DNA from: Adineta vaga
Lineage: Eukaryota; Animalia; Rotifera
Reading direction: 5' to 3'
Length of the DNA: 64,000 bases
NCBI GenBank assembly: GCA_021613535.1
Contig: CP075494.1
Span: 10,230,001 to 10,294,000 of the forward strand
Shown: positions 1 to 64,000 of the stretch, in pieces
Numbering within the stretch: the first letter of the stretch is position 1
Layout: each line of letters starts with the position of its first letter
Program-made: the position numbers and the translations under genes
Notes under the pieces: model-generated
What the model was told of the DNA's origin: nothing
The model's input: only the letters and a program-made list of their open reading frames with translations
Databases searched by the model: none

Positions 1-662
1 GAGTATGTTAGAATTATAATACTTCTCAATTTTACTCGCTCCGACTCTAGGGTATTTTTGAATTCTTTTCAAATTCAAAATGAAAAAAAAAGAACGATAT
101 TTTTTCACACAACCCAGGGTATACGGACTAAACAAAAAAAACGTTTTTATTCAATAAAGACAGTCAATCTTATATTCACTTGGCATCACTAACCGTTTTT
201 ATCGTTCTCTCACGATTTCAACCCTCTCATCAGACACTGACCAGACATACTTACACTACTATCATCATAGAATCAACACAGTCATTTATTAATATATGGA
301 AATATAGATAGACATCAATGTATACTTTCATATATCCTTAATTCTGAAAAGGTTGGGTGTACGGTCTGAGAATATACAGATCTTCACATGCTCTTAAAAG
401 TTTCTATACTGCATAACAAATAAAGAGCTGAACATCGGTAGACCTAGCCTCGTCCAGATCAAGGATACATGGAAGTATACATGTATGTATAGTTTTGTAT
501 ATTTATGTATGAACAATTATAAAGACCCAGATACCCATGATTTCAGTCGGAAATGGGGTCATTTTTTTTCTTTTAAATCCAGAAAGAATTCAACTAGACC
601 ATTCTATGCTTATTCCGAGATTCAGATTGTCATAGAAGTCCGATTATTCTAGAACTCTTATT

Positions 663-1316
663 TAGGGATGACACTTTAACTTTTTTTAGAGGTTAAAGTA
701 ACTACTTTAACGGGAAAATGACGTTTCATACCACTTTGTTTTTCCGAACTGCGTGACGAAAAAAAATGATAGAAATCTTATCATGGAATCCGTGAAGCGA
801 AAGTTGAAGTAAGTAAACAGCATTTTCGAACGAATGGATGTATAAAATAAGTACTTATATCAATTGGCGGTGCCTGAGCCCACCCAGTCTTACTTGTGGG
901 TGAATTTGGCCCTCGTTGGCCCACTCTGGACAACATGTCTGCTCACATCCACATCCTCTCGGCAAGAAATTTCCGAACATCCGATAAAAATTCCCGGATA
1001 TCCGACATCCCCGAACATCTGCACGAAATCAGCAAAAAATAGTTTTCTTTTCAAACACCCGGACACGTTACCCGATGTTCAGAATGGATGGTACGAAACG
1101 TAGTTCACCCACTTTAACTTTAAAATCATAGCAAAATAAAACTATTTTGAATTTTAGAATCGTATTAAAGTTAAAATATTTTGAAGTGACTTAGTATCAT
1201 TTGCAACTGAGCAACGAACACATTTTAAATACTATAAAGAAATTTTTAATGTTAAAGCTAAAATGAAACTTTAATCACTTTTTCAAAGTAAAGTTAAAGT
1301 TAAAGTGTCACCTCTA
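663..1316. mobile_element. hAT-like MITE (copy 1) containing a nested element
   Basis: 20-bp TIR TAGGGATGACACTTTAACTT / AAGTTAAAGTGTCACCTCTA (2 mismatches). Degenerate 8-bp flanks CTCTTATT / CTCTACTT. Confidence 0.7.
712..1110. mobile_element. Nested non-autonomous TIR element with 8-bp TSD (copy 1)
   Basis: Perfect TSD ACTTTAAC at 704-711 and 1111-1118. Imperfect TIR GGGAAAATGACGTTTCATACCA / TGGTACGAAACGTAGTT(TT)CACCC. Confidence 0.75.
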
Positions 1317-1626
1317 CTCTACTTCGTTCAATGTTTCGATAAACCCTACTGGGTCAAAATTCTTGTACTTTTGATTATACTCACGGATCCAAAATTGCGA
1401 TCATTCTAACATTCTAACTCTTCTAAAACTCAAACTTATTCATTTTCATAAAAATTTCCACAATATGATAGTCTTTGGTTTCTTGTGCCCGTAATCCGTG
1501 TATAATATGCGTAGTATTTGGAATCCTATTCGAAGTTCGAGTATCAGAAGAGGACTACATGTAATTCTAACTATATTCGACAAATACTAAATTTGATGAT
1601 GTTCGTAAAGTGAATTTGTACGTTAG

Positions 1627-4600
1627 CACCAGCGTCCTATGCGCAAGCTCGCATTTGGCTCGATGAACGGATTCGATTCGACCCTGACAAACCACAACTC
1701 GCAATATACAACATGCCTTTTCTCTATCGCCTCTCCTCCGGATATACTCTATCAATATCACAACTTCGCCATGCTCTTCAACTCATTGTGCAGAAACATC
1801 TATCACTACGAACATCACTCAACTTCGATTCAGAAAACAATGTACTCATGCAACGAATTGTTGATTTAGACAACGATAATAAAGATCAACTATATGAATT
1901 CATCGAAAGTACCTATGAAACAGAGGAAGAACTCAGTCACATTATGCACACTGAGAAAGGCAATCCACATATCTTTGATCTTTCTCGAGGTCTTGTCTTT
2001 CGATGCCATCTCGTCTACTACAAACGAATATGCACAATTGATCTTCTTTCCGACAAAGATGCGATCATTTTCAATTTTCATCATGCTTTGTTCGACTTTC
2101 CATCAATGAGCATATTTCTTCATGATCTCAATCAAGCATACACAACCAGTCAACTACCTCCTGATAATGATGATACTCTTCGTTATCTTGATTGTAACTA
2201 TCTACATATATTGTCTTTTAATACCATGTTATTTGACTCTTCATTCTCTTTTTAAGATGCTACTATTGAACAAAGATGCCGATGACAGGTGCAAGCATGT
2301 TTTGGCTTGATGCGCTACATGATTGCCAACTCGATCGACCACTACCGTTACCATATGATCGACATCGTCTTTCAGATGAGCATCGAACTGGTCGTGGAAC
2401 ATCTGTTTCTTTCGATTTTGATCGGGATCTTTCACATCACTTCCTTACTTACTCATCTTCAAATGCCATCGGTCTTGAACATCTCGCACTTGCACTATAC
2501 TACGCCTTTCTATTCAAACTAACAAACGGAGAAACAGATTTATGCATCGGAAAGAACACAGATGGTCGATACAGAGAAGAGCTTAAGTCAGTCATTGGAA
2601 TGTTTGTAAATGCTATCCCATTACGATGTCAAGTGGATCCTCATTGGTCTTCGCAACAGTTAGTCATGCATGTTAATGAAATAATGACTAATAGTATGAA
2701 ATACTCGTATTTTCCTCTTCAACGTATTCTCTCTCAACATCCGCATGTTGCTAATCCTGCATTTCTCGATGCATCTTTTGGTTATTTTATGCTGGACAAT
2801 GAAAATAAAAAGAGTGAAATCATGATTGGTGGTTTTCATCTTCACGGTATGCGTTCCTCACTTAAGATTAGCGAAGAAGAAATAACGAGTAAGTTCGACT
2901 TCTTCTTCAATATTCAACATAATATTGTCACAAATCAACTATCATGCATAATCAATGGATCGCTTGATCTATTCGATACAGCAACAGTTGATATGATTGT
3001 GCAAAGATTCCATTTGTTTGCACAACATTTTTTTAAATCTGTCGATAATCGAATGAGTAGGCCAATTCATGAGCTATCAATGATATTACCAAATGAGAAC
3101 ATGGTTATGCAATCTTTGAATAATACGAAAGTGTCATTTCCTTCTGCCACGTGCATTCACCATGAATTTGTTGCTCAAGTAATACAACATCCACAAAAAA
3201 TAGCCGTTGAACTTGACGATCAATCTCTCACATTTGCGGAGCTTCTGCATCAAGCTCAAGCATTAACTCTGCATCTTCTCATACATCACGATGTTCTCCC
3301 AGGGGAAATTATCTGTCAATGTGTGGAGCGTAGTTTATCAATGGTAAACACAATTAAATGATTGTTTCATGATTATCCTATAAATAACTCATTTTCTCTA
3401 GGTTATTGGCATTTTAGCGATCGTCATGGTTGGTGGTTCATATTGTCCATTATCACCACAAGATCCTCCGCAACGTCTGAAAGCTCTTGTCAACCAAATT
3501 CATAGTCGTTTGGTTATCATTCATCCTACCACAACTGCTATGTTCGAATTGAACACAATGACAGTTAATATTGATACAGCTATGCATTTCAATGAATCGT
3601 GTAACGAAGCAAAGGTTCAGCAACTTTCAGACATACCTATCACAGCAGAAAATATTGTCTTTACAATTTTTACTAGTGGTTCAACTGGTATTCCAAAAGC
3701 GGTTTGTATAGTGTCTGAATTCATATTTATCTAATAAATGTCTGTTTCTTTTCTAGGTTCAAGTGCGTCATCGAAACTTCACTGACTTTATGCACTCGTT
3801 TGTTTTTACTGGTGTACTCGGAAAGAGCGATGTAATAATACAAATGGCACGTTGCTCTTTCGATAATCATCTTTTAAGTCTCGTTGGTACATTGATGACT
3901 GGAGCAACATTAGTAATGCTTCGACCGCAAGGCAACATGGACTTAGAATATCTCACTAGAGTGCTTGATAAAAAGCAGATTAGTGTTATGCACGCGGTTC
4001 CGTCTTTGTTGAATAGTCTTTTTCATTTTCTTAAAGAAACTGAGCGTACGTTAGCTGTGAAATGGTTACGATCGTTGTGTAGTGGAGGTTTGTAGTTTTT
4101 TTTAACGATTATTGGAGTATTATAGATTTCTTTTTATTATTTTGTTACAGGTGAAGCTCTCAATGTCAAGACAGCTACCCTATTAAAAAGTGTAGTTTCA
4201 GAGACGTGTCAAGTTCGAAATCACTATGGTCCAGCCGAAGTCACTGTGAACTGTGCTTGTCATCTAATTGATCTGACTAAAGATCAAGAAAGCATTCCTC
4301 CGGTCGACCTCTACCTAATTATCGATGTTTGATTCTGGACGAGTACTTGCAGACTGTCTATATTGGACTTGTAGGAGAACTTGTTGTTGGAGGAGTTGGC
4401 ATTTTCGCAGGATATCTTGCTCGTGCTGATTTAACGAGAGCAGTATTAATTAAAATGAATGATGAGATTTTCTACAAAACAGGTGATCTTGTTCGAATGG
4501 ACGAAGATGGGTTGATTCATTATGAAACTCGTAAAGATTATCAAGTGAAATTACGAGGTCAGCGTATTGAACTGAGTGAAATAGAACAGTGCCTATTGCA

Positions 4601-6662
4601 AACTTCTGTCGGCGCATGCATCGTCATCAAATGGGGTGATGATCATCTTGTTGCTTATGTCCAAAGCTCTGATATTACTGAAGAACAGCTACGCGAACAT
4701 TGTCAATCATATCTTCCACCACATATGATTCCATCGATGTTCATCATACTTGATAAACTTCCACTCAATGCAAATGGAAAAGTAGATAGAAAACAACTTC
4801 CGCTACCCAATGTATCATCCCTGAGCATGCTATCACCAGATGATTCTGATGTTCCACATAGTGAGTTAGAACAAAGTGTGCACGACATCTGGATTCGTGT
4901 TTTACGAAGTAATGAAAAGCAGATTTCTACAAGTACGAATTTTTTCAGTATTGGTGGTCATTCACTTTTGTTTATTGAACTTTATCATCGTTATCAATCA
5001 TTTTTTGGCTTCAATAGTCATGAAGTGTCTATTGGTTCATTTCTCCAACAACCAACTATTTTCCAGCATGCACAATTACTTTGTTGCATCCCGATGAACG
5101 ATTCGGAATCTACACAATGGCATACGTTGCATATACAGCAAGGTATTGAACTTAATATGAATTACTGAGATATAAATAGTGTAATGGTCTTTCTGAATTT
5201 GCAGGTATTGCGTCTTTTGCTCAAGAACGAATTTTTCTCGATGAAAAGGTTCGATTCTCTAATCAAATTGCTATATACAATGAATTGGCTGCTCTGCGAG
5301 TTATTCAAGGTTCATTGTCAGTAGATCGTCTAACACAAGCTTGTCGATATGTCCTTGGCAAACATAAGATACTACGCACATCTCTAAGTTTCAATGAGAA
5401 TGATGGAATTTTGATACAATACATTACTGACAAACATAGAACATTTACAATAGTTACAAATCAAACATTTGAGAATGAGAATGAAGTTCAGAATATTTTT
5501 TATCGTGCGACAATCGATCCTGATCTATTCGATCTATCAACTGGTCGTGTTTTTCATTGTCAAATAATTTGGCAACAGAACTCAATCGATATAAATGAGA
5601 ACAGTGAACTTATTAAAGACAATGATGTGCTCATTATCGGCTTTCATCATGCAGCAAGCGATCGATCATCTCGTCCAGTATTTTACAGCGATCTATATCA
5701 TGCTTATAATAACAATTCAATATGGTTCGACGAAGAGAAATCATTGCAATACATTGATTATAGTGTTCATGAACGTCTAATCGATATGACACCATCACGC
5801 GAGTTTTGGCGTTCTCAACTAGCTGGCTACCATGTTGAGCATCACTTAGCGTTGCCTGTTGATCGACGTCGTTCGCCCAGTGAACAACGATCTGGTGCAA
5901 GTTCTATTGCTCAGATATCATTGGACAATGATGTTTCAACCGCATTCTTGGAATATGCTTCATCACATCAAGTGACACCATTTCAACTAGGTCTTGCTAC
6001 ATTCTATGCATTTTTGTTCAAGTTAACACATGGTGACAATGATATATGTGTTTCGACCCTAAATGCTAACCGATACAGACCTGAGTTGCAGAATATGGTC
6101 GGAATGTTTGTTACAACATTACCACATCGAATTCAACTTGACCAACAGTGGACTTTTCATGAACTTGTTGAAATTGTGCACGATAAATGCTTATCGATTC
6201 TTGAACACTCTTATTATCCTTTGCAGCAAATTATAACTGACATGCGTCTGAATCAATCAACTGTTCCATTTCTTGAAACGTTGTTTGACTTTGCTACTGG
6301 AACCTCGGATAGCAATCGGACATGTTTACAAGCAGCAACTTTGGAATCTATGCCAGTAGAACAATCTACTCATGTTGCTAAATTTGATGTCAAGTTTTCG
6401 TTTGTCTATGACCCATGGTTAAAAGATAATAAGTTATCATTTAATTTAAATTGTTCAAGTGATTTGTTTCACGGGACAACGGTTCTGACGATGGCTCGAA
6501 GATTCAATCATTTTCTTCATCAAATTTTTTCAACAAATCTAAATGACTCTCAAGTCGACACTCATACTCGAACTTTGAATAAGTGTAATATTATTCTACC
6601 AGAAGAAGATTTAGAAATTCAAAAGCAAGGCTTCTGTCGACAATTAACTGATACAAAGGAAG
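1627..6662 (+). CDS. NRPS unit 1 (C-A-T-C), with two 1-bp frameshifting deletions relative to its duplicate
   Basis: Acceptor ttag at 1623-1626. C motif HHALFDF, A core motifs, T FSIGGHSLL, second-C exon 5205-6662 (HHAASDR). One base is missing at about 2273 and at about 4300 compared with unit 2. Confidence 0.85.
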
Positions 6663-9600
6663 GTATGTTGATATTTCAAGAGAAAGCTGCTAGCATGTGA
6701 GAGATTGAATCGATAAAAGCTTGAAAATCTCTCCTGCTTGGAAAAATCGCTTTATTGCTGAAAAGAATTCGTTATAGTACAATGATAAACTTCGCATTCT
6801 TGACTAACTTTTTGCATTGTGAGATCTTAGCGAAAGCATGGGACGTCGCCCAAGAAGTTTTTATTGTTATAACCGGGTAATGGGTTCCTTTTGCGCGTAT
6901 ACTGTCGCTTTCGTTCACATCTATCACTGTTATACGCTCTGTAAAAGCTTATTATCGCCAGCCTTAACGAAGATATTCTGAACAAAAAATTAACAGAAAA
7001 AGGACGCGGATAAAAGTGAAGGTGTAGCAAAAGGAGGAACACGTATTATTATGATTTGAACACTCTTTGCATCTACTCTTACGCCTACTCCAGCAGCTTT
7101 TATACCCATTGATTATGGTTGATCTTTGTTTTTCGATCCTTGAAATACGAAAGATCAAAGGACTTTGATATCGCTCGAGAAAAGCTGATCTGGATAAGAT
7201 AGATCTCAGTTACCTCTAAATCTATACGCTTGCTTTTGCTCCTATTCACCTGCATCCAAACTCTCGTATCGAAGATGAAGATTTGTTTTTATAGATCATT
7301 CTCTTTCTCGTACAGAAGAGTCTTGCAAGAAAAAACTGTTTGCTTACTTGCTTGTTTGTCTGTGCGCACTTCACTGATTGGTACAAAATCAATGTAAAAA
7401 TAAAAAGAATTATTTTCGATAAAACCTGAACGAAGGTTAATCAACATCAGAGATGAACACGGCGCAACATGTTATGTCCTCCTCTGTTCTGATGAACGAC
7501 AGAACAAAACAAAAATCGAAAGCACTTCCTGTATAGAGGGCAGGACAACACAGTAAAAGCTCGAATGTGAAAATCGTCCGGACCGACATAAACATCCAGT
7601 TTAGCGGGGCAATCGTTACAGAGAAAGTTCAACTAGTATTTGCACTTTACAGTTACTTTTCAAAAATAACAATTTTTTACTCGATTAAAAAAACATTATT
7701 TCATACGTTTGAAGCAACTGTAAAGTACTACTCCTGGGTTCAACAAAAACAAATCCACCCATCCTTTTGCATTATTGTCTACGTTTTTTAGTTAGATTTT
7801 ATTACTTTATTCAATGAAGTATAATCGATTGCGACTAAACATTTATCAATACAACAGATACAAATGATAAATAAAGATTCTCTTAAATATGTTGCGAATA
7901 ATCATTTCTTCTTTTAAGAATATCAGGTATATTTGCTATTGAAACACAAAACTTATCTTTCAATTTTCGAAAAGATAAACTGCGGTCACTGTCTCTTGAT
8001 AAATCAACCTTTTACTCCGAATGCATATTATGCCTAGACGTCATATTGAGACAAGTATCTTTCATTCTTTATGTCGATCTTGATCGAATATAACTTTACC
8101 ATCAGTAAAATTCAGAACATTGACTTTCACAATATCGGCTATATATTTAGATGTGTGTTTCGGTGAGGATGACGAGATAAGCAGACGATTAGACGATGGT
8201 ATGAGTGTTTGCTAGCGTAACAAAATGACGGATTCGCAGAGTAGAGTTCTAACGATGAATACATAGCTACAGTTCATCTATGCGACCTGTTCACCGGGCA
8301 CTATCTTAGCTTTCTTTGTTTTCTGATGGATGATCACTCCTATAGGAGTTGTGCTAAATAAAGAAAAAACACGATTGTGAGTATACAGATGAAACAATAC
8401 ATCATCATATCGAAAGACCAAGGGAGAAAAGCGGATCATGTGGATCCTTTTGTATTCGGCAGATACGCTTGGATCCTATATATTCTATGAATTCTACCGG
8501 ATCATTTTGGGTCGTATGGATTCTCTTTGATTTTATCGGATTCTCCTTGATCTTGAGAAAGGGATAAGGCATATCCTAGGATATAACAGAAACCGATAGG
8601 ATTCAACAGAATCTGATAGGATCCAACAGAATCCATAGAGTTCGCTTTTCCCCCCTTGTGATAAATTGATTGAGCTGTCATAAACTCTTTTTGAACGTTT
8701 ACTGTTCTCCACTTATTTTTTTCAGTGCTAGTGGTCTTTTTATACACCCCTAACTTCTTTACCTCAAGTTCGGTTAAATTGTTACTGTTCTCATTATTCT
8801 AATAATTATAAATTCAAGAGTATGTTAGAATTATAATACTTCTCAATTTTACTCGCTCCGACTCTAGGGTATTTTTGAATTCTTTTCAAATTCAAAATGA
8901 AAAAAAAAGAACGATATTTTTTCACACAACCCAGGGTATACGGACTAAACAAAAAAAACGTTTTTATTCAATAAAGACAGTCAATCTTATATTCACTTGG
9001 CATCACTAACCGTTTTTATCGTTCTCTCACGATTTCAACCCTCTCATCAGACACTGACCAGACATACTTACACTACTATCATCATAGAATCAACACAGTC
9101 ATTTATTAATATATGGAAATATAGATAGACATCAATGTATACTTTCATATATCCTTAATTCTGAAAAGGTTGGGTGTACGGTCTGAGAATATACAGATCT
9201 TCACATGCTCTTAAAAGTTTCTATACTGCATAACAAATAAAGAGCTGAACATCGGTAGACCTAGCCTCGTCCAGATCAAGGATACATGGAAGTATACATG
9301 TATGTATAGTTTTGTATATTTATGTATGAACAATTATAAAGACCCAGATACCCATGATTTCAGTCGGAAATGGGGTCATTTTTTTTCTTTTAAATCCAGA
9401 AAGAATTCAACTAGACCATTCTATGCTTATTCCGAGATTCAGATTGTCATAGAAGTCCGATTATTCTAGAACTCTTATTTAGGGATGACACTTTAACTTT
9501 TTTTAGAGGTTAAAGTAACTACTTTAACGGGAAAATGACGTTTCATACCACTTTGTTTTTCCGAACTGCGTGACGAAAAAAAATGATAGAAATCTTATCA

Positions 9601-12600
9601 TGGAATCCGTGAAGCGAAAGTTGAAGTAAGTAAACAGCATTTTTCGAACGAATGGATGTATAAAATAAGTACTTATATCAATTGGCGGTGCCTGAGCCCA
9701 CCCAGTCTTACTTGTGGGTGAATTTGGCCCTCGTTGGCCCACTCTGGACAACATGTCTGCTCACATCCACATCCTCTCGGCAAGAAATTTCCGAACATCC
9801 GATAAAAATTCCCGGATATCCGACATCCCCGAACATCTGCACGAAATCAGCAAAAAATAGTTTTCTTTTCAAACACCCGGACACGTTACCCGATGTTCAG
9901 AATGGATGGTACGAAACGTAGTTTTCACCCACTTTAACTTTAAAATCATAGCAAAATAAAACTATTTTGAATTTTAGAATCGTATTAAAGTTAAAATATT
10001 TTGAAGTGACTTAGTATCATTTGCAACTGAGCAACGAACACATTTTAAATACTATAAAGAAATTTTTAATGTTAAAGCTAAAATGAAACTTTAATCACTT
10101 TTTCAAAGTAAAGTTAAAGTTAAAGTGTCACCTCTACTCTACTTCGTTCAATGTTTCGATAAACCCTACTGGGTCAAAATTCTTGTACTTTTGATTATAC
10201 TCACGGATCCAAAATTGCGATCATTCTAACATTCTAACTCTTCTAAAACTCAAACTTATTCATTTTCATAAAAATTTCCACAATATGATAGTCTTTGGTT
10301 TCTTGTGCCCGTAATCCGTGTATAATATGCGTAGTATTTGGAATCCTATTCGAAGTTCGAGTATCAGAAGAGGACTACATGTAATTCTAACTATATTCGA
10401 CAAATACTAAATTTGATGATGTTCGTAAAGTGAATTTGTACGTTAGCACCAGCGTCCTATGCGCAAGCTCGCATTTGGCTCGATGAACGGATTCGATTCG
10501 ACCCTGACAAACCACAACTCGCAATATACAACATGCCTTTTCTCTATCGCCTCTCCTCCGGATATACTCTATCAATATCACAACTTCGCCATGCTCTTCA
10601 ACTCATTGTGCAGAAACATCTATCACTACGAACATCACTCAACTTCGATTCAGAAAACAATGTACTCATGCAACGAATTGTTGATTTAGACAACGATAAT
10701 AAAGATCAACTATATGAATTCATCGAAAGTACCTATGAAACAGAGGAAGAACTCAGTCACATTATGCACACTGAGAAAGGCAATCCACATATCTTTGATC
10801 TTTCTCGAGGTCTTGTCTTTCGATGCCATCTCGTCTACTACAAACGAATATGCACAATTGATCTTCTTTCCGACAAAGATGCGATCATTTTCAATTTTCA
10901 TCATGCTTTGTTCGACTTTCCATCAATGAGCATATTTCTTCATGATCTCAATCAAGCATACACAACCAGTCAACTACCTCCTGATAATGATGATACTCTT
11001 CGTTATCTTGATTGTAACTATCTACATATATTGTCTTTTAATACCATGTTATTTGACTCTTCATTCTCTTTTTTAGATGCTACTATTGAACAAAAGATGC
11101 CGATGACAGGTGCAAGCATGTTTTGGCTTGATGCGCTACATGATTGCCAACTCGATCGACCACTACCGTTACCATATGATCGACATCGTCTTTCAGATGA
11201 GCATCGAACTGGTCGTGGAACATCTGTTTCTTTCGATTTTGATCGGGATCTTTCACATCACTTCCTTACTTACTCATCTTCAAATGCCATCGGTCTTGAA
11301 CATCTCGCACTTGCACTATACTACGCCTTTCTATTCAAACTAACAAACGGAGAAACAGATTTATGCATCGGAAAGAACACAGATGGTCGATACAGAGAAG
11401 AGCTTAAGTCAGTCATTGGAATGTTTGTAAATGCTATCCCATTACGATGTCAAGTGGATCCTCATTGGTCTTCGCAACAGTTAGTCATGCATGTTAATGA
11501 AATAATGACTAATAGTATGAAATACTCGTATTTTCCTCTTCAACGTATTCTCTCTCAACATCCGCATGTTGCTAATCCTGCATTTCTCGATGCATCTTTT
11601 GGTTATTTTATGCTGGACAATGAAAATAAAAAGAGTGAAATCATGATTGGTGGTTTTCATCTTCACGGTATGCGTTCCTCACTTAAGATTAGCGAAGAAG
11701 AAATAACGAGTAAGTTCGACTTCTTCTTCAATATTCAACATAATATTGTCACAAATCAACTATCATGCATAATCAATGGATCGCTTGATCTATTCGATAC
11801 AGCAACAGTTGATATGATTGTGCAAAGATTCCATTTGTTTGCACAACATTTTTTTAAATCTGTCGATAATCGAATGAGTAGGCCAATTCATGAGCTATCA
11901 ATGATATTACCAAATGAGAACATGGTTATGCAATCTTTGAATAATACGAAAGTGTCATTTCCTTCTGCCACGTGCATTCACCATGAATTTGTTGCTCAAG
12001 TAATACAACATCCACAAAAAATAGCCGTTGAACTTGACGATCAATCTCTCACATTTGCGGAGCTTCTGCATCAAGCTCAAGCATTAACTCTGCATCTTCT
12101 CATACATCACGATGTTCTCCCAGGGGAAATTATCTGTCAATGTGTGGAGCGTAGTTTATCAATGGTAAACACAATTAAATGATTGTTTCATGATTATCCT
12201 ATAAATAACTCATTTTCTCTAGGTTATTGGCATTTTAGCGATCGTCATGGTTGGTGGTTCATATTGTCCATTATCACCACAAGATCCTCCGCAACGTCTG
12301 AAAGCTCTTGTCAACCAAATTCATAGTCGTTTGGTTATCATTCATCCTACCACAACTGCTATGTTCGAATTGAACACAATGACAGTTAATATTGATACAG
12401 CTATGCATTTCAATGAATCGTGTAACGAAGCAAAGGTTCAGCAACTTTCAGACATACCTATCACAGCAGAAAATATTGTCTTTACAATTTTTACTAGTGG
12501 TTCAACTGGTATTCCAAAAGCGGTTTGTATAGTGTCTGAATTCATATTTATCTAATAAATGTCTGTTTCTTTTCTAGGTTCAAGTGCGTCATCGAAACTT

Positions 12601-15600
12601 CACTGACTTTATGCACTCGTTTGTTTTTACTGGTGTACTCGGAAAGAGCGATGTAATAATACAAATGGCACGTTGCTCTTTCGATAATCATCTTTTAAGT
12701 CTCGTTGGTACATTGATGACTGGAGCAACATTAGTAATGCTTCGACCGCAAGGCAACATGGACTTAGAATATCTCACTAGAGTGCTTGATAAAAAGCAGA
12801 TTAGTGTTATGCACGCGGTTCCGTCTTTGTTGAATAGTCTTTTTCATTTTCTTAAAGAAACTGAGCGTACGTTAGCTGTGAAATGGTTACGATCGTTGTG
12901 TAGTGGAGGTTTGTAGTTTTTTTTAACGATTATTGGAGTATTATAGATTTCTTTTTATTATTTTGTTACAGGTGAAGCTCTCAATGTCAAGACAGCTACC
13001 CTATTAAAAAGTGTAGTTTCAGAGACGTGTCAAGTTCGAAATCACTATGGTCCAGCCGAAGTCACTGTGAACTGTGCTTGTCATCTAATTGATCTGACTA
13101 AAGATCAAGAAAGCATTCCTCTCGGTCGACCTCTACCTAATTATCGATGTTTGATTCTGGACGAGTACTTGCAGACTGTCTATATTGGACTTGTAGGAGA
13201 ACTTGTTGTTGGAGGAGTTGGCATTTTCGCAGGATATCTTGCTCGTGCTGATTTAACGAGAGCAGTATTAATTAAAATGAATGATGAGATTTTCTACAAA
13301 ACAGGTGATCTTGTTCGAATGGACGAAGATGGGTTGATTCATTATGAAACTCGTAAAGATTATCAAGTGAAATTACGAGGTCAGCGTATTGAACTGAGTG
13401 AAATAGAACAGTGCCTATTGCAAACTTCTGTCGGCGCATGCATCGTCATCAAATGGGGTGATGATCATCTTGTTGCTTATGTCCAAAGCTCTGATATTAC
13501 TGAAGAACAGCTACGCGAACATTGTCAATCATATCTTCCACCACATATGATTCCATCGATGTTCATCATACTTGATAAACTTCCACTCAATGCAAATGGA
13601 AAAGTAGATAGAAAACAACTTCCTCTGCCCGAATTTTCTCATCTATCATCAGCACATTTGGGTGAAGATGGTAAACCAGCAACACCAAGAAATGAAACTG
13701 AACGCATCATTCATCACATTTGGTGTGATATACTAAAGAGAAATGAGATCTCAATCGATACAAGCATCTTCAGTATTGGTGGCCATTCATTACTCATCAT
13801 GCAACTCTTTCATCGATACAAGACAGAACTTCATCTAGAAGAAAACATCCTCTCCATTGCTGATCTCTTTCAACATTCATCCATCTCAGATCATGCAAGG
13901 CTCATTCAAGAGACATTAAGCATCATACGAACCGATGATGAGCATCAATGGTATCCACTGTATCTCACTCAAGGTAATATACATGTTACATACCTATGCA
14001 AAACTATATTTCTCTCTATATCTCTCTATGTACAGCGAGAGCATCATTTGCGCAACAACGCATCTTTCTCGATGAAGAACTTCGTTTTGCATCTCGAACT
14101 AGCAAAAACATCTATGCCATTCCACATATCTACCGCCCTATGTCAAACAGTGATCATATTTCCATCTCAAGATTCCATCGAGCACTTCATGCTGTCATCA
14201 CAAAACATAGCATCCTTCGAACTGCACTCTATCTCGATATAGATGGTTCAATTGTACAAGAATGGTTAAAGGCAAACATCTCTTCTATCGACGGGTCGCA
14301 ACCATATGGTTTCACGATCATCAGTCTGCAGAACGATGACTGTGGTAACAATGAAATTTTCAGAGAGATTCAAAATCAATCTGATCTTTTCGATTTGCCA
14401 CGAGGACGTGTCCTTCATTGTCACATTCTTCGTTATTCACACATCGATGAAGATCTATTGACTGATCGTGACTTCATACTAATCAACATTCATCATGCAG
14501 CGTTTGATGGTGCATCCACGTCCACTTTTCTCTCTGATCTTGCTCTTGCCTATGAGAATATTCAATCGCTAGAGAGAGATGAAGATACATTACAATACAT
14601 GGATTATTCTGTTCATGAACAAGTCATGGATATGACACCAGCTCATGACTTCTGGCATTCTCATCTCGAAGGATACAATCTTCAGCATCCTCTCGCCCTA
14701 CCCATGGATCGGCAACGTCCATCCACTACTCAACGATCAGGTCTTGCATCCAGTAGTCACTTCGTGTTCGAGAATGATGTTGCTGCAGCATTTCTTAACT
14801 ATGCATCATCACATCATCTCACACTCTTTCAACTCGGCTTGGCAACATTCTATGCATTTCTCTTCAAACTGACGCATGGTCAAGATGACTTATGTGTTGC
14901 ATCGATTAATGCGAATCGATATCGAAGTGAACTAGTGAACATGATTGGAATGTTTGTTTCGACACTGCCATATCGTGTTCAACTGGATGCTCATTGGTCA
15001 TTTGACGAACTTGTTCGACATGTGCGAGAGAAGTGCCTATCTATTCTTGAAAATTCTCACTATCCACTGCAGCAAATCTTGGCTGATTTTCATCTGAATC
15101 AATCGAATGCTTCATTTCTTGAGACAATGTTCGATTTCATCACGATACAAAATAGTTTACAGCATCTCTCTTTTATGGATGCACGCTTAGAGCAAGTGTT
15201 TTTGAAAGATTTTCAGGGAACGAGAAAGTTCGATTTCTCACTTACATTCGTGTTGAATTCATCTTTAAATAATGACCGACTGGTGTGTAGTTTGACATGT
15301 TCACAAGATTCATTTGGAAAAGCAACTGTTCCAACACTTGGCCGAAGATTTCAGTACCTATTCCAACAACTTTTTGGAAGAAGCTCCTACACGAATTTGA
15401 CGAGTGAAATGAACACATCAATTAGCGAACTTTCTTTTGTTTTTCCAGAAGAGAAAAGGGAAATGGAAGATATCCGTTTTTGCCGACAACCGGACGCTAA
15501 GATTGAAGGTACATTTAGTTTGTCAGAGTCATGCAATTTGAAAAGTTTGAAATCTGAAGGGTGAATCTTTCTATGCTAGACGTCTGCAGACCAGGGCTTC

Positions 15601-18600
15601 TAAACCTCCTGATTTCATTAGGAGTCTTCTGGTTTTTTACCTTTTCTCCCGATTTAAAATCTCCTGAAATCAGGAGCTGATTTTCATCATTTTCTCCTGA
15701 TTTTTGCTTTCCCTTAGTCGAGATTTACAGACACCTTCTCGTTCGTACAAATTTGGTGGAGAAAACGAGAAAATAATCAGAATTCAATAGATTTTTATTA
15801 ACTATTTCTGTGTCGAATGCTTTTTCTAAATCAGTTTTTAGATACATGATGTTTTTTTTGACAACAATCAGAAACAAGATGACACATGATTTAGCTGAAG
15901 TAGAATTCTAAACTATATGAACACCCATTTGACATCTACAGTTTTATTTTTATGTGTTTACTAAATCGAATATACTCAGAGAAATCCGATCGTCAGAGAA
16001 ATATAGTTTCATTAAAAAAGCCACCAATTTAATAGTAAATATTTAATTACATACTTTCTGCCTCATGTTTTTGTTTTATATTAATCGAGAAGTTAATATT
16101 CATTTGCTAATAATTGGCCATAAAATAAATATAGAAATAAATTTTGTGAAATGAGCATTTCTTTCAGTTTCCTTTATTTATATGGAATTCTTTTATAGTT
16201 GCTTTGTAATGGAAGAGAGACACGTCTGTAAAGGTATACAGTAGAACCTCTAATAGTAGACACTCCTATATAGTGGACATATTGAGGCCCGACGGACCGC
16301 TTTTTGCTGCAATTGAACTTCTACATAGTGGATACTCTCTATAGTGGACATTTGAATACAATTATATACGATGAAGATTTCTGAAAAGTGTATTGGTGCT
16401 CATAAAAGAAATTCGACTAGACTTTTGACAACTATGAAGTTATGGAGACCAAAGATACATGTAAGAACAACTAACAATACACAGTAGCATCTTGTATTGT
16501 TTACTAGGAACCCTTAGGTATCTACAAAATATATTTACTTTGTTTGAAAGAGTTGTTCTATAAAATACCTCACCTCTATATAGTGGACACCTCTTTACAG
16601 TGGACAGTTTTGAATGGTCCCGAGAGTGTCCACTATAGAGAGGTTTTACTGTAGGTATAAACTAAGGCAAAAGTTAAATATTATTCTGATTCTTATAGAA
16701 AAGGATCTTTGTAAGAATAAATTATTTGTTTAGTGGTCGCATTTCCCTGATTGATCGGAAGATATATAAAAACAAAAAAGACAATTTAACCTAATACTTG
16801 ACTAAAGGGTAATAGAAGATAGAAAATATGGATTTGACAATAGTTTGAAAAGAATAGGTCCTATTCTTTTGGATAAAAAAATCTTTCCTTTTACAAAAAA
16901 ATAATCATTTTTGGTAAGGATTCACCGACGAATAGTTGGAGTCTTGGACCTCAAATATAAGGTCAATTTTTTGCAAACTAGATGAATAAAAAGTTCAGTA
17001 ACAGTGAAAAACATAGATTTTACCAGGGGCACTTGAGCGTGTTTTTAGATGAGCGTAATCAGTGTTTTATCCAGTTTTTTGCTCCGAAGCGGCAAAATCA
17101 ACTTTCGAGAGGATAGGGGAACATTTTCAAAGGAGACATTATCTGAATATTATCTAGTATATAACATTCATACTTTTATAAGATAAAATTTGTCAATTGT
17201 GTAAGGATCAATTTTTCCATTTCATTTATTCAAAAGATGCGCGCAAAATGTACGAAAAAGAAACAAATAAGTAATAAATACACGAGAAAAAACTTCGTAC
17301 CAACAAGCGACAAGAAAAACCAAGAAAAACATCAATATAACATAAATTTACTTCATGTTACTCAAACTGCTAAACGACGTGGTTTGACATTTTTCCAATG
17401 ATTGATAATTTCTTTTTTCATCTCTTCATTTAAAACTTCTTCGCCTTCAATTGAAATTCTTATTAATTGATCAAGATGTTCAATTATTAATCGATTTCTC
17501 AATTTTGTAAGAACTCGATTCATTGTAAAAAAATCTCTTTCAACAGCCGCTGTACTAATTGGTGCAATCAGGAATATTTCTGCCGCTAATGATAGTTGTG
17601 GATAAATATTTTTCAGCATGCTATCTTTGACAAGCTTAACACACACTTCTCTTTGAGATATAAGTTTACCTGTTTTCTTTTGAGTTAACAGATATGTTCG
17701 AAAAGTTTTCCATTCATATATAACTGATTCGTTAAAGTCACTTGAGTAGTGCGTCTTGATTTCATGAATTTCTTCATCACCATAATCATTACTACCATTT
17801 AAATGTTTCATATCAAATATCATAAAACAATGTAGTAAATTGAGGGTTTCTTGATTAAAGGAGCTTTTATATTATCAGTAATATTATTAATAAATGGAAG
17901 AATTTTTAATTTAAGAAAACATGATCAGTATTTGAATTCATACTAAGTGTTGATGATCTAGAGCTTCGAATTGTTGAAGATGTTAATGATAATTTTTCAA
18001 TTGTTCCAATAACATTTACATAATCACTAGAATTATAATCTTCAAGTTCTTCTAGTCGAAGCATGGTGGATGATACAAAATTCTGTAATTGTTTGAAATC
18101 AGCTGCTCTTGTTTGAATAGATTTTGCAAGAACAGCTAACGTATCTAAAATTGGTTGCAGAGAATGAAGGATAAATGCAGTTGTTTGATTTGATAAAATG
18201 TTGTGAAGAGCCAAAGCTTCTGCACTATCATCATTGTATCCATTATAAATATGTTCGAGTGTTGACAATAAAGATTGATATGAATGTAGAAGAGATCGAA
18301 TAGCTAACGAAATTGAGAGCCAACGAGTATCACCGGGATGAATTAGTTTAATATGTTGATTCCTAAAAATATCTTGAATGTCTTCGAATAAAGTTAATCT
18401 TACCGAAGATCGATTTATGGAATTAACTAATGGTCTAAGTGTTGATAAAAATTTACAAATATCCGGAATGTCATCTGCAGCAGATATCACAGCTAACTGT
18501 AAAGCATGAGCATAACAATGAATAAATAATATCGCAAGATTAAATGCATCACAAAATCTAGCAGCAACGCCATTATGAATCCCACTAAAAACTGCAACAC

Positions 18601-21600
18601 CATCAAATGCGACGAAACCAACTTTCTTCAAATCAATATTTTCCTTTTGAAAATCCGTAACAATATAATTAAAAATAGACTCTGCGTCCTTTTTTTAAAA
18701 TGTATTAAACTCACGTATGTTTCGAATGGCTCACCGGTTTTAAAATCACAGTATCGAACACAAATGCATAAATTCCCATGTCTAATAATATCAGTTCCTT
18801 CATCAGACATAATGCTAATAACTCTTGCTTGTTGAATTTTCTTGAGAACATTTTTATCTAATACTTCACTAGTAACTTCAAGAAAATCGGTGATTGTTGT
18901 TGTACTGTTGCAAGTAGCATTTTTATCACATTTTTCTAAAAATTCGATTAACTTTGAACTATGACCTATACGACTGATCAGTTATAATAATGGAGCATAG
19001 AGTGTTGTATGTGGTAATTCGTTTTTAAATAAAAAATAACAACAATCAAGTTAATCTTTTAATCGATGTCTGTTTTCTTTTCTTTCTGCCTCACTTACCA
19101 CGACTAACTGATTGAAGATGGAACCTTCCTGTTCACAAAACGTGTTATTTTCAAGTGCCATCTGATGATATTCTGATCGTGAATGTTTCATTAGTCGTCC
19201 AGTACCTCCAGTTGTTTTTTTTCCAGTTAGTAAATGGTGTTGATATAAATACTCCTTTTGTTTTTTGTTCCATATCTCGGAATAATGGTACACCCGGTTT
19301 CCAATAATCTCGACAAAAGCGACAGAATCCATCTGTATTTGGTTGATAAGTAAGCCATGGAAGTTTCTATGAATACGACGGAATGTATTGCCGTTTTTGC
19401 TTTTTATTTGTGAGATTCGATGATGTCGACGCTGAATCTATAAAAAAAAGAATTATTATTGAAGAACTCAGTTCTATTGACACTGATCTCAAAAATTTAA
19501 TTACCAATGTGACTTGTTGATATGTTCTTATCAGCACTATGGCTGACTCTACCTACATGAATATTTGATTGTTTAGTAGCATTCTCATTTTCACTACGAT
19601 GTCTTTTTTTTGTGGCATCACCTTCGTCATTTTGTTTTCTTTTCACGAAATATTTATCGAGAGAACCTTGCTTCGACATTTTTAAATAATCTTACAATGA
19701 TGATGTGTTCGAAAGATGAGATAAGAAAAAATATATTAATATAATAACACTTATATTGCGAATGATAATATTCAAAAGAACATTTTAATTTCGAATGAAA
19801 CATCAAAGTAACAGATTAATCGAACATATATATTACAAAATAATTACAATACAATTCTTAATTAAATTACATAGATACAAATCTCTGTATGCGTGACATA
19901 GTTTATTATATAAGGGATCATCTAATTAATTGAACTCAGCATTCACATGTGAAAAATTAAGAAATTACGATAGTTTAACTCATTGACATTAGGAATACAG
20001 AAAACAACAAGCTGAATCTAACTAAAAGCTAATAATACATAACGATTAAATTATATTAGAAAAGGAGTTTATTTTACCTTAAAAATATAATATTAATCAG
20101 CAAATTTTTCGAAGATCTCTCACAAAGATAGTTTTTAGAAAATAGTACACTTTTAAATTTCAATAAATTTTTTACTCCGGCGAGGCAAACACGAGCTCCG
20201 AGAGGGCAAATGTCCTGATGCCCCCCCCCCCTCCCCCGCTGGATAAATCACTCAGCGTAACTTGCACAGTAAAAGTTATATAGACGTTCTTGAATATCTA
20301 AAGAGAACTTCCTGATTTCTCAGAAAACTTCTCCTGATAAACTCCTGATTTTTTCATAAATCCCTGATTTCTAAAACTTTCATTTGGCAAGCCTGACTGG
20401 AATCTGTTCCCTAGAGCAAAGATTCAGTACCCCATAAAATTCTGGTGCCGCCGTTACTGTGACTCTCTATCAAACTTGCCTATATTTACACTATCCTTCT
20501 TATGTAGCACCAGCCTCCTATGCTCAAGCTCGTATCTGGCTCGACGAACGAGTTCGATTCGATCCGGACAAACCAGAAGTGGCTATCTACAACATGCCTT
20601 TCGTTTACCATCTCCATTCAGGCCATACTTTATCAATACAACAACTTCATCATGCTCTTCAACTCACAATCAATAAACATCCATCACTTCATACATCACT
20701 TACATTTGATACAGATAAAAATTTACTCGTCCAACGAGTCATCGATTTTAATAGCACCAATAATAGTAGTAGTAGTAGCAGCAGTAGTATTAATCATAGC
20801 CCACTGTACACTTTCATTGAAACCGTTTATGAGTCAGAAGAACAACTCAATGGCATTATGTATGAAGAAAAACGAAATCCTCAACTCTTTAATCTTGCTC
20901 AAGGACTCGTCTTCCGATGTCATCTTCTTCACTATAAACAAATCTCATCAAACGGTCTGCTATCCGAAAAAGATGTGATTATTTTCAATTTTCATCATGC
21001 TTTGTTCGATTTCCCATCTATGAATGTGTTTCTTCGTGATCTTAATCAAGCATACACAGCTGGCCAACTAACTGACAACGATGACACCAGTTTACGATAT
21101 TTGGATTGTAAGTAGAGTTACTTTCGTCCCATTATAATCCACTACTCTTGTCTGTTATTCAGATGCAATCATAGAACAACAAATGCCAATGACTGACGCA
21201 AGTATGTTTTGGCTCGATGCTCTTCATAATTGTAAACTGGATCAATCTTTACCATTGCCATATGATCGACATCGTCTTTCGAATGAGCATCGAACCGGTC
21301 GTGGAACATCTATCACTTTTGAATTTGGTCAAGATCTTTCAGATTGCTTTCTCAACTATGCACTGTTGGACAACATAAGTCTTAAGCAATTGGCATTGGC
21401 TACATATTACATCTTTTTATTCAAACTAACAAACGGGGAAACAGATCTTTGTGTTGGAATGAACACACCTGGCCGCTATAGAGATGAACTCAATTCAGTG
21501 ATAGGAATGTTTGTCAATGCTATTCCACTTCGTTGTCAACTTGATCCAAAAGTGTCTTTTCAACAGTTATTGGAAGGCGTCGTAGAAGTAATAACTAATT

Positions 21601-24600
21601 GTACAAAATACTCATATTTTCCTCTCCAACGTATTCTTGCTCAGCATCCCAATGTAGTCAGACCCGCATTTCTTGATATTTCATTCGATTTTCTCTCATA
21701 TATGATGAAAGAGCAGAAGACTAAAATAACCATTGGCTCCACTTCTCTTTCTACTGTACCTTTCTCAATCAAGATTAATGAAGATGAGATAATGAGCAAA
21801 TTCGATTTTGTGCTTAGTATTGAACATGATTTGAAAAAAAATAGCTTTTTCTGCACTATCAACGCATCGCTTGATTTATTCAAAGTCGAAACAGTTAGTG
21901 TGATGGCACAGCGATTTCTCACGATTTTGGATCAACTATTTTTATTAAATGGTTGTCAGACAAATAAATCAATGTGTGAAATATCAGTTGCACTACCAAA
22001 TGAAAGATTACTTATTCAATCAATCAATAATACACAATTGTCGTATTCAGAAACTCCTTGTATCTCTCATGCGTTTGTGAGCCAAACAATGAAACATCCT
22101 CAGAAACTCGCAGTTGAACTCGATGATCAATCACTCACATATGCTGAGTTATTACATTATGTTCAAATACTATCTTTGCATCTTCTCAATATATATCATA
22201 TCGTTCCAGGTGACATCATTTGCCAATGCGTTGAGAGAAGTTTAGCAATGGTGAGTTCATTTGATACCATAAGGATGTTAACTATAGATTTTGTTGATTA
22301 TCAGGTTATTGGTGTTATGGCGATTGAAATGATTGGTGGTGTCTATTGTCCATTATCACCTCGAGATCCAGAGCAACGATTACATGCATTAGTAGAACAG
22401 ACTCACAGTCGTCTTGTTCTTGTCCATCATATGACAAAATTGAAATTCCACAATGGTATTACTACATTTGATATCGATTTTCTCACAAATGAAAATAATC
22501 ATTCTACTAATGTTGACAGCTATCAACTGTCAAACGTGAGAGTTTTACCTGAAGGTATAGCTTATATCATCTTCACTAGCGGTTCAACCGGAATGCCTAA
22601 AGCAGTTAGTAGTCTAGCAAATCATCCTTGGATATTTTGTAAATCTCCTCTTATTTCTAGGTTCAAGTTAAGCAACAAAGCTTTTGTCAGCTTATGTTAT
22701 CCTTAGTTTATAGTGATGTATTGAGTAAGAGAGATACAATTGTACAGATGGCTCGCTGCTCGTTCGATGGTCATATCCAAGATATAATAGGTACACTCGT
22801 TGTCGGCGCAACGCTCGTTATGCTACATCCACAAGGCATTATGGATTTCGAATATCTTGCTACTGTCATGAAACAGAAGAATATTACTTGTATCACCACC
22901 GTACCCACTGTGCTCTACAGTTTTCTCGGGTTTCTTCGACAGGTGAACTATCTTGAAGCAATTAAATTTCTTCGGTCAATTTGTACTGGTGGTACGTGGA
23001 ATTTTGAGAATATGTGTTACTCGACGTACTACTTTTATTTCATTTGTAGGCGAAGCTTCCTCCTCAACGTTGGTAAAGCAGTTTCGAACTATTGTGACAC
23101 AATCTTGCCGATTATGGAATTTATATGGTCCTGCTGAAACAACGATTGAGTGCACATTTCAACTTGTAGATGTCTCAAAGAATAGCGAAAGCATTCCAAT
23201 CGGGAAACCATTATCAAATTATCGATGTCTGGTTTTAGATCAGCGCTTACAATCTGTTATTGTCTCGCAGGAAGGTGAGCTGCTTGTTGGAGGAGCAGGC
23301 GTCTACGCTGGCTATCTTGGACGTAACGATTTAACAGCGAAAGTACTCATCAATATTGATGGTCAGACTTACTACCGAACAGGTGATCTTGTTCGAATGG
23401 ACAGCAATGGACTTCTCCATTATATTGGTAGAAAAGATTTTCAAATCAAACTCCGTGGCCAACGTATTGAAATCGGTGAAATTGAACGATGTTTACTCAA
23501 TACATCTATATCTGCTTGTGTTGTTATCAAGTGGGGAGAAGATCATCTAGTTGCTTATGTTCAAAGTTCTCATACTACCGAAGAACAACTACGTGAACAT
23601 TGTCAATCGCATCTACCACCACATATGGTTCCATCCATGTTCATCATACTTGACAAACTTCCTCTCAATGCTAATGGAAAAGTCGATCGAAAACAACTTC
23701 CTTCGCCAGAATTTTCGAATTTAACCGCTTTATCACAAGACGAATCTGATAATCCACTGAATCACTTGGAACAACAAGTATATGATATCTGGTGTCAAGT
23801 TCTTCATTTTAAAGGAAGTCATTTATCTAAAACTATCAACTTCTTTAGTGTGGGTGGTCATTCACTACTTTTCATCGAATTGTATCATCGCTACCAAACC
23901 ACGTTGCAGTTTGATATCCATTCTCTGTCAATTGCTCCTTTTCTTGAACAACCGACTATAGTTCAACACGCAAGCTTACTGGAAAAAGTCACAATGAATG
24001 AGTTGAAGTCAGCACAATGGCATACACTCCATCTGATAAAAGGTAAGCTATTTTCATCTCATACCATATTCTTTGAAAAACTAATGTGGTTTATACATAA
24101 ATTTGTAGGTAACGCATCTTTTGCTCAAGAACGCATTTTTCTGGACGAGCGAGTTCGGTTTTCAAAGAAAGTCGCTATCTATAATGAACTGATTGTCTTA
24201 AGACTTGCTGATGGTACCTTGCCAGTGAATCGTCTAAGAGATGCTTTCCGATATCTGTTAAGTAAACATGCTGTATTGCGAACATCTATTGTTTTCGACA
24301 ACGAAACCGGTTATGTTCATCAATATATCAATGACAATATTCAAAACTACGCATCAGTTAACAAACACACATTTGAGAGTGATCATCAACTCAACGACAT
24401 CATACATCTGCTATTAATTGATCCTCATCTCTTCGATTTATCCACTGGACGTGTCTTTAGCTGTCAACTATTTTATCGACAATCATCTAACAGCGAAGAA
24501 AGAAATACTGATTTCATCGAAGAATCTGATGTTCTCATATTTGCTTTTCATCATGCAGCCTTTGATCGGACATCTCGCTCGATATTTTTCAAGGATCTGT

Positions 24601-27600
24601 ATCATGCTTATAATAATAATTCAATATGGTTCGACGAAGAGAAATCATTGCAATACATTGATTACAGCGTTCATGAACGTCTAATTGATATGACACCATC
24701 ACGCGAGTTTTGGCGTTCTCAACTAGCTGGCTACCATGTCGAGCATAGCTTAGCGTTACCTGTTGATCGACGTCGTTCGCTCAGTGAACAACGATCGGGT
24801 GCAAGCTGTGTCGTTCAAACATCCTTCGACAAAGAAATTTCTGCATCATTCTTGGAATATGCTTCATCACATCAAGTGACACCATTTCAACTAGGTCTTG
24901 CTACATTCTATGCATTTTTGTTCAAGTTAACACATGGTGACAATGATATATGTGTTTCTGCTCTGAATGCTAATAGATACAGACCGGAATTGCAGAACAT
25001 TATGGGCATGTTTGTTGCAACATTACCACATCGAATTCATCTTGACAAGCAGTTGACCTTTCACGAACTTGTTAGAGTTGTGCACGAAACATGTTTAGCG
25101 ATTCTTGAGCATTCTTATTATCCTCTGCAACAAATTCTAACTGATCGGCGTCTGAATCAATCTCCTGTTTCATTTCTTGACATAATGTTTGAGTTCGTTA
25201 CTGGGTTTTCTGGGGAGGGTCGAAACTTCTCGAACAGTTTGTACTTGGAAAACGTATCATTAGATCAACCACTCCAAATAGCTAAGTTCGATGTCATGCT
25301 TTGGTTTAGCTATAATCCATCATTAAACGATGAGAAGTTATCCTTCAGTTTGATTTGTTCAAGTGATTTGTTTGAGGTGTCAACGGTCAGAATGATAGCT
25401 CGAAGATTTAATCATTTTCTTCATCAGATTTTTTTAACAAATCCAATTGTCGATCAAGCAGATGCTCATGCTCGTTCTCTCACTAAATATAATCTTATTC
25501 TACCAGAAGAAGATTTAGAAATTCAAAAACAAGTATTCTGTCGACAATTAACTGTTATAAATGAAGGTACGTTAATTTAAAATGTGTGAAATCTACTAGT
25601 ATTAAAGAGAATTGAGTCGATAATAGTTTGGAAATCTGTTTTAATTAGAAAAAATCTGATTGTTTTCCATACATGAACTTTTGTTAGTGATTATGGAAAT
25701 GAAAGAAAAATCACTATTTCACATTTCTTAGATTTATGGGATCTTGAACAATAATCTGAATGCACTGATTTATTATATAGGTTATAATGTTTGTTACTTT
25801 CTGTTAAAATTTTATGCATATTAAGTATAATTCTACACGAATCACTATACTCTATTACTAATGAAGACATGACAAATTTGCAGTACTACAGTTGCGTGAG
25901 TTTTGTAGCATTTTATTCCCATGCCGTCCAGTGTCACGGTGACTTGTTTTATCTGAACATCGAAGCATTCTTTTTGTTCGACTACATGTTTTACTTTGAC
26001 AAAGATATTGGAATAGTGAAGGACATCAACATGTTGTAATGCAAATGAATTTTGTCTGATTGAACTATTAATGATTATGACTAAATACATTTTGATATCG
26101 CGATATAAACCAGTGACAGAAATATTTCAAAATAAATCACATCTACAGCCCAATAAAATACTGTAAGACGCAGCTTTGTTCCAAATACTTTAAAAGAAAT
26201 AATGCTTTTTTAGAAATATTAAATAATTTTTACATACGATGGAATCCACGGAAGATTGCACTGTAGTCTTCTATGAAATAGTTAAGATTTCTGATGAAAA
26301 ATAGAGAAAGCCGTGTGTCATAATTAGTCAGTCTCACATATTCGATGGTCGATCTATTTTTACTATTGCTGTTCCGATATATTCCTGATGGTGATTCTAC
26401 CGCACTCTGTAGTCTGAAGACATACCATAATAATTCTCAAACAATTATTCTTTTTCTAACATAGCACCTGCTTCTTATGCACAAACTCGACTTTCGTATG
26501 ATGAGAAAACACCTTTTCATCCAGATCAGTCTTCGACAATCAATTACAACATGCCATTTCTTTATCAGCTATTACCAAAACACACTTTATCTATCAAGCG
26601 ACTTCGGCAAGCTCTAGAACTGTTGGTCATCAAACACGAATCATTCCGAACTTCTCTCATTCTCCCCCAAGAAACCAATATACTCATACAAAAAATCGTA
26701 GATCCTGCTTACGATAAGTCTGATCTGTTTAAGTTTCTCGAGAGTACATATGAAACGATCGAACAATTGAACGACATCATTACTAGTGAAAAGGAAAACT
26801 CGAAATGTTTTGATTTACCTCAAGGCCTCGTGTTTCGATGTCATCTCATTTACTACAAACATATCTCTGATAACGATATTCTTTCTGGTAGCGATCGAAT
26901 TATTTTCAACTTCCACCATGCTGTATTCGATATTCCATCAATGAATATTTTTCTTCGTGATCTCAATGAAGTATACACGATAGGTCAACTACCGAACGAT
27001 GACAATGATAGGTTGCGTTATATCGATTGTAAGCATACATGGATTGTATCGACCCATTTAATGTTATTTTTCTTTGTTTATATTTAGATACTATAATCGA
27101 ACAGCAAATGCCAATGACTGGTGCAAATATGTTTTGGCTGGATGCTCTGCAGGATTGTCATCTCGATCGATCTCAGCCACTACCATATGATCGACACCGT
27201 CTTTCCAACGAGAATCGAACTGGCCACAGCATTTCGACATCTTTTGATTTCGGTCATGATCTCTCCTATGAATTTCTCGCTTATACATCGTCTCACAATA
27301 TTTCACTCCGGCAACTGACACTTACTGTCTATTATGCTTTTCTATACAAATTGACGAATGAAGAGACAGACATTTGTGTTGTGATGAACGTTAACAATCG
27401 ATACAGAGATGAACTCAAATCAATCATTGGATTGTTTGAGAATATCATTCCATTGCGTTGTCAAGTTGATCCTCACTGGTCTTTTCACCAATTAATTCAA
27501 CATGTTTGCGAAATAGAGGAAAGTTGCGTCAAGTATTCGTATCTTCCCTTTCAACGCATTGTCAATCAACATGCAAATCCTACAGGAACTGCATTTCTAA

Positions 27601-30600
27601 ATATCTTTTTTCATTTTCAATCAAGTGAAAGTCAACATAATCAGACTAAAGTGATGATAGGAGACGCTAGACTCTATCGTTTATCTGACCCGGTCGAGAA
27701 AACTAATCATGATATGATAAATCAGTTTGATTTCTTAGTTTTCATCGAACACAACGCAAGTGATAATCGACTATCATGCACAATCAAGGCGTCACTCGAT
27801 TTGTTCAGTGAAAATACGGTTTCTACGATTGCACATCGATTCCATTGCATGATACAAAGTATGGTTCACCCGACAAATGATCAAATGACAACACCAATCT
27901 ACGAATTATCATTCAGATCACCGAATGACGAATTGTTAATGCAATCAGTGAATAACACAGAAATGAAGAATTCATCTGTTTCCTGTATTCATCATGAGTT
28001 TGTCCGTCAGGTGATCGCACATCCACAGAAACTAGCAGTTGAACTTGACGAACAGTCTCTCACGTATTCAGAATTGTTACATTCAGTTCAAGTTTTGTCT
28101 CTACGTCTTCTGAACGAATATCGCGTTGTTCCAAACGAAATCATCTGCCAGTGTCTTGAGAGAAGTCTTGCGATGGTAAGTTGATGAAAGGTATTAACCA
28201 TAGTCTTAGTGAAATATTGATATTGATTAGGTCATTGGTATGATGGCAATTGAGATGATCGGTGGTGTATATTGTCCTCTATCACCTCGAGATCCGGAAC
28301 AACGTTTGTATGCACTTGTACAACAGACGAATAGTCGTCTTGTACTGGTGCATAGTTCAACAATAAACAAGTTTCCCCTTTCTTTCATTATACTAGATAT
28401 TGATATTCTAACGATTCGTGTAGATCTCGAAGATGTTTCTAGTATTGTTCAACTATCAAATATTATAGTCACGCCAGATAATATTGCCTATATTATTTTT
28501 ACCAGTGGATCAACTGGGATACCGAAAGCTGTGAGTGATGTCTTCAACGATGAAGTGACAAAGCAGTAATATCCATTTCTTTTATAGGCACAAATTCAAC
28601 ACCGAAACGTGAGCGCGTGTATGCATTCTATGGTGACAATTGATGCTGTCAATCAATACGATATGGTCATACAAATTGCACGTTGTTCATTTGATGTTCA
28701 TGTTCTAGACATAATGGGAACATTGATGATTGGTGGATCTTTGATAATGCTACATCCTGACGGTATTCTAGACCTTGAATATTTCACATCAGTGCTGCAA
28801 GAAAAACAAATCACTTATATTCAAGCAGTTCCGAGTTTGCTTAAAGCATTCTTTACATTTCTGAAAGAAACATTTCAATACTCTCAAGCAAAATGTTTTA
28901 GATCTGTCTGTAGTAGTGGTTAGTGGTTATAAATCACATTTTTATCTCAATAATCTCTCTTTCTTTTCGTAGGAGAACCTTTCTCACTCGACTTAATGTC
29001 GTTAATAAACAGTTACGTCACAAGCAAATGTAATATATGGAATTTGTACGGTCCCGCTGAGACAATAATTTGTACATTTCAATGTGTCAATTGGTCAGAG
29101 GATATAATAAAAATTCCAATCGGCTTGCGTATGCCTGACTATCAATGTCTGATATTAGACAAATTCTTACAAAAACTTACGCTAGATCAGGAGGGTGAAT
29201 TATTTGTAGGAGGATTAGGGGTCTTCGCTGGCTATCTTGCACAAGATGATTTGACAACGAAAGTACTCACTAATATTGAAGGTGCGAATTTCTATCGCAC
29301 AGGTGATCTTGTTCGAATGGACAGCAATGGACTTCTCCATTACATTGGAAGAAAAGACTTTCAAATCAAACTTCGTGGTCAACGTATCGAAATCGGTGAA
29401 ATTGAACAGTGTTTGTTGCAAACTTCCATCGACGCATGCATCGTCATCAAATGGGGAGAAGATCACCTAGTTGCTTATGTTCAAAGTTCTCATATTACCG
29501 AAGAACAACTACGTGAACATTGTCAATCGCATCTCCCACCACATATGATTCCATCGATGTTCATCATACTTGACAAACTTCCTCTCAATCCAAATGGAAA
29601 AGTAGATAGAAAACAACTTCCTCTGCCCGAATTTTCTCATCTATCATCAGCACATTTGGGTGAAGATGGTAAACCAACAACACCAAGAAATGAAACTGAA
29701 CGCATCATTCATCACATTTGGTGTGATATACTAAAGAGAAATGAGATCTCAATCGATACAAGCATCTTCAGTATTGGTGGCCATTCATTACTCATCATGC
29801 AACTCTTTCATCGATACAAGATAGAACTTCATCTAGAAGAAAACATCCTCTCCATTGCTGATCTCTTTCAACATTCATCCATCTCAGATCATGCAAGACT
29901 CATTCAAGAGACATTATGCATCCTAAGAACGGACGACGAGCATCACTGGTATCCACTATATCTCAGTCAAGGTAAAATACATGTTACATACCTTTGAACA
30001 ACTATATTTCTCTCTATTCGTTTATTTATAGCTAAAGCATCATCTGCTCAAGAGCGCATCTTTCTCGATGAACAGATTCGTTTCTCATCCGCAATCAGCC
30101 AAAACATCTATGCCATCCCACATATCTACCGCATTTCACCACACAATGATGAGCTTTCAATCTCACGGCTTCTTCGTGCTCTCCATGCTGTCGTCACAAA
30201 GCATAACATCCTTCGAACTGCACTCTATCTCGATACAGAAGGTTCTATTGTACAACAATGCTTAGAGTCGAATATCTCGTCTATCGATGGACCAGGACCA
30301 TATGGTTTCACGATCATCAATCTTCAGAATGATGATCGTCAAATCAATGAAACTGTGAGAGAGATTCAAAATCAACCTGATCTAGTTGATTTGTCACAAG
30401 GACGTGTTCTTCATTGTCACATTCTTCGCCAGTCGCGCCTCGATGAAGATCTACTCACTGATCGTGACTTCATACTAATCAATATCCATCATGCAGCATT
30501 TGATGGTGCATCCACATCCACTTTTCTCTCTGATCTTGCTCTTGCCTATGAGAATAGCCAATCGCTACTGAGAGATAAAAGTACATTACAATACATTGAC

Positions 30601-33600
30601 TATTCTGTTCATGAACATGTCATGGATACAACATTAGCGCGTGACTTCTGGCATTCTCATCTCGAAGGATACAATCTTCAGCATCCTCTCGCCCTACCCA
30701 TGGATCGGCAACGTTCATCCACTACTCGACGATCAGGTCTTGCATCTACAGCTCACATCGTGTTCGATAATGATGTTGTTGAAGCCTTTCTTAACTATGC
30801 ATCATCACATCATCTCACACTCTTTCAACTCGGCTTGGCTACATTCTATGCATTTCTCTTCAAACTGACGCATGGTCAAGATGACTTATGTGTTGCATCG
30901 ATTAATGCGAATCGATATCGAAGTGAACTAGTGAACATGATTGGAATGTTTGTTTCGACACTGCCATATCGTGTTCAACTGGATGCTCATTGGTCATTTG
31001 ACGAACTTGTTCGACATGTGCGAGAGAAGTGCCTATCTATTCTTGAAAATTCTCACTATCCACTGCAGCAAATCTTGGCTGATTTTCATCTGAATCAATC
31101 GAATGCTTCATTTCTTGAGACAATGTTCGATTCTATCACTGTATCTCCGACTGTTCATCGTTTTAGTTTGAATGGCGTTGAGTTGGAACAAGTATCAATG
31201 GGCGGAGGAGCAGGTGGAGGATTGAAGTTTGACTTCTCTGTTACATTTGTTCACAATAAAGCAGTCAGCGACAAACAACTATCATGCTACATTGCGTGTT
31301 CACAAGATCTATTCGATGTAGAATCAGTCGATAAAGTAGCACAACGATTGCATTGTATGATACAACGAATGTTTTCAATCATGGGACATCACATAGAGAC
31401 CACAATCTGCGAATCTTCACTGATATTACCAAATGAACGCGTGTTGATGCAATCGATGAACAATACCGAGACGCAGTATTCTTCCGCTTCGTGTATTCAT
31501 CATGAGTTTGTTCGTCAAGTCGTCGAGCATCCACAGAAACTAGCAGTGGAACTCGATGAACAGTCACTCACCTACACTGAGTTGCTTCATCACGTTCAAG
31601 TTTTGTCTTTGTATATTTTGGGGGAATATTATATTATACCTGGTGACATCATTTGTCAATGTGTAGAGAGAAGCGTATCAATGGTAAGTTTGATTGATAG
31701 AATATATGTGGATATCACTAATGTATGAATGTTGATTAGGTCGTTGGTATAATGGCAATCGAGATGGTTGGTGGTGTATATTGTCCATTATCACCTCGAG
31801 ATCCAGAACAACGCTTGCATGCACTTGTGGAACAAACGATGAGTCGTCTTGTTCTTGTTCATCATCTAACGAAGACCAAGTTCTACGATAATATCATGTC
31901 ACTGGATATAGATTCGGTCTGGACTGTCGAAGAGAAAGACGTGCATGATATTAATCGACTATCACGAATAAGAGTGACACCTAACTGTCTTTCATACATT
32001 GTCTTCACTAGCGGATCAACAGGAGTTCCCAAAGGAGTATGTGGAAGACGTTTCTGATATGTCGCAATCTTTATTTTACTTTGTTCAGGTTCAAGTTCGA
32101 CATCGAAGTCTGGTAGGATGCATTGATTCTCTTATTCAAGTTAAATTATTCACAAACAAAGATACTATGTTACAAATGGCTGGTTGTTCATACGATGTGC
32201 ATATACAAGAAATAATAGGTGCACTGACGATTGGTACAACTACCGTCATGTTGCACCCTCATGGAAACATGGACTTTGAATATGTCATCAGAATCATAGA
32301 GAATAAACAAATATCGTATATGCAAAGTGTTCCGGCCTATCTCAACAATATGTTTGACTTCTTGAAAGGAGAAAGTCATGAGAGTTTGAGAACTTTACGA
32401 ACTCTTGATATTGGTGGTAAGTGCATGATTCCAGTTACTAAAATATCATTTCGATATTTCCTAGGAGACATCAGTACTATTCAGTTCTTGCGAAAGTTAC
32501 TCGGTTATTTGCCTAAAAGTGTTCTCATATGGAACGTGTATGGCCCAGCAGAAGCTACTATTGACTGTACCAGTCATCTAGTCAATATGGCTGTTGACAA
32601 GAATTGTGTTCCTATCGGACGCGCACTTTCCAATTATGGATATTTGATCTTGGATAATCTGCTGCAACCTGTTGTCGTTAATCAAGATGGTGAACTATAT
32701 GTTGGAGGGGTGGGTGTCTTTGCAGGATATCTTGGTCGTGATGATTTGACTTCCAAAGCATTAGCATCGATCAACAACTTGACATATTATCGCACAGGTG
32801 ATCTTGTTCGAATAGATGACAATGGACTTCTTCATTACATTGGAAGAAAAGACTTTCAAATCAAGCTACATGGTCAACGTATAGAAATCGGTGAAATTGA
32901 ACAATGTTTACTTGGTACATCTATATCTGCATGTGTTGTAATGAAATGGGGAGAAGATCATCTCGTTGCTTACATTGAAAGTTCTGACATCACTGTAGAA
33001 GAACTACGTGAACGTTGCCAGTCACATCTACCACTACATATGATTCCGTCCAAGTTCTTCATACTCGAGAAACTTCCACTCAATGCTAATGGAAAGATAG
33101 ATCGAAAAGAGCTACCGCCACCTCGGATGTCGAATGTCGAAACGACTCCGCGCACGAATGTGGTGATATTAACTCCACTTGAAGAACAGTTGTGGAGTAT
33201 ATTCAAGCGCAGTTTTCATAGCGAATCGACTGATATTGAAATGTCTTTTGGACTAATGGGTGGCACATCATTAGATGCGATTCGAGCATTGTCATTGATC
33301 CGACAAGAAATAAGTACTAAGGTTGATATTGGGCTATTGTTCGCTAATCCTTCTGTTCGACAACTGGCACGTGTTATTGAACCATTGATAGTGATAGAAG
33401 ATAATTTGACGAATAGTTCTATCAGTTTACAAGTAGATGACGATCATGACAGATCAATGTCATGTTTGTATATTGAAATATTGGGTATTATATTACTTGT
33501 ATGTCAATGGTTTTTCCCAATGTGGTTAGCTTATCAGTTTCACTCATTTTTTATATTGTTAGCTGTACCTGTTTTTCACCTTGTAACATATATTATTAGT

Positions 33601-35479
33601 CAACATTTATTACTTCGCCGTGAAAAGATAATGTATCAAAGAGATAAGTTGTATTCATGGCAATACTATCGGTGGTGGTTTTTAAATACTATGTGGTCGA
33701 TTAATAACTCGTTTTGGTTAAAACATTTGCTGGGTACACCGTTTTACAATTTGTATCTTCGCTTATGTGGTGCTGATGTTGGGCGTAACTCACATATTTA
33801 TACAACATCAATCGATGCCCCTTGGTTACTTAAAGTAGGTGATTTTACATTTATTGGTGACGAAGTTATACTCTCGAGTTTATCATATCAAGCGAACACA
33901 TACACCCTTGGTCGAATAAGTATCGGATCACACTGTTGTATCAACACACGTTCTGTACTTTATGAAGATGTGAAGATAGAAGATGGTGTATTTATAGAAC
34001 CAATGTCCACTGTCTCAGGGCCGGTACCCAAATCGAACAATGATATTTTTATGAAGAATCAAGTCGTATCATGGAAACAATCATTATATCAATTCGGATG
34101 TTTATCCATTATTTTCGTTATCCATATTTTAATCCTATTATGCACATACAGCATCTATTCTTCCTTTCGATCTCTAATGCTACCATTACCTATTTGCATT
34201 GCTCTAGTCTGGCTCACATGGGTTTTGATAAGTTTCTTTATTGCTTTAATTCTGTTGAAATTTATTGTTGGATCTGTCACAGTAGAGCATTGTTCAGTCA
34301 ACTCTTTCTATTATATGCACAAGATATGGTTGCGTCAAATGATTATAACATCGTTTCATCATTCTTTAGATGTGATACCTTCTTACAGTGTTGTTGCATC
34401 TATTATTTTACGATGGTTAGGTGCACAAATTGAAGACGATGTCAGATTTGCTGAATTTCGACAAATTTTATATTTTCCAGCAAATTTACTTTTTGTGAAG
34501 AGTGGTGTAACAACATTTGGTGGGGCTAAACTTGCAACTTTTGAGATGACAAAAGATGGTCTCTGTCGTCTTGATGAAATCCAGCTTGGCTCAGGCACAA
34601 ATCTTACCAATTGGTGTACATTAATGCCAGGTACTCGACTCGTATCAAACACAATGGTCGGAAGTTTAACATTAGTTACACGGCAAACTGTTAACAGTAA
34701 CATCAATAGTACATTACTTGGTATTCCAGCGCGTGAAATGCCATTCCAATTATCTGATAGTCCTCGTTCAAGTCAAAATAATCGGCCGCCTACAAACTCT
34801 ATTTCTATCCAAGTTCTATTACTCACTTGTCTTAGTTTCTTTATTAGCAAATTGTTACTTATTGCTTTGTACTCCTTATTTTCATTTTTTGCCTCTCCAT
34901 GTATTCATATAATATTCACTTGCACTATTTATCATTATTCAATTTGGCTTTCGAAAAATCATTCGCGATTCTCCTATTCGAAAACTATCAATGTTTTACA
35001 ACAAATAATTCATATGTTTTTAATGGATTTTTATACCTTTGTTGGGCCATTTCTATCGAGAACACAATATCTTGTATATGTTTTTCGTGGTTTTGGGGCT
35101 CGCATTGGATGCGATGTCATCTTGCCCGATATTGGTTGTCTCACTGATCCTTATCTAACTACTCTTGGCAATCACATACGTCTGCAAACAGGCGCTCACA
35201 TTCAAGTAATATATCTTCCGTAGTTAGGTTGTAATTTGTACTAACAAGTTCTGTGTTTTTTTTCCAATTTAGTGCCACACATTCGAACAACGCCTATTAA
35301 AACTAGCACCTGTTGTGATAAATCATTCAAGTGTATTAATGAGTAACACCTTAATACTTCCTGGATCAGTACTACAAGGACAAAATCGTATATTACCATG
35401 GACATTGATTATGAAGAACGATCAGCTACAACCGAACACTAGCTGGTCTGGTGTACCAGGTCACAGAACCAGACAATAA
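1627..35479 (+). CDS. Giant multi-exon non-ribosomal peptide synthetase (5'-incomplete): C-A-T-C / C-A-T-C / C-A-T-C / C-A-T-C-A-T-Pls-like terminal membrane domain
   Basis: ORF fragments carry C (HHxxxD, GMFVxxxPxR), A (FTSGSTGxPK, YGPAE, YxTGD, KLRGQRIE, NGKVDR) and T (GGHS/GGTS) motifs. Frame-compatible phase-1 long introns 6663-10446, 15509-20507 and 25567-26464 join the units (GAA G|gt...ag|CA CCx GCx gives E-A-P-A-S-Y-A-Q). Stop TAA at 35477-35479. Joining into one transcript is inferred from splice signals only. Confidence 0.8.
8419..8658. mobile_element. Possible small MITE
   Basis: Imperfect TIR CAAGGGAGAAAAGCG / CGCTTTTCCCCCCTTG and internal GGATCC/TAGGAT repeats; no TSD seen. Confidence 0.4.
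8818..13623 (+). repeat. Direct segmental duplication, copy 2
   Basis: Matches 1-4801. Identity stops abruptly within NGKVDRKQLP (A10 motif / A-T linker). Confidence 0.95.
9480..10136. mobile_element. hAT-like MITE (copy 2) with nested element 9529-9930
   Basis: Same TIRs and TSDs as 663-1316; duplicated with the segment. Confidence 0.7.
10447..15508 (+). CDS. NRPS unit 2 (C-A-T-C), intact
   Basis: Introns 11014-11076, 12165-12222, 12523-12577, 12909-12971 and 13974-14035 restore a continuous frame (LRYLDYA, ERSLSMVIG, PKAVQVRH, SGGEAL, LTQARASFAQ). Second C has HHAAFDG. Confidence 0.9.
16239..16651. mobile_element. pogo/Tc1-mariner-like MITE
   Basis: TIR CAGTAGAACCTCTAATAGTAGACAC / GTGTCCACTATAGAGAGGTTTTACTG, TA on both flanks, internal TATAGTGGACA repeats. 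Confidence 0.85.
17060..20253 (-). mobile_element. hAT DNA transposon with decayed transposase
   Basis: 15-bp TIR CAGTGTTTTATCCAG / CTGGATAAATCACTC; 8-bp TSD AGCGTAAT / AGCGTAAC. Confidence 0.85.
17362..19679 (-). pseudogene. hAT transposase pseudogene (ZNF862/ZMYM1-like)
   Basis: Five fragments broken by frameshifts or stops, with SDEGTD, DGVAVFSG, IHCYAHALQL, DTRWLS and the C-terminal dimerisation motif PISTAAVERDF..MNRVLTKLRNRL. Confidence 0.85.
20508..25566 (+). CDS. NRPS unit 3 (C-A-T-C), intact
   Basis: Introns 21108-21162, 22251-22304, 22605-22660, 22992-23049 and 24043-24108. Motifs HHALFDF, FTSGSTGMPK, YGPAETT, SVGGHSLL, HHAAFDR. Confidence 0.9.
26465..33400 (+). CDS. NRPS modules 4 and 5 (C-A-T-C-A-T)
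   Basis: Introns 27029-27087, 28176-28230, 28531-28587, 28919-28972, 29972-30031, 31684-31739, 32037-32088 and 32417-32464. T4 SIGGHSLL, T5 FGLMGGTSL. End coordinate approximate. Confidence 0.9.
33430..35479 (+). CDS. NRPS terminal domain of Pls/PosA type (TIGR02353-like): transmembrane helices alternating with three beta-helix-like repeats
   Basis: Three repeats LLGTPFYNLYLRLCGADVG, ILRWLGAQIEDDV and VFRGFGARIGCDV, separated by hydrophobic helices. Last exon 35273-35479 (after intron 35206-35272) reads CHTFEQRLLKL...LIMKND...WSGVPG, matching the recalled HLFEDR...LVMKGE...W.G.PA end of this family. Start approximate. Confidence 0.85.
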
Positions 35480-35529
35480 CTATTTCTGTACATTTTCTAT
35501 GAAATCTGTAAATAGATCACTACATGTTT

Positions 35530-35535
35530 AATAAA
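35530..35535 (+). terminator. Putative polyadenylation signal of the NRPS gene
   Basis: AATAAA about 50 bp after the stop codon. Confidence 0.5.
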
Positions 35536-38251
35536 CAACGCACTATTAATTTATTTTGACATTTTTCAAAATTAAACATGGATCGTTTGCATTTGTTAAA
35601 TGCAAGAAATATTCGGTGCATTTATCCTAATTTCTAGAAACGAGATGGTTTCCAACTAAACTTGTACTCTTAAGTAATTGCAAATATGTTCGAATTACAT
35701 GTGATTACTTTTGATATATGTATCACATTTTTTTGTGTCAGATTTATAGTTGAGAAATAGACGCATCGGTACCGAGAAAAATAGACAGTCATCCATCAGA
35801 CAGTTAATTATTTAGAAAAACCACACGTCTATCGATACAAACAGCGTAATATTATTAAAATTAACTTTTTCATGTATAGAACGTAACTTGAAGATGGATT
35901 ATCATTTCGCTAGTGTATTAGTAGATAGATCGTGTAAAATCGTACATTTCTTAAATTCATCCTCCACTTTGAACAATTTAATAAACAGTAATTACATCCA
36001 GAAAGTGCTTTTACCATTCGACATCAACACTAATTAATCGATCAACTTTTAAAACGATGGAAAGAAACATTCCAAACTTTGATTTAGATGCTAGTGAATA
36101 AATATAAAAATAATCGATTGTAAGTTATAACGTGAAGGAAGATCAGTTTTCTTCAAAATTCGAATAATTAAATTACTAAAGACAACGTCTACCCAGCATA
36201 TTTCATCAATATAATTCTTTTCTCGAATAAAGTCTATATACTACAAATTATTCACAGAGTGAAGGAATACATGACAAAAGAAAAAGAAAGAAAACAGAAA
36301 AATCAGCTATATATTATAAGGGTAATTATTTTGTAAGTCTTCCATATGAAAGAAACAAGAATTCATCAGATAAATAGTGACTTACAGTTTCATTGTTTAA
36401 CGATGCAAAGAATATTATTATCTAAACGGATAAGTAAACTTTTAAGGACAAATATATTTATATCTTCATTCATATATGTATGTATCAGAGAGCCGTTTTA
36501 TAAGAGTAAGTACGTCATGATAAATAAGAAAATACCTGTAAATGGATTGTTGATAACTATTTATTCTTATTGTTACATTTTACAATTGGAAAAATTACTA
36601 ACATTATAATACCATAGATATATTGTAAGTTTTATATATAAAAGTTACTTATTATTTCTAATTTTTTAGTTTGACGGATAATTGAAAAACAAAATCATCA
36701 TGAATTATATTTGACTCTTCTTGTCCTTGAAGTAATTGGTATGTTTTTCGTATTTTGTTACGGTCAAAAAAGTGCTAAGTATAATTTCAGTAATTCGAGC
36801 ACATCTTTTAAAAACGATATATTACTTTGAAAAAAGTACGATAATGATCTTATTATTCATATCAAATAATCGTTGAAAATCTATATCTGAAGCCATTACA
36901 TCGAAAAAGGATATAGTGAAAAAAACAAGATTGTTTGTTTCGTGTTATTCAGTTCAGAAATTTGAATGACGTAGGTGTAAAATATTGATACAATCGAACA
37001 AGCAGATCTGCTTACCTAAGGAATACACGCATATTGTTTATCTATAGATTTTTACACTATCATTCTTCTTTTAGTTTATACATATATTGCGTTGATCGAT
37101 AAAAGATATGCTAAAACTGCACATACACAGTAATTGATTTGACTAGCGAAAGCAGAATATGAAGACAGTATAGATACGAGAAAATTATCTTGAACAAGTC
37201 TCATGTTTAAAAAAAACGTTTTTTTCTACTTTGATAATGCGGCAGTACATTACATGTTATCTCTAATATAATCTACACTGCATTAGTGATGATTGGAAAG
37301 CTAAATAAGAAAGAACCGGAATTATTTGGTGAATATTCGTGATCATAGGTCATAAAACTCGAATGGTTTAATAAGTGTTCAAACATAGTGAATTTATGGT
37401 GTTTGATCATGTTGAATGCAATGAACCATTTTAGGTCTCAGTTCATTCTTTCATTTTTCATCAGTAATGCCGTCTTCCCAGATGAAAAGGGCAGAAATTG
37501 GTAAAAAATTTCAAATATTTGAATTTAGTACTCTGACTATAGGTGAGATTTAATGAGTATAAATTGATCGCCTTCAGCTACTAAACATCAACTGATATCT
37601 AATAATAAAATAGATCTGCTAGTTAAATCGTTTTCTAGTTTCGAACCTTGTGTATAAGATAGATCCTGGTGAGAAACGAAAAATTTGTCAAGCAAGGTCA
37701 CCCTCAAGATTTTCTACTCAGAGCTATAGGTACTTCACCATAGTTTTAGCAAATTGCAAAAGTCTTGTCAACAACTTGAATGGTGCAATATCAATTTGAT
37801 ATTTTTTGTCTAGAGTCATGTCTGATTGTTAGTAGAGCAATCATTTTTTGGAACTTAAACATTCTAAAAATGAAATATTTCGTTGAGTTGAAATTTTTAG
37901 TGTTTTATTCATGAGCAAACCTTGTTCCGGACAACATGTCGGATCGAAATAGTCCTATTTCATTTTTTCATGGATGCTACGCTGTGAGCTAAAATTTTTA
38001 CAAAGCTGAACAAAACTCCTACGAGTCATCGTCCGTTGGAAGCTCTTTATGCTTTACTAAGGTCTAGCTTATCCATAGAGTCCAAGTCCAAGTCCAAAAC
38101 CAACTTCAAATTTGAATTGATTCTTTGATTTATCTGTCAAACATAAATAGAGTCTCATGGTATAAAAACGATTAGTTGATAGCCATGATTATCCGAATTA
38201 GTATCATCATCATCATTTCCCATAGGCTTAGCGCCCGTTGGGGCTAACCAT

Positions 38252-41200
38252 TTACGAGATCAGATTTTTCCACGCCTGTCGATCTTGCGCAAGGTGGAAC
38301 AGCTCCTGTCCACTGCGTTGACACCAGTCAGTTATATCATCCAGCCATTCTCTGCAGGGACGTCCCCTTCGAGATTTTCCGTCTATCTTGCCAAATAGTA
38401 GATGCTTTATCAATCTACTGTCGTCCATTCTGCAGATGTGACCAAATAACCTCAACTTTCTCTTCTTGATGGTGTCGATTATCGTTTCCTCTCTTGATAT
38501 TCTTTTTCGAATATCTTCGTTTCGTATCATATCTTGCCAACTTATTCTTAAAATGCGTCGGTAACATTTCATTTCAAATACCAACAGCTTTTTCCTGTCT
38601 GCTTCTTTTAGAGTCCATGTCTCCGAAGCGTATAGTAGAACACTGAAGACACACGTGGTTAGAATTTTTAGTTTGTTTTCTATCTTCAGTTTTTTGCTGT
38701 TCCAAATATGCTTCAAAGAAGCTAATGCACCTGTCGCTTTTCCTACTCGCCTTTTGATTTCTTCTGAACAGTTATTATCCCAGGTGATTAAACTGCCGAG
38801 ATATTCGAATTTTTCTACATTTTCTATGGTGTCGCCTGCTACCTGTATCCTATTTTCAATATTCCTGTCTCCAAATACCATAGTTTTAGTTTTATTTATA
38901 TTTAGCATCAGTCCAGATTGTTCGGCTGCTGTTCTCGTTAGCTCAATTTGGTGTTGTAGTGAGCTAAGATCTTCATCTATGAGATCAATATCGTCTGCGA
39001 ATCTTAGGTTGTTTACAAGTATTCCGCTGACATTGATTCCGCAGGTGTTTTGTCTCACCTGATCCATTACTCTTTCTAGATATGCGATGAAGAGGAGTGG
39101 TGACAAAGGATCGCCTTGTCTTGTTCCTACGTCTGTTTGGAACCACTCGCCATAATCATTTCCAATTCGAACAGCTGACTGTGATGTTTCGTAAATGTTC
39201 TGTAGCAGCGTGATTATTTTTGTTTCTACACCATATGATTTTAGCATAGCCCAAATTATTTTATGTTTAATAGTATCGAATGCTTTTTGAAAATCAATAA
39301 AACAGTTGTAGATTTTCTTTCCCTGTCTTTTTGCTTTCTCAACCAATAGTCTAAGCACCAAAATCTGATGTACTGTACTTCTGTCTTTCCTAAATCCTGC
39401 CTGTTCTTCTGAAAGGTAGGGATCTAAGTAGCTTTTTAGTCTATTTAACAGTACAGTTAGGAGTACTTTCCCTGTATGGTTGATAAGAGAGATCGTTCGA
39501 TAGTTGGAACAATTACTGAGATCTCCTTTTTTCGGTATGGGCACCAAGATAGATTTGCCCCAATCCTCCGGAATTGTGCCTTCATGCCATGCTTTGTTAC
39601 AGAGCTGATAGATTTGACGTGCTAGTGGTTCTCCTCCAGCTTGTAGCATTTCTGCTGGAATTCCGTCTGATCCTGGACTCTTATTTCTTTTTAGTGCACG
39701 TATTGCTGTTTGGACCTCGGAATACAGGATGTCCTGTGTATCTTGATCTGTGGGAGGGGCAATGGCTTCAAGTTCTTTTACCACCTTATCTCCACCACCA
39801 GGATCTTTATACAGACTGCTACAATACTGTGTCCATCTGTCTTTGATGTCATCTTTTGACTGTAACATTGTTCCCTGCTGATCTCGTATCACATTCAGTC
39901 GAGGTACAAATTCGCTTTTTAATGTTTTCAATAGGCTGTATGCTTCTCTAGTGTTTCCAATGTTTAGACCTTTATCAGCTTGCTCGCATTGATCTTGAAT
40001 CCAATGCTCCTTATCTTGTCTTGCAGATTTCTTGACTTTCCGACATGAGTCCTTATACTGCTGTGTGTATTCTATGGAAACGTTTTTCATCTGTTTTAGT
40101 TTGCGTTTTTCATCAGCAAGTTTTAGTGTATCTTCTGAAATCCAGGGTTTTTAGTTTTTCTTTTTGCCGGTATCGTCATCTCTACTGCAGTTTTAATCGC
40201 TTCTCTTATTTTGTTCGCCTGAACTTCCAGACTGCATGTTGGTCTTATATCCTCCATGTTATTTAACATTGAAGTACGGTATGATTGTCTTATTTTCTCA
40301 TCTTTCAATCGGTTCACATCAACTCTGTAGGATTGCGGGACTCTCTTCAACATTTTCTTGAGTCGCAGTTTGATATTACATAAGACTAGTGAATGATCTG
40401 AGCTTATGTCTGCACTCTGAAATGATCGACAGTTGATGACCGATGTCTTCCATCTTCTTTGAATGAGAATTAGATCAATCATGTTGTGATGAATGCCATC
40501 CGGTGATGCCCAAGTCCATTTCCTATTAGGTTTATGTTGAAACCTTGTATTACATATGTAGAGATCGTGTGCGGTCGCAAATTCTAGGAGGCGTTCTCCG
40601 CGTTCGTTTCTATCACCATACCCATATTTACCCATAACGGATTTCCAATCTTCATTTTCGCTACCAATTTTAGCATTCCAATCTCCTGTCAAGATGATTA
40701 TATCCTTTTTATCTGTTTTTGATATTGCTTTTTCAATATCGCTGTAGAATGTTTCAATATCCTCTTCTGATGATGCAGAGGTTGGTGCATATACATGTAT
40801 GACTGTAATTTTAAATGGTGCTGCATCGAATCGCGCCGAAATCGTTCGTGAGCTTATTGGAGTATATCCTAATAATGCCTTTTTTGCTTGCGCACTTAGT
40901 AAGAAACCGACACCTCGCATATGTAGAGTCTCTTCTCCTGACCAGATGAAATCTCCATTCGGTGTTTCACCTTTTCCTATCCATCGCACTTCAGAAATAC
41001 CAATTATATCATATCTGAAACGTTTCATTTCGTTTCGCAATAATTCCAATTTTCCAGCAGCCCACAGGGTCTGCACATTCCATGTTCCTACTGTCAAAGA
41101 ATTTTTGGCAAGAGTGAGTTTTTGCGTGTTTTTCGTCGTTTTGTTCGTATGTAAGTTTTTTCCAGTATCCAATTTTTCGACTCTGTCCTGGTCACTCGAC

Positions 41201-41316
41201 AGAGGACGCGGACCTTGTTCACCCGGGCGACGTCCGAGCCGGTATGGTTTCGTGCTAATGTCGTTCATGGTTAGTTTCTTTCGTCTTTTTGTTTTTACAG
41301 GCGGCGGTATCTGCAC
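38252..41316 (-). CDS. RTE polyprotein: AP endonuclease + reverse transcriptase (single ORF split by a 1-bp deletion at about 40150)
   Basis: APE motifs GTWNV, GISEVRW, GDWNA, SDH; RT motifs NYRTISL, FIDFQKAFD, QGDPLSP, FADD. Adding one A in the homopolymer at 40148-40152 restores KTKKPWISEDTLKL into the second ORF. Confidence 0.92.
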
Positions 41317-41325
41317 CCCTTCCGT

Positions 41326-41397
41326 CTAACGCTCCTCCTTTATCCGGACTTGCGACCGGCATAAAGACCACCGAATAGTAGTCTCTATGGTGGAGTT
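41326..41397 (-). ncRNA. Twister self-cleaving ribozyme at the RTE 5' end
   Basis: Minus strand reads AA-CUCC-ACC-[hairpin]-GCCGGU-CGC-AAGU-CCGGA-UAAA-GGAG-GA-GCG-UUAG. P2 CUCC/GGAG, P4 CCGG/CCGG, pseudoknots CGC/GCG and AC/GU. Confidence 0.88.
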
Positions 41398-44351
41398 GAA
41401 TTAGTATACTTTCGCCATAAGTAAAGTCTCTATAGATTACGTTCTGTTTGTTTGACAATTTTGATATCCACATCTATTCCTACCTAAGTCTTCCTATGGG
41501 ACTGCATACCATCTGTGATCTCCATCGCTTCTATGAATAATGAAGCATTGCTCTGTGAGATGATTATCACAAACGGATAAAAAAAATACTACGTCAAAGA
41601 ATAAATTGAAACTTTCATTACTAAGCGTTCAATTTCATATTAATAAGTTTTTTAACGAGAGTTGCTAATTGTATACCAGATAACAGCGTAAAAGCTATGA
41701 CTTGTCTAATTTCTAATTTATTAGAGGATCAGAAATCATTCCTAAAAATCATTGAAAATATCTTCAATTTCTTTGAAATTATGAGATAAAATTGCTGTTT
41801 TATGTAAGATATAAACTGTCTTTCCGATACGAAAATATGTCACAGCTTCATCTTTAACTACATTCCCTTCCTCTTGTTATTTTTGCGTCTTGTGTCGAAT
41901 TATAATAATTAGTTGATGGATTATTGTTACAACTTGTTTTTCGTCCTTGAAAATTTTCGATCGCATTTCAATTCCTGATTTTATATTTCCGCTAATTTCT
42001 CATTCTATAGTTCTCTCTTCAACCCTCTCTGAATCTCTCTCTATCTATAAAAAAATTCTTAACAGTAACGTCATCCTTCCTCCTACAGGTTTTCTTAGAT
42101 CTTAAATTGAACTTTAAAGTCAATGAAAAGAAAATTTTGAAACGAATTACTTTGATAACAGTAATGAATTTGCAATAAGCGAAAGCTCATGATTTTTGGG
42201 TTTGCTAACACTTAAGCATTCGTTTACGATATTCGTATTAATAATCTATAAATGCAAGCTTCTATAAATCTCAACAAAAGAATTGACGAGCTAAAATTGA
42301 ACTCAAGTTTCAGAGTGAGCAAATTGCCTACGCAGAAATCTTATATTTTCTATCTATCTCTCTCTTCCGGTGGTTGCTGTCTTATATAAACTCGGATTTT
42401 GTATGGAAAAATCAACACGATTTCGTGAAGCATCTGATCACCGTCTCTACTGGTAAGTAGCAATGTTACCATTATCACTTTTCTGAAGAAAGATATTTTA
42501 AACAATACTTCTGATCTATGGAAGCTGGTATCACCTTATGAAACGTTGTTAACCTTCAAAGAATTAGGTTGAAATTTTGTCGAAGATTTTCTTGAACAAG
42601 ATCCCATAACTAAACACAGTTTGAATGGTTACGGTCTTATTAATTATTAACACTTATTCATGATTAGAAGTATCCTTATGTTAAGTTTTCGGCTTAGAAT
42701 AAACTTGGCCTTTCTCTTATATATTATGAAAATAGTTGATATATATTTCCATTGTACTGATGAGTCGCAATTATTCTTTATGTTATTTTGTAGATTAAAA
42801 AAGAGTTACTGTTTTTCGAGAATGATAGAATTAACTTAATGAGTTGCAATTCTTTCACCCGAAAAATCTTCGCTCCGTCCATCTCGAGGTATGCACTAGA
42901 AATGCGCGAGATAACTACGAACTTCATCGATGAAGTCTGCTTAGACCTTGATTATTGATACCGGAGTGAGTTTAAAAAAGACTAAACGACCGAAAACAGA
43001 TACACAGTCTATCACAATATTGAGTTTTCGATAGAATATGTATCGTTTCTCATTTAAAAATATAACGACTTGTGAATCTATCGCTTCCGGTTTTTTTGGT
43101 ACAGTAAAACAAAACAGAAACTTACTTTATATATTATCTAGGGCCCGATAAATAACATTGACTATGAAAAAGAGAAACAGATGATTTCAAAATCATGAAT
43201 ATTGTTAATCATTTCAATGACTCTGAGATACTTGTAGATATCGAGGAGATCAAAAACACTTGTCATTGTGTTTCGGACGCTAGGTAACGAAGAATCAGAG
43301 ACTAAAGCTATCGAACTAAACCAGCTTTGTTTTGAAAAACTAACACTATTTTCAAATTTTGAGCCATATGAGAAATACAATGCATAGCTCTGTTTGATCT
43401 GTATTACAAAGGATTTCTAAAAATCTTCTAATCTGCAAAGATTATAGGAGAAAATGAAGCTACAATATTGTTAACTAGTGAATTAAAGAAACACGTGCTT
43501 TTATATACTACTGTGATGTCTTACCAATCATATAAGTTCGAGCGAAGATGTTATTTAGACCGACAATATGGCTTGTACAATAGTTTCTTCATGTAATTGA
43601 AACAGATTTATGTCTAAAATATGTGAGAAACATAAATTAAAGCAGCGTGCTGCGGATGAAATGATACTAGAAGAAGAAATCATGTATAGTCTCCTTAATC
43701 AAACAAACATTTTACTAGCATACTTCAATGTCTCAATTGTAATTATTCATGTAAGCCCTACTTGTTGATAAACAAACAGACAGGACGATGTCGTTTGCAG
43801 TTAGCTTCAAATTATAGTGTAGAAAGTATTAAGAAGTAGCTTTCGTCTAAAAAACAAAATTTTGTTATAGAATAAAAGCGTATGTTTTCTTACACCGTAT
43901 TTTTCATATTTCAGTGCTGTCATACTATACAAGTAATAAATAAACATGAGTAAAAGTAACAATCCTTTTTGTGTTTTTTGTTAAGCGTCAATGACTCACA
44001 ATAGTTTCTGATTTAGAATATGCAAACACTCTTGTTCCAGCTTTTGTCCTCTTGTGCACAAGCAGTTTTGAGTCATTTATAATAGTTTCCACGATTTTGA
44101 CTGATCTAACTAGTTACTCTGTGACTTTCAAAAGCAGAATTGCCTTATGTCTCTTTAAATTGGAATGAAAATGTATATTCGCAATAAGTATGAGTAATTT
44201 GAAAAGTTATATAAAACCAGAAAAATAAGCGTCAAATTCATATTTTACTATAGCTTTAACTGCTGTCGTGAGCGTAAACTACTTTGATTTGAACTCCAGG
44301 ATACATGTTCTTTGTCTTCAACTTAGAACTTAACTATTCAACAAAGTTTCA

Positions 44352-45464
44352 ATGCCAATTTCAAATTACAACCGTTCATGGATCTTATTCGGTCCCCTTA
44401 TTCCGTCTGTTCTATGTTCCATTTTTGTTCTGTACCATTTTCTTAAAACCCGAGCACTTCGCAAAGCTCTCAATAATCATGTTCTTATTCTTCTCGTCTT
44501 TTGTGGGCTTATCGAAGAAATTACCGACCTCAGCTGGCAAATTCATTTTTATCGTACTGGCTATGCTTTGGTATATTCATCTGCTTTTTGTTACAGTTGG
44601 GTACTTATCGGTCCCTCTTTGTACATAGCAACATTCACAATAATGGCTTGGGGATCGATTGAGCGGCATATTCTTGTTTTTTATCCCAGATGGTTTGGAA
44701 CACGTACAAAACGGCTTTTCTTACATTATCTTCCTTTGGGTATAAGTGCCTTATGGCCATTAATGTTTTATCTTTTTGCTGCTATCATTCTACCCTGCAG
44801 TTATGCAAATAGTTATACAAGGAGATATTGTGGTCGATACAGCTGCGTTTCGGTAAATGCCGTGGCAACATGGGTGGACAGCATCGCAAATTATATTCTA
44901 CCGGCATTTGTTACTGTGGCGTTCAGTGTGGGGCTTTTTGTACGTGTACTGTGGCATCGATATCGTATTCGTGGACGAATTGATTGGAGAAATTACAAAA
45001 AAATGGCACTTCAATTATTACCGATATCCACTCTCTATCTTTTAATACAGTTTCCACCAATAATTTTGTATGCTGCTTATGCAGCTGGTGTACCATATAG
45101 CTTCGGCTCAGGTTACTATGCTGACGGCTTATTCTTTACTTATTGGATTGTATTGTTCAATCCATTTGCATGTGCTCTGTCATTGCCTGACTTGAAAACC
45201 AAAGTGCGTAACGTCATATTTTTCTGGCGACGACAAAATGCTGTTCAACCAGCAATGGCATTGACTCGTCGAAATGCCGATCAAACCGTCGTACCAGCTC
45301 GTAAGCCAGGGCCAGGAGCACCAATGAAGCCAGCCTTAGCACCACCGCCAGCTTCAGTACCAGCGCCAGAACCCGTAGCAGGACAGGTGACAAACGGCGA
45401 AGATGTGGCATCAGGAGCAAATGTGCCAAATGTTTCAAATCAAATGCCACAAGTGAATTTATGA
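44352..45464 (+). CDS. Intronless class A (rhodopsin-like) GPCR, orphan
   Basis: 370 aa with about seven hydrophobic segments, DRY-like SIERH after TM3, FNPF in TM7, Pro/Ala-rich tail; TATA-like TATATAAAA near 44208. Confidence 0.85.
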   Translation: MPISNYNRSWILFGPLIPSVLCSIFVLYHFLKTRALRKALNNHVLILLVFCGLIEEITDLSWQIHFYRTGYALVYSSAFCYSWVLIGPSLYIATFTIMAWGSIERHILVFYPRWFGTRTKRLFLHYLPLGISALWPLMFYLFAAIILPCSYANSYTRRYCGRYSCVSVNAVATWVDSIANYILPAFVTVAFSVGLFVRVLWHRYRIRGRIDWRNYKKMALQLLPISTLYLLIQFPPIILYAAYAAGVPYSFGSGYYADGLFFTYWIVLFNPFACALSLPDLKTKVRNVIFFWRRQNAVQPAMALTRRNADQTVVPARKPGPGAPMKPALAPPPASVPAPEPVAGQVTNGEDVASGANVPNVSNQMPQVNL

Positions 45465-46470
45465 ACAGTGTACAATAATTACAACTGTTTTAAACAAAAG
45501 CCCAAGATTCCACCACAAAAGGCCTATCAACAGACATTACTTGATGTTGTTAAGATATTTCCTTTTCCTTTTATTCTTTCTATTCTATATATACCTGTGA
45601 AGTAATTTCTTTTCAACAATCGTTATTTATCATTCATGTTGTTGATTTCTAACTTTGATTTTTTCTGTATTGTTTAGTCTGTTTCTCCGTCAATAAAAAA
45701 AGCTTAGTATATCCCAATACAATGATGTAATTTGAGCAAAAAAACTAATAATAATTGTTAACTTAACATATCAAAAATAACTGTAAACAAATGCTCTATT
45801 AAAACAATAAAGATCTCACTATTGGAATAGTCCTTGCATCGCGTACCGACTAATAGTAGAAGATCAAAACATAGTCATAGTATACTTCAACGACTCTCAC
45901 ATATTGACTATTATTTATTCATTCACAAAACGAAAGAAATCTTTCTGTAAAGAAACCATATGATACTACGGCGATGTACTACAAAGTGAAAAACTGATAT
46001 TTTAGATGTATTTATTTCGTATTTGTGAGTGACATAAATCAGATAATCTTAGTAAAAATAAGATAGAATATTACATATAAGGTTCATATTCTAAAAAGTA
46101 CATAAAAGTAAAGAAAACTATATTTATTCTCTGTATACTGTTTAATCATCTTTTTAAAATTGAAGAAGTTACGACAAACACTGTTCTTATCCACACACTG
46201 TAGTATTAGTTGATGTAAACTATACAAATAATATAACAACTAAGATTGTCGTTCATCTTTCGAACATGCTCACTTATTTCTTAAAAAATCTAATGAATAC
46301 TACGAGTGAAATCTATTTCGGTAATATTATTTTTATAATATTAATTATTTTACGAAATTTAACAAGAATTCTAACGCCACTAAATAAATTTTATTCATTG
46401 AAAACAACATTCAAATATTTTGATAGTTATAACATGGATAGATCATTGAATATCTACACCGATATACATA

Positions 46471-49400
46471 TTAATGATCAACAGATCTTCTTTGTGTTAA
46501 TGCTAATTGTGCATAGATACCTTTTTGATGCAATAATTCTTCATGAGTACCCTAAGAATAAAGATATAATCTTCTAAAAAGAAATATGATACATTTACTC
46601 ACTTCTTCTCTTAGTTTGCCTCGCTTAACAACAGCGATCTTCTCTGAATTTCGAATTGTAGATAAACGATGAGCAATTGTTACACAGGTTCGACCTAGTC
46701 GTGCTTGATCTAATGTTTCTTGGACAATCTTTTCACTTTTATTGTCTAATGCTGACGTTGCTTCGTCAAGGAGGAGAATTTTTGGGTTACGAATTAATGC
46801 TCGCGCAATGGCAACTAAAACTCATAGTCTATAAAAAAAAATTCTCTTTCAGAAGAAATTTACTTCGTTGTTTTTGTCCACCGGATAATTGACTACCTTT
46901 TGCTCCACACATTGTTTCATAACCCTAGAACACTCACAATTTCATTTAGTATCAAGAATAAAAACAAAGAAATACCTTTGGGAATGAAGTAATCAAATCG
47001 TGTATATTAGCCATTCGAGCAACAGCTTCAATTTCATCTTGAGTTACTTCTCGACTATTATCACCATAGGCAATGTTATCACGAATGGAAAGATTAAAAA
47101 GAACAGGTTCCTGTTGAACGAGACCTATCATCGATCTCAACCATTGAATATTAAACACCTTTATATCATGTCCATCAATCAAAATTCGACCTTTATTTGG
47201 GTCATAGAATCTTAGCAACATCGCTATAGCTGTTGATTTTCCGCATCCTGATGGACCGACAAGAGCTGTGGTGTTACCATGCGAACATTTCAATGAGAAA
47301 TGTCTCAAGACACGAAGCGTCGAACGATTTGAATATCGAAAATGAACATCATTAAATTCAATATTGCCAATAATATCTTTCTAAATGAGAAAAGAAATCG
47401 AAGACTTTGTTGATGTTTTGCAGAAAGATAGCAGTAGAACAAGCATACTAAGATGATACCAGATTGACTACTAGGATCAATTTGTGATTGCCGTTTATGA
47501 AGTTTGATAATTCGTAATCCTGCATTTTTGCCTTTTGCAAAATCAGGAACCATTCTTAGTGATCGATTGACTGCGAGCATAGACAAACTGATTACGCAAA
47601 ACACTCTATCATAAGAATATTTATTGGAATAAACAAATGCGTATTAGATACTATTTTACCTGTATACTTCATTAAATCCTAGTTCACCATTTTCCATTAA
47701 TTTACTACCATATCCAAAGGATGCGCACTGAATAAAATACGATAACGAGGTAGATATAGCATCTCCTAATGCTAAAAGATGTATTCGCTTCACTTTTATC
47801 CTATATATATCAATAGTTTGCATGAAAAGTTGAAGTTAAACGTGAGTATATTGCCATACTTAAATTCTTGATTGAATGCATCTTCATAAAGATTGATAAA
47901 GTGATTCTCTTTATGAAGAGCAACCACAGTACGAATATGTTCAATTGCCTGTGTCGCATACTAGAATAGTTAATAATTTCTTTTGTACAAAGTAATAAAA
48001 TATAAATAAAATACCTGTCCACCTTTTTCAGCAAATGTCACTTTATTTTTTCCTTTGGTGTCTTTTATTTGACTTCGTAATTTGCCGGATAGAAATATAA
48101 TCGGAGAAAAGCTCAAATTTAGCAATGTCAGTTTCCAACTCGTTGTAAATCCCAGAATCAAACCCACTAAAGCGGCACTGATTGATTGAAAAATAGTTCC
48201 AATCCGAATACCAGTTAAACCCTAGAACACAGGGTTCGTATTCGCAATATTATATTGTAGTTTAATATTTTTACTTTTAGTGCTGATGCATCTGAAGAAA
48301 GACGTGTCACAAGAGCGCCAACAGAATTTTCTTCCTGATCAAAATAACTTATTTCTTGTCGTATCATTGCACTAAATGTTATTGTTCGCATACGCATTGT
48401 TAATGCTTCACCTGACTTAGCAAAGCTAAAACTAGTTAAAAATTGAGCAGTACCACCACCCACACCGATAAAGAAACATATTATAGCATAGACACGTATT
48501 AAACGTTCTTGTTCGCGTGGATCTGGTTCATTTACTGTGCTATATAGACTTGCAAAAATATATCCGTAAAGTGGTTGAACGGCACCACTACCAAGAGACA
48601 CCAATGCGCCCAACAAAATCCAATACCATTCCGGAATATTAAACTTTGCAATTTGTAATAGAAATGGAAGACGAGAGAATTTCTTGGTTTTAGAGGAATT
48701 ATCAGATAATTCATCGGCACTTTCATTGTATCCATCAGAATTTCCAGCTGAATTCATTGATTGTTTCGAAACTCTTCGATTAGCTAAAACAAATATATTC
48801 AACATTATGAAACAGAAGAATAAAATTATATAATAAACTTACCGAGTACTTGTTGGGCCCATGTACCATGAGCTTCTGTCTCATTTTCGTCGTTTTCACT
48901 ATCTGAATTAGTTTCTTGCTTTTCTTTCTCTTCTTCTTTTCGATGTTGAGCCATGACCAATTCATAATAAAGACCTTTTTGTTTCATTAATTCATGATGA
49001 GTTCCACTCTCTTTTACTTGCCCATTTTCCAATGCAACAATTAAATCAGCATTTCTTATTGTACTTAAACGATGAGCGATTACTACTGTTGTACGACCAT
49101 CTTTAGCTTTATCCAATGCATCTTGTACAACTCGTTCACTAGCATTATCTATACGAGACAGTCTTAGTTTTATAGAATAGAAAAGAGAAACTAACCGAGT
49201 GCACTTGTTGCTTCATCGAGTAAAAGAATTTTTGGATCTGATAACAATGCTCGAGCAATAGCAACTAGAATAATCGTGTTACTCTATAACAAGAAACAAT
49301 CAATGAATTAGTGGACATACTTCGTTGTTTCTGACCACCACTCAATTTATCACCAGACGGTGTTTTATAATTCTATAACAAAAAAGACGCAAGCAATATT

Positions 49401-52287
49401 TGTTTAAGAAACTAGTAATCTGTACTTCTGGTAGTGCCATAATAAAGTCATGAGCATTAGCCATTTTTGCCACAGCCTCCACTTCTTCGTCTGTTGCGTC
49501 AGGTTTACCGTAACGGATATTATCTTCAATTGAACCTGTAAAAAGAACTGGCTCTTGACTAACAACGCCGATATGTGAACGTAGCCAAGCAACATTCAAT
49601 CTTGTTATATTTCTTCCATCAAGTAGAATTCGACCACTCTCTGGGTCGTAAAATCGTTGTATTAATTGAATTGCCGTACTTTCTATAGTTAGAAAACATC
49701 GTCTAAACATCGAAAAACTAGAGATTTACTCACTTCCACAGCCTGATGATCCAACCAGAGCCATTGTTTTACCAGACGGGATAGTTATCGATAGCTTTCT
49801 AAGAACCTAAATATAAGTAAGATAAAATTTCAAAGCAAATATAAGAGAAAGTGATGCCTACGGGTGCGTCTTGCCGCATAGGATATGTAAACGTAATATT
49901 TTCAAATTCAATATCACCTTTAATCGTTTCTGGTTTGTCACCAGAATCACTTAACGCATCAATCATCGAACACTAACAGAATAAAGAAAAGGACTTATTT
50001 CAGATCCAGAATAGTAACGAAAATCCTACTCTTTCAATTAAATCAAATACATAAATACCACTGCCAGTAGCTTCTGCATAACTTTGAATATTCGGCATTA
50101 ATTGAGATAATCCTGCTGTAGCACTCTACAAAGATTAAATAAATATTCCGGTATATCAGTTATATTTTTAGACAAGATCAACATACCATACAAGCAAAAA
50201 GAATCTACAAATAGAGAACAGTATAGACTATAGTAAATGTAGAATAGATTATTAGCTTACAACAAATACCGATCCAGGAGAATAATTTTCACAATCAATT
50301 TGAGTAAGGCGTAGTCCATACCTAATATAACGATATTATTAATTAAGTAATAAGAGATAGAACTACTGAAGCTTGATACCAAAGTGTAAGTGCTGTTGCT
50401 GAATAGTTGATCAGATTGCTGATACCTTGACAAATTCCCATATAAAGGCCTTTTTTTACTCCAATTGCTTTTGCTTTAAGAAGACTGTTTGCAAATCTGA
50501 AATAGTTAAAAGTTTGAATCGATTTCAACACATAATTATGTAAACCTTTTTTCGTCTTTTTGTTGGCCATGAAATGCTGTTACTGTTCGAATATTTTGTA
50601 ACACTTCTTGTGCAATAGCTGATGCCGATGCAAATGCTTGAACTTCTTTCACTGTAAATGAAACGATCGTCTAAAGAACATATCGATTGTTTTTGCAATA
50701 CTTTTTCGCAAAGAATATTTTTACTTTAATGGTAAAATGAAAAGTAATCATGATCAATGGAGATAGAGACATATACACTAATGATAATTTCCATCCTTCC
50801 ACAAAAGACAAAATCAGTGAACTGATCATTTGTGAAAACAGTGTAATAAAATCAGGAATTTTTTCACTAAAATATATCGATATTTAGTGAAAGTATCAAG
50901 ATTAATTTGATAAAGTAAATTACCCAATGCCATCCTTGATTCTATCTAGAAGAGAAAATATTAACAATTTAAAACAGGTATTCATCTGATAGATTTATCT
51001 ACCTAAATCGTCAACAAGTCGATTGCTTAATTCTCCTGCATTACGTTCATCAAACCATCCCATCTCTTGCCGAAGAATATTTCGAAAAAGAGAAAATCGA
51101 ATACGACGTACTTGCCTTTCAGAAGCAAGAAGCCATGTAGCCGAAGAAACGTAATGTAATAAGATACTTCCAAAACCAAGTATAATATAATAGTTGATGA
51201 TATCTCTCATAGCGTCCGTTGGAGAAACAGGTGTCGTTACATTAACTCGATCCGTTTTACTAAAAAAATAAAGAAATAATTCTAATATATTTCATTGGAA
51301 AGTTACCATTCACTTGAACGATTGACCAGACTTGTAGTATTCATTGTATTATCATTGGTAAGACCATTAAGAACTGCCTTATAGATAATAAGCATGACCG
51401 GATAACAAGCTAAAGAAGAAAGAATTGACTATGCTGTATTAAAATAGGATTACATACCTCCACTTCCTAGTGCTAAAAAGAACGAATGAATGATAAATTT
51501 AACTATATAAAATAGAGTTGATTTTACCGGCAGTTAGACCAATAAACATTAGAAGAACATCTAGTCTATCTGAGAATTTAAAAATTTCAAATGATTTCAA
51601 ACTACGAACTTCTGGTTCCTTCGATTTTGTGAATCTTTGAGAAAAACTATTCGAAAAGAAAAATCCATATTCGTTTTGATTTTATAATGTTATATCGAAG
51701 TTACTTAACGGTATTTTTTTCATAAAGAGTGATCGTTTTCGATGAATTCCTATTTCTGAACTCAAATTAATATCACCAGGAGCTGAACAAATACTTCCAC
51801 GAATCTGGTATTGTACATATCGACCACTAAGAATATCTCGAACTTCTTTCTGTAGAGTTTCTTCGTCAATAACAACTTTTGATCGAGCTCTGGCAATGTA
51901 GGGGTTCGGAGCAGCAAACCTATTACGAAAAAAAAGCATACCGTATAATTTTCGAGCGAAAAATTAGACATACTTTTTAAGTTCTGGAACAACATCATCA
52001 TCTGACGGTCTTCGTGAAGAGGCAAGAGAAAAAGATACACTTCTTTGTCGTAGATCAGGTGTGTCGAGTAGTACATTATTAGATGAATCGATGCCAGGAT
52101 CCTTTATCAAATCTTCTGGTGCATCATCTTGTGAGTGGGTTGGTGATGGAATTCGAATAGTAGATGGTGATGAAACTGGTGAAATATCTCCTGTCGGAAG
52201 TGTTTGATCATTTGTCACATTGTTTGATAAATCTGTTTCACCATCGGAATTATTCTCCGACCCGTGTCTCGGTGTAATATCTCCCAT
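46471..52287 (-). CDS. ABCB (P-glycoprotein/MDR1-like) full ABC exporter, multi-exon
   Basis: Two TMD+NBD halves: GSSGCGKS and GPSGCGKST Walker A, LSGGQKQR twice, [39 protein letters not shown]. Stop at 46471. The start at 52287 assumes the two upstream exons belong to this gene. Confidence 0.9.
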
Positions 52288-53263
52288 AGTGATACAGACA
52301 GATTAATAGATCGTCTTAATAAACAGTAGATTAAAAAAATGAGATGTAATTACAAAAATAAACGACGTAGTATTTTTAATGACGTTACTCGATTTTTAAA
52401 TGATAAATTATATGCATGACCAAGTGTTTTTATTGGGAAAATCAAACTTGATCATATGTGCATAACAAACATTTGTCACCGCCGGTTCACTTTCATATTT
52501 TTCTTGTACGAATAGTTTGAAATCAAAACATTCTTTTCATTGCTTGCTCATTTTTACTCACAACATAGTTTATAATATATATCAGTAAACATACAAACAG
52601 TCAAGAAATCATAGTCTTTTTTTATTATTCATCGTATTAAAGAACAAACTGTCTATGTAAGATTTTAATTTAGATATAAAAATTTCTATGATTGAATGTC
52701 TTCATCTTTCTATACATATAATTTGAATGAGTTTGATGAGGGAATCATACAGACAGGTTAAGTATTTGGTTAATAGGCAGATTAGATTTCATAATCAGAT
52801 ACGTTAATCGTACTCTTCGTATTCCTCAATCATTGGATAGTGTGATGAAAGGAATACATCAAATAGTGCATCCTTGACGAAAAAAAACTTTCGTTTGTTT
52901 TAAATCAAAAACTACTTTCGTACGTCATTTAAGTTTGATTTGGATTTATATTGTAAACAGAACGAAATAAGCGTAATTATATTTGAAGGCAAACCAAGGA
53001 CGATTATGTGCTGTTTTGTTTATATCAAAACAATATTTTCTTTGATATTTCATTTCAATACTTCGAACAAATTCATTAGATATCTATTATATAATGATAT
53101 GTGCACAACTTGCAAAAAGATATATATTTTTTTTCATATCAATCAATCATTGCTAGTATAGGGAAAGATTGTTTACGGACAAAAGGGATTTATCAAAGGA
53201 CACTTGGGAGGAAAATCTACTAATGTGACTAAAACAAAATACGTGACATGTATCAAACATAAT

Positions 53264-53812
53264 CTATGCCTTTTTTCCTCGATTTTGGTCATGAGTATCA
53301 ATTGAACCACCTGCTTTGCCATATGGTGGATCATTGCTCACAACTTGATCTGGTTTACTCCAATCTTTTCGTGTTGTACCTTTTCATGAAAACAAGAAAA
53401 AACATAGATTTTGAACAAAGTTTACATTCGATCATATACCAGGTTGTTTGGTATCATCAATTATATTAGATTTTTGTTTCTTATCAGTAGTTTTCGTTTT
53501 ATTTAAATTACTATCTTTGCTTGGATTGGATTGTTTTTCATCTAAGAAAATACATATAGAGTTTTTCGATGAAAACATTCGTAAGGTGTCTTTTACAGAT
53601 AGTAGAAAGACTATAGTGAATGACTTACTATTCTTTCGACTATTCGATGAACGTGAATCAGTTCCATCGTAACGAACATGCTGTCCGATCAACGAAGGAC
53701 AGAAGAGTGTAATATTTCGTTGCTAGAAAATATTTTTATATAAATTTATGAGCGTAAAGAACGATATCTAACGTACAGTTGCAATAGTTAATGATTGTCG
53801 TAAAGCTTGCAT
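53264..53812 (-). CDS. Small spliced hypothetical protein (about 130 aa)
   Basis: Four frame-compatible exons: MQALRQSLTIAT|QRNITLFCPSLIGQHVRYDGTD...|NEKQSNPSKD...|GTTRKDWSKPDQ...KKA*. The N-terminus resembles a mitochondrial presequence; 3' end uncertain. Confidence 0.55.
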
Positions 53813-53986
53813 GATCTAAAATGAATGTTTCTATATACTATCTAATAACAATTTATTTAAGCAATCAATCAATCGAAATTAGGTCGCGTTAAAATCATTA
53901 TTATCTAAAACAAGAAGATTTTATACAAAAAAAAACAAACGAACAAAAGAGATTCAGATTTTGTTTTTTCATTGACTATTTATATT

Positions 53987-54502
53987 TTACATCATTTGTC
54001 GCAAACTACGATAAACTGATGCAATACAGTTAATATCAATCCAAATATAAAGAAAAATATCACTAGGTAAACCTTTTTTAAAATGAAGATTGAGCCAAAT
54101 AGATGCAATTATTGTACATAATTTTAATAGAAAAAAAACCAAACGATAAGCAAGTCCATGATATGTTCCTATACCATGAACATATATTGAATAACTTCCA
54201 AACGAAAGAATAGCCATATTACAAATGAAATTAATATATTCAAGTATTTGACGTTGTTCATTGTATGATAAACACAACTTTCCAGAAATATCTTTTTTAC
54301 ATGATAAAACACTTTTGTTTGTATTTGATGAAGATAATTGATGAATGAGAGTACTTTGATTCTTAATATCGGCTATTTCATGTTTAATTTTTAACATTTC
54401 TTTATTTAAATAAATAACATCGGACATGCAAAGTAAGAAAACAGTACTATAAATACCAGCTATAACACCCAAAACAATCGATGCTATATTAGCTTCATTC
54501 AT
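53987..54502 (-). CDS. Hypothetical membrane protein (171 aa)
   Basis: Uninterrupted ORF with one N-terminal and about three C-terminal hydrophobic segments; no family recognised. Confidence 0.5.
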   Translation of the reverse strand: MNEANIASIVLGVIAGIYSTVFLLCMSDVIYLNKEMLKIKHEIADIKNQSTLIHQLSSSNTNKSVLSCKKDISGKLCLSYNEQRQILEYINFICNMAILSFGSYSIYVHGIGTYHGLAYRLVFFLLKLCTIIASIWLNLHFKKGLPSDIFLYIWIDINCIASVYRSLRQMM

Positions 54503-55700
54503 AGAAAGAATTCAATAAATTATTTAAAATAGTCGAGATGTTGATCAAATTGTTACTCGCATGTGTTTTATTCTGTTTGTTGGATTCTTTTATATGACTG
54601 GTAAACACAATAGACCAATAGAATAACAAAGAATGGTGCTAGTAGAAAACAGACAGACGGCGGCAGACACTATACTTATTACTCCAACCAAGTTTATTCG
54701 CTCGCTAGTTCTGCTATTTTAAATCAGGAACAAATTACAAACTATATCACAAACAAAGATGTGATATAGTGATCAATATTTTTCAAATGTCTCTCTTCCA
54801 AAAGATAATCTATCATAATTTAGGAAAATTGTTTTTTAATATGATTGAAACATGATTCTATTTTTTCTAACACTCGATAAATCGAAAATAACATTAAACT
54901 TTTTTTTTAGTTTCATTTGAATTTATTCAACTTCCGTTTATAGAAGTTATATTGACTTCATAATGTATAAATGATATAATATTTTATTCAATCGATATTC
55001 AAACATACCTATACTTATAGAATCCTTCAAAACTCCGTGATTCTTTTCTTTATTGAACATAGTAACCATCAAGGACGAAAAGAAAAACTAATTGTGTCAT
55101 TGAATTTTTCTTTCACACTTTAAAACCTTTTATTCTAATATGAATTGATATTTATAGTATATCAAATGTTCTTTGACAAGGACAAAATTAAAAATGCATC
55201 TTGATTTTCTTTCTTCTGTTTCTTTCTAGTATGAAAAAATTATGAAGAATGAAGAAGAAGAGAAAAAAAGATATATCACATTTATGACATTTTCATTGAA
55301 CACTTAGATAAATATAAAAGAAATATATCGTTCTTTTCCATTAGAAAATATCTTGCTAAAGAAAAAGAAAGTTTTGACGAGAACAACTCAAATGTTAGTC
55401 GAAATATCCAGAAAAATTTGGACAAACTAAAATATAGAATAGATTATGAAAATAAAGAAGAGAAATTCTGCTACACGTATAACATCGAGAGAAAAAAAGT
55501 CGTTTACAAGCTATACACACCAACAAGAAATCAGCTATACAAAGAAAAAAAAAAGAAAACGAAACGACAAAGCATCTAAAGAGAAAAAGGATGATGAATA
55601 TTCAACACGAAAAATGTGTTGAAATATTGATAAAGAAAAAAGAACTACACAAAAACAATAAATAAGTTTGAAGAAAATGTTTTATCGAAATTGAAATAAC

Positions 55701-56356
55701 CTATTTCTTAGATTTCTTTGTTCCACGTCCAGTTGTTTTCTTTCCTGCTCGTTTTACGTATGCTTTACCTTCCTAACAATAAAAAGAAAAACATCAATGT
55801 TCAGAGAAAACAAAGAAAAAGAATGATTTACTTTTGCTGTTTTAGCCATTGTACCAAGCCGTTTTAATGCTGGTTTACGAGCAGGTTTAGCTTTATTTGC
55901 TTTTGCAGGTGCTTTCTTAGCTGAAGCAGATGCTTGACGACGTTTTGTTTCAGCACGCGTATCGCCAAGTATTTGTTGACCAAGTAAAGTTTTAGCTTCC
56001 TGTTTAGAAGAAAGAACAAGAATTCAATTGCAATCAAGATGCTATTAATTAAGAATATACTTGAGCAGTATTTTTCATCGTTCGTGCTTTAGATAATTTT
56101 GGTTTAGCTTTTGATGTTGATGGAGAAGGAGAAGATGTATCGTCACGTGCATCGAGAATAGCATTGACTTTATTTAATTGATCTTCACCCCATGATCGTT
56201 TTAAAAAATCTGTACCTGCCTAAATAAAAATAAAAAGGTTTTTTGTCTTTTAAAGAAAAAATTTTCAAGGATTGTTTATCTTACAGCTACAGTTGTCGCC
56301 ATCGTTCCTGCTTTTTTCAATGATGATTTTGTGGTTTTACCTTTCTTCGGAGACAT
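55701..56356 (-). CDS. Small Lys/Ala-rich basic protein with three internal repeats (about 155 aa, 4 exons)
   Basis: MSPKKGK...LKKAGTMATTVA|AGTDFL...LSKARTMKNTAQ|EAKTLL...LKRLGTMAKTAK|EGKAYV...KKSKK*. Three phase-0 GT-AG introns; absent from the ORF track. Confidence 0.8.
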
Positions 56357-57522
56357 CGGTTCGCTCTATTGCTTGTGTGCGCGTGTAAGTGTATGTGAAA
56401 CGAGAGAAATGAATGAATAAATGAATGAATGAATGAATGAGTATATATATATATATACAAGTAGGTGGGTAGATTGTGTTTACCTAGAACACGTTGAAAA
56501 TAAAGATTATATTAATGTTTCGACATGAAATATCAATTATATAAGATTTATTCTTGAAAATATATGTTAGTAGATATATGTAGAATAATTCTATTAAGTA
56601 AGAGAAGTTTATATCTAACTTTCAAGGTGAACTTTCATATATTCAGGTATGTCATGTGCAATATCTCGTTCTCCTTTCTTTTTTATGCGAGAGTAAATTG
56701 TGCGTGTGTGTGTGTGTATGTGTGTGGGCACGGTTAGAGTCAATAGAGAAAGAAAAAAAGAAGAAGGAAAAAAACGTCAAATAGTGCCCATCAGCGAAAT
56801 TCTTCGCTTGCTTAGTCCTCTATATGGCTGATATTAGGGTTAAATATGTGATAATTAACGGAAATTAATGTTTGGAGATAATTGATTGAAAAAGACGGTT
56901 GTCATTTATTTTGTGTCAAGACAGAATTTATTATATAAGCGTGAGAAATAGTGTAACATACTATATTATTTATTCAATTTATCAACGAATTTTTCTTTTA
57001 AAACAATGTTTCTCATTGATATCTATCGTTTGCTTTTATCACAAATTGTTTTCACTACATCAATCAATTAATCATCGATGTTTAGAGATAAATCATTCGA
57101 TTGATATCAAAATACTTGAAACTATTGAATATAAAATGACATTTACCATCTTTATACTCTATTGAAAACTCAACTACCGTTAGTACATGTTTGTGAATGA
57201 GATATTTTCGTGTACCATAGTAGATAATATCATGATTATACTAGTATAAGGAAATATTTTGCATTACTATCATACTCGTTCATTATGATTTGAAATACAA
57301 TGAAAAATCAAGGTTATTCTATGATAGATACCTACAAACATTTTGTTACACGTAATTATGAACATGAAAGAACTAAATCATAATGCTCGAATAAGGTAAA
57401 TGCATTCAGTATTCTATATAAGAATATGATATATAGAGAAAAAACTTTCTACATGTTCATAGCATACTAAAGTTTTAACATTATAAAAAAAAGATAGAAA
57501 TATACACACATACAAAAATCTA

Positions 57523-57867
57523 TCAAGAAGATTTTGATTCTTCTTTTTGTTTATCTTGTAATCTTCTAAGAATTTCCAATTTTTTCTGAATAATTGGATC
57601 TCGTGAAATGGTTTGTTCACGTCGTTTTTTTTCACTTTCACTTTTATTCATTTGTCGATGTGTTTCAAGCTAAAGAAAACGAATGACTCTCAACGAACTC
57701 ATATCAATGTAACTTACATCTTCTTTTTTACATCGATATAATTGCGCCAATAAACCATCGCAAGCACCTATAGCTCGACTTTTCTTTTCAATACATTCAT
57801 AGAATTGATCTAATATCTCATTACATTTCGGATCAAGAAAACGATGTGTACCGGTTAGAAAAGACAT
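57523..57867 (-). CDS. Twin CX9C mitochondrial intermembrane-space protein, CMC2-like
   Basis: C-NEILDQFYE-C and C-DGLLAQLYR-C; one intron; second exon LETHRQMNK...SKSS*. Confidence 0.7.
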
Positions 57868-57991
57868 CTAAAAAAATGAAGTTAAGATGTAATTTTTGAG
57901 TTCGATGATTGTTTTAGAAAAGCAAAACAAAACATAACAGAGAAAAGAAAAACAAATTATGGAAGTTTTTATGAGTCGAATATCGTTTGTT

Positions 57992-59685
57992 TTACATCGA
58001 TTTCACTTTCATTTGTTTCATTTTGGGTTGTCGTCGTTTCATTTCACGTTTATGCTCTCTTTCTTCCCATTTCCGTTGTAATTCAGCATCATCCGATTGC
58101 ATCACTTTTTCTTTTTCAGCACGGCGTTTTTCTTCACTTCGTATTTGAGCTTGTTCTTGCCGTTGTAGATTAACATTTTTAAGAAATTGTTCGTCGATAC
58201 GTTGACGACTTTTAATTGCTTTAGTTTTCAATTCTTTCGACGCAAAACGAAATTGAGTAACCCGATCAATTAAATGTAGTACAAAACGTAAATAATCATT
58301 AGAAAGACTTTCTGTTGTCACTTGAAGTGAACGACCATCTTGTGGAATTAGATTAAATGTAACAATTAATACACGACGAACAGAACGCTCACTAGTATTC
58401 AATGCATCTTGTTGTTGTGCAGCAGTACCAGTATTTGATGCACCTGTTGATGACGTTTGTTGATCACTACTTTGAACTTTCATGCCAGTATATTGATCAC
58501 TAATGTGAATGTATTCAAGTGCATCAGGATATCTAAAGATGTCAAAAAGTAAGAAATTGAAATTTGAAGATTCATATAAAGATGAAAAGTCATACCTTTC
58601 TACAAATCCTGTTAGATTTGAATCAATGAAATGTGATGAAGCTTCTCCGATTTCACTTAAGATTTGATAATTACCAGTCAAACCTCTTTTATCGGCATTT
58701 TTTTTTTCACCACAAAATTGACTTAGATCAATCATATCACGATGAAGTTTTGTTGCTGAACGTTTTTTTGCTAAACAAAAGACGAATGTGTCCATATCAT
58801 CTTTACTAAAATCAATTGTATAAACAAGAGTATCATTAATTGATTTAATTATTGCGGCCAAAGAATTAAATGCACATTGTCGTTTAACTAAACGTAATTC
58901 CATGAGCATACTTTCAAGTGATGCTCGACCACTACACCAAAGAATATATAAATGATCTGATTCTTTTTGCATAGAAGTAATTTGATCATCGGTTTGAGTA
59001 TTTCGTGTCTGACCATCGTCACCAACAAGATGAAAACTTCGTTCAAGTAAATCACGTTGTGAACGATAAACGCTTGTAGCTAAACGAGCATTTTTTGTAC
59101 GACCAATAAGAAAATTGATTAAATAACCGAGTAAAAAAATTAACATAACAGCTTCACATTGATAAGCTTCCCAACGATTTCCAGTTAAATTAGCTGGAAC
59201 TTCAGTAATTTTAAGATCTGGTGTTGATGAACTTGGTGAAGCAAATGAATCGGACTAGAAATTTCCTTGAATTAAAAACTAAATAACAATCAATAATTTA
59301 GCTCACCATTTCAAATTCTTCATCATCAAACATTGAATCATCATCATCATCAACAACACTGACTTCTTCTTCTTCTTCTTCTTCTTCTTTCTCTGTTTTT
59401 GTTTTACTCTGCTCTGTTGATACTACTTTTTCTTTTTCAGTAACTTTTGGTTCATTAACTTGTGTCTTCGAAGGTAATGGCGTAGCACCCGTCGCTGATG
59501 GTGTTTCTAAAACGATACAACATGGTGAAATAGATAATTCAAATGAATCTTAACAAAAACATACCAACAACAAATTCTTCTTGATCAAAATCATCAAATT
59601 CAGAAAAATCGTCATCTTTCACTTTTTTTGTTGTTGAGCAAACAAAGCATAAAGAAATCACTAGTAAACATATCGTTAGCCGCAT
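57992..59685 (-). CDS. CCDC47: PAT complex subunit CCDC47 (calumin)
   Basis: Signal peptide, acidic DDDFSEFDD region, TM followed by GRTKN, LWCSGR, IHISDQYTG, C-terminal coiled coil ending KMKQMKVKSM. Confidence 0.9.
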
Positions 59686-60626
59686 TTTGTATCTTATTCA
59701 GTAATAAATTATCTTAAAATGGAAAAAAACATTGTAAATTTTCTTCATTCTTATTGGTTCAAGTAAATAAACCAGTCAATTTTCATTGTGAAAAAACTTT
59801 TTTGCGAAGAAATTTTTATTTTATTGAATTTGTTTGATTTTAAACTGAAGATTTCTGATGAAAAATATCTTCTTTTTCAACCATAGATGGGAGTATTGCC
59901 TTAACATTCAAGAACCAATAAGAAAGCACAACGTTTTTTTTTACGTTACGGATACGGACACTGGTCTAGTTCAATTCGATAAGCATGAAAAGAGAAACAT
60001 TTTTTTCTTCTTTTTCTTTTAGATTAAATATTTATTATCTGTTTTTTTTTTAATTTTTTTTCAAAAGAAAGAAGACCAAACGAAAAATAAATTGTATGTA
60101 ATCAATGTTTTACATCAGAGAAGTCTATCTGATGCTGTTGCTTATCGGAGTGTAATGCAATTGTCAAGGTGAGAATGAATAAGAGAAGATAGAGATAGGA
60201 GAAACAAGGTCGAATATTTATACTTTTGCGTTCGATAGAAATTGTAATCAATAAGTACCACTTGATATTTCAACTTGAGCAACAAATGTTTCGAATACTT
60301 TTCATTTGTTAAAGCTTCCGAGTTCTGTTCTGATGATGATTTTTTCGAAAAACGATTCCTACACATTGATTCATCGACAGACGATGACTGTTTTTCCTTC
60401 TCTTTCTTTTCTAGTTTACCTGTGTTTAGTCATATTTGCGTGGTATTATTTTGCTAAGATGTTTAAAAAAAATAAGTTACTGAGAGTGACAAATATAATT
60501 GTATGTCTATATATGGTAAAAGAAAATTCGTCTATCTTTTACATACACCGATACCGCATAGAACGCAAAAAGGATACAAATAAATGGGTAGATTGTTTAG
60601 AGATAATAACTTCATATTCATTTTAG
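59686..60626. promoter_or_regulatory. Divergent promoter / 5' UTR region shared by CCDC47 and coronin
   Basis: Head-to-head genes; oppositely oriented CCAAT boxes near 59753 and 59915. Confidence 0.4.
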
Positions 60627-60687
60627 GTTGTATTCAGCGTCCTCTCACAACACATAATATTATCATTCCTATCTTTTCTCATCTTTC

Positions 60688-62822
<2,135 letters not shown>

Positions 62823-62985
62823 TTTTTACTTTTTAATCCTACTATTCTTCTATATTCATATATTTATGTGTTTGTCTATTGAACATTTTTCAAAAAAAAA
62901 AACATTCCTATCCGGTGTTATATCTTCCGTCTAATGCACGAAAAAAAAATCATTTCCTTTTTTTTCTTCTAAATAACCATTTTAG

Positions 62986-64000
62986 ATGAAGTTCATTTCT
63001 TTATTAATCTTATTATTAATCTGCTTAGTGACATTGATTTCTGCTGGGTAGGTTATAATCAAGAGAAATCTTTTGAGATATAAATATGTATATTTATATT
63101 TAGTCGAGATTTTTATAAAATTTTAAATCTACCGAAATCAGCAACATTAAATCAAATAAAGAAATCTTATCGAAAATTAGCAAAAGAATTACATCCTGAT
63201 AAGAATAAAAATGATCCCAAAGCACAAGAACGTTTCCAAGATCTAGGCGCTGCTTATGAAGTAAAATTCTCAACGATATAAATCCTAATTAATTCATATA
63301 ATCAACATGCTTTCTTTTTCTTTCAGGCACTATCAGATTCTGATAAACGAAAAATTTATGATAAACATGGTGAAGACGGTTTAAAACAACAGGGTGGTGG
63401 TGATTCATTTCATGACCCATTTTCAAGGTTAACAACAGACATATTTATTAAGAAATATACATATATTTTTTATTTCGATTTTTTTTTAGTTTTTTTGGAG
63501 ATTTCTTTCATTTTGGAGGAGGATCAAGAGATGACGGACATAATCATGTGCCACGTGGTGGAGATTTAGTTACTGATCTATATGTGTCACTTGAAGAAGT
63601 TTATAACGGAAATTTTATTGAAGTAAATAAGAAAATTTTTTAGGTTTTGTCTATTTGAATGAAATAAATGTCTAGGTTGTTCGAGCTAAACCAGTAGCAA
63701 AACAAACTAGTGGTTCAAGAAAATGTAATTGTCGAATGGAAATGCGAACAACTCAAATGGGTCCAGGAAGGGTAAGAGATAATAGTTTTACTTCTATTGA
63801 AAATAGATTTACAAATATCTGGTTCAAATATTATCCGAAATGTCATACATATGACCTTGTCTCACAAAGCTCCTATGTGGAAATTCATACTGACAGTCAC
63901 GAAGGTGGAAGTAGTCACATACTGTGTTCCTGTGTTAATAGTATTCGATTTCCTACCATATATCATGGAAATATATCTATTTTAGTTTCAAATGATGCAA
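62986..64000 (+). CDS. DNAJB11: DnaJ homolog subfamily B member 11 (ERdj3), 3'-incomplete
   Basis: Signal peptide, [59 protein letters not shown]. Confidence 0.93.

Follow-up and report, generated by a model that had tools for sequence, protein, structure and literature searches.

The 64,000-nt window of Adineta vaga Av20 chromosome 5 analyzed here carries the 3' end, corresponding to the last 40%, of one very large NRPS gene of about 84 kb and ~19,000 residues. The gene starts ~48.7 kb upstream of the window, the array continues in that direction, and the whole locus contains twelve A domains. It corresponds to cluster 5.7 of Nowell et al. 2024 (PMC11258130, Supplementary Data 9), entered there with a product of 19,229 aa and the remark "2 frameshifts, but apparently expressed". 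The published table places region5.7 at 10167295..10284502, with CDS pieces from 10181315 to 10265223 (position 35223 of the window), names all the Cb domains Condensation_LCL, and gives "NRPS_term" as the sole extra domain. In that paper the terms 'transmembrane', 'Pls' and 'polylysine' each occur 0 times, and the ending of cluster 5.7 is never discussed. The public record already includes the locus with its NRPS_term label, and the function of such an ending on a multi-module line is unstudied in the literature; new in relation to PMC11258130 are the relationship to Pls, the membrane topology, the cassette and intron structure, and the tandem C domains.

The domain order across the gene is T-Cb, followed by Ca-A-T / C'-A'(Ox-like insert)-T-Cb and then by a run of cassettes with the unit structure Ca-A-T-Cb, one of which is extended to Ca-A-T-Cb-A-T-Cb; the final unit reads Ca-A-T-Cb-A-T-terminal domain. 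Several cassettes are recent tandem copies. Within the window, Pfam profiles and the A10 (GKxDR) and T (GGxS) motifs delimited five C-A-T(-C) modules on the plus strand between 1627 and 33414, bearing out the five A-T modules proposed in an earlier note on this DNA. Together with the C motif HHxxxD these core motifs are collinear, placing the gene among modular type I NRPSs, and the catalytic motifs are all kept in the 12 A, 13 T and 20 C domains checked.

All features described below lie on the plus strand unless stated otherwise. Positions 1..1626 are the 3' part of a long intron that separates cassette U5, located upstream, from cassette 1; blastn showed them to be a 99.9% copy of the sequence immediately preceding the window. 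The intron ends at a conserved acceptor (1626/1627, ...TTAG, then CACCAGC), and one transcript contig starts exactly at a 1627/10447-type exon. Cassette 1 (1627..6662; Ca 1627-3050, A ~3170-4790, T ~4875-5060, Cb ~5205-6662; Pfam and copy comparison) carries a T>A change at 2254 and a 1-nt deletion at 2271 in its short Ca intron. A putative phase-1 intron of 3784 nt (6663..10446), with conserved donor (GAAG, GTATGT) and acceptor (TTAG, CACC), would separate it from cassette 2 (10447..15508), in which Pfam and motifs located Ca, A, T (~13709-13906) and Cb (14036-15508) with a canonical HHAAFDGAS. The predicted phase-1 intron that follows (15509..20507, 4999 nt), again with conserved donor and acceptor, encloses a minus-strand hAT transposase remnant (17362-18631; PF05699). 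Cassette 3 (20508..25566; Pfam and path search) consists of Ca, A, T (~23772-23963) and Cb (24117-25566, HHAAFDRTS), and is separated by a GT..AG intron of 898 nt (25567..26464) from cassette 4 (26465..33414), to which Pfam assigned Ca 26465-27888, A ~28000-29610, T 29707-29904, Cb 30032-31375 (HHAAFDGAS), a second A ~31450-33105 and a second T 33229-33378. The terminal domain (33415..35479) completes the gene. The earlier note had given the span as 1627-35479; position 1627 is an exact exon start and 35479 ends the stop codon, but the exon at 1627 is an internal one.

Long phase-1 introns (0.9-5 kb), all in one codon phase (...GAA G|gta...ag|CA CCN GCN...), lie between the cassettes, and comparison across the locus showed that all nine inter-cassette donors and acceptors are conserved in this phase. 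A path search yielded a stop-free spliced path from 10447 to 35476, which requires 4 short introns in cassette 2; for cassette 1, spurious introns were required. Transcript contigs proved the join 25566/26465 and five further introns, all in cassette 4 (27029-27087, 28176-28230, 28531-28587, 28919-28972, 29972-30031). The 898-nt intron was removed in frame in 4 runs from 3 studies, with a depth of zero across it, and an in-frame stop at 29995 sits inside the RNA-proven intron 29972-30031, which is conserved in all four cassettes. A loose end of an X1 contig joins a cassette-1-type tail to a 1627/10447-type head, and the Cb-Ca junction (..NE|APASFAQARIW..) is also present in gene models of Adineta steineri. 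Transcription probably extends to the terminal region: of the words in 25500-35480, the runs that yielded spliced contigs include a fraction of 0.83-0.84, close to the proportion that is exonic. For g56482, the corresponding Av13 model, published data show low expression. Domain order, splicing and expression of the gene are thereby established, the fold of its ending being described below as a predicted model, and the transcript contigs uphold the earlier view of an animal-encoded, multi-module gene.

Indels in two cassettes interrupt the full reading frame in this assembly: cassette 1 is thrown out of frame by a 1-nt deletion at 4300 relative to copies of 99.8-99.9% identity, and the upstream cassette U5 has frame-breaking indels at -6872 and -6088. 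The earlier claim that the modules are in frame with the ending accordingly holds for four modules, on the stop-free path and the transcript joins, but not for the first (1627-6662). Exons elsewhere in the gene are all open. Between U5 and cassette 1, 8/8 differences are indels and 0 are substitutions, a pattern suggestive of an error in the repeat's consensus rather than of decay.

A single uninterrupted frame (31978-35220) encodes the last A-T together with the terminal domain, and the latter directly follows the last carrier domain (T motif GGTS) as the final domain of the protein, the position that it occupies in Pls and PosA. A 67-nt intron (35206-35272) precedes the last exon (35273-35476) and the stop (35477-35479). 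The domain matched TIGR02353 with an E-value of 7e-29 and 100.7 bits over profile positions 42-482, with the last exon adding positions 627-694, a score about one quarter of the curated NCBIfam cutoff of 423.1 bits; two other loci in the same genome reached 508-513 bits. A Hexapep (Pfam) match was also obtained, and single units of the domain match LbH acetyltransferases. Hydropathy analysis indicated six membrane helices in three pairs (33454-33615, 34078-34299, 34798-34932) between three tandem LbH units, a beta-helix unit following each pair. The AlphaFold2 model (pLDDT 88.5, pTM 0.89) predicts three repeats of a helix pair and a left-handed beta-helix, in agreement with the transmembrane helices and three repeated soluble units noticed earlier, and superposes on bacterial and fungal Pls/PosA-type models over 582-584 residues (TM 0.81-0.87). 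The similarity to TIGR02353/Pls that the earlier note had recognized is thus found in sequence, below the curated cutoff, and in predicted fold (Atlas matches, TM 0.82-0.87), and, as it had also stated, no TE or R domain was found with Pfam in any frame of the window scanned. In the phylogeny that it had called for, the terminal domain falls into a divergent, long-branched clade, so far bdelloid-only, apart from canonical Pls/PosA, which are also present in A. vaga. This separate clade and the low score (100.7 versus 423 bits) suggest that the chemistry may differ from that of Pls. Profile match and predicted model together show the ending, which stands in place of TE or R, to be genuinely related to the Pls/PosA terminal domain in both structure and sequence.

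Pls of Streptomyces albulus (epsilon-poly-L-lysine) and PosA of Acinetobacter baumannii (delta-poly-L-ornithine) share with the rotifer gene a terminal domain straight after T, six helices in three pairs, three LbH units, an approximately three-fold symmetry and the lack of TE or R (PMC10522769). However, these enzymes consist of a single A-T module of ~1300 aa, their defining architecture being single-module A-T-terminal of about 1100-1800 aa, whereas the rotifer gene joins at least four modules in frame and the twelve A domains of the locus point to probably twelve. The terminal domain of cluster 5.7 belongs to a separate clade, and its last A domain lacks the diamino-acid-binding Glu. Pls-type A domains bind the diamino acid via an Asp and Glu pair, D217 and E221 in PosA (PMC10522769); the A4 motif of the last A domain reads S-Y-D-V-H-I-Q, with the Asp kept and Gln at +4 in place of the essential Glu221, as placed by motif mapping rather than structural alignment. 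This A domain scored 264 bits to LgrA and 85 bits to the Pls A domain, and by its sequence it is of the ordinary elongation type. The poly-amino-acid tail envisaged in the earlier note is weakened by an A domain of this type without the Pls-type Glu.

The LgrA-D synthetases of Brevibacillus (linear gramicidin) offer a second comparison, with LgrA as the closest solved relative of the last A-T and Lgr among the best solved relatives of the rotifer C domains. Unlike the rotifer gene, in which each T is followed by a second C-type domain and the end is a membrane domain, Lgr possesses E domains and a reductase end, both absent from the gene. The Cb domains carry C-type motifs C1 (SxAQxR) and C5 (IGMFVxT), and their best solved relatives are the true C domains of Txo1/2, TycC and AB3403. 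An assignment of Cb as an epimerisation (E) domain was rejected on these motifs and on the absence of the A-T-E protein TycA among matches at E 1e-5. The tandem Cb-Ca condensation domains have no explanation within the reading of the locus favored here.

That reading, which we consider fairly probable as a whole, is that the locus is the 3' end of a single very large, spliced and expressed NRPS gene with a membrane release domain. The likeliest role of the ending would be membrane-anchored chain release. The terminal domain would anchor the synthetase in the membrane and release the finished peptidyl thioester onto a nucleophile not bound to the enzyme, by analogy with Pls, in which lysine or the free growing chain provides the accepting amine (mechanism and fold model in PMC10522769). 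An amine or a hydroxyl could act as this nucleophile, and transfer would probably occur once per chain, i.e. non-iteratively, and probably be coupled to export.

In Pls a free chain acts as the acceptor (PMC10522769), which makes repeated transfer mechanistically feasible, and the terminal domain, which shares fold and topology with polymerising enzymes, might act iteratively, producing a homopolymer tail of the last residue or joining released peptides head-to-side-chain into block oligomers. Such a mode appears unlikely to us, given the non-Pls type of the adjacent A domain with its LgrA-like score, the Gln at the site of PosA Glu221, and the position of the clade apart from all canonical polymerases; moreover, the last module would have to reload many times with eleven upstream modules waiting. 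It is likewise doubtful that the locus is a decaying tandem array, the long frame of which was inactivated by duplications and frameshifts so that at most fragments are translated. Three frame-breaking indels in 8.8-kb copies of 99.9% identity, the published remark '2 frameshifts' (PMC11258130), the low expression, and transposon remnants within and beside the gene are in line with decay, but the indel-only differences between U5 and cassette 1, the otherwise open exons, the intact catalytic motifs, the conserved splice sites and the correct transcript splicing in three studies argue against it.

Having the same intron phase at both ends, the cassettes could also be alternative units, skipping of which would yield a family of shorter synthetases, all with the membrane-domain end, and the nine homologous phase-1 donors and acceptors would permit any in-frame combination. 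Only serial joins were seen, however, with donor 25566 spliced to 26465 in 4/4 runs (6 kb covered by reads), making this very unlikely. Bacterial or fungal contamination could be suspected from the microbial type of the NRPS domains and from the Av13 model matching LgrC best in Swiss-Prot, but many short GT..AG introns are spliced out in RNA, the GC content of 35-40% resembles that of the flanks, and the gene lies within a 16.9-Mb chromosome beside CCDC47, coronin and animal retrotransposons; the spliced transcripts refute this origin, to which we assign practically no probability.

Chain release decides the product of an NRPS, and the known devices comprise TE, R, terminal C domains and a few others. 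In the favored reading of a membrane release domain, a six-helix, three-beta-helix membrane acyltransferase ending a twelve-module line would constitute an uncharacterised alternative release device. A link between the NRPS genes of bdelloids and defence against fungal pathogens has been drawn (PMC11258130), and the product and its exit route from the cell would bear on antifungal defence and on the engineering of membrane-coupled peptide export.

At least 15 TIGR02353-like loci are present in the A. vaga genome, and no fewer than six A. vaga clusters share the ending; clusters 5.1, 6.6 and 6.7 bear the same NRPS_term label (PMC11258130), and a three-module A. vaga protein (P0028, UJR17611.1) has the same ending as cluster 5.7. 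A search for multi-module NRPSs with TIGR02353, suggested in the earlier note, also found the ending in other bdelloids, chytrids and another eukaryote, none of the proteins being characterised. This recurrence indicates an enzyme class rather than a single oddity. In keeping with the earlier statement that no characterised example was known, we found no characterised multi-module enzyme with a Pls-type ending in the literature, but the locus had already been catalogued and the architecture proved common in this genome and present in other taxa. Speculatively, and at a low probability, the Pls-type domain may be a general offloader of long NRPS/PKS-NRPS lines in bdelloids, and possibly beyond them in chytrids and other eukaryotes, ligating whole peptides to a free membrane acceptor or into oligomers during export, with same-phase introns letting splicing vary the module number; the release chemistry would then be one so far undescribed for any assembly line. 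In the chytrid proteins P0110 (Siphonaria sp. JEL0065, 6612 aa) and P0125 (Obelidium mucronatum), several modules precede the TIGR02353-like domain, and P0070 (GCA_017884045.1), organized as F-A-T-C-A-T-terminal with a TIGR02353-like end, starts with a formyltransferase, as LgrA does. In the tree, the chytrid terminal domain falls within the canonical set and P0070 alone is sister to the bdelloid clade; unlike cluster 5.7, neither the chytrid proteins nor P0070 display the Cb-Ca cassette design.

Pfam searches of the stop-to-stop frames on the forward strand (1614-35476) gave repeating matches to Condensation, AMP-binding, AMP-binding_C and PP-binding, arranged in four cassettes. With Ca and Cb as the first and second condensation-type domains of a cassette, A as adenylation and T as carrier domains, cassette 1 (1627-6662), cassette 2 (10447-15508) and cassette 3 (20508-25566) each read Ca-A-T-Cb, and cassette 4 (26465-35476) runs Ca-A-T-Cb-A-T and closes with a terminal domain. 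Core motifs were kept throughout (A10 GKxDR in all A domains, GGxS in all T domains, HHxxxD in all condensation-type domains), and these frames contained no match to a thioesterase or reductase. The domain searches were run exon by exon, while the path scripts used below walked the genomic sequence.

The earlier note had described a membrane domain of the Pls/PosA type after the last T domain, correctly so: for 33415-35479, profile match, hydropathy and predicted fold agree. The frame 31978-35220 is open over 1081 codons. It encodes the final A domain from Pfam position 180 onwards and the final T domain, and about 590 residues follow. Of the checks proposed in the note, the NCBIfam profile TIGR02353 (Pls/PosA family) matched residues 523-949 of this frame (E 7e-29) at 100.7 bits, well under its curated cut-off of 423 bits, and hydropathy predicted three pairs of membrane helices (residues 493-546, 701-774 and 941-985). 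The final 68 residues of the domain match profile positions 627-694; their exon, 35273-35476, is preceded by a 67-nt GT..AG intron. An AlphaFold2 model of window:33415-35205, built with 38 aligned relatives (pLDDT 88.5, pTM 0.89), shows a threefold repeated unit, made up of a helix pair, two short helices and one beta-helix, a layout matching that described for the PosA model (PMC10522769). Across 582-584 residues the model can be superposed (TM 0.81-0.87 by query) on PP-binding+Hexapep proteins of bacteria and fungi in ESM-Atlas clusters, and one of these clusters bears the name 'Pls/PosA family non-ribosomal peptide synthetase'. No solved Pls-type domain was found in the PDB by sequence or Foldseek, the matches being single LbH acetyltransferases of one unit each.

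On first reading, gaps of 0.9, 3.8 and 5.0 kb and a stop after each Cb suggested four separate genes. This was excluded, because the 898-nt gap between cassettes 3 and 4 is spliced out in frame and all nine cassette junctions are homologous. Four public sequencing runs from three studies gave intron-free contigs of the locus and are thus RNA. Aligned to 25400-31399, the contigs give zero depth over 25600-26399, and they carry a GT..AG joint 25564^26463; with the cut shifted by +2, removal of intron 25567-26464 makes the Cb of cassette 3 continuous, in frame, with the Ca of cassette 4. The same contigs lack short introns on the forward strand at 27029-27087, 28176-28230, 28531-28587, 28919-28972 and 29972-30031. 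The last of these, 60 nt long and conserved in position in all four cassettes, holds the in-frame stop at 29995, which for that reason is no gene boundary. In one transcript contig a cassette-1-type tail continues into the sequence that starts at both 1627 and 10447, giving a second tail-to-head join and identifying 1627 as an exon start. The nine Cb tails all end in GAAG/GTAYGT and the nine Ca heads all start with AG/C(A/T)CC(A/T)GC, in one codon phase.

Within the window the RNA-proven join between cassettes is 25567-26464, and 6663-10446 and 15509-20507 are predicted introns. A search for a stop-free path, allowing short introns of 45-80 nt plus the two long introns, found one from 10447 to 35476, with four short introns needed in cassette 2 and three in cassette 3. 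Three of the RNA-proven introns were reproduced exactly and two approximately, and the minimum-intron search gave spurious introns under loose limits; we therefore used it, with the tighter limits, solely as a test for an open path. The RNA runs contained 0.83-0.84 of the sampled words of 25500-35480, roughly the proportion that is exonic; on this indirect evidence, the transcripts very probably include the terminal exons. When the Cb exon of cassette 2 was compared with protein databases, no near-identical protein spanning the 5-kb intron was found (best listed identity 63%). The predicted intron that separates cassettes 2 and 3 there is 4999 nt long and contains a hAT transposase remnant (PF05699 dimerisation region; 17362-18631, reverse strand).

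Each cassette junction reads T-Cb-Ca-A, with two condensation-type domains in tandem. The ordinary order C-A-T-E, in which the second of these would be an epimerisation (E) domain, was excluded by motifs and solved relatives: Ca and Cb alike carry HHxxxD and the C-type C1 and C5 motifs and match true C domains, not E, and the Cb directly before an A domain has a canonical HHAAFDG motif. The Cb-Ca junction (NE/APASFAQARIW), with both His motifs, is also present in Adineta steineri gene models and at another A. vaga locus, so the arrangement is conserved and no accident of this locus.

The assembled sequence bears on how many modules are in frame. Window 1-8817 repeats the preceding 8.8 kb (loci L011/L012) at 99.9% identity, and window 1-4808 matches 8818-13630 at 99.8%. 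All eight differences between 1-8817 and its upstream copy are indels of 1-2 nt, with no substitution, and cassettes 1 and 2 differ by four indels and one substitution. Three indels break the coding frame: the upstream copy lacks 2 nt at each of two places (window coordinates -6872 and -6088), and cassette 1 lacks 1 nt at window 4300, within its A domain. The differences at 2254 and 2271 are confined to the short Ca intron. As judged from sequence, a pattern of indels alone resembles consensus error from assembling a tandem repeat out of long reads more than it resembles decay, and it suggests either such leftover errors or a very recent duplication with slippage. Of the at least five in-frame modules claimed in the earlier note, four are open along the path 10447-35476; the fifth from the end is, as assembled, out of frame at 4300.

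Upstream, the array runs on along the same strand to about window coordinate -48757 (negative values counted from the window start), for a total of 12 A domains in the locus. The first ORF (L015:1243-2865, window -48757 to -47135) encodes three tandem repeats of about 126 residues, a Ser/Thr-rich linker and a T domain (SLGGDSL) without a preceding A domain. The repeat unit had no Pfam or Atlas match, and a protein Atlas search with the first 450 residues encoded by the gene gave nothing usable. There follow Cb, Ca-A-T, an intronless C'-A'-T module, a further Cb, and cassettes U2 to U5, the last directly preceding cassette 1. The intronless module belongs to a 1902-residue ORF (L020:1-5706, window -42994 to -37289) encoding an A-domain end, a T domain, a divergent C-like domain, an A domain with a SagB-like insert and a T domain; the rest of the gene is intron-rich. 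This oxidase-type insert resembles SagB-family dehydrogenases (TIGR03605, E 1.3e-8), which fits a candidate thiazole-forming module.

An exhaustive HMMER search with the terminal domain returned 1113 matches. The best named ones (34-63% identity) are all bdelloid (Rotaria magnacalcarata, R. socialis, Adineta steineri and A. vaga UJR17611.1, a 3646-aa protein with three modules and a Pls-type ending); unnamed matches stem from metagenome or run assemblies, and canonical single-module enzymes of about 1300 aa rank next at 24-30% identity. A phylogeny (IQ-TREE, PMSF), likewise proposed in the earlier note, places the window's domain in a distinct clade of 18 bdelloid-type rows (SH-aLRT 100), apart from canonical Pls/PosA and with P0128 and P0070+P0126 as sisters (support 99). 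P0070, a protein of GCA_017884045.1, reads F-A-T-C-A-T-terminal and lies on a eukaryotic contig with histone and 7TM genes alongside. On the opposite side of the tree, the canonical set holds two A. vaga loci and the chytrid pair P0110 (Siphonaria sp. JEL0065; 6612 aa, at least four modules) and P0125 (Obelidium mucronatum). These two loci, L001 (G000:C1:11882475-11884550, forward strand) and L002 (G000:C1:880858-882927, reverse strand), pass the TIGR02353 cut-off with 508-513 bits and nest among the single-module enzymes of about 1300 aa, away from the divergent bdelloid clade, which by sequence suggests a separate origin. The A. vaga genome holds at least 15 TIGR02353-like loci.

Multi-module lines with a Pls-type ending thus occur in UJR17611.1, P0070 and P0110, and the ending is unique neither to this gene nor to animals. 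Among the relatives and literature searched, none is characterised. A published Pls/PosA survey was limited to lengths of 1100-1800 aa (PMC10522769). In the liverwort Marchantia polymorpha, MpACOS18 (P0154, 2465 aa) combines an amine oxidase, A and T domains and a Pls-type terminal domain.

Pls/PosA terminal domains couple an aminoacyl thioester, bound to the carrier, with the side-chain amine of a free lysine or a free growing chain, forming an amide (PMC10522769). In the window's gene, the complete peptidyl thioester carried by the last T domain would act as donor. Iterative tailing or block oligomerisation of the peptide by the terminal domain ranks lower, since the A domain next to it differs from the Pls type: in its A4 motif, SYDVHIQ, a Gln occupies the place of the essential Glu221 of PosA (PMC10522769), as placed by motif. 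This A domain scores 264 bits against LgrA module 2 and 85 bits against the Pls A domain. Its further Stachelhaus positions are provisionally read, by motif mapping, as DVQQDGVIDK. We favour a single release step at the membrane, in which a free nucleophile would take over the peptide, probably with coupled export.

The earlier observation is real and largely accurate, and its inferred reading of the ending was reasonable, but the claim of novelty was too strong. The locus, its size and the terminal-domain name NRPS_term are listed in Supplementary Data 9 of Nowell et al. (PMC11258130), whose table gives the same label to A. vaga clusters 5.1, 5.4, 6.6 and 6.7. The architecture is also widespread. 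A domain of Pls, polylysine or transmembrane type goes unmentioned in the study's main text, and literature searches for TIGR02353, IPR012728 or lysine synthetase in rotifers found nothing relevant. What is new is the reading that the line ends in a membrane release domain with a Pls fold, from a bdelloid clade of its own, together with the layout of cassettes and introns and the pairing of C domains in tandem.

A non-LTR retrotransposon (38252-41316, reverse strand), with ORFs for an endonuclease and a reverse transcriptase, lies 2.8 kb beyond the NRPS stop. An exon encoding an ABC-transporter membrane region (48215-48805, reverse strand), 13 kb downstream and within the published cluster bounds, marks a possible exporter. 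Farther on lie the ordinary animal genes CCDC47 (57992-59146, reverse strand) and coronin (60735-61472, forward strand).

Follow-up and report, generated by a model that had tools for sequence, protein, structure and literature searches.

The 64,000-nucleotide window analysed here (Adineta vaga, contig CP075494.1, forward strand, positions 10,230,001 to 10,294,000) probably contains the four 3′-terminal module units of a single, very large NRPS locus with introns, published as cluster 5.7. In this reading, the introns preceding the condensation (C) domains would owe their uniform phase to ancestry, and the long gaps between units would be inflated introns, spliced in cis, between a C domain that follows the carrier domain (post-T type, C2) and a C domain that precedes the A domain (pre-A type, C1). 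The window covers the 3′ third of an array of ~84 kb located within Chrom_5:10.18-10.27 Mb. This array is tabulated as A. vaga cluster 5.7 and its product is estimated at 19,229 aa, a length that rests on 'generally assuming' co-translation; the cluster is described as 'apparently expressed' and 2 frameshifts are mentioned (Nowell et al., 2024, PMC11258130). Locus, coordinates and strand are identical to those given there among the bdelloid NRPS/PKS clusters acquired by horizontal transfer, and the ORF pieces are likewise Condensation_LCL, PCP and AMP-binding, plus an NRPS_term tail. The Av13 model named as expressed has only 3,115 aa. An exhaustive search of representative proteins with the 1081-aa tail as query returned no near-identical model that would place the extent of the Av13 model g56482.t1. 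Passages and tables of the same paper give no intron positions or phases, no doubled condensation domains and no variable junction intron, and its main text has 0 occurrences of 'splic' and a single one of 'intron'. In the rotifer NRPS papers searched and in a literature phrase search, neither the phase of the introns nor tandem C domains were found to be discussed.

The features of the window are listed below. A slash marks a splice point; in what follows, negative positions lie upstream of the window.

1-1626, plus strand: 3′ part of a 3.8-kb C2-C1 junction intron (copy B), which starts upstream of the window; acceptor TAG/
1627-5142, plus strand: unit 1, C1, A and T exons with short internal introns (tblastn domain map; HHxxxD)
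5143-5204, plus strand: T-C2 intron, 62 nt, phase 1 (AAG/GTATTG ... TTTGCAG/)
5205-6662, plus strand: unit 1 post-T C2 exon, 1458 nt, with phase-1 junctions on both sides (Pfam Condensation, E=3.6e-52; HHAASD)
6663-10446, plus strand: C2-C1 junction intron, 3784 nt, phase 1 (donor GAAG/GTATGT, acceptor GTTAG/)
10447-13973, plus strand: unit 2, C1-A-T exons (Pfam; exon limits from A. steineri proteins by tblastn)
Within unit 2, plus strand: candidate internal introns (GT-AG candidates), one inside C1 with acceptor end at 11076, in-frame and stop-free; 12165-12222 (phase 0); 12523-12577 (phase 0); 12909-12971 (phase 1)
13974-14035, plus strand: T-C2 intron, 62 nt, phase 1 (GT-AG sites)
14036-15508, plus strand: unit 2 post-T C2 exon, 1473 nt (Pfam, E=1.2e-47)
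15509-20507, plus strand: C2-C1 junction intron of 4999 nt, enlarged by nested transposable elements (dispersed-repeat matches)
17365-17823, minus strand: hAT transposase remnant (dimerisation domain) in this 5-kb intron, antisense to the NRPS (Pfam PF05699, E=1.4e-07)
20508-24042, plus strand: unit 3, C1-A-T exons, with a C1-internal intron at 21108-21162, phase 1 (Pfam, tblastn map, GT-AG candidates)
24043-24108, plus strand: T-C2 intron, 66 nt, phase 1, in-frame and stop-free (GT-AG sites)
24109-25566, plus strand: unit 3 post-T C2 exon, 1458 nt (Pfam, E=1.2e-46)
25567-26464, plus strand: C2-C1 junction intron, 898 nt (donor GAAG/GTACGT, acceptor CATAG/)
26465-29971, plus strand: unit 4, C1-A-T exons (tblastn map)
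29972-30031, plus strand: T-C2 intron, 60 nt, phase 1 (GT-AG sites)
30032-35223, plus strand: end of the gene, C2 running straight into A, T and an NRPS_term-like tail with a hexapeptide repeat; stop codon at 35221-35223 (Pfam)
Near 31700-31739 and 32037-32088, plus strand: two short introns in the last part of the gene

According to Pfam and the tblastn map, the order of domains along the array is (C1-A-T-C2)n, ending at the 3′ side with C1-A-T-C2-A-T-NRPS_term. The exon pieces of every unit, each searched singly, carry AMP-binding, AMP-binding_C, PP-binding and Condensation, as in a modular (type I) NRPS. The HHxxxD motif is intact in the eight C domains of the window (HHALFD or HHAVFD in C1, HHAASD or HHAAFD in C2), and dN/dS values of 0.12-0.52 indicate that both C types are under purifying selection. 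The terminal tail matches TIGR02353 with E=9.3e-30, which is under the cut-off of that model. The A, T and C signatures of Pfam and HHxxxD are common to this array and to the canonical (C-A-T)n NRPSs of bacteria and fungi, and the nearest solved structures to the array C domains are ordinary C domains of canonical NRPSs (Txo1/Txo2, TycC PCP-C). Unlike the canonical enzymes, the rotifer array has spliceosomal-type introns at fixed positions, as well as two condensation-type domains, neither of them E-like, between consecutive carrier domains (T-C-C-A). These two domains, which would be joined across the long gaps, are in the order T-C2-C1-A at 9 junctions of the array. An epimerisation (E) domain at the post-T position was considered and is ruled out by PDB matches and by the N-terminal motif. 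The best PDB sequence matches of the post-T domain are C domains (Txo1/2, TycC PCP-C and fuscachelin-type PCP-C), with no E-domain chain among the matches listed, and its N-terminus reads ASFAQERIFLDE, which we take to be a C-type motif (SxAQxR class) rather than an E-type one.

The initial annotation had located phase-1 splice sites just before the start of every C domain, and this description holds. The donors at 5143, 6663, 13974, 15509, 24043, 25567 and 29972 read AAG/GTA in 7 cases out of 7, and the acceptors ending at 1626, 5204, 10446, 14035, 20507, 24108, 26464 and 30031 read (T/C)AG/ in 8 out of 8; at all of them, GT...AG boundaries restore the reading frame. One G comes from the upstream exon, and the split codon and one whole codon precede the 'AS[YF]AQ' core motif of the domain (Pfam Condensation). 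In-frame stops met when reading through the donors of the long gaps end at 6700, 15564 and 25580, 14-56 nt on, as reported. The post-T C domains had also been presented as single symmetric exons. This is correct for three of them (1458, 1473 and 1458 nt, multiples of 3, phases 1-1) but not for the fourth, which from 30032 onward continues straight into the A domain. Phase 1 is not general within the units, since the C/A intron and the first A-domain intron, as delimited by their best GT-AG candidates, are in phase 0. The T-C2 introns measure 62, 62, 66 and 60 nt and the remaining short introns of a unit ~55-65 nt; the three complete C2-C1 gaps of the window measure 3784, 4999 and 898 nt.

The uniformity of phase at the C domains is not due to chance, and comparison of the sequences indicates that it reflects ancestry and not design. 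Of the 21 C domains in the complete array, 20 have the same codon position and the same phase, as do the A. steineri homologues, so that the phase would have been inherited rather than acquired in eight independent events. Module duplication with homogenisation is the known evolutionary route of modular NRPS genes. In the present case, two ancestral introns at one codon position (T-C2 and C2-C1), both just before the C-domain core motif, would have been copied along with each module. Tandem duplication would have increased the number of modules and gene conversion would have kept them similar, every copy thereby inheriting the same intron position and phase. The T-C2 intron would have stayed a fixed intron of 60-66 nt, whereas the C2-C1 junction intron would have been swollen by transposon insertions and other non-coding DNA, then spread by duplication of the units.

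Units of 8.8 kb are 99.8-100% identical, spacer included: the unit 1 C2 exon has a 100% identical copy 8.8 kb upstream, positions 1-1626 are identical to 8818-10446 except for three 1-nt indels, and a full gap of 3746 nt is present three times in the array at ~100% identity. More diverged matches are also found (blastn). The C2 exons of units 3 and 1 share 80.8% DNA identity over 5512-6730. Most of the unit 2 C2 (to 15143) lies within a tract, 13206-15143, that is 88.7% identical to 29204-31139 of unit 4, where C2 is directly before an A domain, unlike the C2 of unit 2. The identity tracts end inside exons (at 4811/13634, 13206 and 15143 in the window, and at ~-11900 upstream). Intron-mediated shuffling is thus ruled out for the recent events, as the recombination or conversion tracts stop within exons.

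The content of the long introns varies. The 3784-nt intron holds old dispersed-repeat fragments, pieces of which match many genomic sites at 70-84% identity. In the 4999-nt intron, repeat matches of 75-93% identity extend over ~15590-20396, that is from 26 nt past the read-through stop to ~110 nt before the acceptor, and subtraction of this span leaves only ~190 nt. The 898-nt intron is devoid of repeat matches, its sole genome match being a paralogue 54.5 kb upstream (91% identity). Overall, most C2-C1 gaps of A. vaga greatly exceed in length the remaining introns of these genes, an asymmetry that would be unusual for a single class of introns within the same transcript.

The proposal that the post-T C exons are spliced across these gaps to the next C exon, within one transcription unit, is supported by comparative sequence evidence drawn from the donor, the short junctions, the lack of a C1 start codon and the transposons. 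It has to be weighed against the idea that each C1-A-T-C2 unit is a gene of its own, transcribed from a promoter within the gap, where a small 5′ exon might also lie, and translated up to a stop past the apparent donor, the resulting proteins cooperating in trans. Split bacterial NRPS subunits do hand over between proteins, for instance from an E-ending to a C-starting subunit, by means of docking/COM elements. As in the array, a C-superfamily domain ends one block, a C domain opens the next and a stop soon follows if the end is read through. The size of the gaps fits such an arrangement: 0.9-5 kb in the window and 82-9010 nt across A. vaga (raw, median ~2.4 kb, n=54 junctions), with 1.5-kb and 7.9-kb gaps on other rotifer contigs, as compared to introns of ~55-66 nt. 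The early stops, the many annotated models that gene predictors end at C2 and the 3,115 aa, instead of 19,000, of the Av13 model named as expressed go in the same direction. Against it, the C2 exons of the array end in GAAG/GTA(T/C) in 9 cases out of 9 and the C1 exons start after (T/C)AG/ equally in 9 out of 9. The C2-end donor 'NE/G-GTATG' is kept in >60 diverged rotifer homologues; in >60 unspliced homologous ORFs (~50-60% identity), '...NEG[MIT]' is followed by a stop, and the GTATG donor is conserved whereas the tail beyond it is not. In A. steineri, >40 models splice the C2 end to 'NE-A-PAS[YF]AQ'. More generally, splice signals are conserved across paralogues and species but the intron interior is not, and the flanking intron sequence differs between the junction classes. 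Moreover, some junctions are too small to accommodate a terminator and a promoter: the first C2-C1 junction of the array is a clean GT..AG intron of 159 nt, A. steineri loci have C2-C1 introns of 137 nt and ~55 nt, and in a C5 paralogue of A. vaga near 0.69 Mb the C2 and C1 matches are 82 nt apart (raw).

The other side of the junction bears on the same choice. The C1 exons begin in phase 1 without an in-frame ATG, and a scan of the sequence before each of the four C1 acceptors, in the three reading frames, found no conserved ATG-led exon. Where gene models are made to start at C1, their N-termini are unrelated; by contrast, a different class, of starter-C type, opens with a conserved MF(Q/P)KK... 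sequence. Downstream of the gaps, no conserved initiator codon and N-terminus of the kind expected of a separate gene was found. Many metagenome ORFs start with 'M-x-x-x-A-PAS', but this apparent start is in fact the conserved acceptor tract (tctgttgtAG/), which occasionally contains ATG or TTG; two long contigs have no ATG at this position. Three poly(A)-signal hexamers lie within 400 nt after the final stop, and neither AATAAA nor ATTAAA occurs within 400 nt past the read-through stop at 6700; the unit 2 stop likewise lacks a poly(A) hexamer. Contrary to the split bacterial subunits, the first block ends in a conserved donor and in a C-like, not E-like, domain, and the second has no start codon. 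Separate genes in tandem are, therefore, unlikely in our view. The evidence supports the C2-C1 junction as a real splice junction, and the C1 exons as internal exons, at the level of sequence comparison; under the favoured single-locus reading, the long junction introns would still be spliced in cis into one mRNA of ~19,000 codons. With an A. steineri junction-spanning model as protein query, only predicted genomic models were matched, none from run assemblies, and a C1 exon used in the same way matched exon-sized genomic ORFs only. Published A. vaga RNA-seq covers pathogen challenge (a time course of Nowell et al., 2024) and desiccation (a series re-analysed by the same authors); expression of the locus is low.

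It may also be asked whether the recent units work at all. They could be pseudo-modules, or a repeat expanded by the assembly, in which case there would be no single working enzyme and the splice pattern would be a relic. In unit 1, one nucleotide is missing at 2271 and another at 4300 by comparison with the near-identical copies A and C, and the upstream copy has two frameshifting 2-nt deletions, at -6872 and -6088; indels are thus present in copies A and B and, if real, would truncate the single ORF. The frameshifts mentioned in the published description (PMC11258130), the virtual identity of the three 8.8-kb copies and the transposon load of the junction introns may be read in the same sense. 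However, bar one substitution at 2254 (in a C1-internal intron), indels of 1-2 nt are the sole differences between the copies across 8.8 kb, a pattern more suggestive of errors in the long-read consensus than of decay. In addition, all HHxxxD motifs are intact, dN/dS is <1 between older units and the cluster is given as 'apparently expressed' in the same description. Decay or mis-assembly appears quite improbable on this basis. A similarly low likelihood is attributed to the proposal that the phase-compatible sites serve regulated alternative splicing (C2 skipping, dropping of modules) or alternative polyadenylation in the long introns, yielding several assembly lines per locus. Such a scheme has attractive aspects: any phase-1 donor would join any phase-1 acceptor in frame, joining a C2 donor to a later C1 acceptor would leave the usual C2-C1 grammar intact, the junction introns are of exceptional length and near-identical modules lie side by side. 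Multidomain genes of metazoans contain symmetric (1-1) exons that correspond in size to a domain, lie between two phase-1 introns and can be duplicated or skipped without loss of the frame, and the C2 exons of the array are organized in this way. They have same-phase flanks; exon gain or loss among paralogues and intronic breakpoints were not found. In contrast to metazoan exon shuffling, the breakpoints of the tracts described above are not in introns and the symmetric exon is missing from 0 of 54 genomic junctions. The T-C1 junction that would result from skipping is seen at none of the 63 C1-type starts of the genome, 54 of which follow a C2-type domain; as the pre-A type never comes directly after a carrier domain, the supposedly skippable exon is never absent, or dispensed with, at the DNA level. 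C2 is itself under purifying selection. As for the early stops, a retained AT-rich intron gives stops shortly after the donor, and in 35%-GC DNA these are expected by chance. The view, put forward in the initial annotation, that the shared phase serves alternative splicing or the shuffling of exons is thus not sustained: the phase, a by-product of duplication, is already accounted for by ancestry. A narrower version may be imagined, in which the C2-C1 intron is long for a reason, being a switch point where any C2 donor may join a later C1 acceptor or where transcripts start or end. We regard it as very unlikely. If it were true, the 84-kb locus would give a nested family of shorter assembly lines, all with the C2-C1 grammar, and for example peptides differing in the number of near-identical modules.

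When a modular gene has grown by duplication, introns of one phase are to be expected by common ancestry and, alone, are no evidence of programmable splicing; with respect to that claim, the main value of the present analysis is negative. A layout with spliced C-C module boundaries was not found in the rotifer NRPS papers searched, and a literature phrase search gave nothing comparable. If the long junctions are really spliced, A. vaga would make, from about 60 exons, an animal protein of ~19,000 residues, with two condensation domains joined by splicing at every boundary between modules.

The array was read from the window (G000:C5:10230001-10294000; GC about 35%, with short GT-AG introns) together with 70 kb of upstream DNA. 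It starts near C5:10181243 and the window represents its 3′ third; the locus is already in print (Nowell et al., 2024; PMC11258130). The proteins nearest to the window exons are Adineta gene models. Pfam matches on stop-free pieces place four units on the forward strand, three of the form C-A-T-C and the last of the form C-A-T-C-A-T plus a tail (C, condensation; A, adenylation; T, carrier domain). Below, C1 denotes a condensation domain preceding A and C2 one following T. The array and the main features are as follows.

Array layout and features discussed in the text
Upstream of the window, array order 1: repeat-rich carrier region, C2, then C1-A-T-C-A-T-C2
Array order 2: C1-A-T-C2, then C1-A-T-C2-A-T-C2
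Array order 3: five further C1-A-T-C2 units, the terminal unit last
17365-18631, reverse strand (antisense to the NRPS), middle of the 5-kb gap: hAT DNA transposon remnant, dimerisation domain (E=1.4e-07)
33301-35220 (end at 35223), forward strand: synthetase C-terminal tail, 640 aa, hexapeptide repeat of sugar O-acetyltransferase type, with likeness to Pls/PosA-type NRPS_term

The tail matches TIGR02353 (NRPS_term) at E=9e-30, under that model's cut-off, and no thioesterase or reductase release domain was found in it. At the other end, the array opens with a stretch of 541 aa (C5:10181243-10182865) containing a 369-nt tandem repeat in about three copies, visible as repeated antisense ORFs; it has one weak PP-binding match, and no A domain was found within 21 kb upstream of it. 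The second A of the C1-A-T-C-A-T-C2 block has a weak nitroreductase-like match, and one intron-free 1902-aa exon (C5:10187006-10192711) reads A(end)-T-C-A-T with such a match within A. Just 3′ of the NRPS lies a non-LTR retrotransposon (38255-41316, reverse strand; RVT_1 ORF, E=7e-36, and an upstream ORF for an Exo_endo_phos endonuclease). Further on, a piece of a homologue of CCDC47, a PAT complex subunit (57995-59146, reverse strand; Pfam E=9e-63), shows that the NRPS sits amid normal animal genes.

The C domains form two clades that share about 36-40% identity. C2 is invariably found after a carrier domain and a short intron, C1 invariably between a C2 and an A domain; genome-wide, the C2-C1 pair is obligate for A. 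vaga C1-type starts. HHxxxD is intact in both kinds. The possibility that they are epimerases was set aside, their nearest PDB sequences being ordinary condensation domains (Txo1/Txo2, TycC). Purifying selection acts on both kinds (C1, dN/dS 0.12-0.21; C2, 0.27-0.52). The C2 type also occurs fused straight to A elsewhere in the gene, as in the C2-A of unit 4, which has an 88.7% DNA tract in common with the C2 of unit 2.

The donors and acceptors listed in the initial annotation are all present, with AAG before GTA at donors and (T/C)AG at acceptors, and all are phase 1; the lengths of three post-T C exons (1458, 1473 and 1458 nt) were confirmed and the read-through stops lie where they had been placed. 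The symmetric-exon description of the post-T C domain holds for these three but not for the last one, which is continuous with an A domain. In the window, T-C introns measure 62, 62, 66 and 60 nt, and C2-C1 gaps 3784, 4999 and 898 nt. The best intron candidates per unit have phases 1 (junction), 1 (C1-internal), 0 (C/A), 0 (first A), 1 (second A) and 1 (T-C2), so that two of the six intron classes are not phase 1. Both the T-C2 and the C2-C1 introns fall at the same codon, where the split codon and one further residue precede 'AS[YF]AQ', in 20 of the array's 21 C domains; the sole exception, inside the 1902-aa exon upstream of the window, has no preceding intron.

Is the array one gene or several? 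It may be regarded as moderately probable, on sequence grounds, that it is a single transcription unit in which C2 is spliced to the next C1. The corresponding exon-intron model proposed earlier is plausibly right, considering the conserved donor, short versions of the intron and the lack of a C1 ATG, but long gaps and a 3,115-aa gene model weigh against it. All nine C2 ends of the array read GAAG followed by GTA(T/C), and each of the nine C1 starts has AG before it. Homologous ORFs, about 50-60% identical, occur in A. steineri, in A. ricciae and in metagenome rotifer contigs; more than 60 of them read '...NEG[MIT]' and stop a few unconserved codons on, which marks a conserved GTATG donor. In A. 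steineri, over 40 gene models are spliced at the C2 end, yielding 'NE-A-PAS[YF]AQ'. No in-frame ATG was found upstream of the C1 exons. The N-termini of models forced to start at C1 are unrelated (MYFFVIA..., MILA..., MQKAT...), whereas the true starter C, of another class, has a conserved start, MF(Q/P)KK.... An 'MSVVA' start in many metagenome ORFs was discarded as merely the conserved acceptor tract, there being no ATG in two long contigs. The metagenome rotifer contigs ERZ25071726 and ERZ25067493 (ENA) have the same C1-A-T-C2 grammar, with donor GAAG before GTATGTAA and acceptor tctgttgtAG; about 100 nt before the acceptor are similar between them.

Separate genes, one per unit, would be an unlikely arrangement, although the distances lend it some weight. 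Across 54 junctions genome-wide, C2 and C1 lie 82-9010 nt apart in the A. vaga arrays of this NRPS family (raw median about 2.4 kb), and two other rotifer contigs have gaps of 1.5 and 7.9 kb; by contrast, T-C2 introns measured in the array are all 60-66 nt, so that inflation is confined to one intron class. Moreover, the model named as expressed in an older assembly has only 3,115 aa. However, the first C2-C1 junction of the array is formed by a clean 159-nt GT..AG intron, out of frame with C1 if read through, the intron measures 137 and about 55 nt in two A. steineri loci, and 82 nt (raw) separate the C2 and C1 matches in an A. vaga paralogue; such junctions are too small for a terminator and a promoter. 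As weak evidence, the 400 nt beyond the read-through stops contain no poly(A) hexamer in units 1 and 2, whereas three such hexamers follow the final stop. The inflation itself is partly explained by long spacers having been copied along with the unit: sizes recur within arrays, 3784 being found three times here, and other arrays having five gaps of about 3000 and many of about 900. In the 5-kb gap, dispersed-repeat matches begin 26 nt past the stop and end about 110 nt short of the acceptor, only about 190 nt being outside the repeat span, and the hAT remnant is nested within another dispersed repeat that fills this intron. The 3.8-kb gap contains older repeat scraps and the 0.9-kb gap unique sequence.

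Positions 1-4811 and 8818-13634 are 99.8% identical, 1.6 kb of spacer included, and another copy, the third, is found 8.8 kb 5′ of the window; older units have common tracts at 72-89%. Intron position and phase are uniform because the introns were copied with the modules. As judged from these identities, the units are paralogues, some very recent, and the eight phase-1 introns do not represent eight events. The 8.8-kb unit (spacer, C1-A-T and C2) is present in about two and a half copies (C5:10219069-10230000 and window 1-13634). Between its copies A, B and C, the differences are 1-2-nt indels at -2008 (negative positions being upstream of the window), 822, 1103, 1943-44, 2271, 2728-29 and 4300, and a single substitution, at 2254 in the C1-internal intron; the indels at 2271 and 4300 are 1-nt deletions in unit 1 relative to its twins. 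Frameshifting indels occur at these two positions and at -6872 and -6088 in the upstream copy. With almost nothing but indels separating the copies over 8.8 kb, the differences look less like decay than like consensus errors left over from long reads, the repeat being one that cannot be polished with short reads. For the near-identical copies themselves, either an error of long-read assembly or a duplication of very recent date is suggested, and their number may be uncertain. Real indels would interrupt a single ORF in units A and B.

Uniform phase had also been taken to suggest a splice-programmable assembly line. The in-frame arithmetic of phase-1 joins holds, and joining a C2 donor to a later C1 acceptor would keep the domain grammar too. 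Module skipping would thus be compatible with frame and grammar, yet nothing observed calls for it; the programming idea is unsupported, uniform phase being largely explained by ancestry. Were C2 an optional cassette, carrier domains directly preceding C1 would be expected in some paralogue, but none of the 63 C1-type starts in the genome has one. The nearest upstream feature is a C2-type end in 54 and T in 2, at 2.7 and 7.2 kb; among the listed T and C2 matches the other 7 have neither within 15 kb, and are taken to be array starts or to have another C type upstream. Conservation of C2 also counts against such a cassette. Early stops 14-56 nt into retained introns, proposed as a sign of short isoforms, correspond to chance expectation in 35%-GC sequence (roughly 7% per codon). 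Nor are introns the recombination breakpoints, as exon shuffling would have it, since recent identity tracts start and stop inside exons: the 100% tract runs from about 500 nt into an upstream C2 exon to 4811/13634 in the A/T exon, and the 88.7% tract of units 2 and 4 begins midway through an A/T exon and ends midway through a C2 exon.

The locus is known; in the parts of the literature consulted, spliced doubled-C module junctions and the inflated junction intron were not found described. The doubled junction probably originated by duplication of a C1-A-T-C2 block with one breakpoint just after C2, because domains of the C2 kind are also found fused directly to A. Judged by sequence, either C2 or C1 may be the domain that forms the peptide bond. 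On the likeliest reading, the locus specifies an assembly line with 12 adenylation modules, joined at the module boundaries by splicing, and with two condensation-type domains between consecutive carrier domains.
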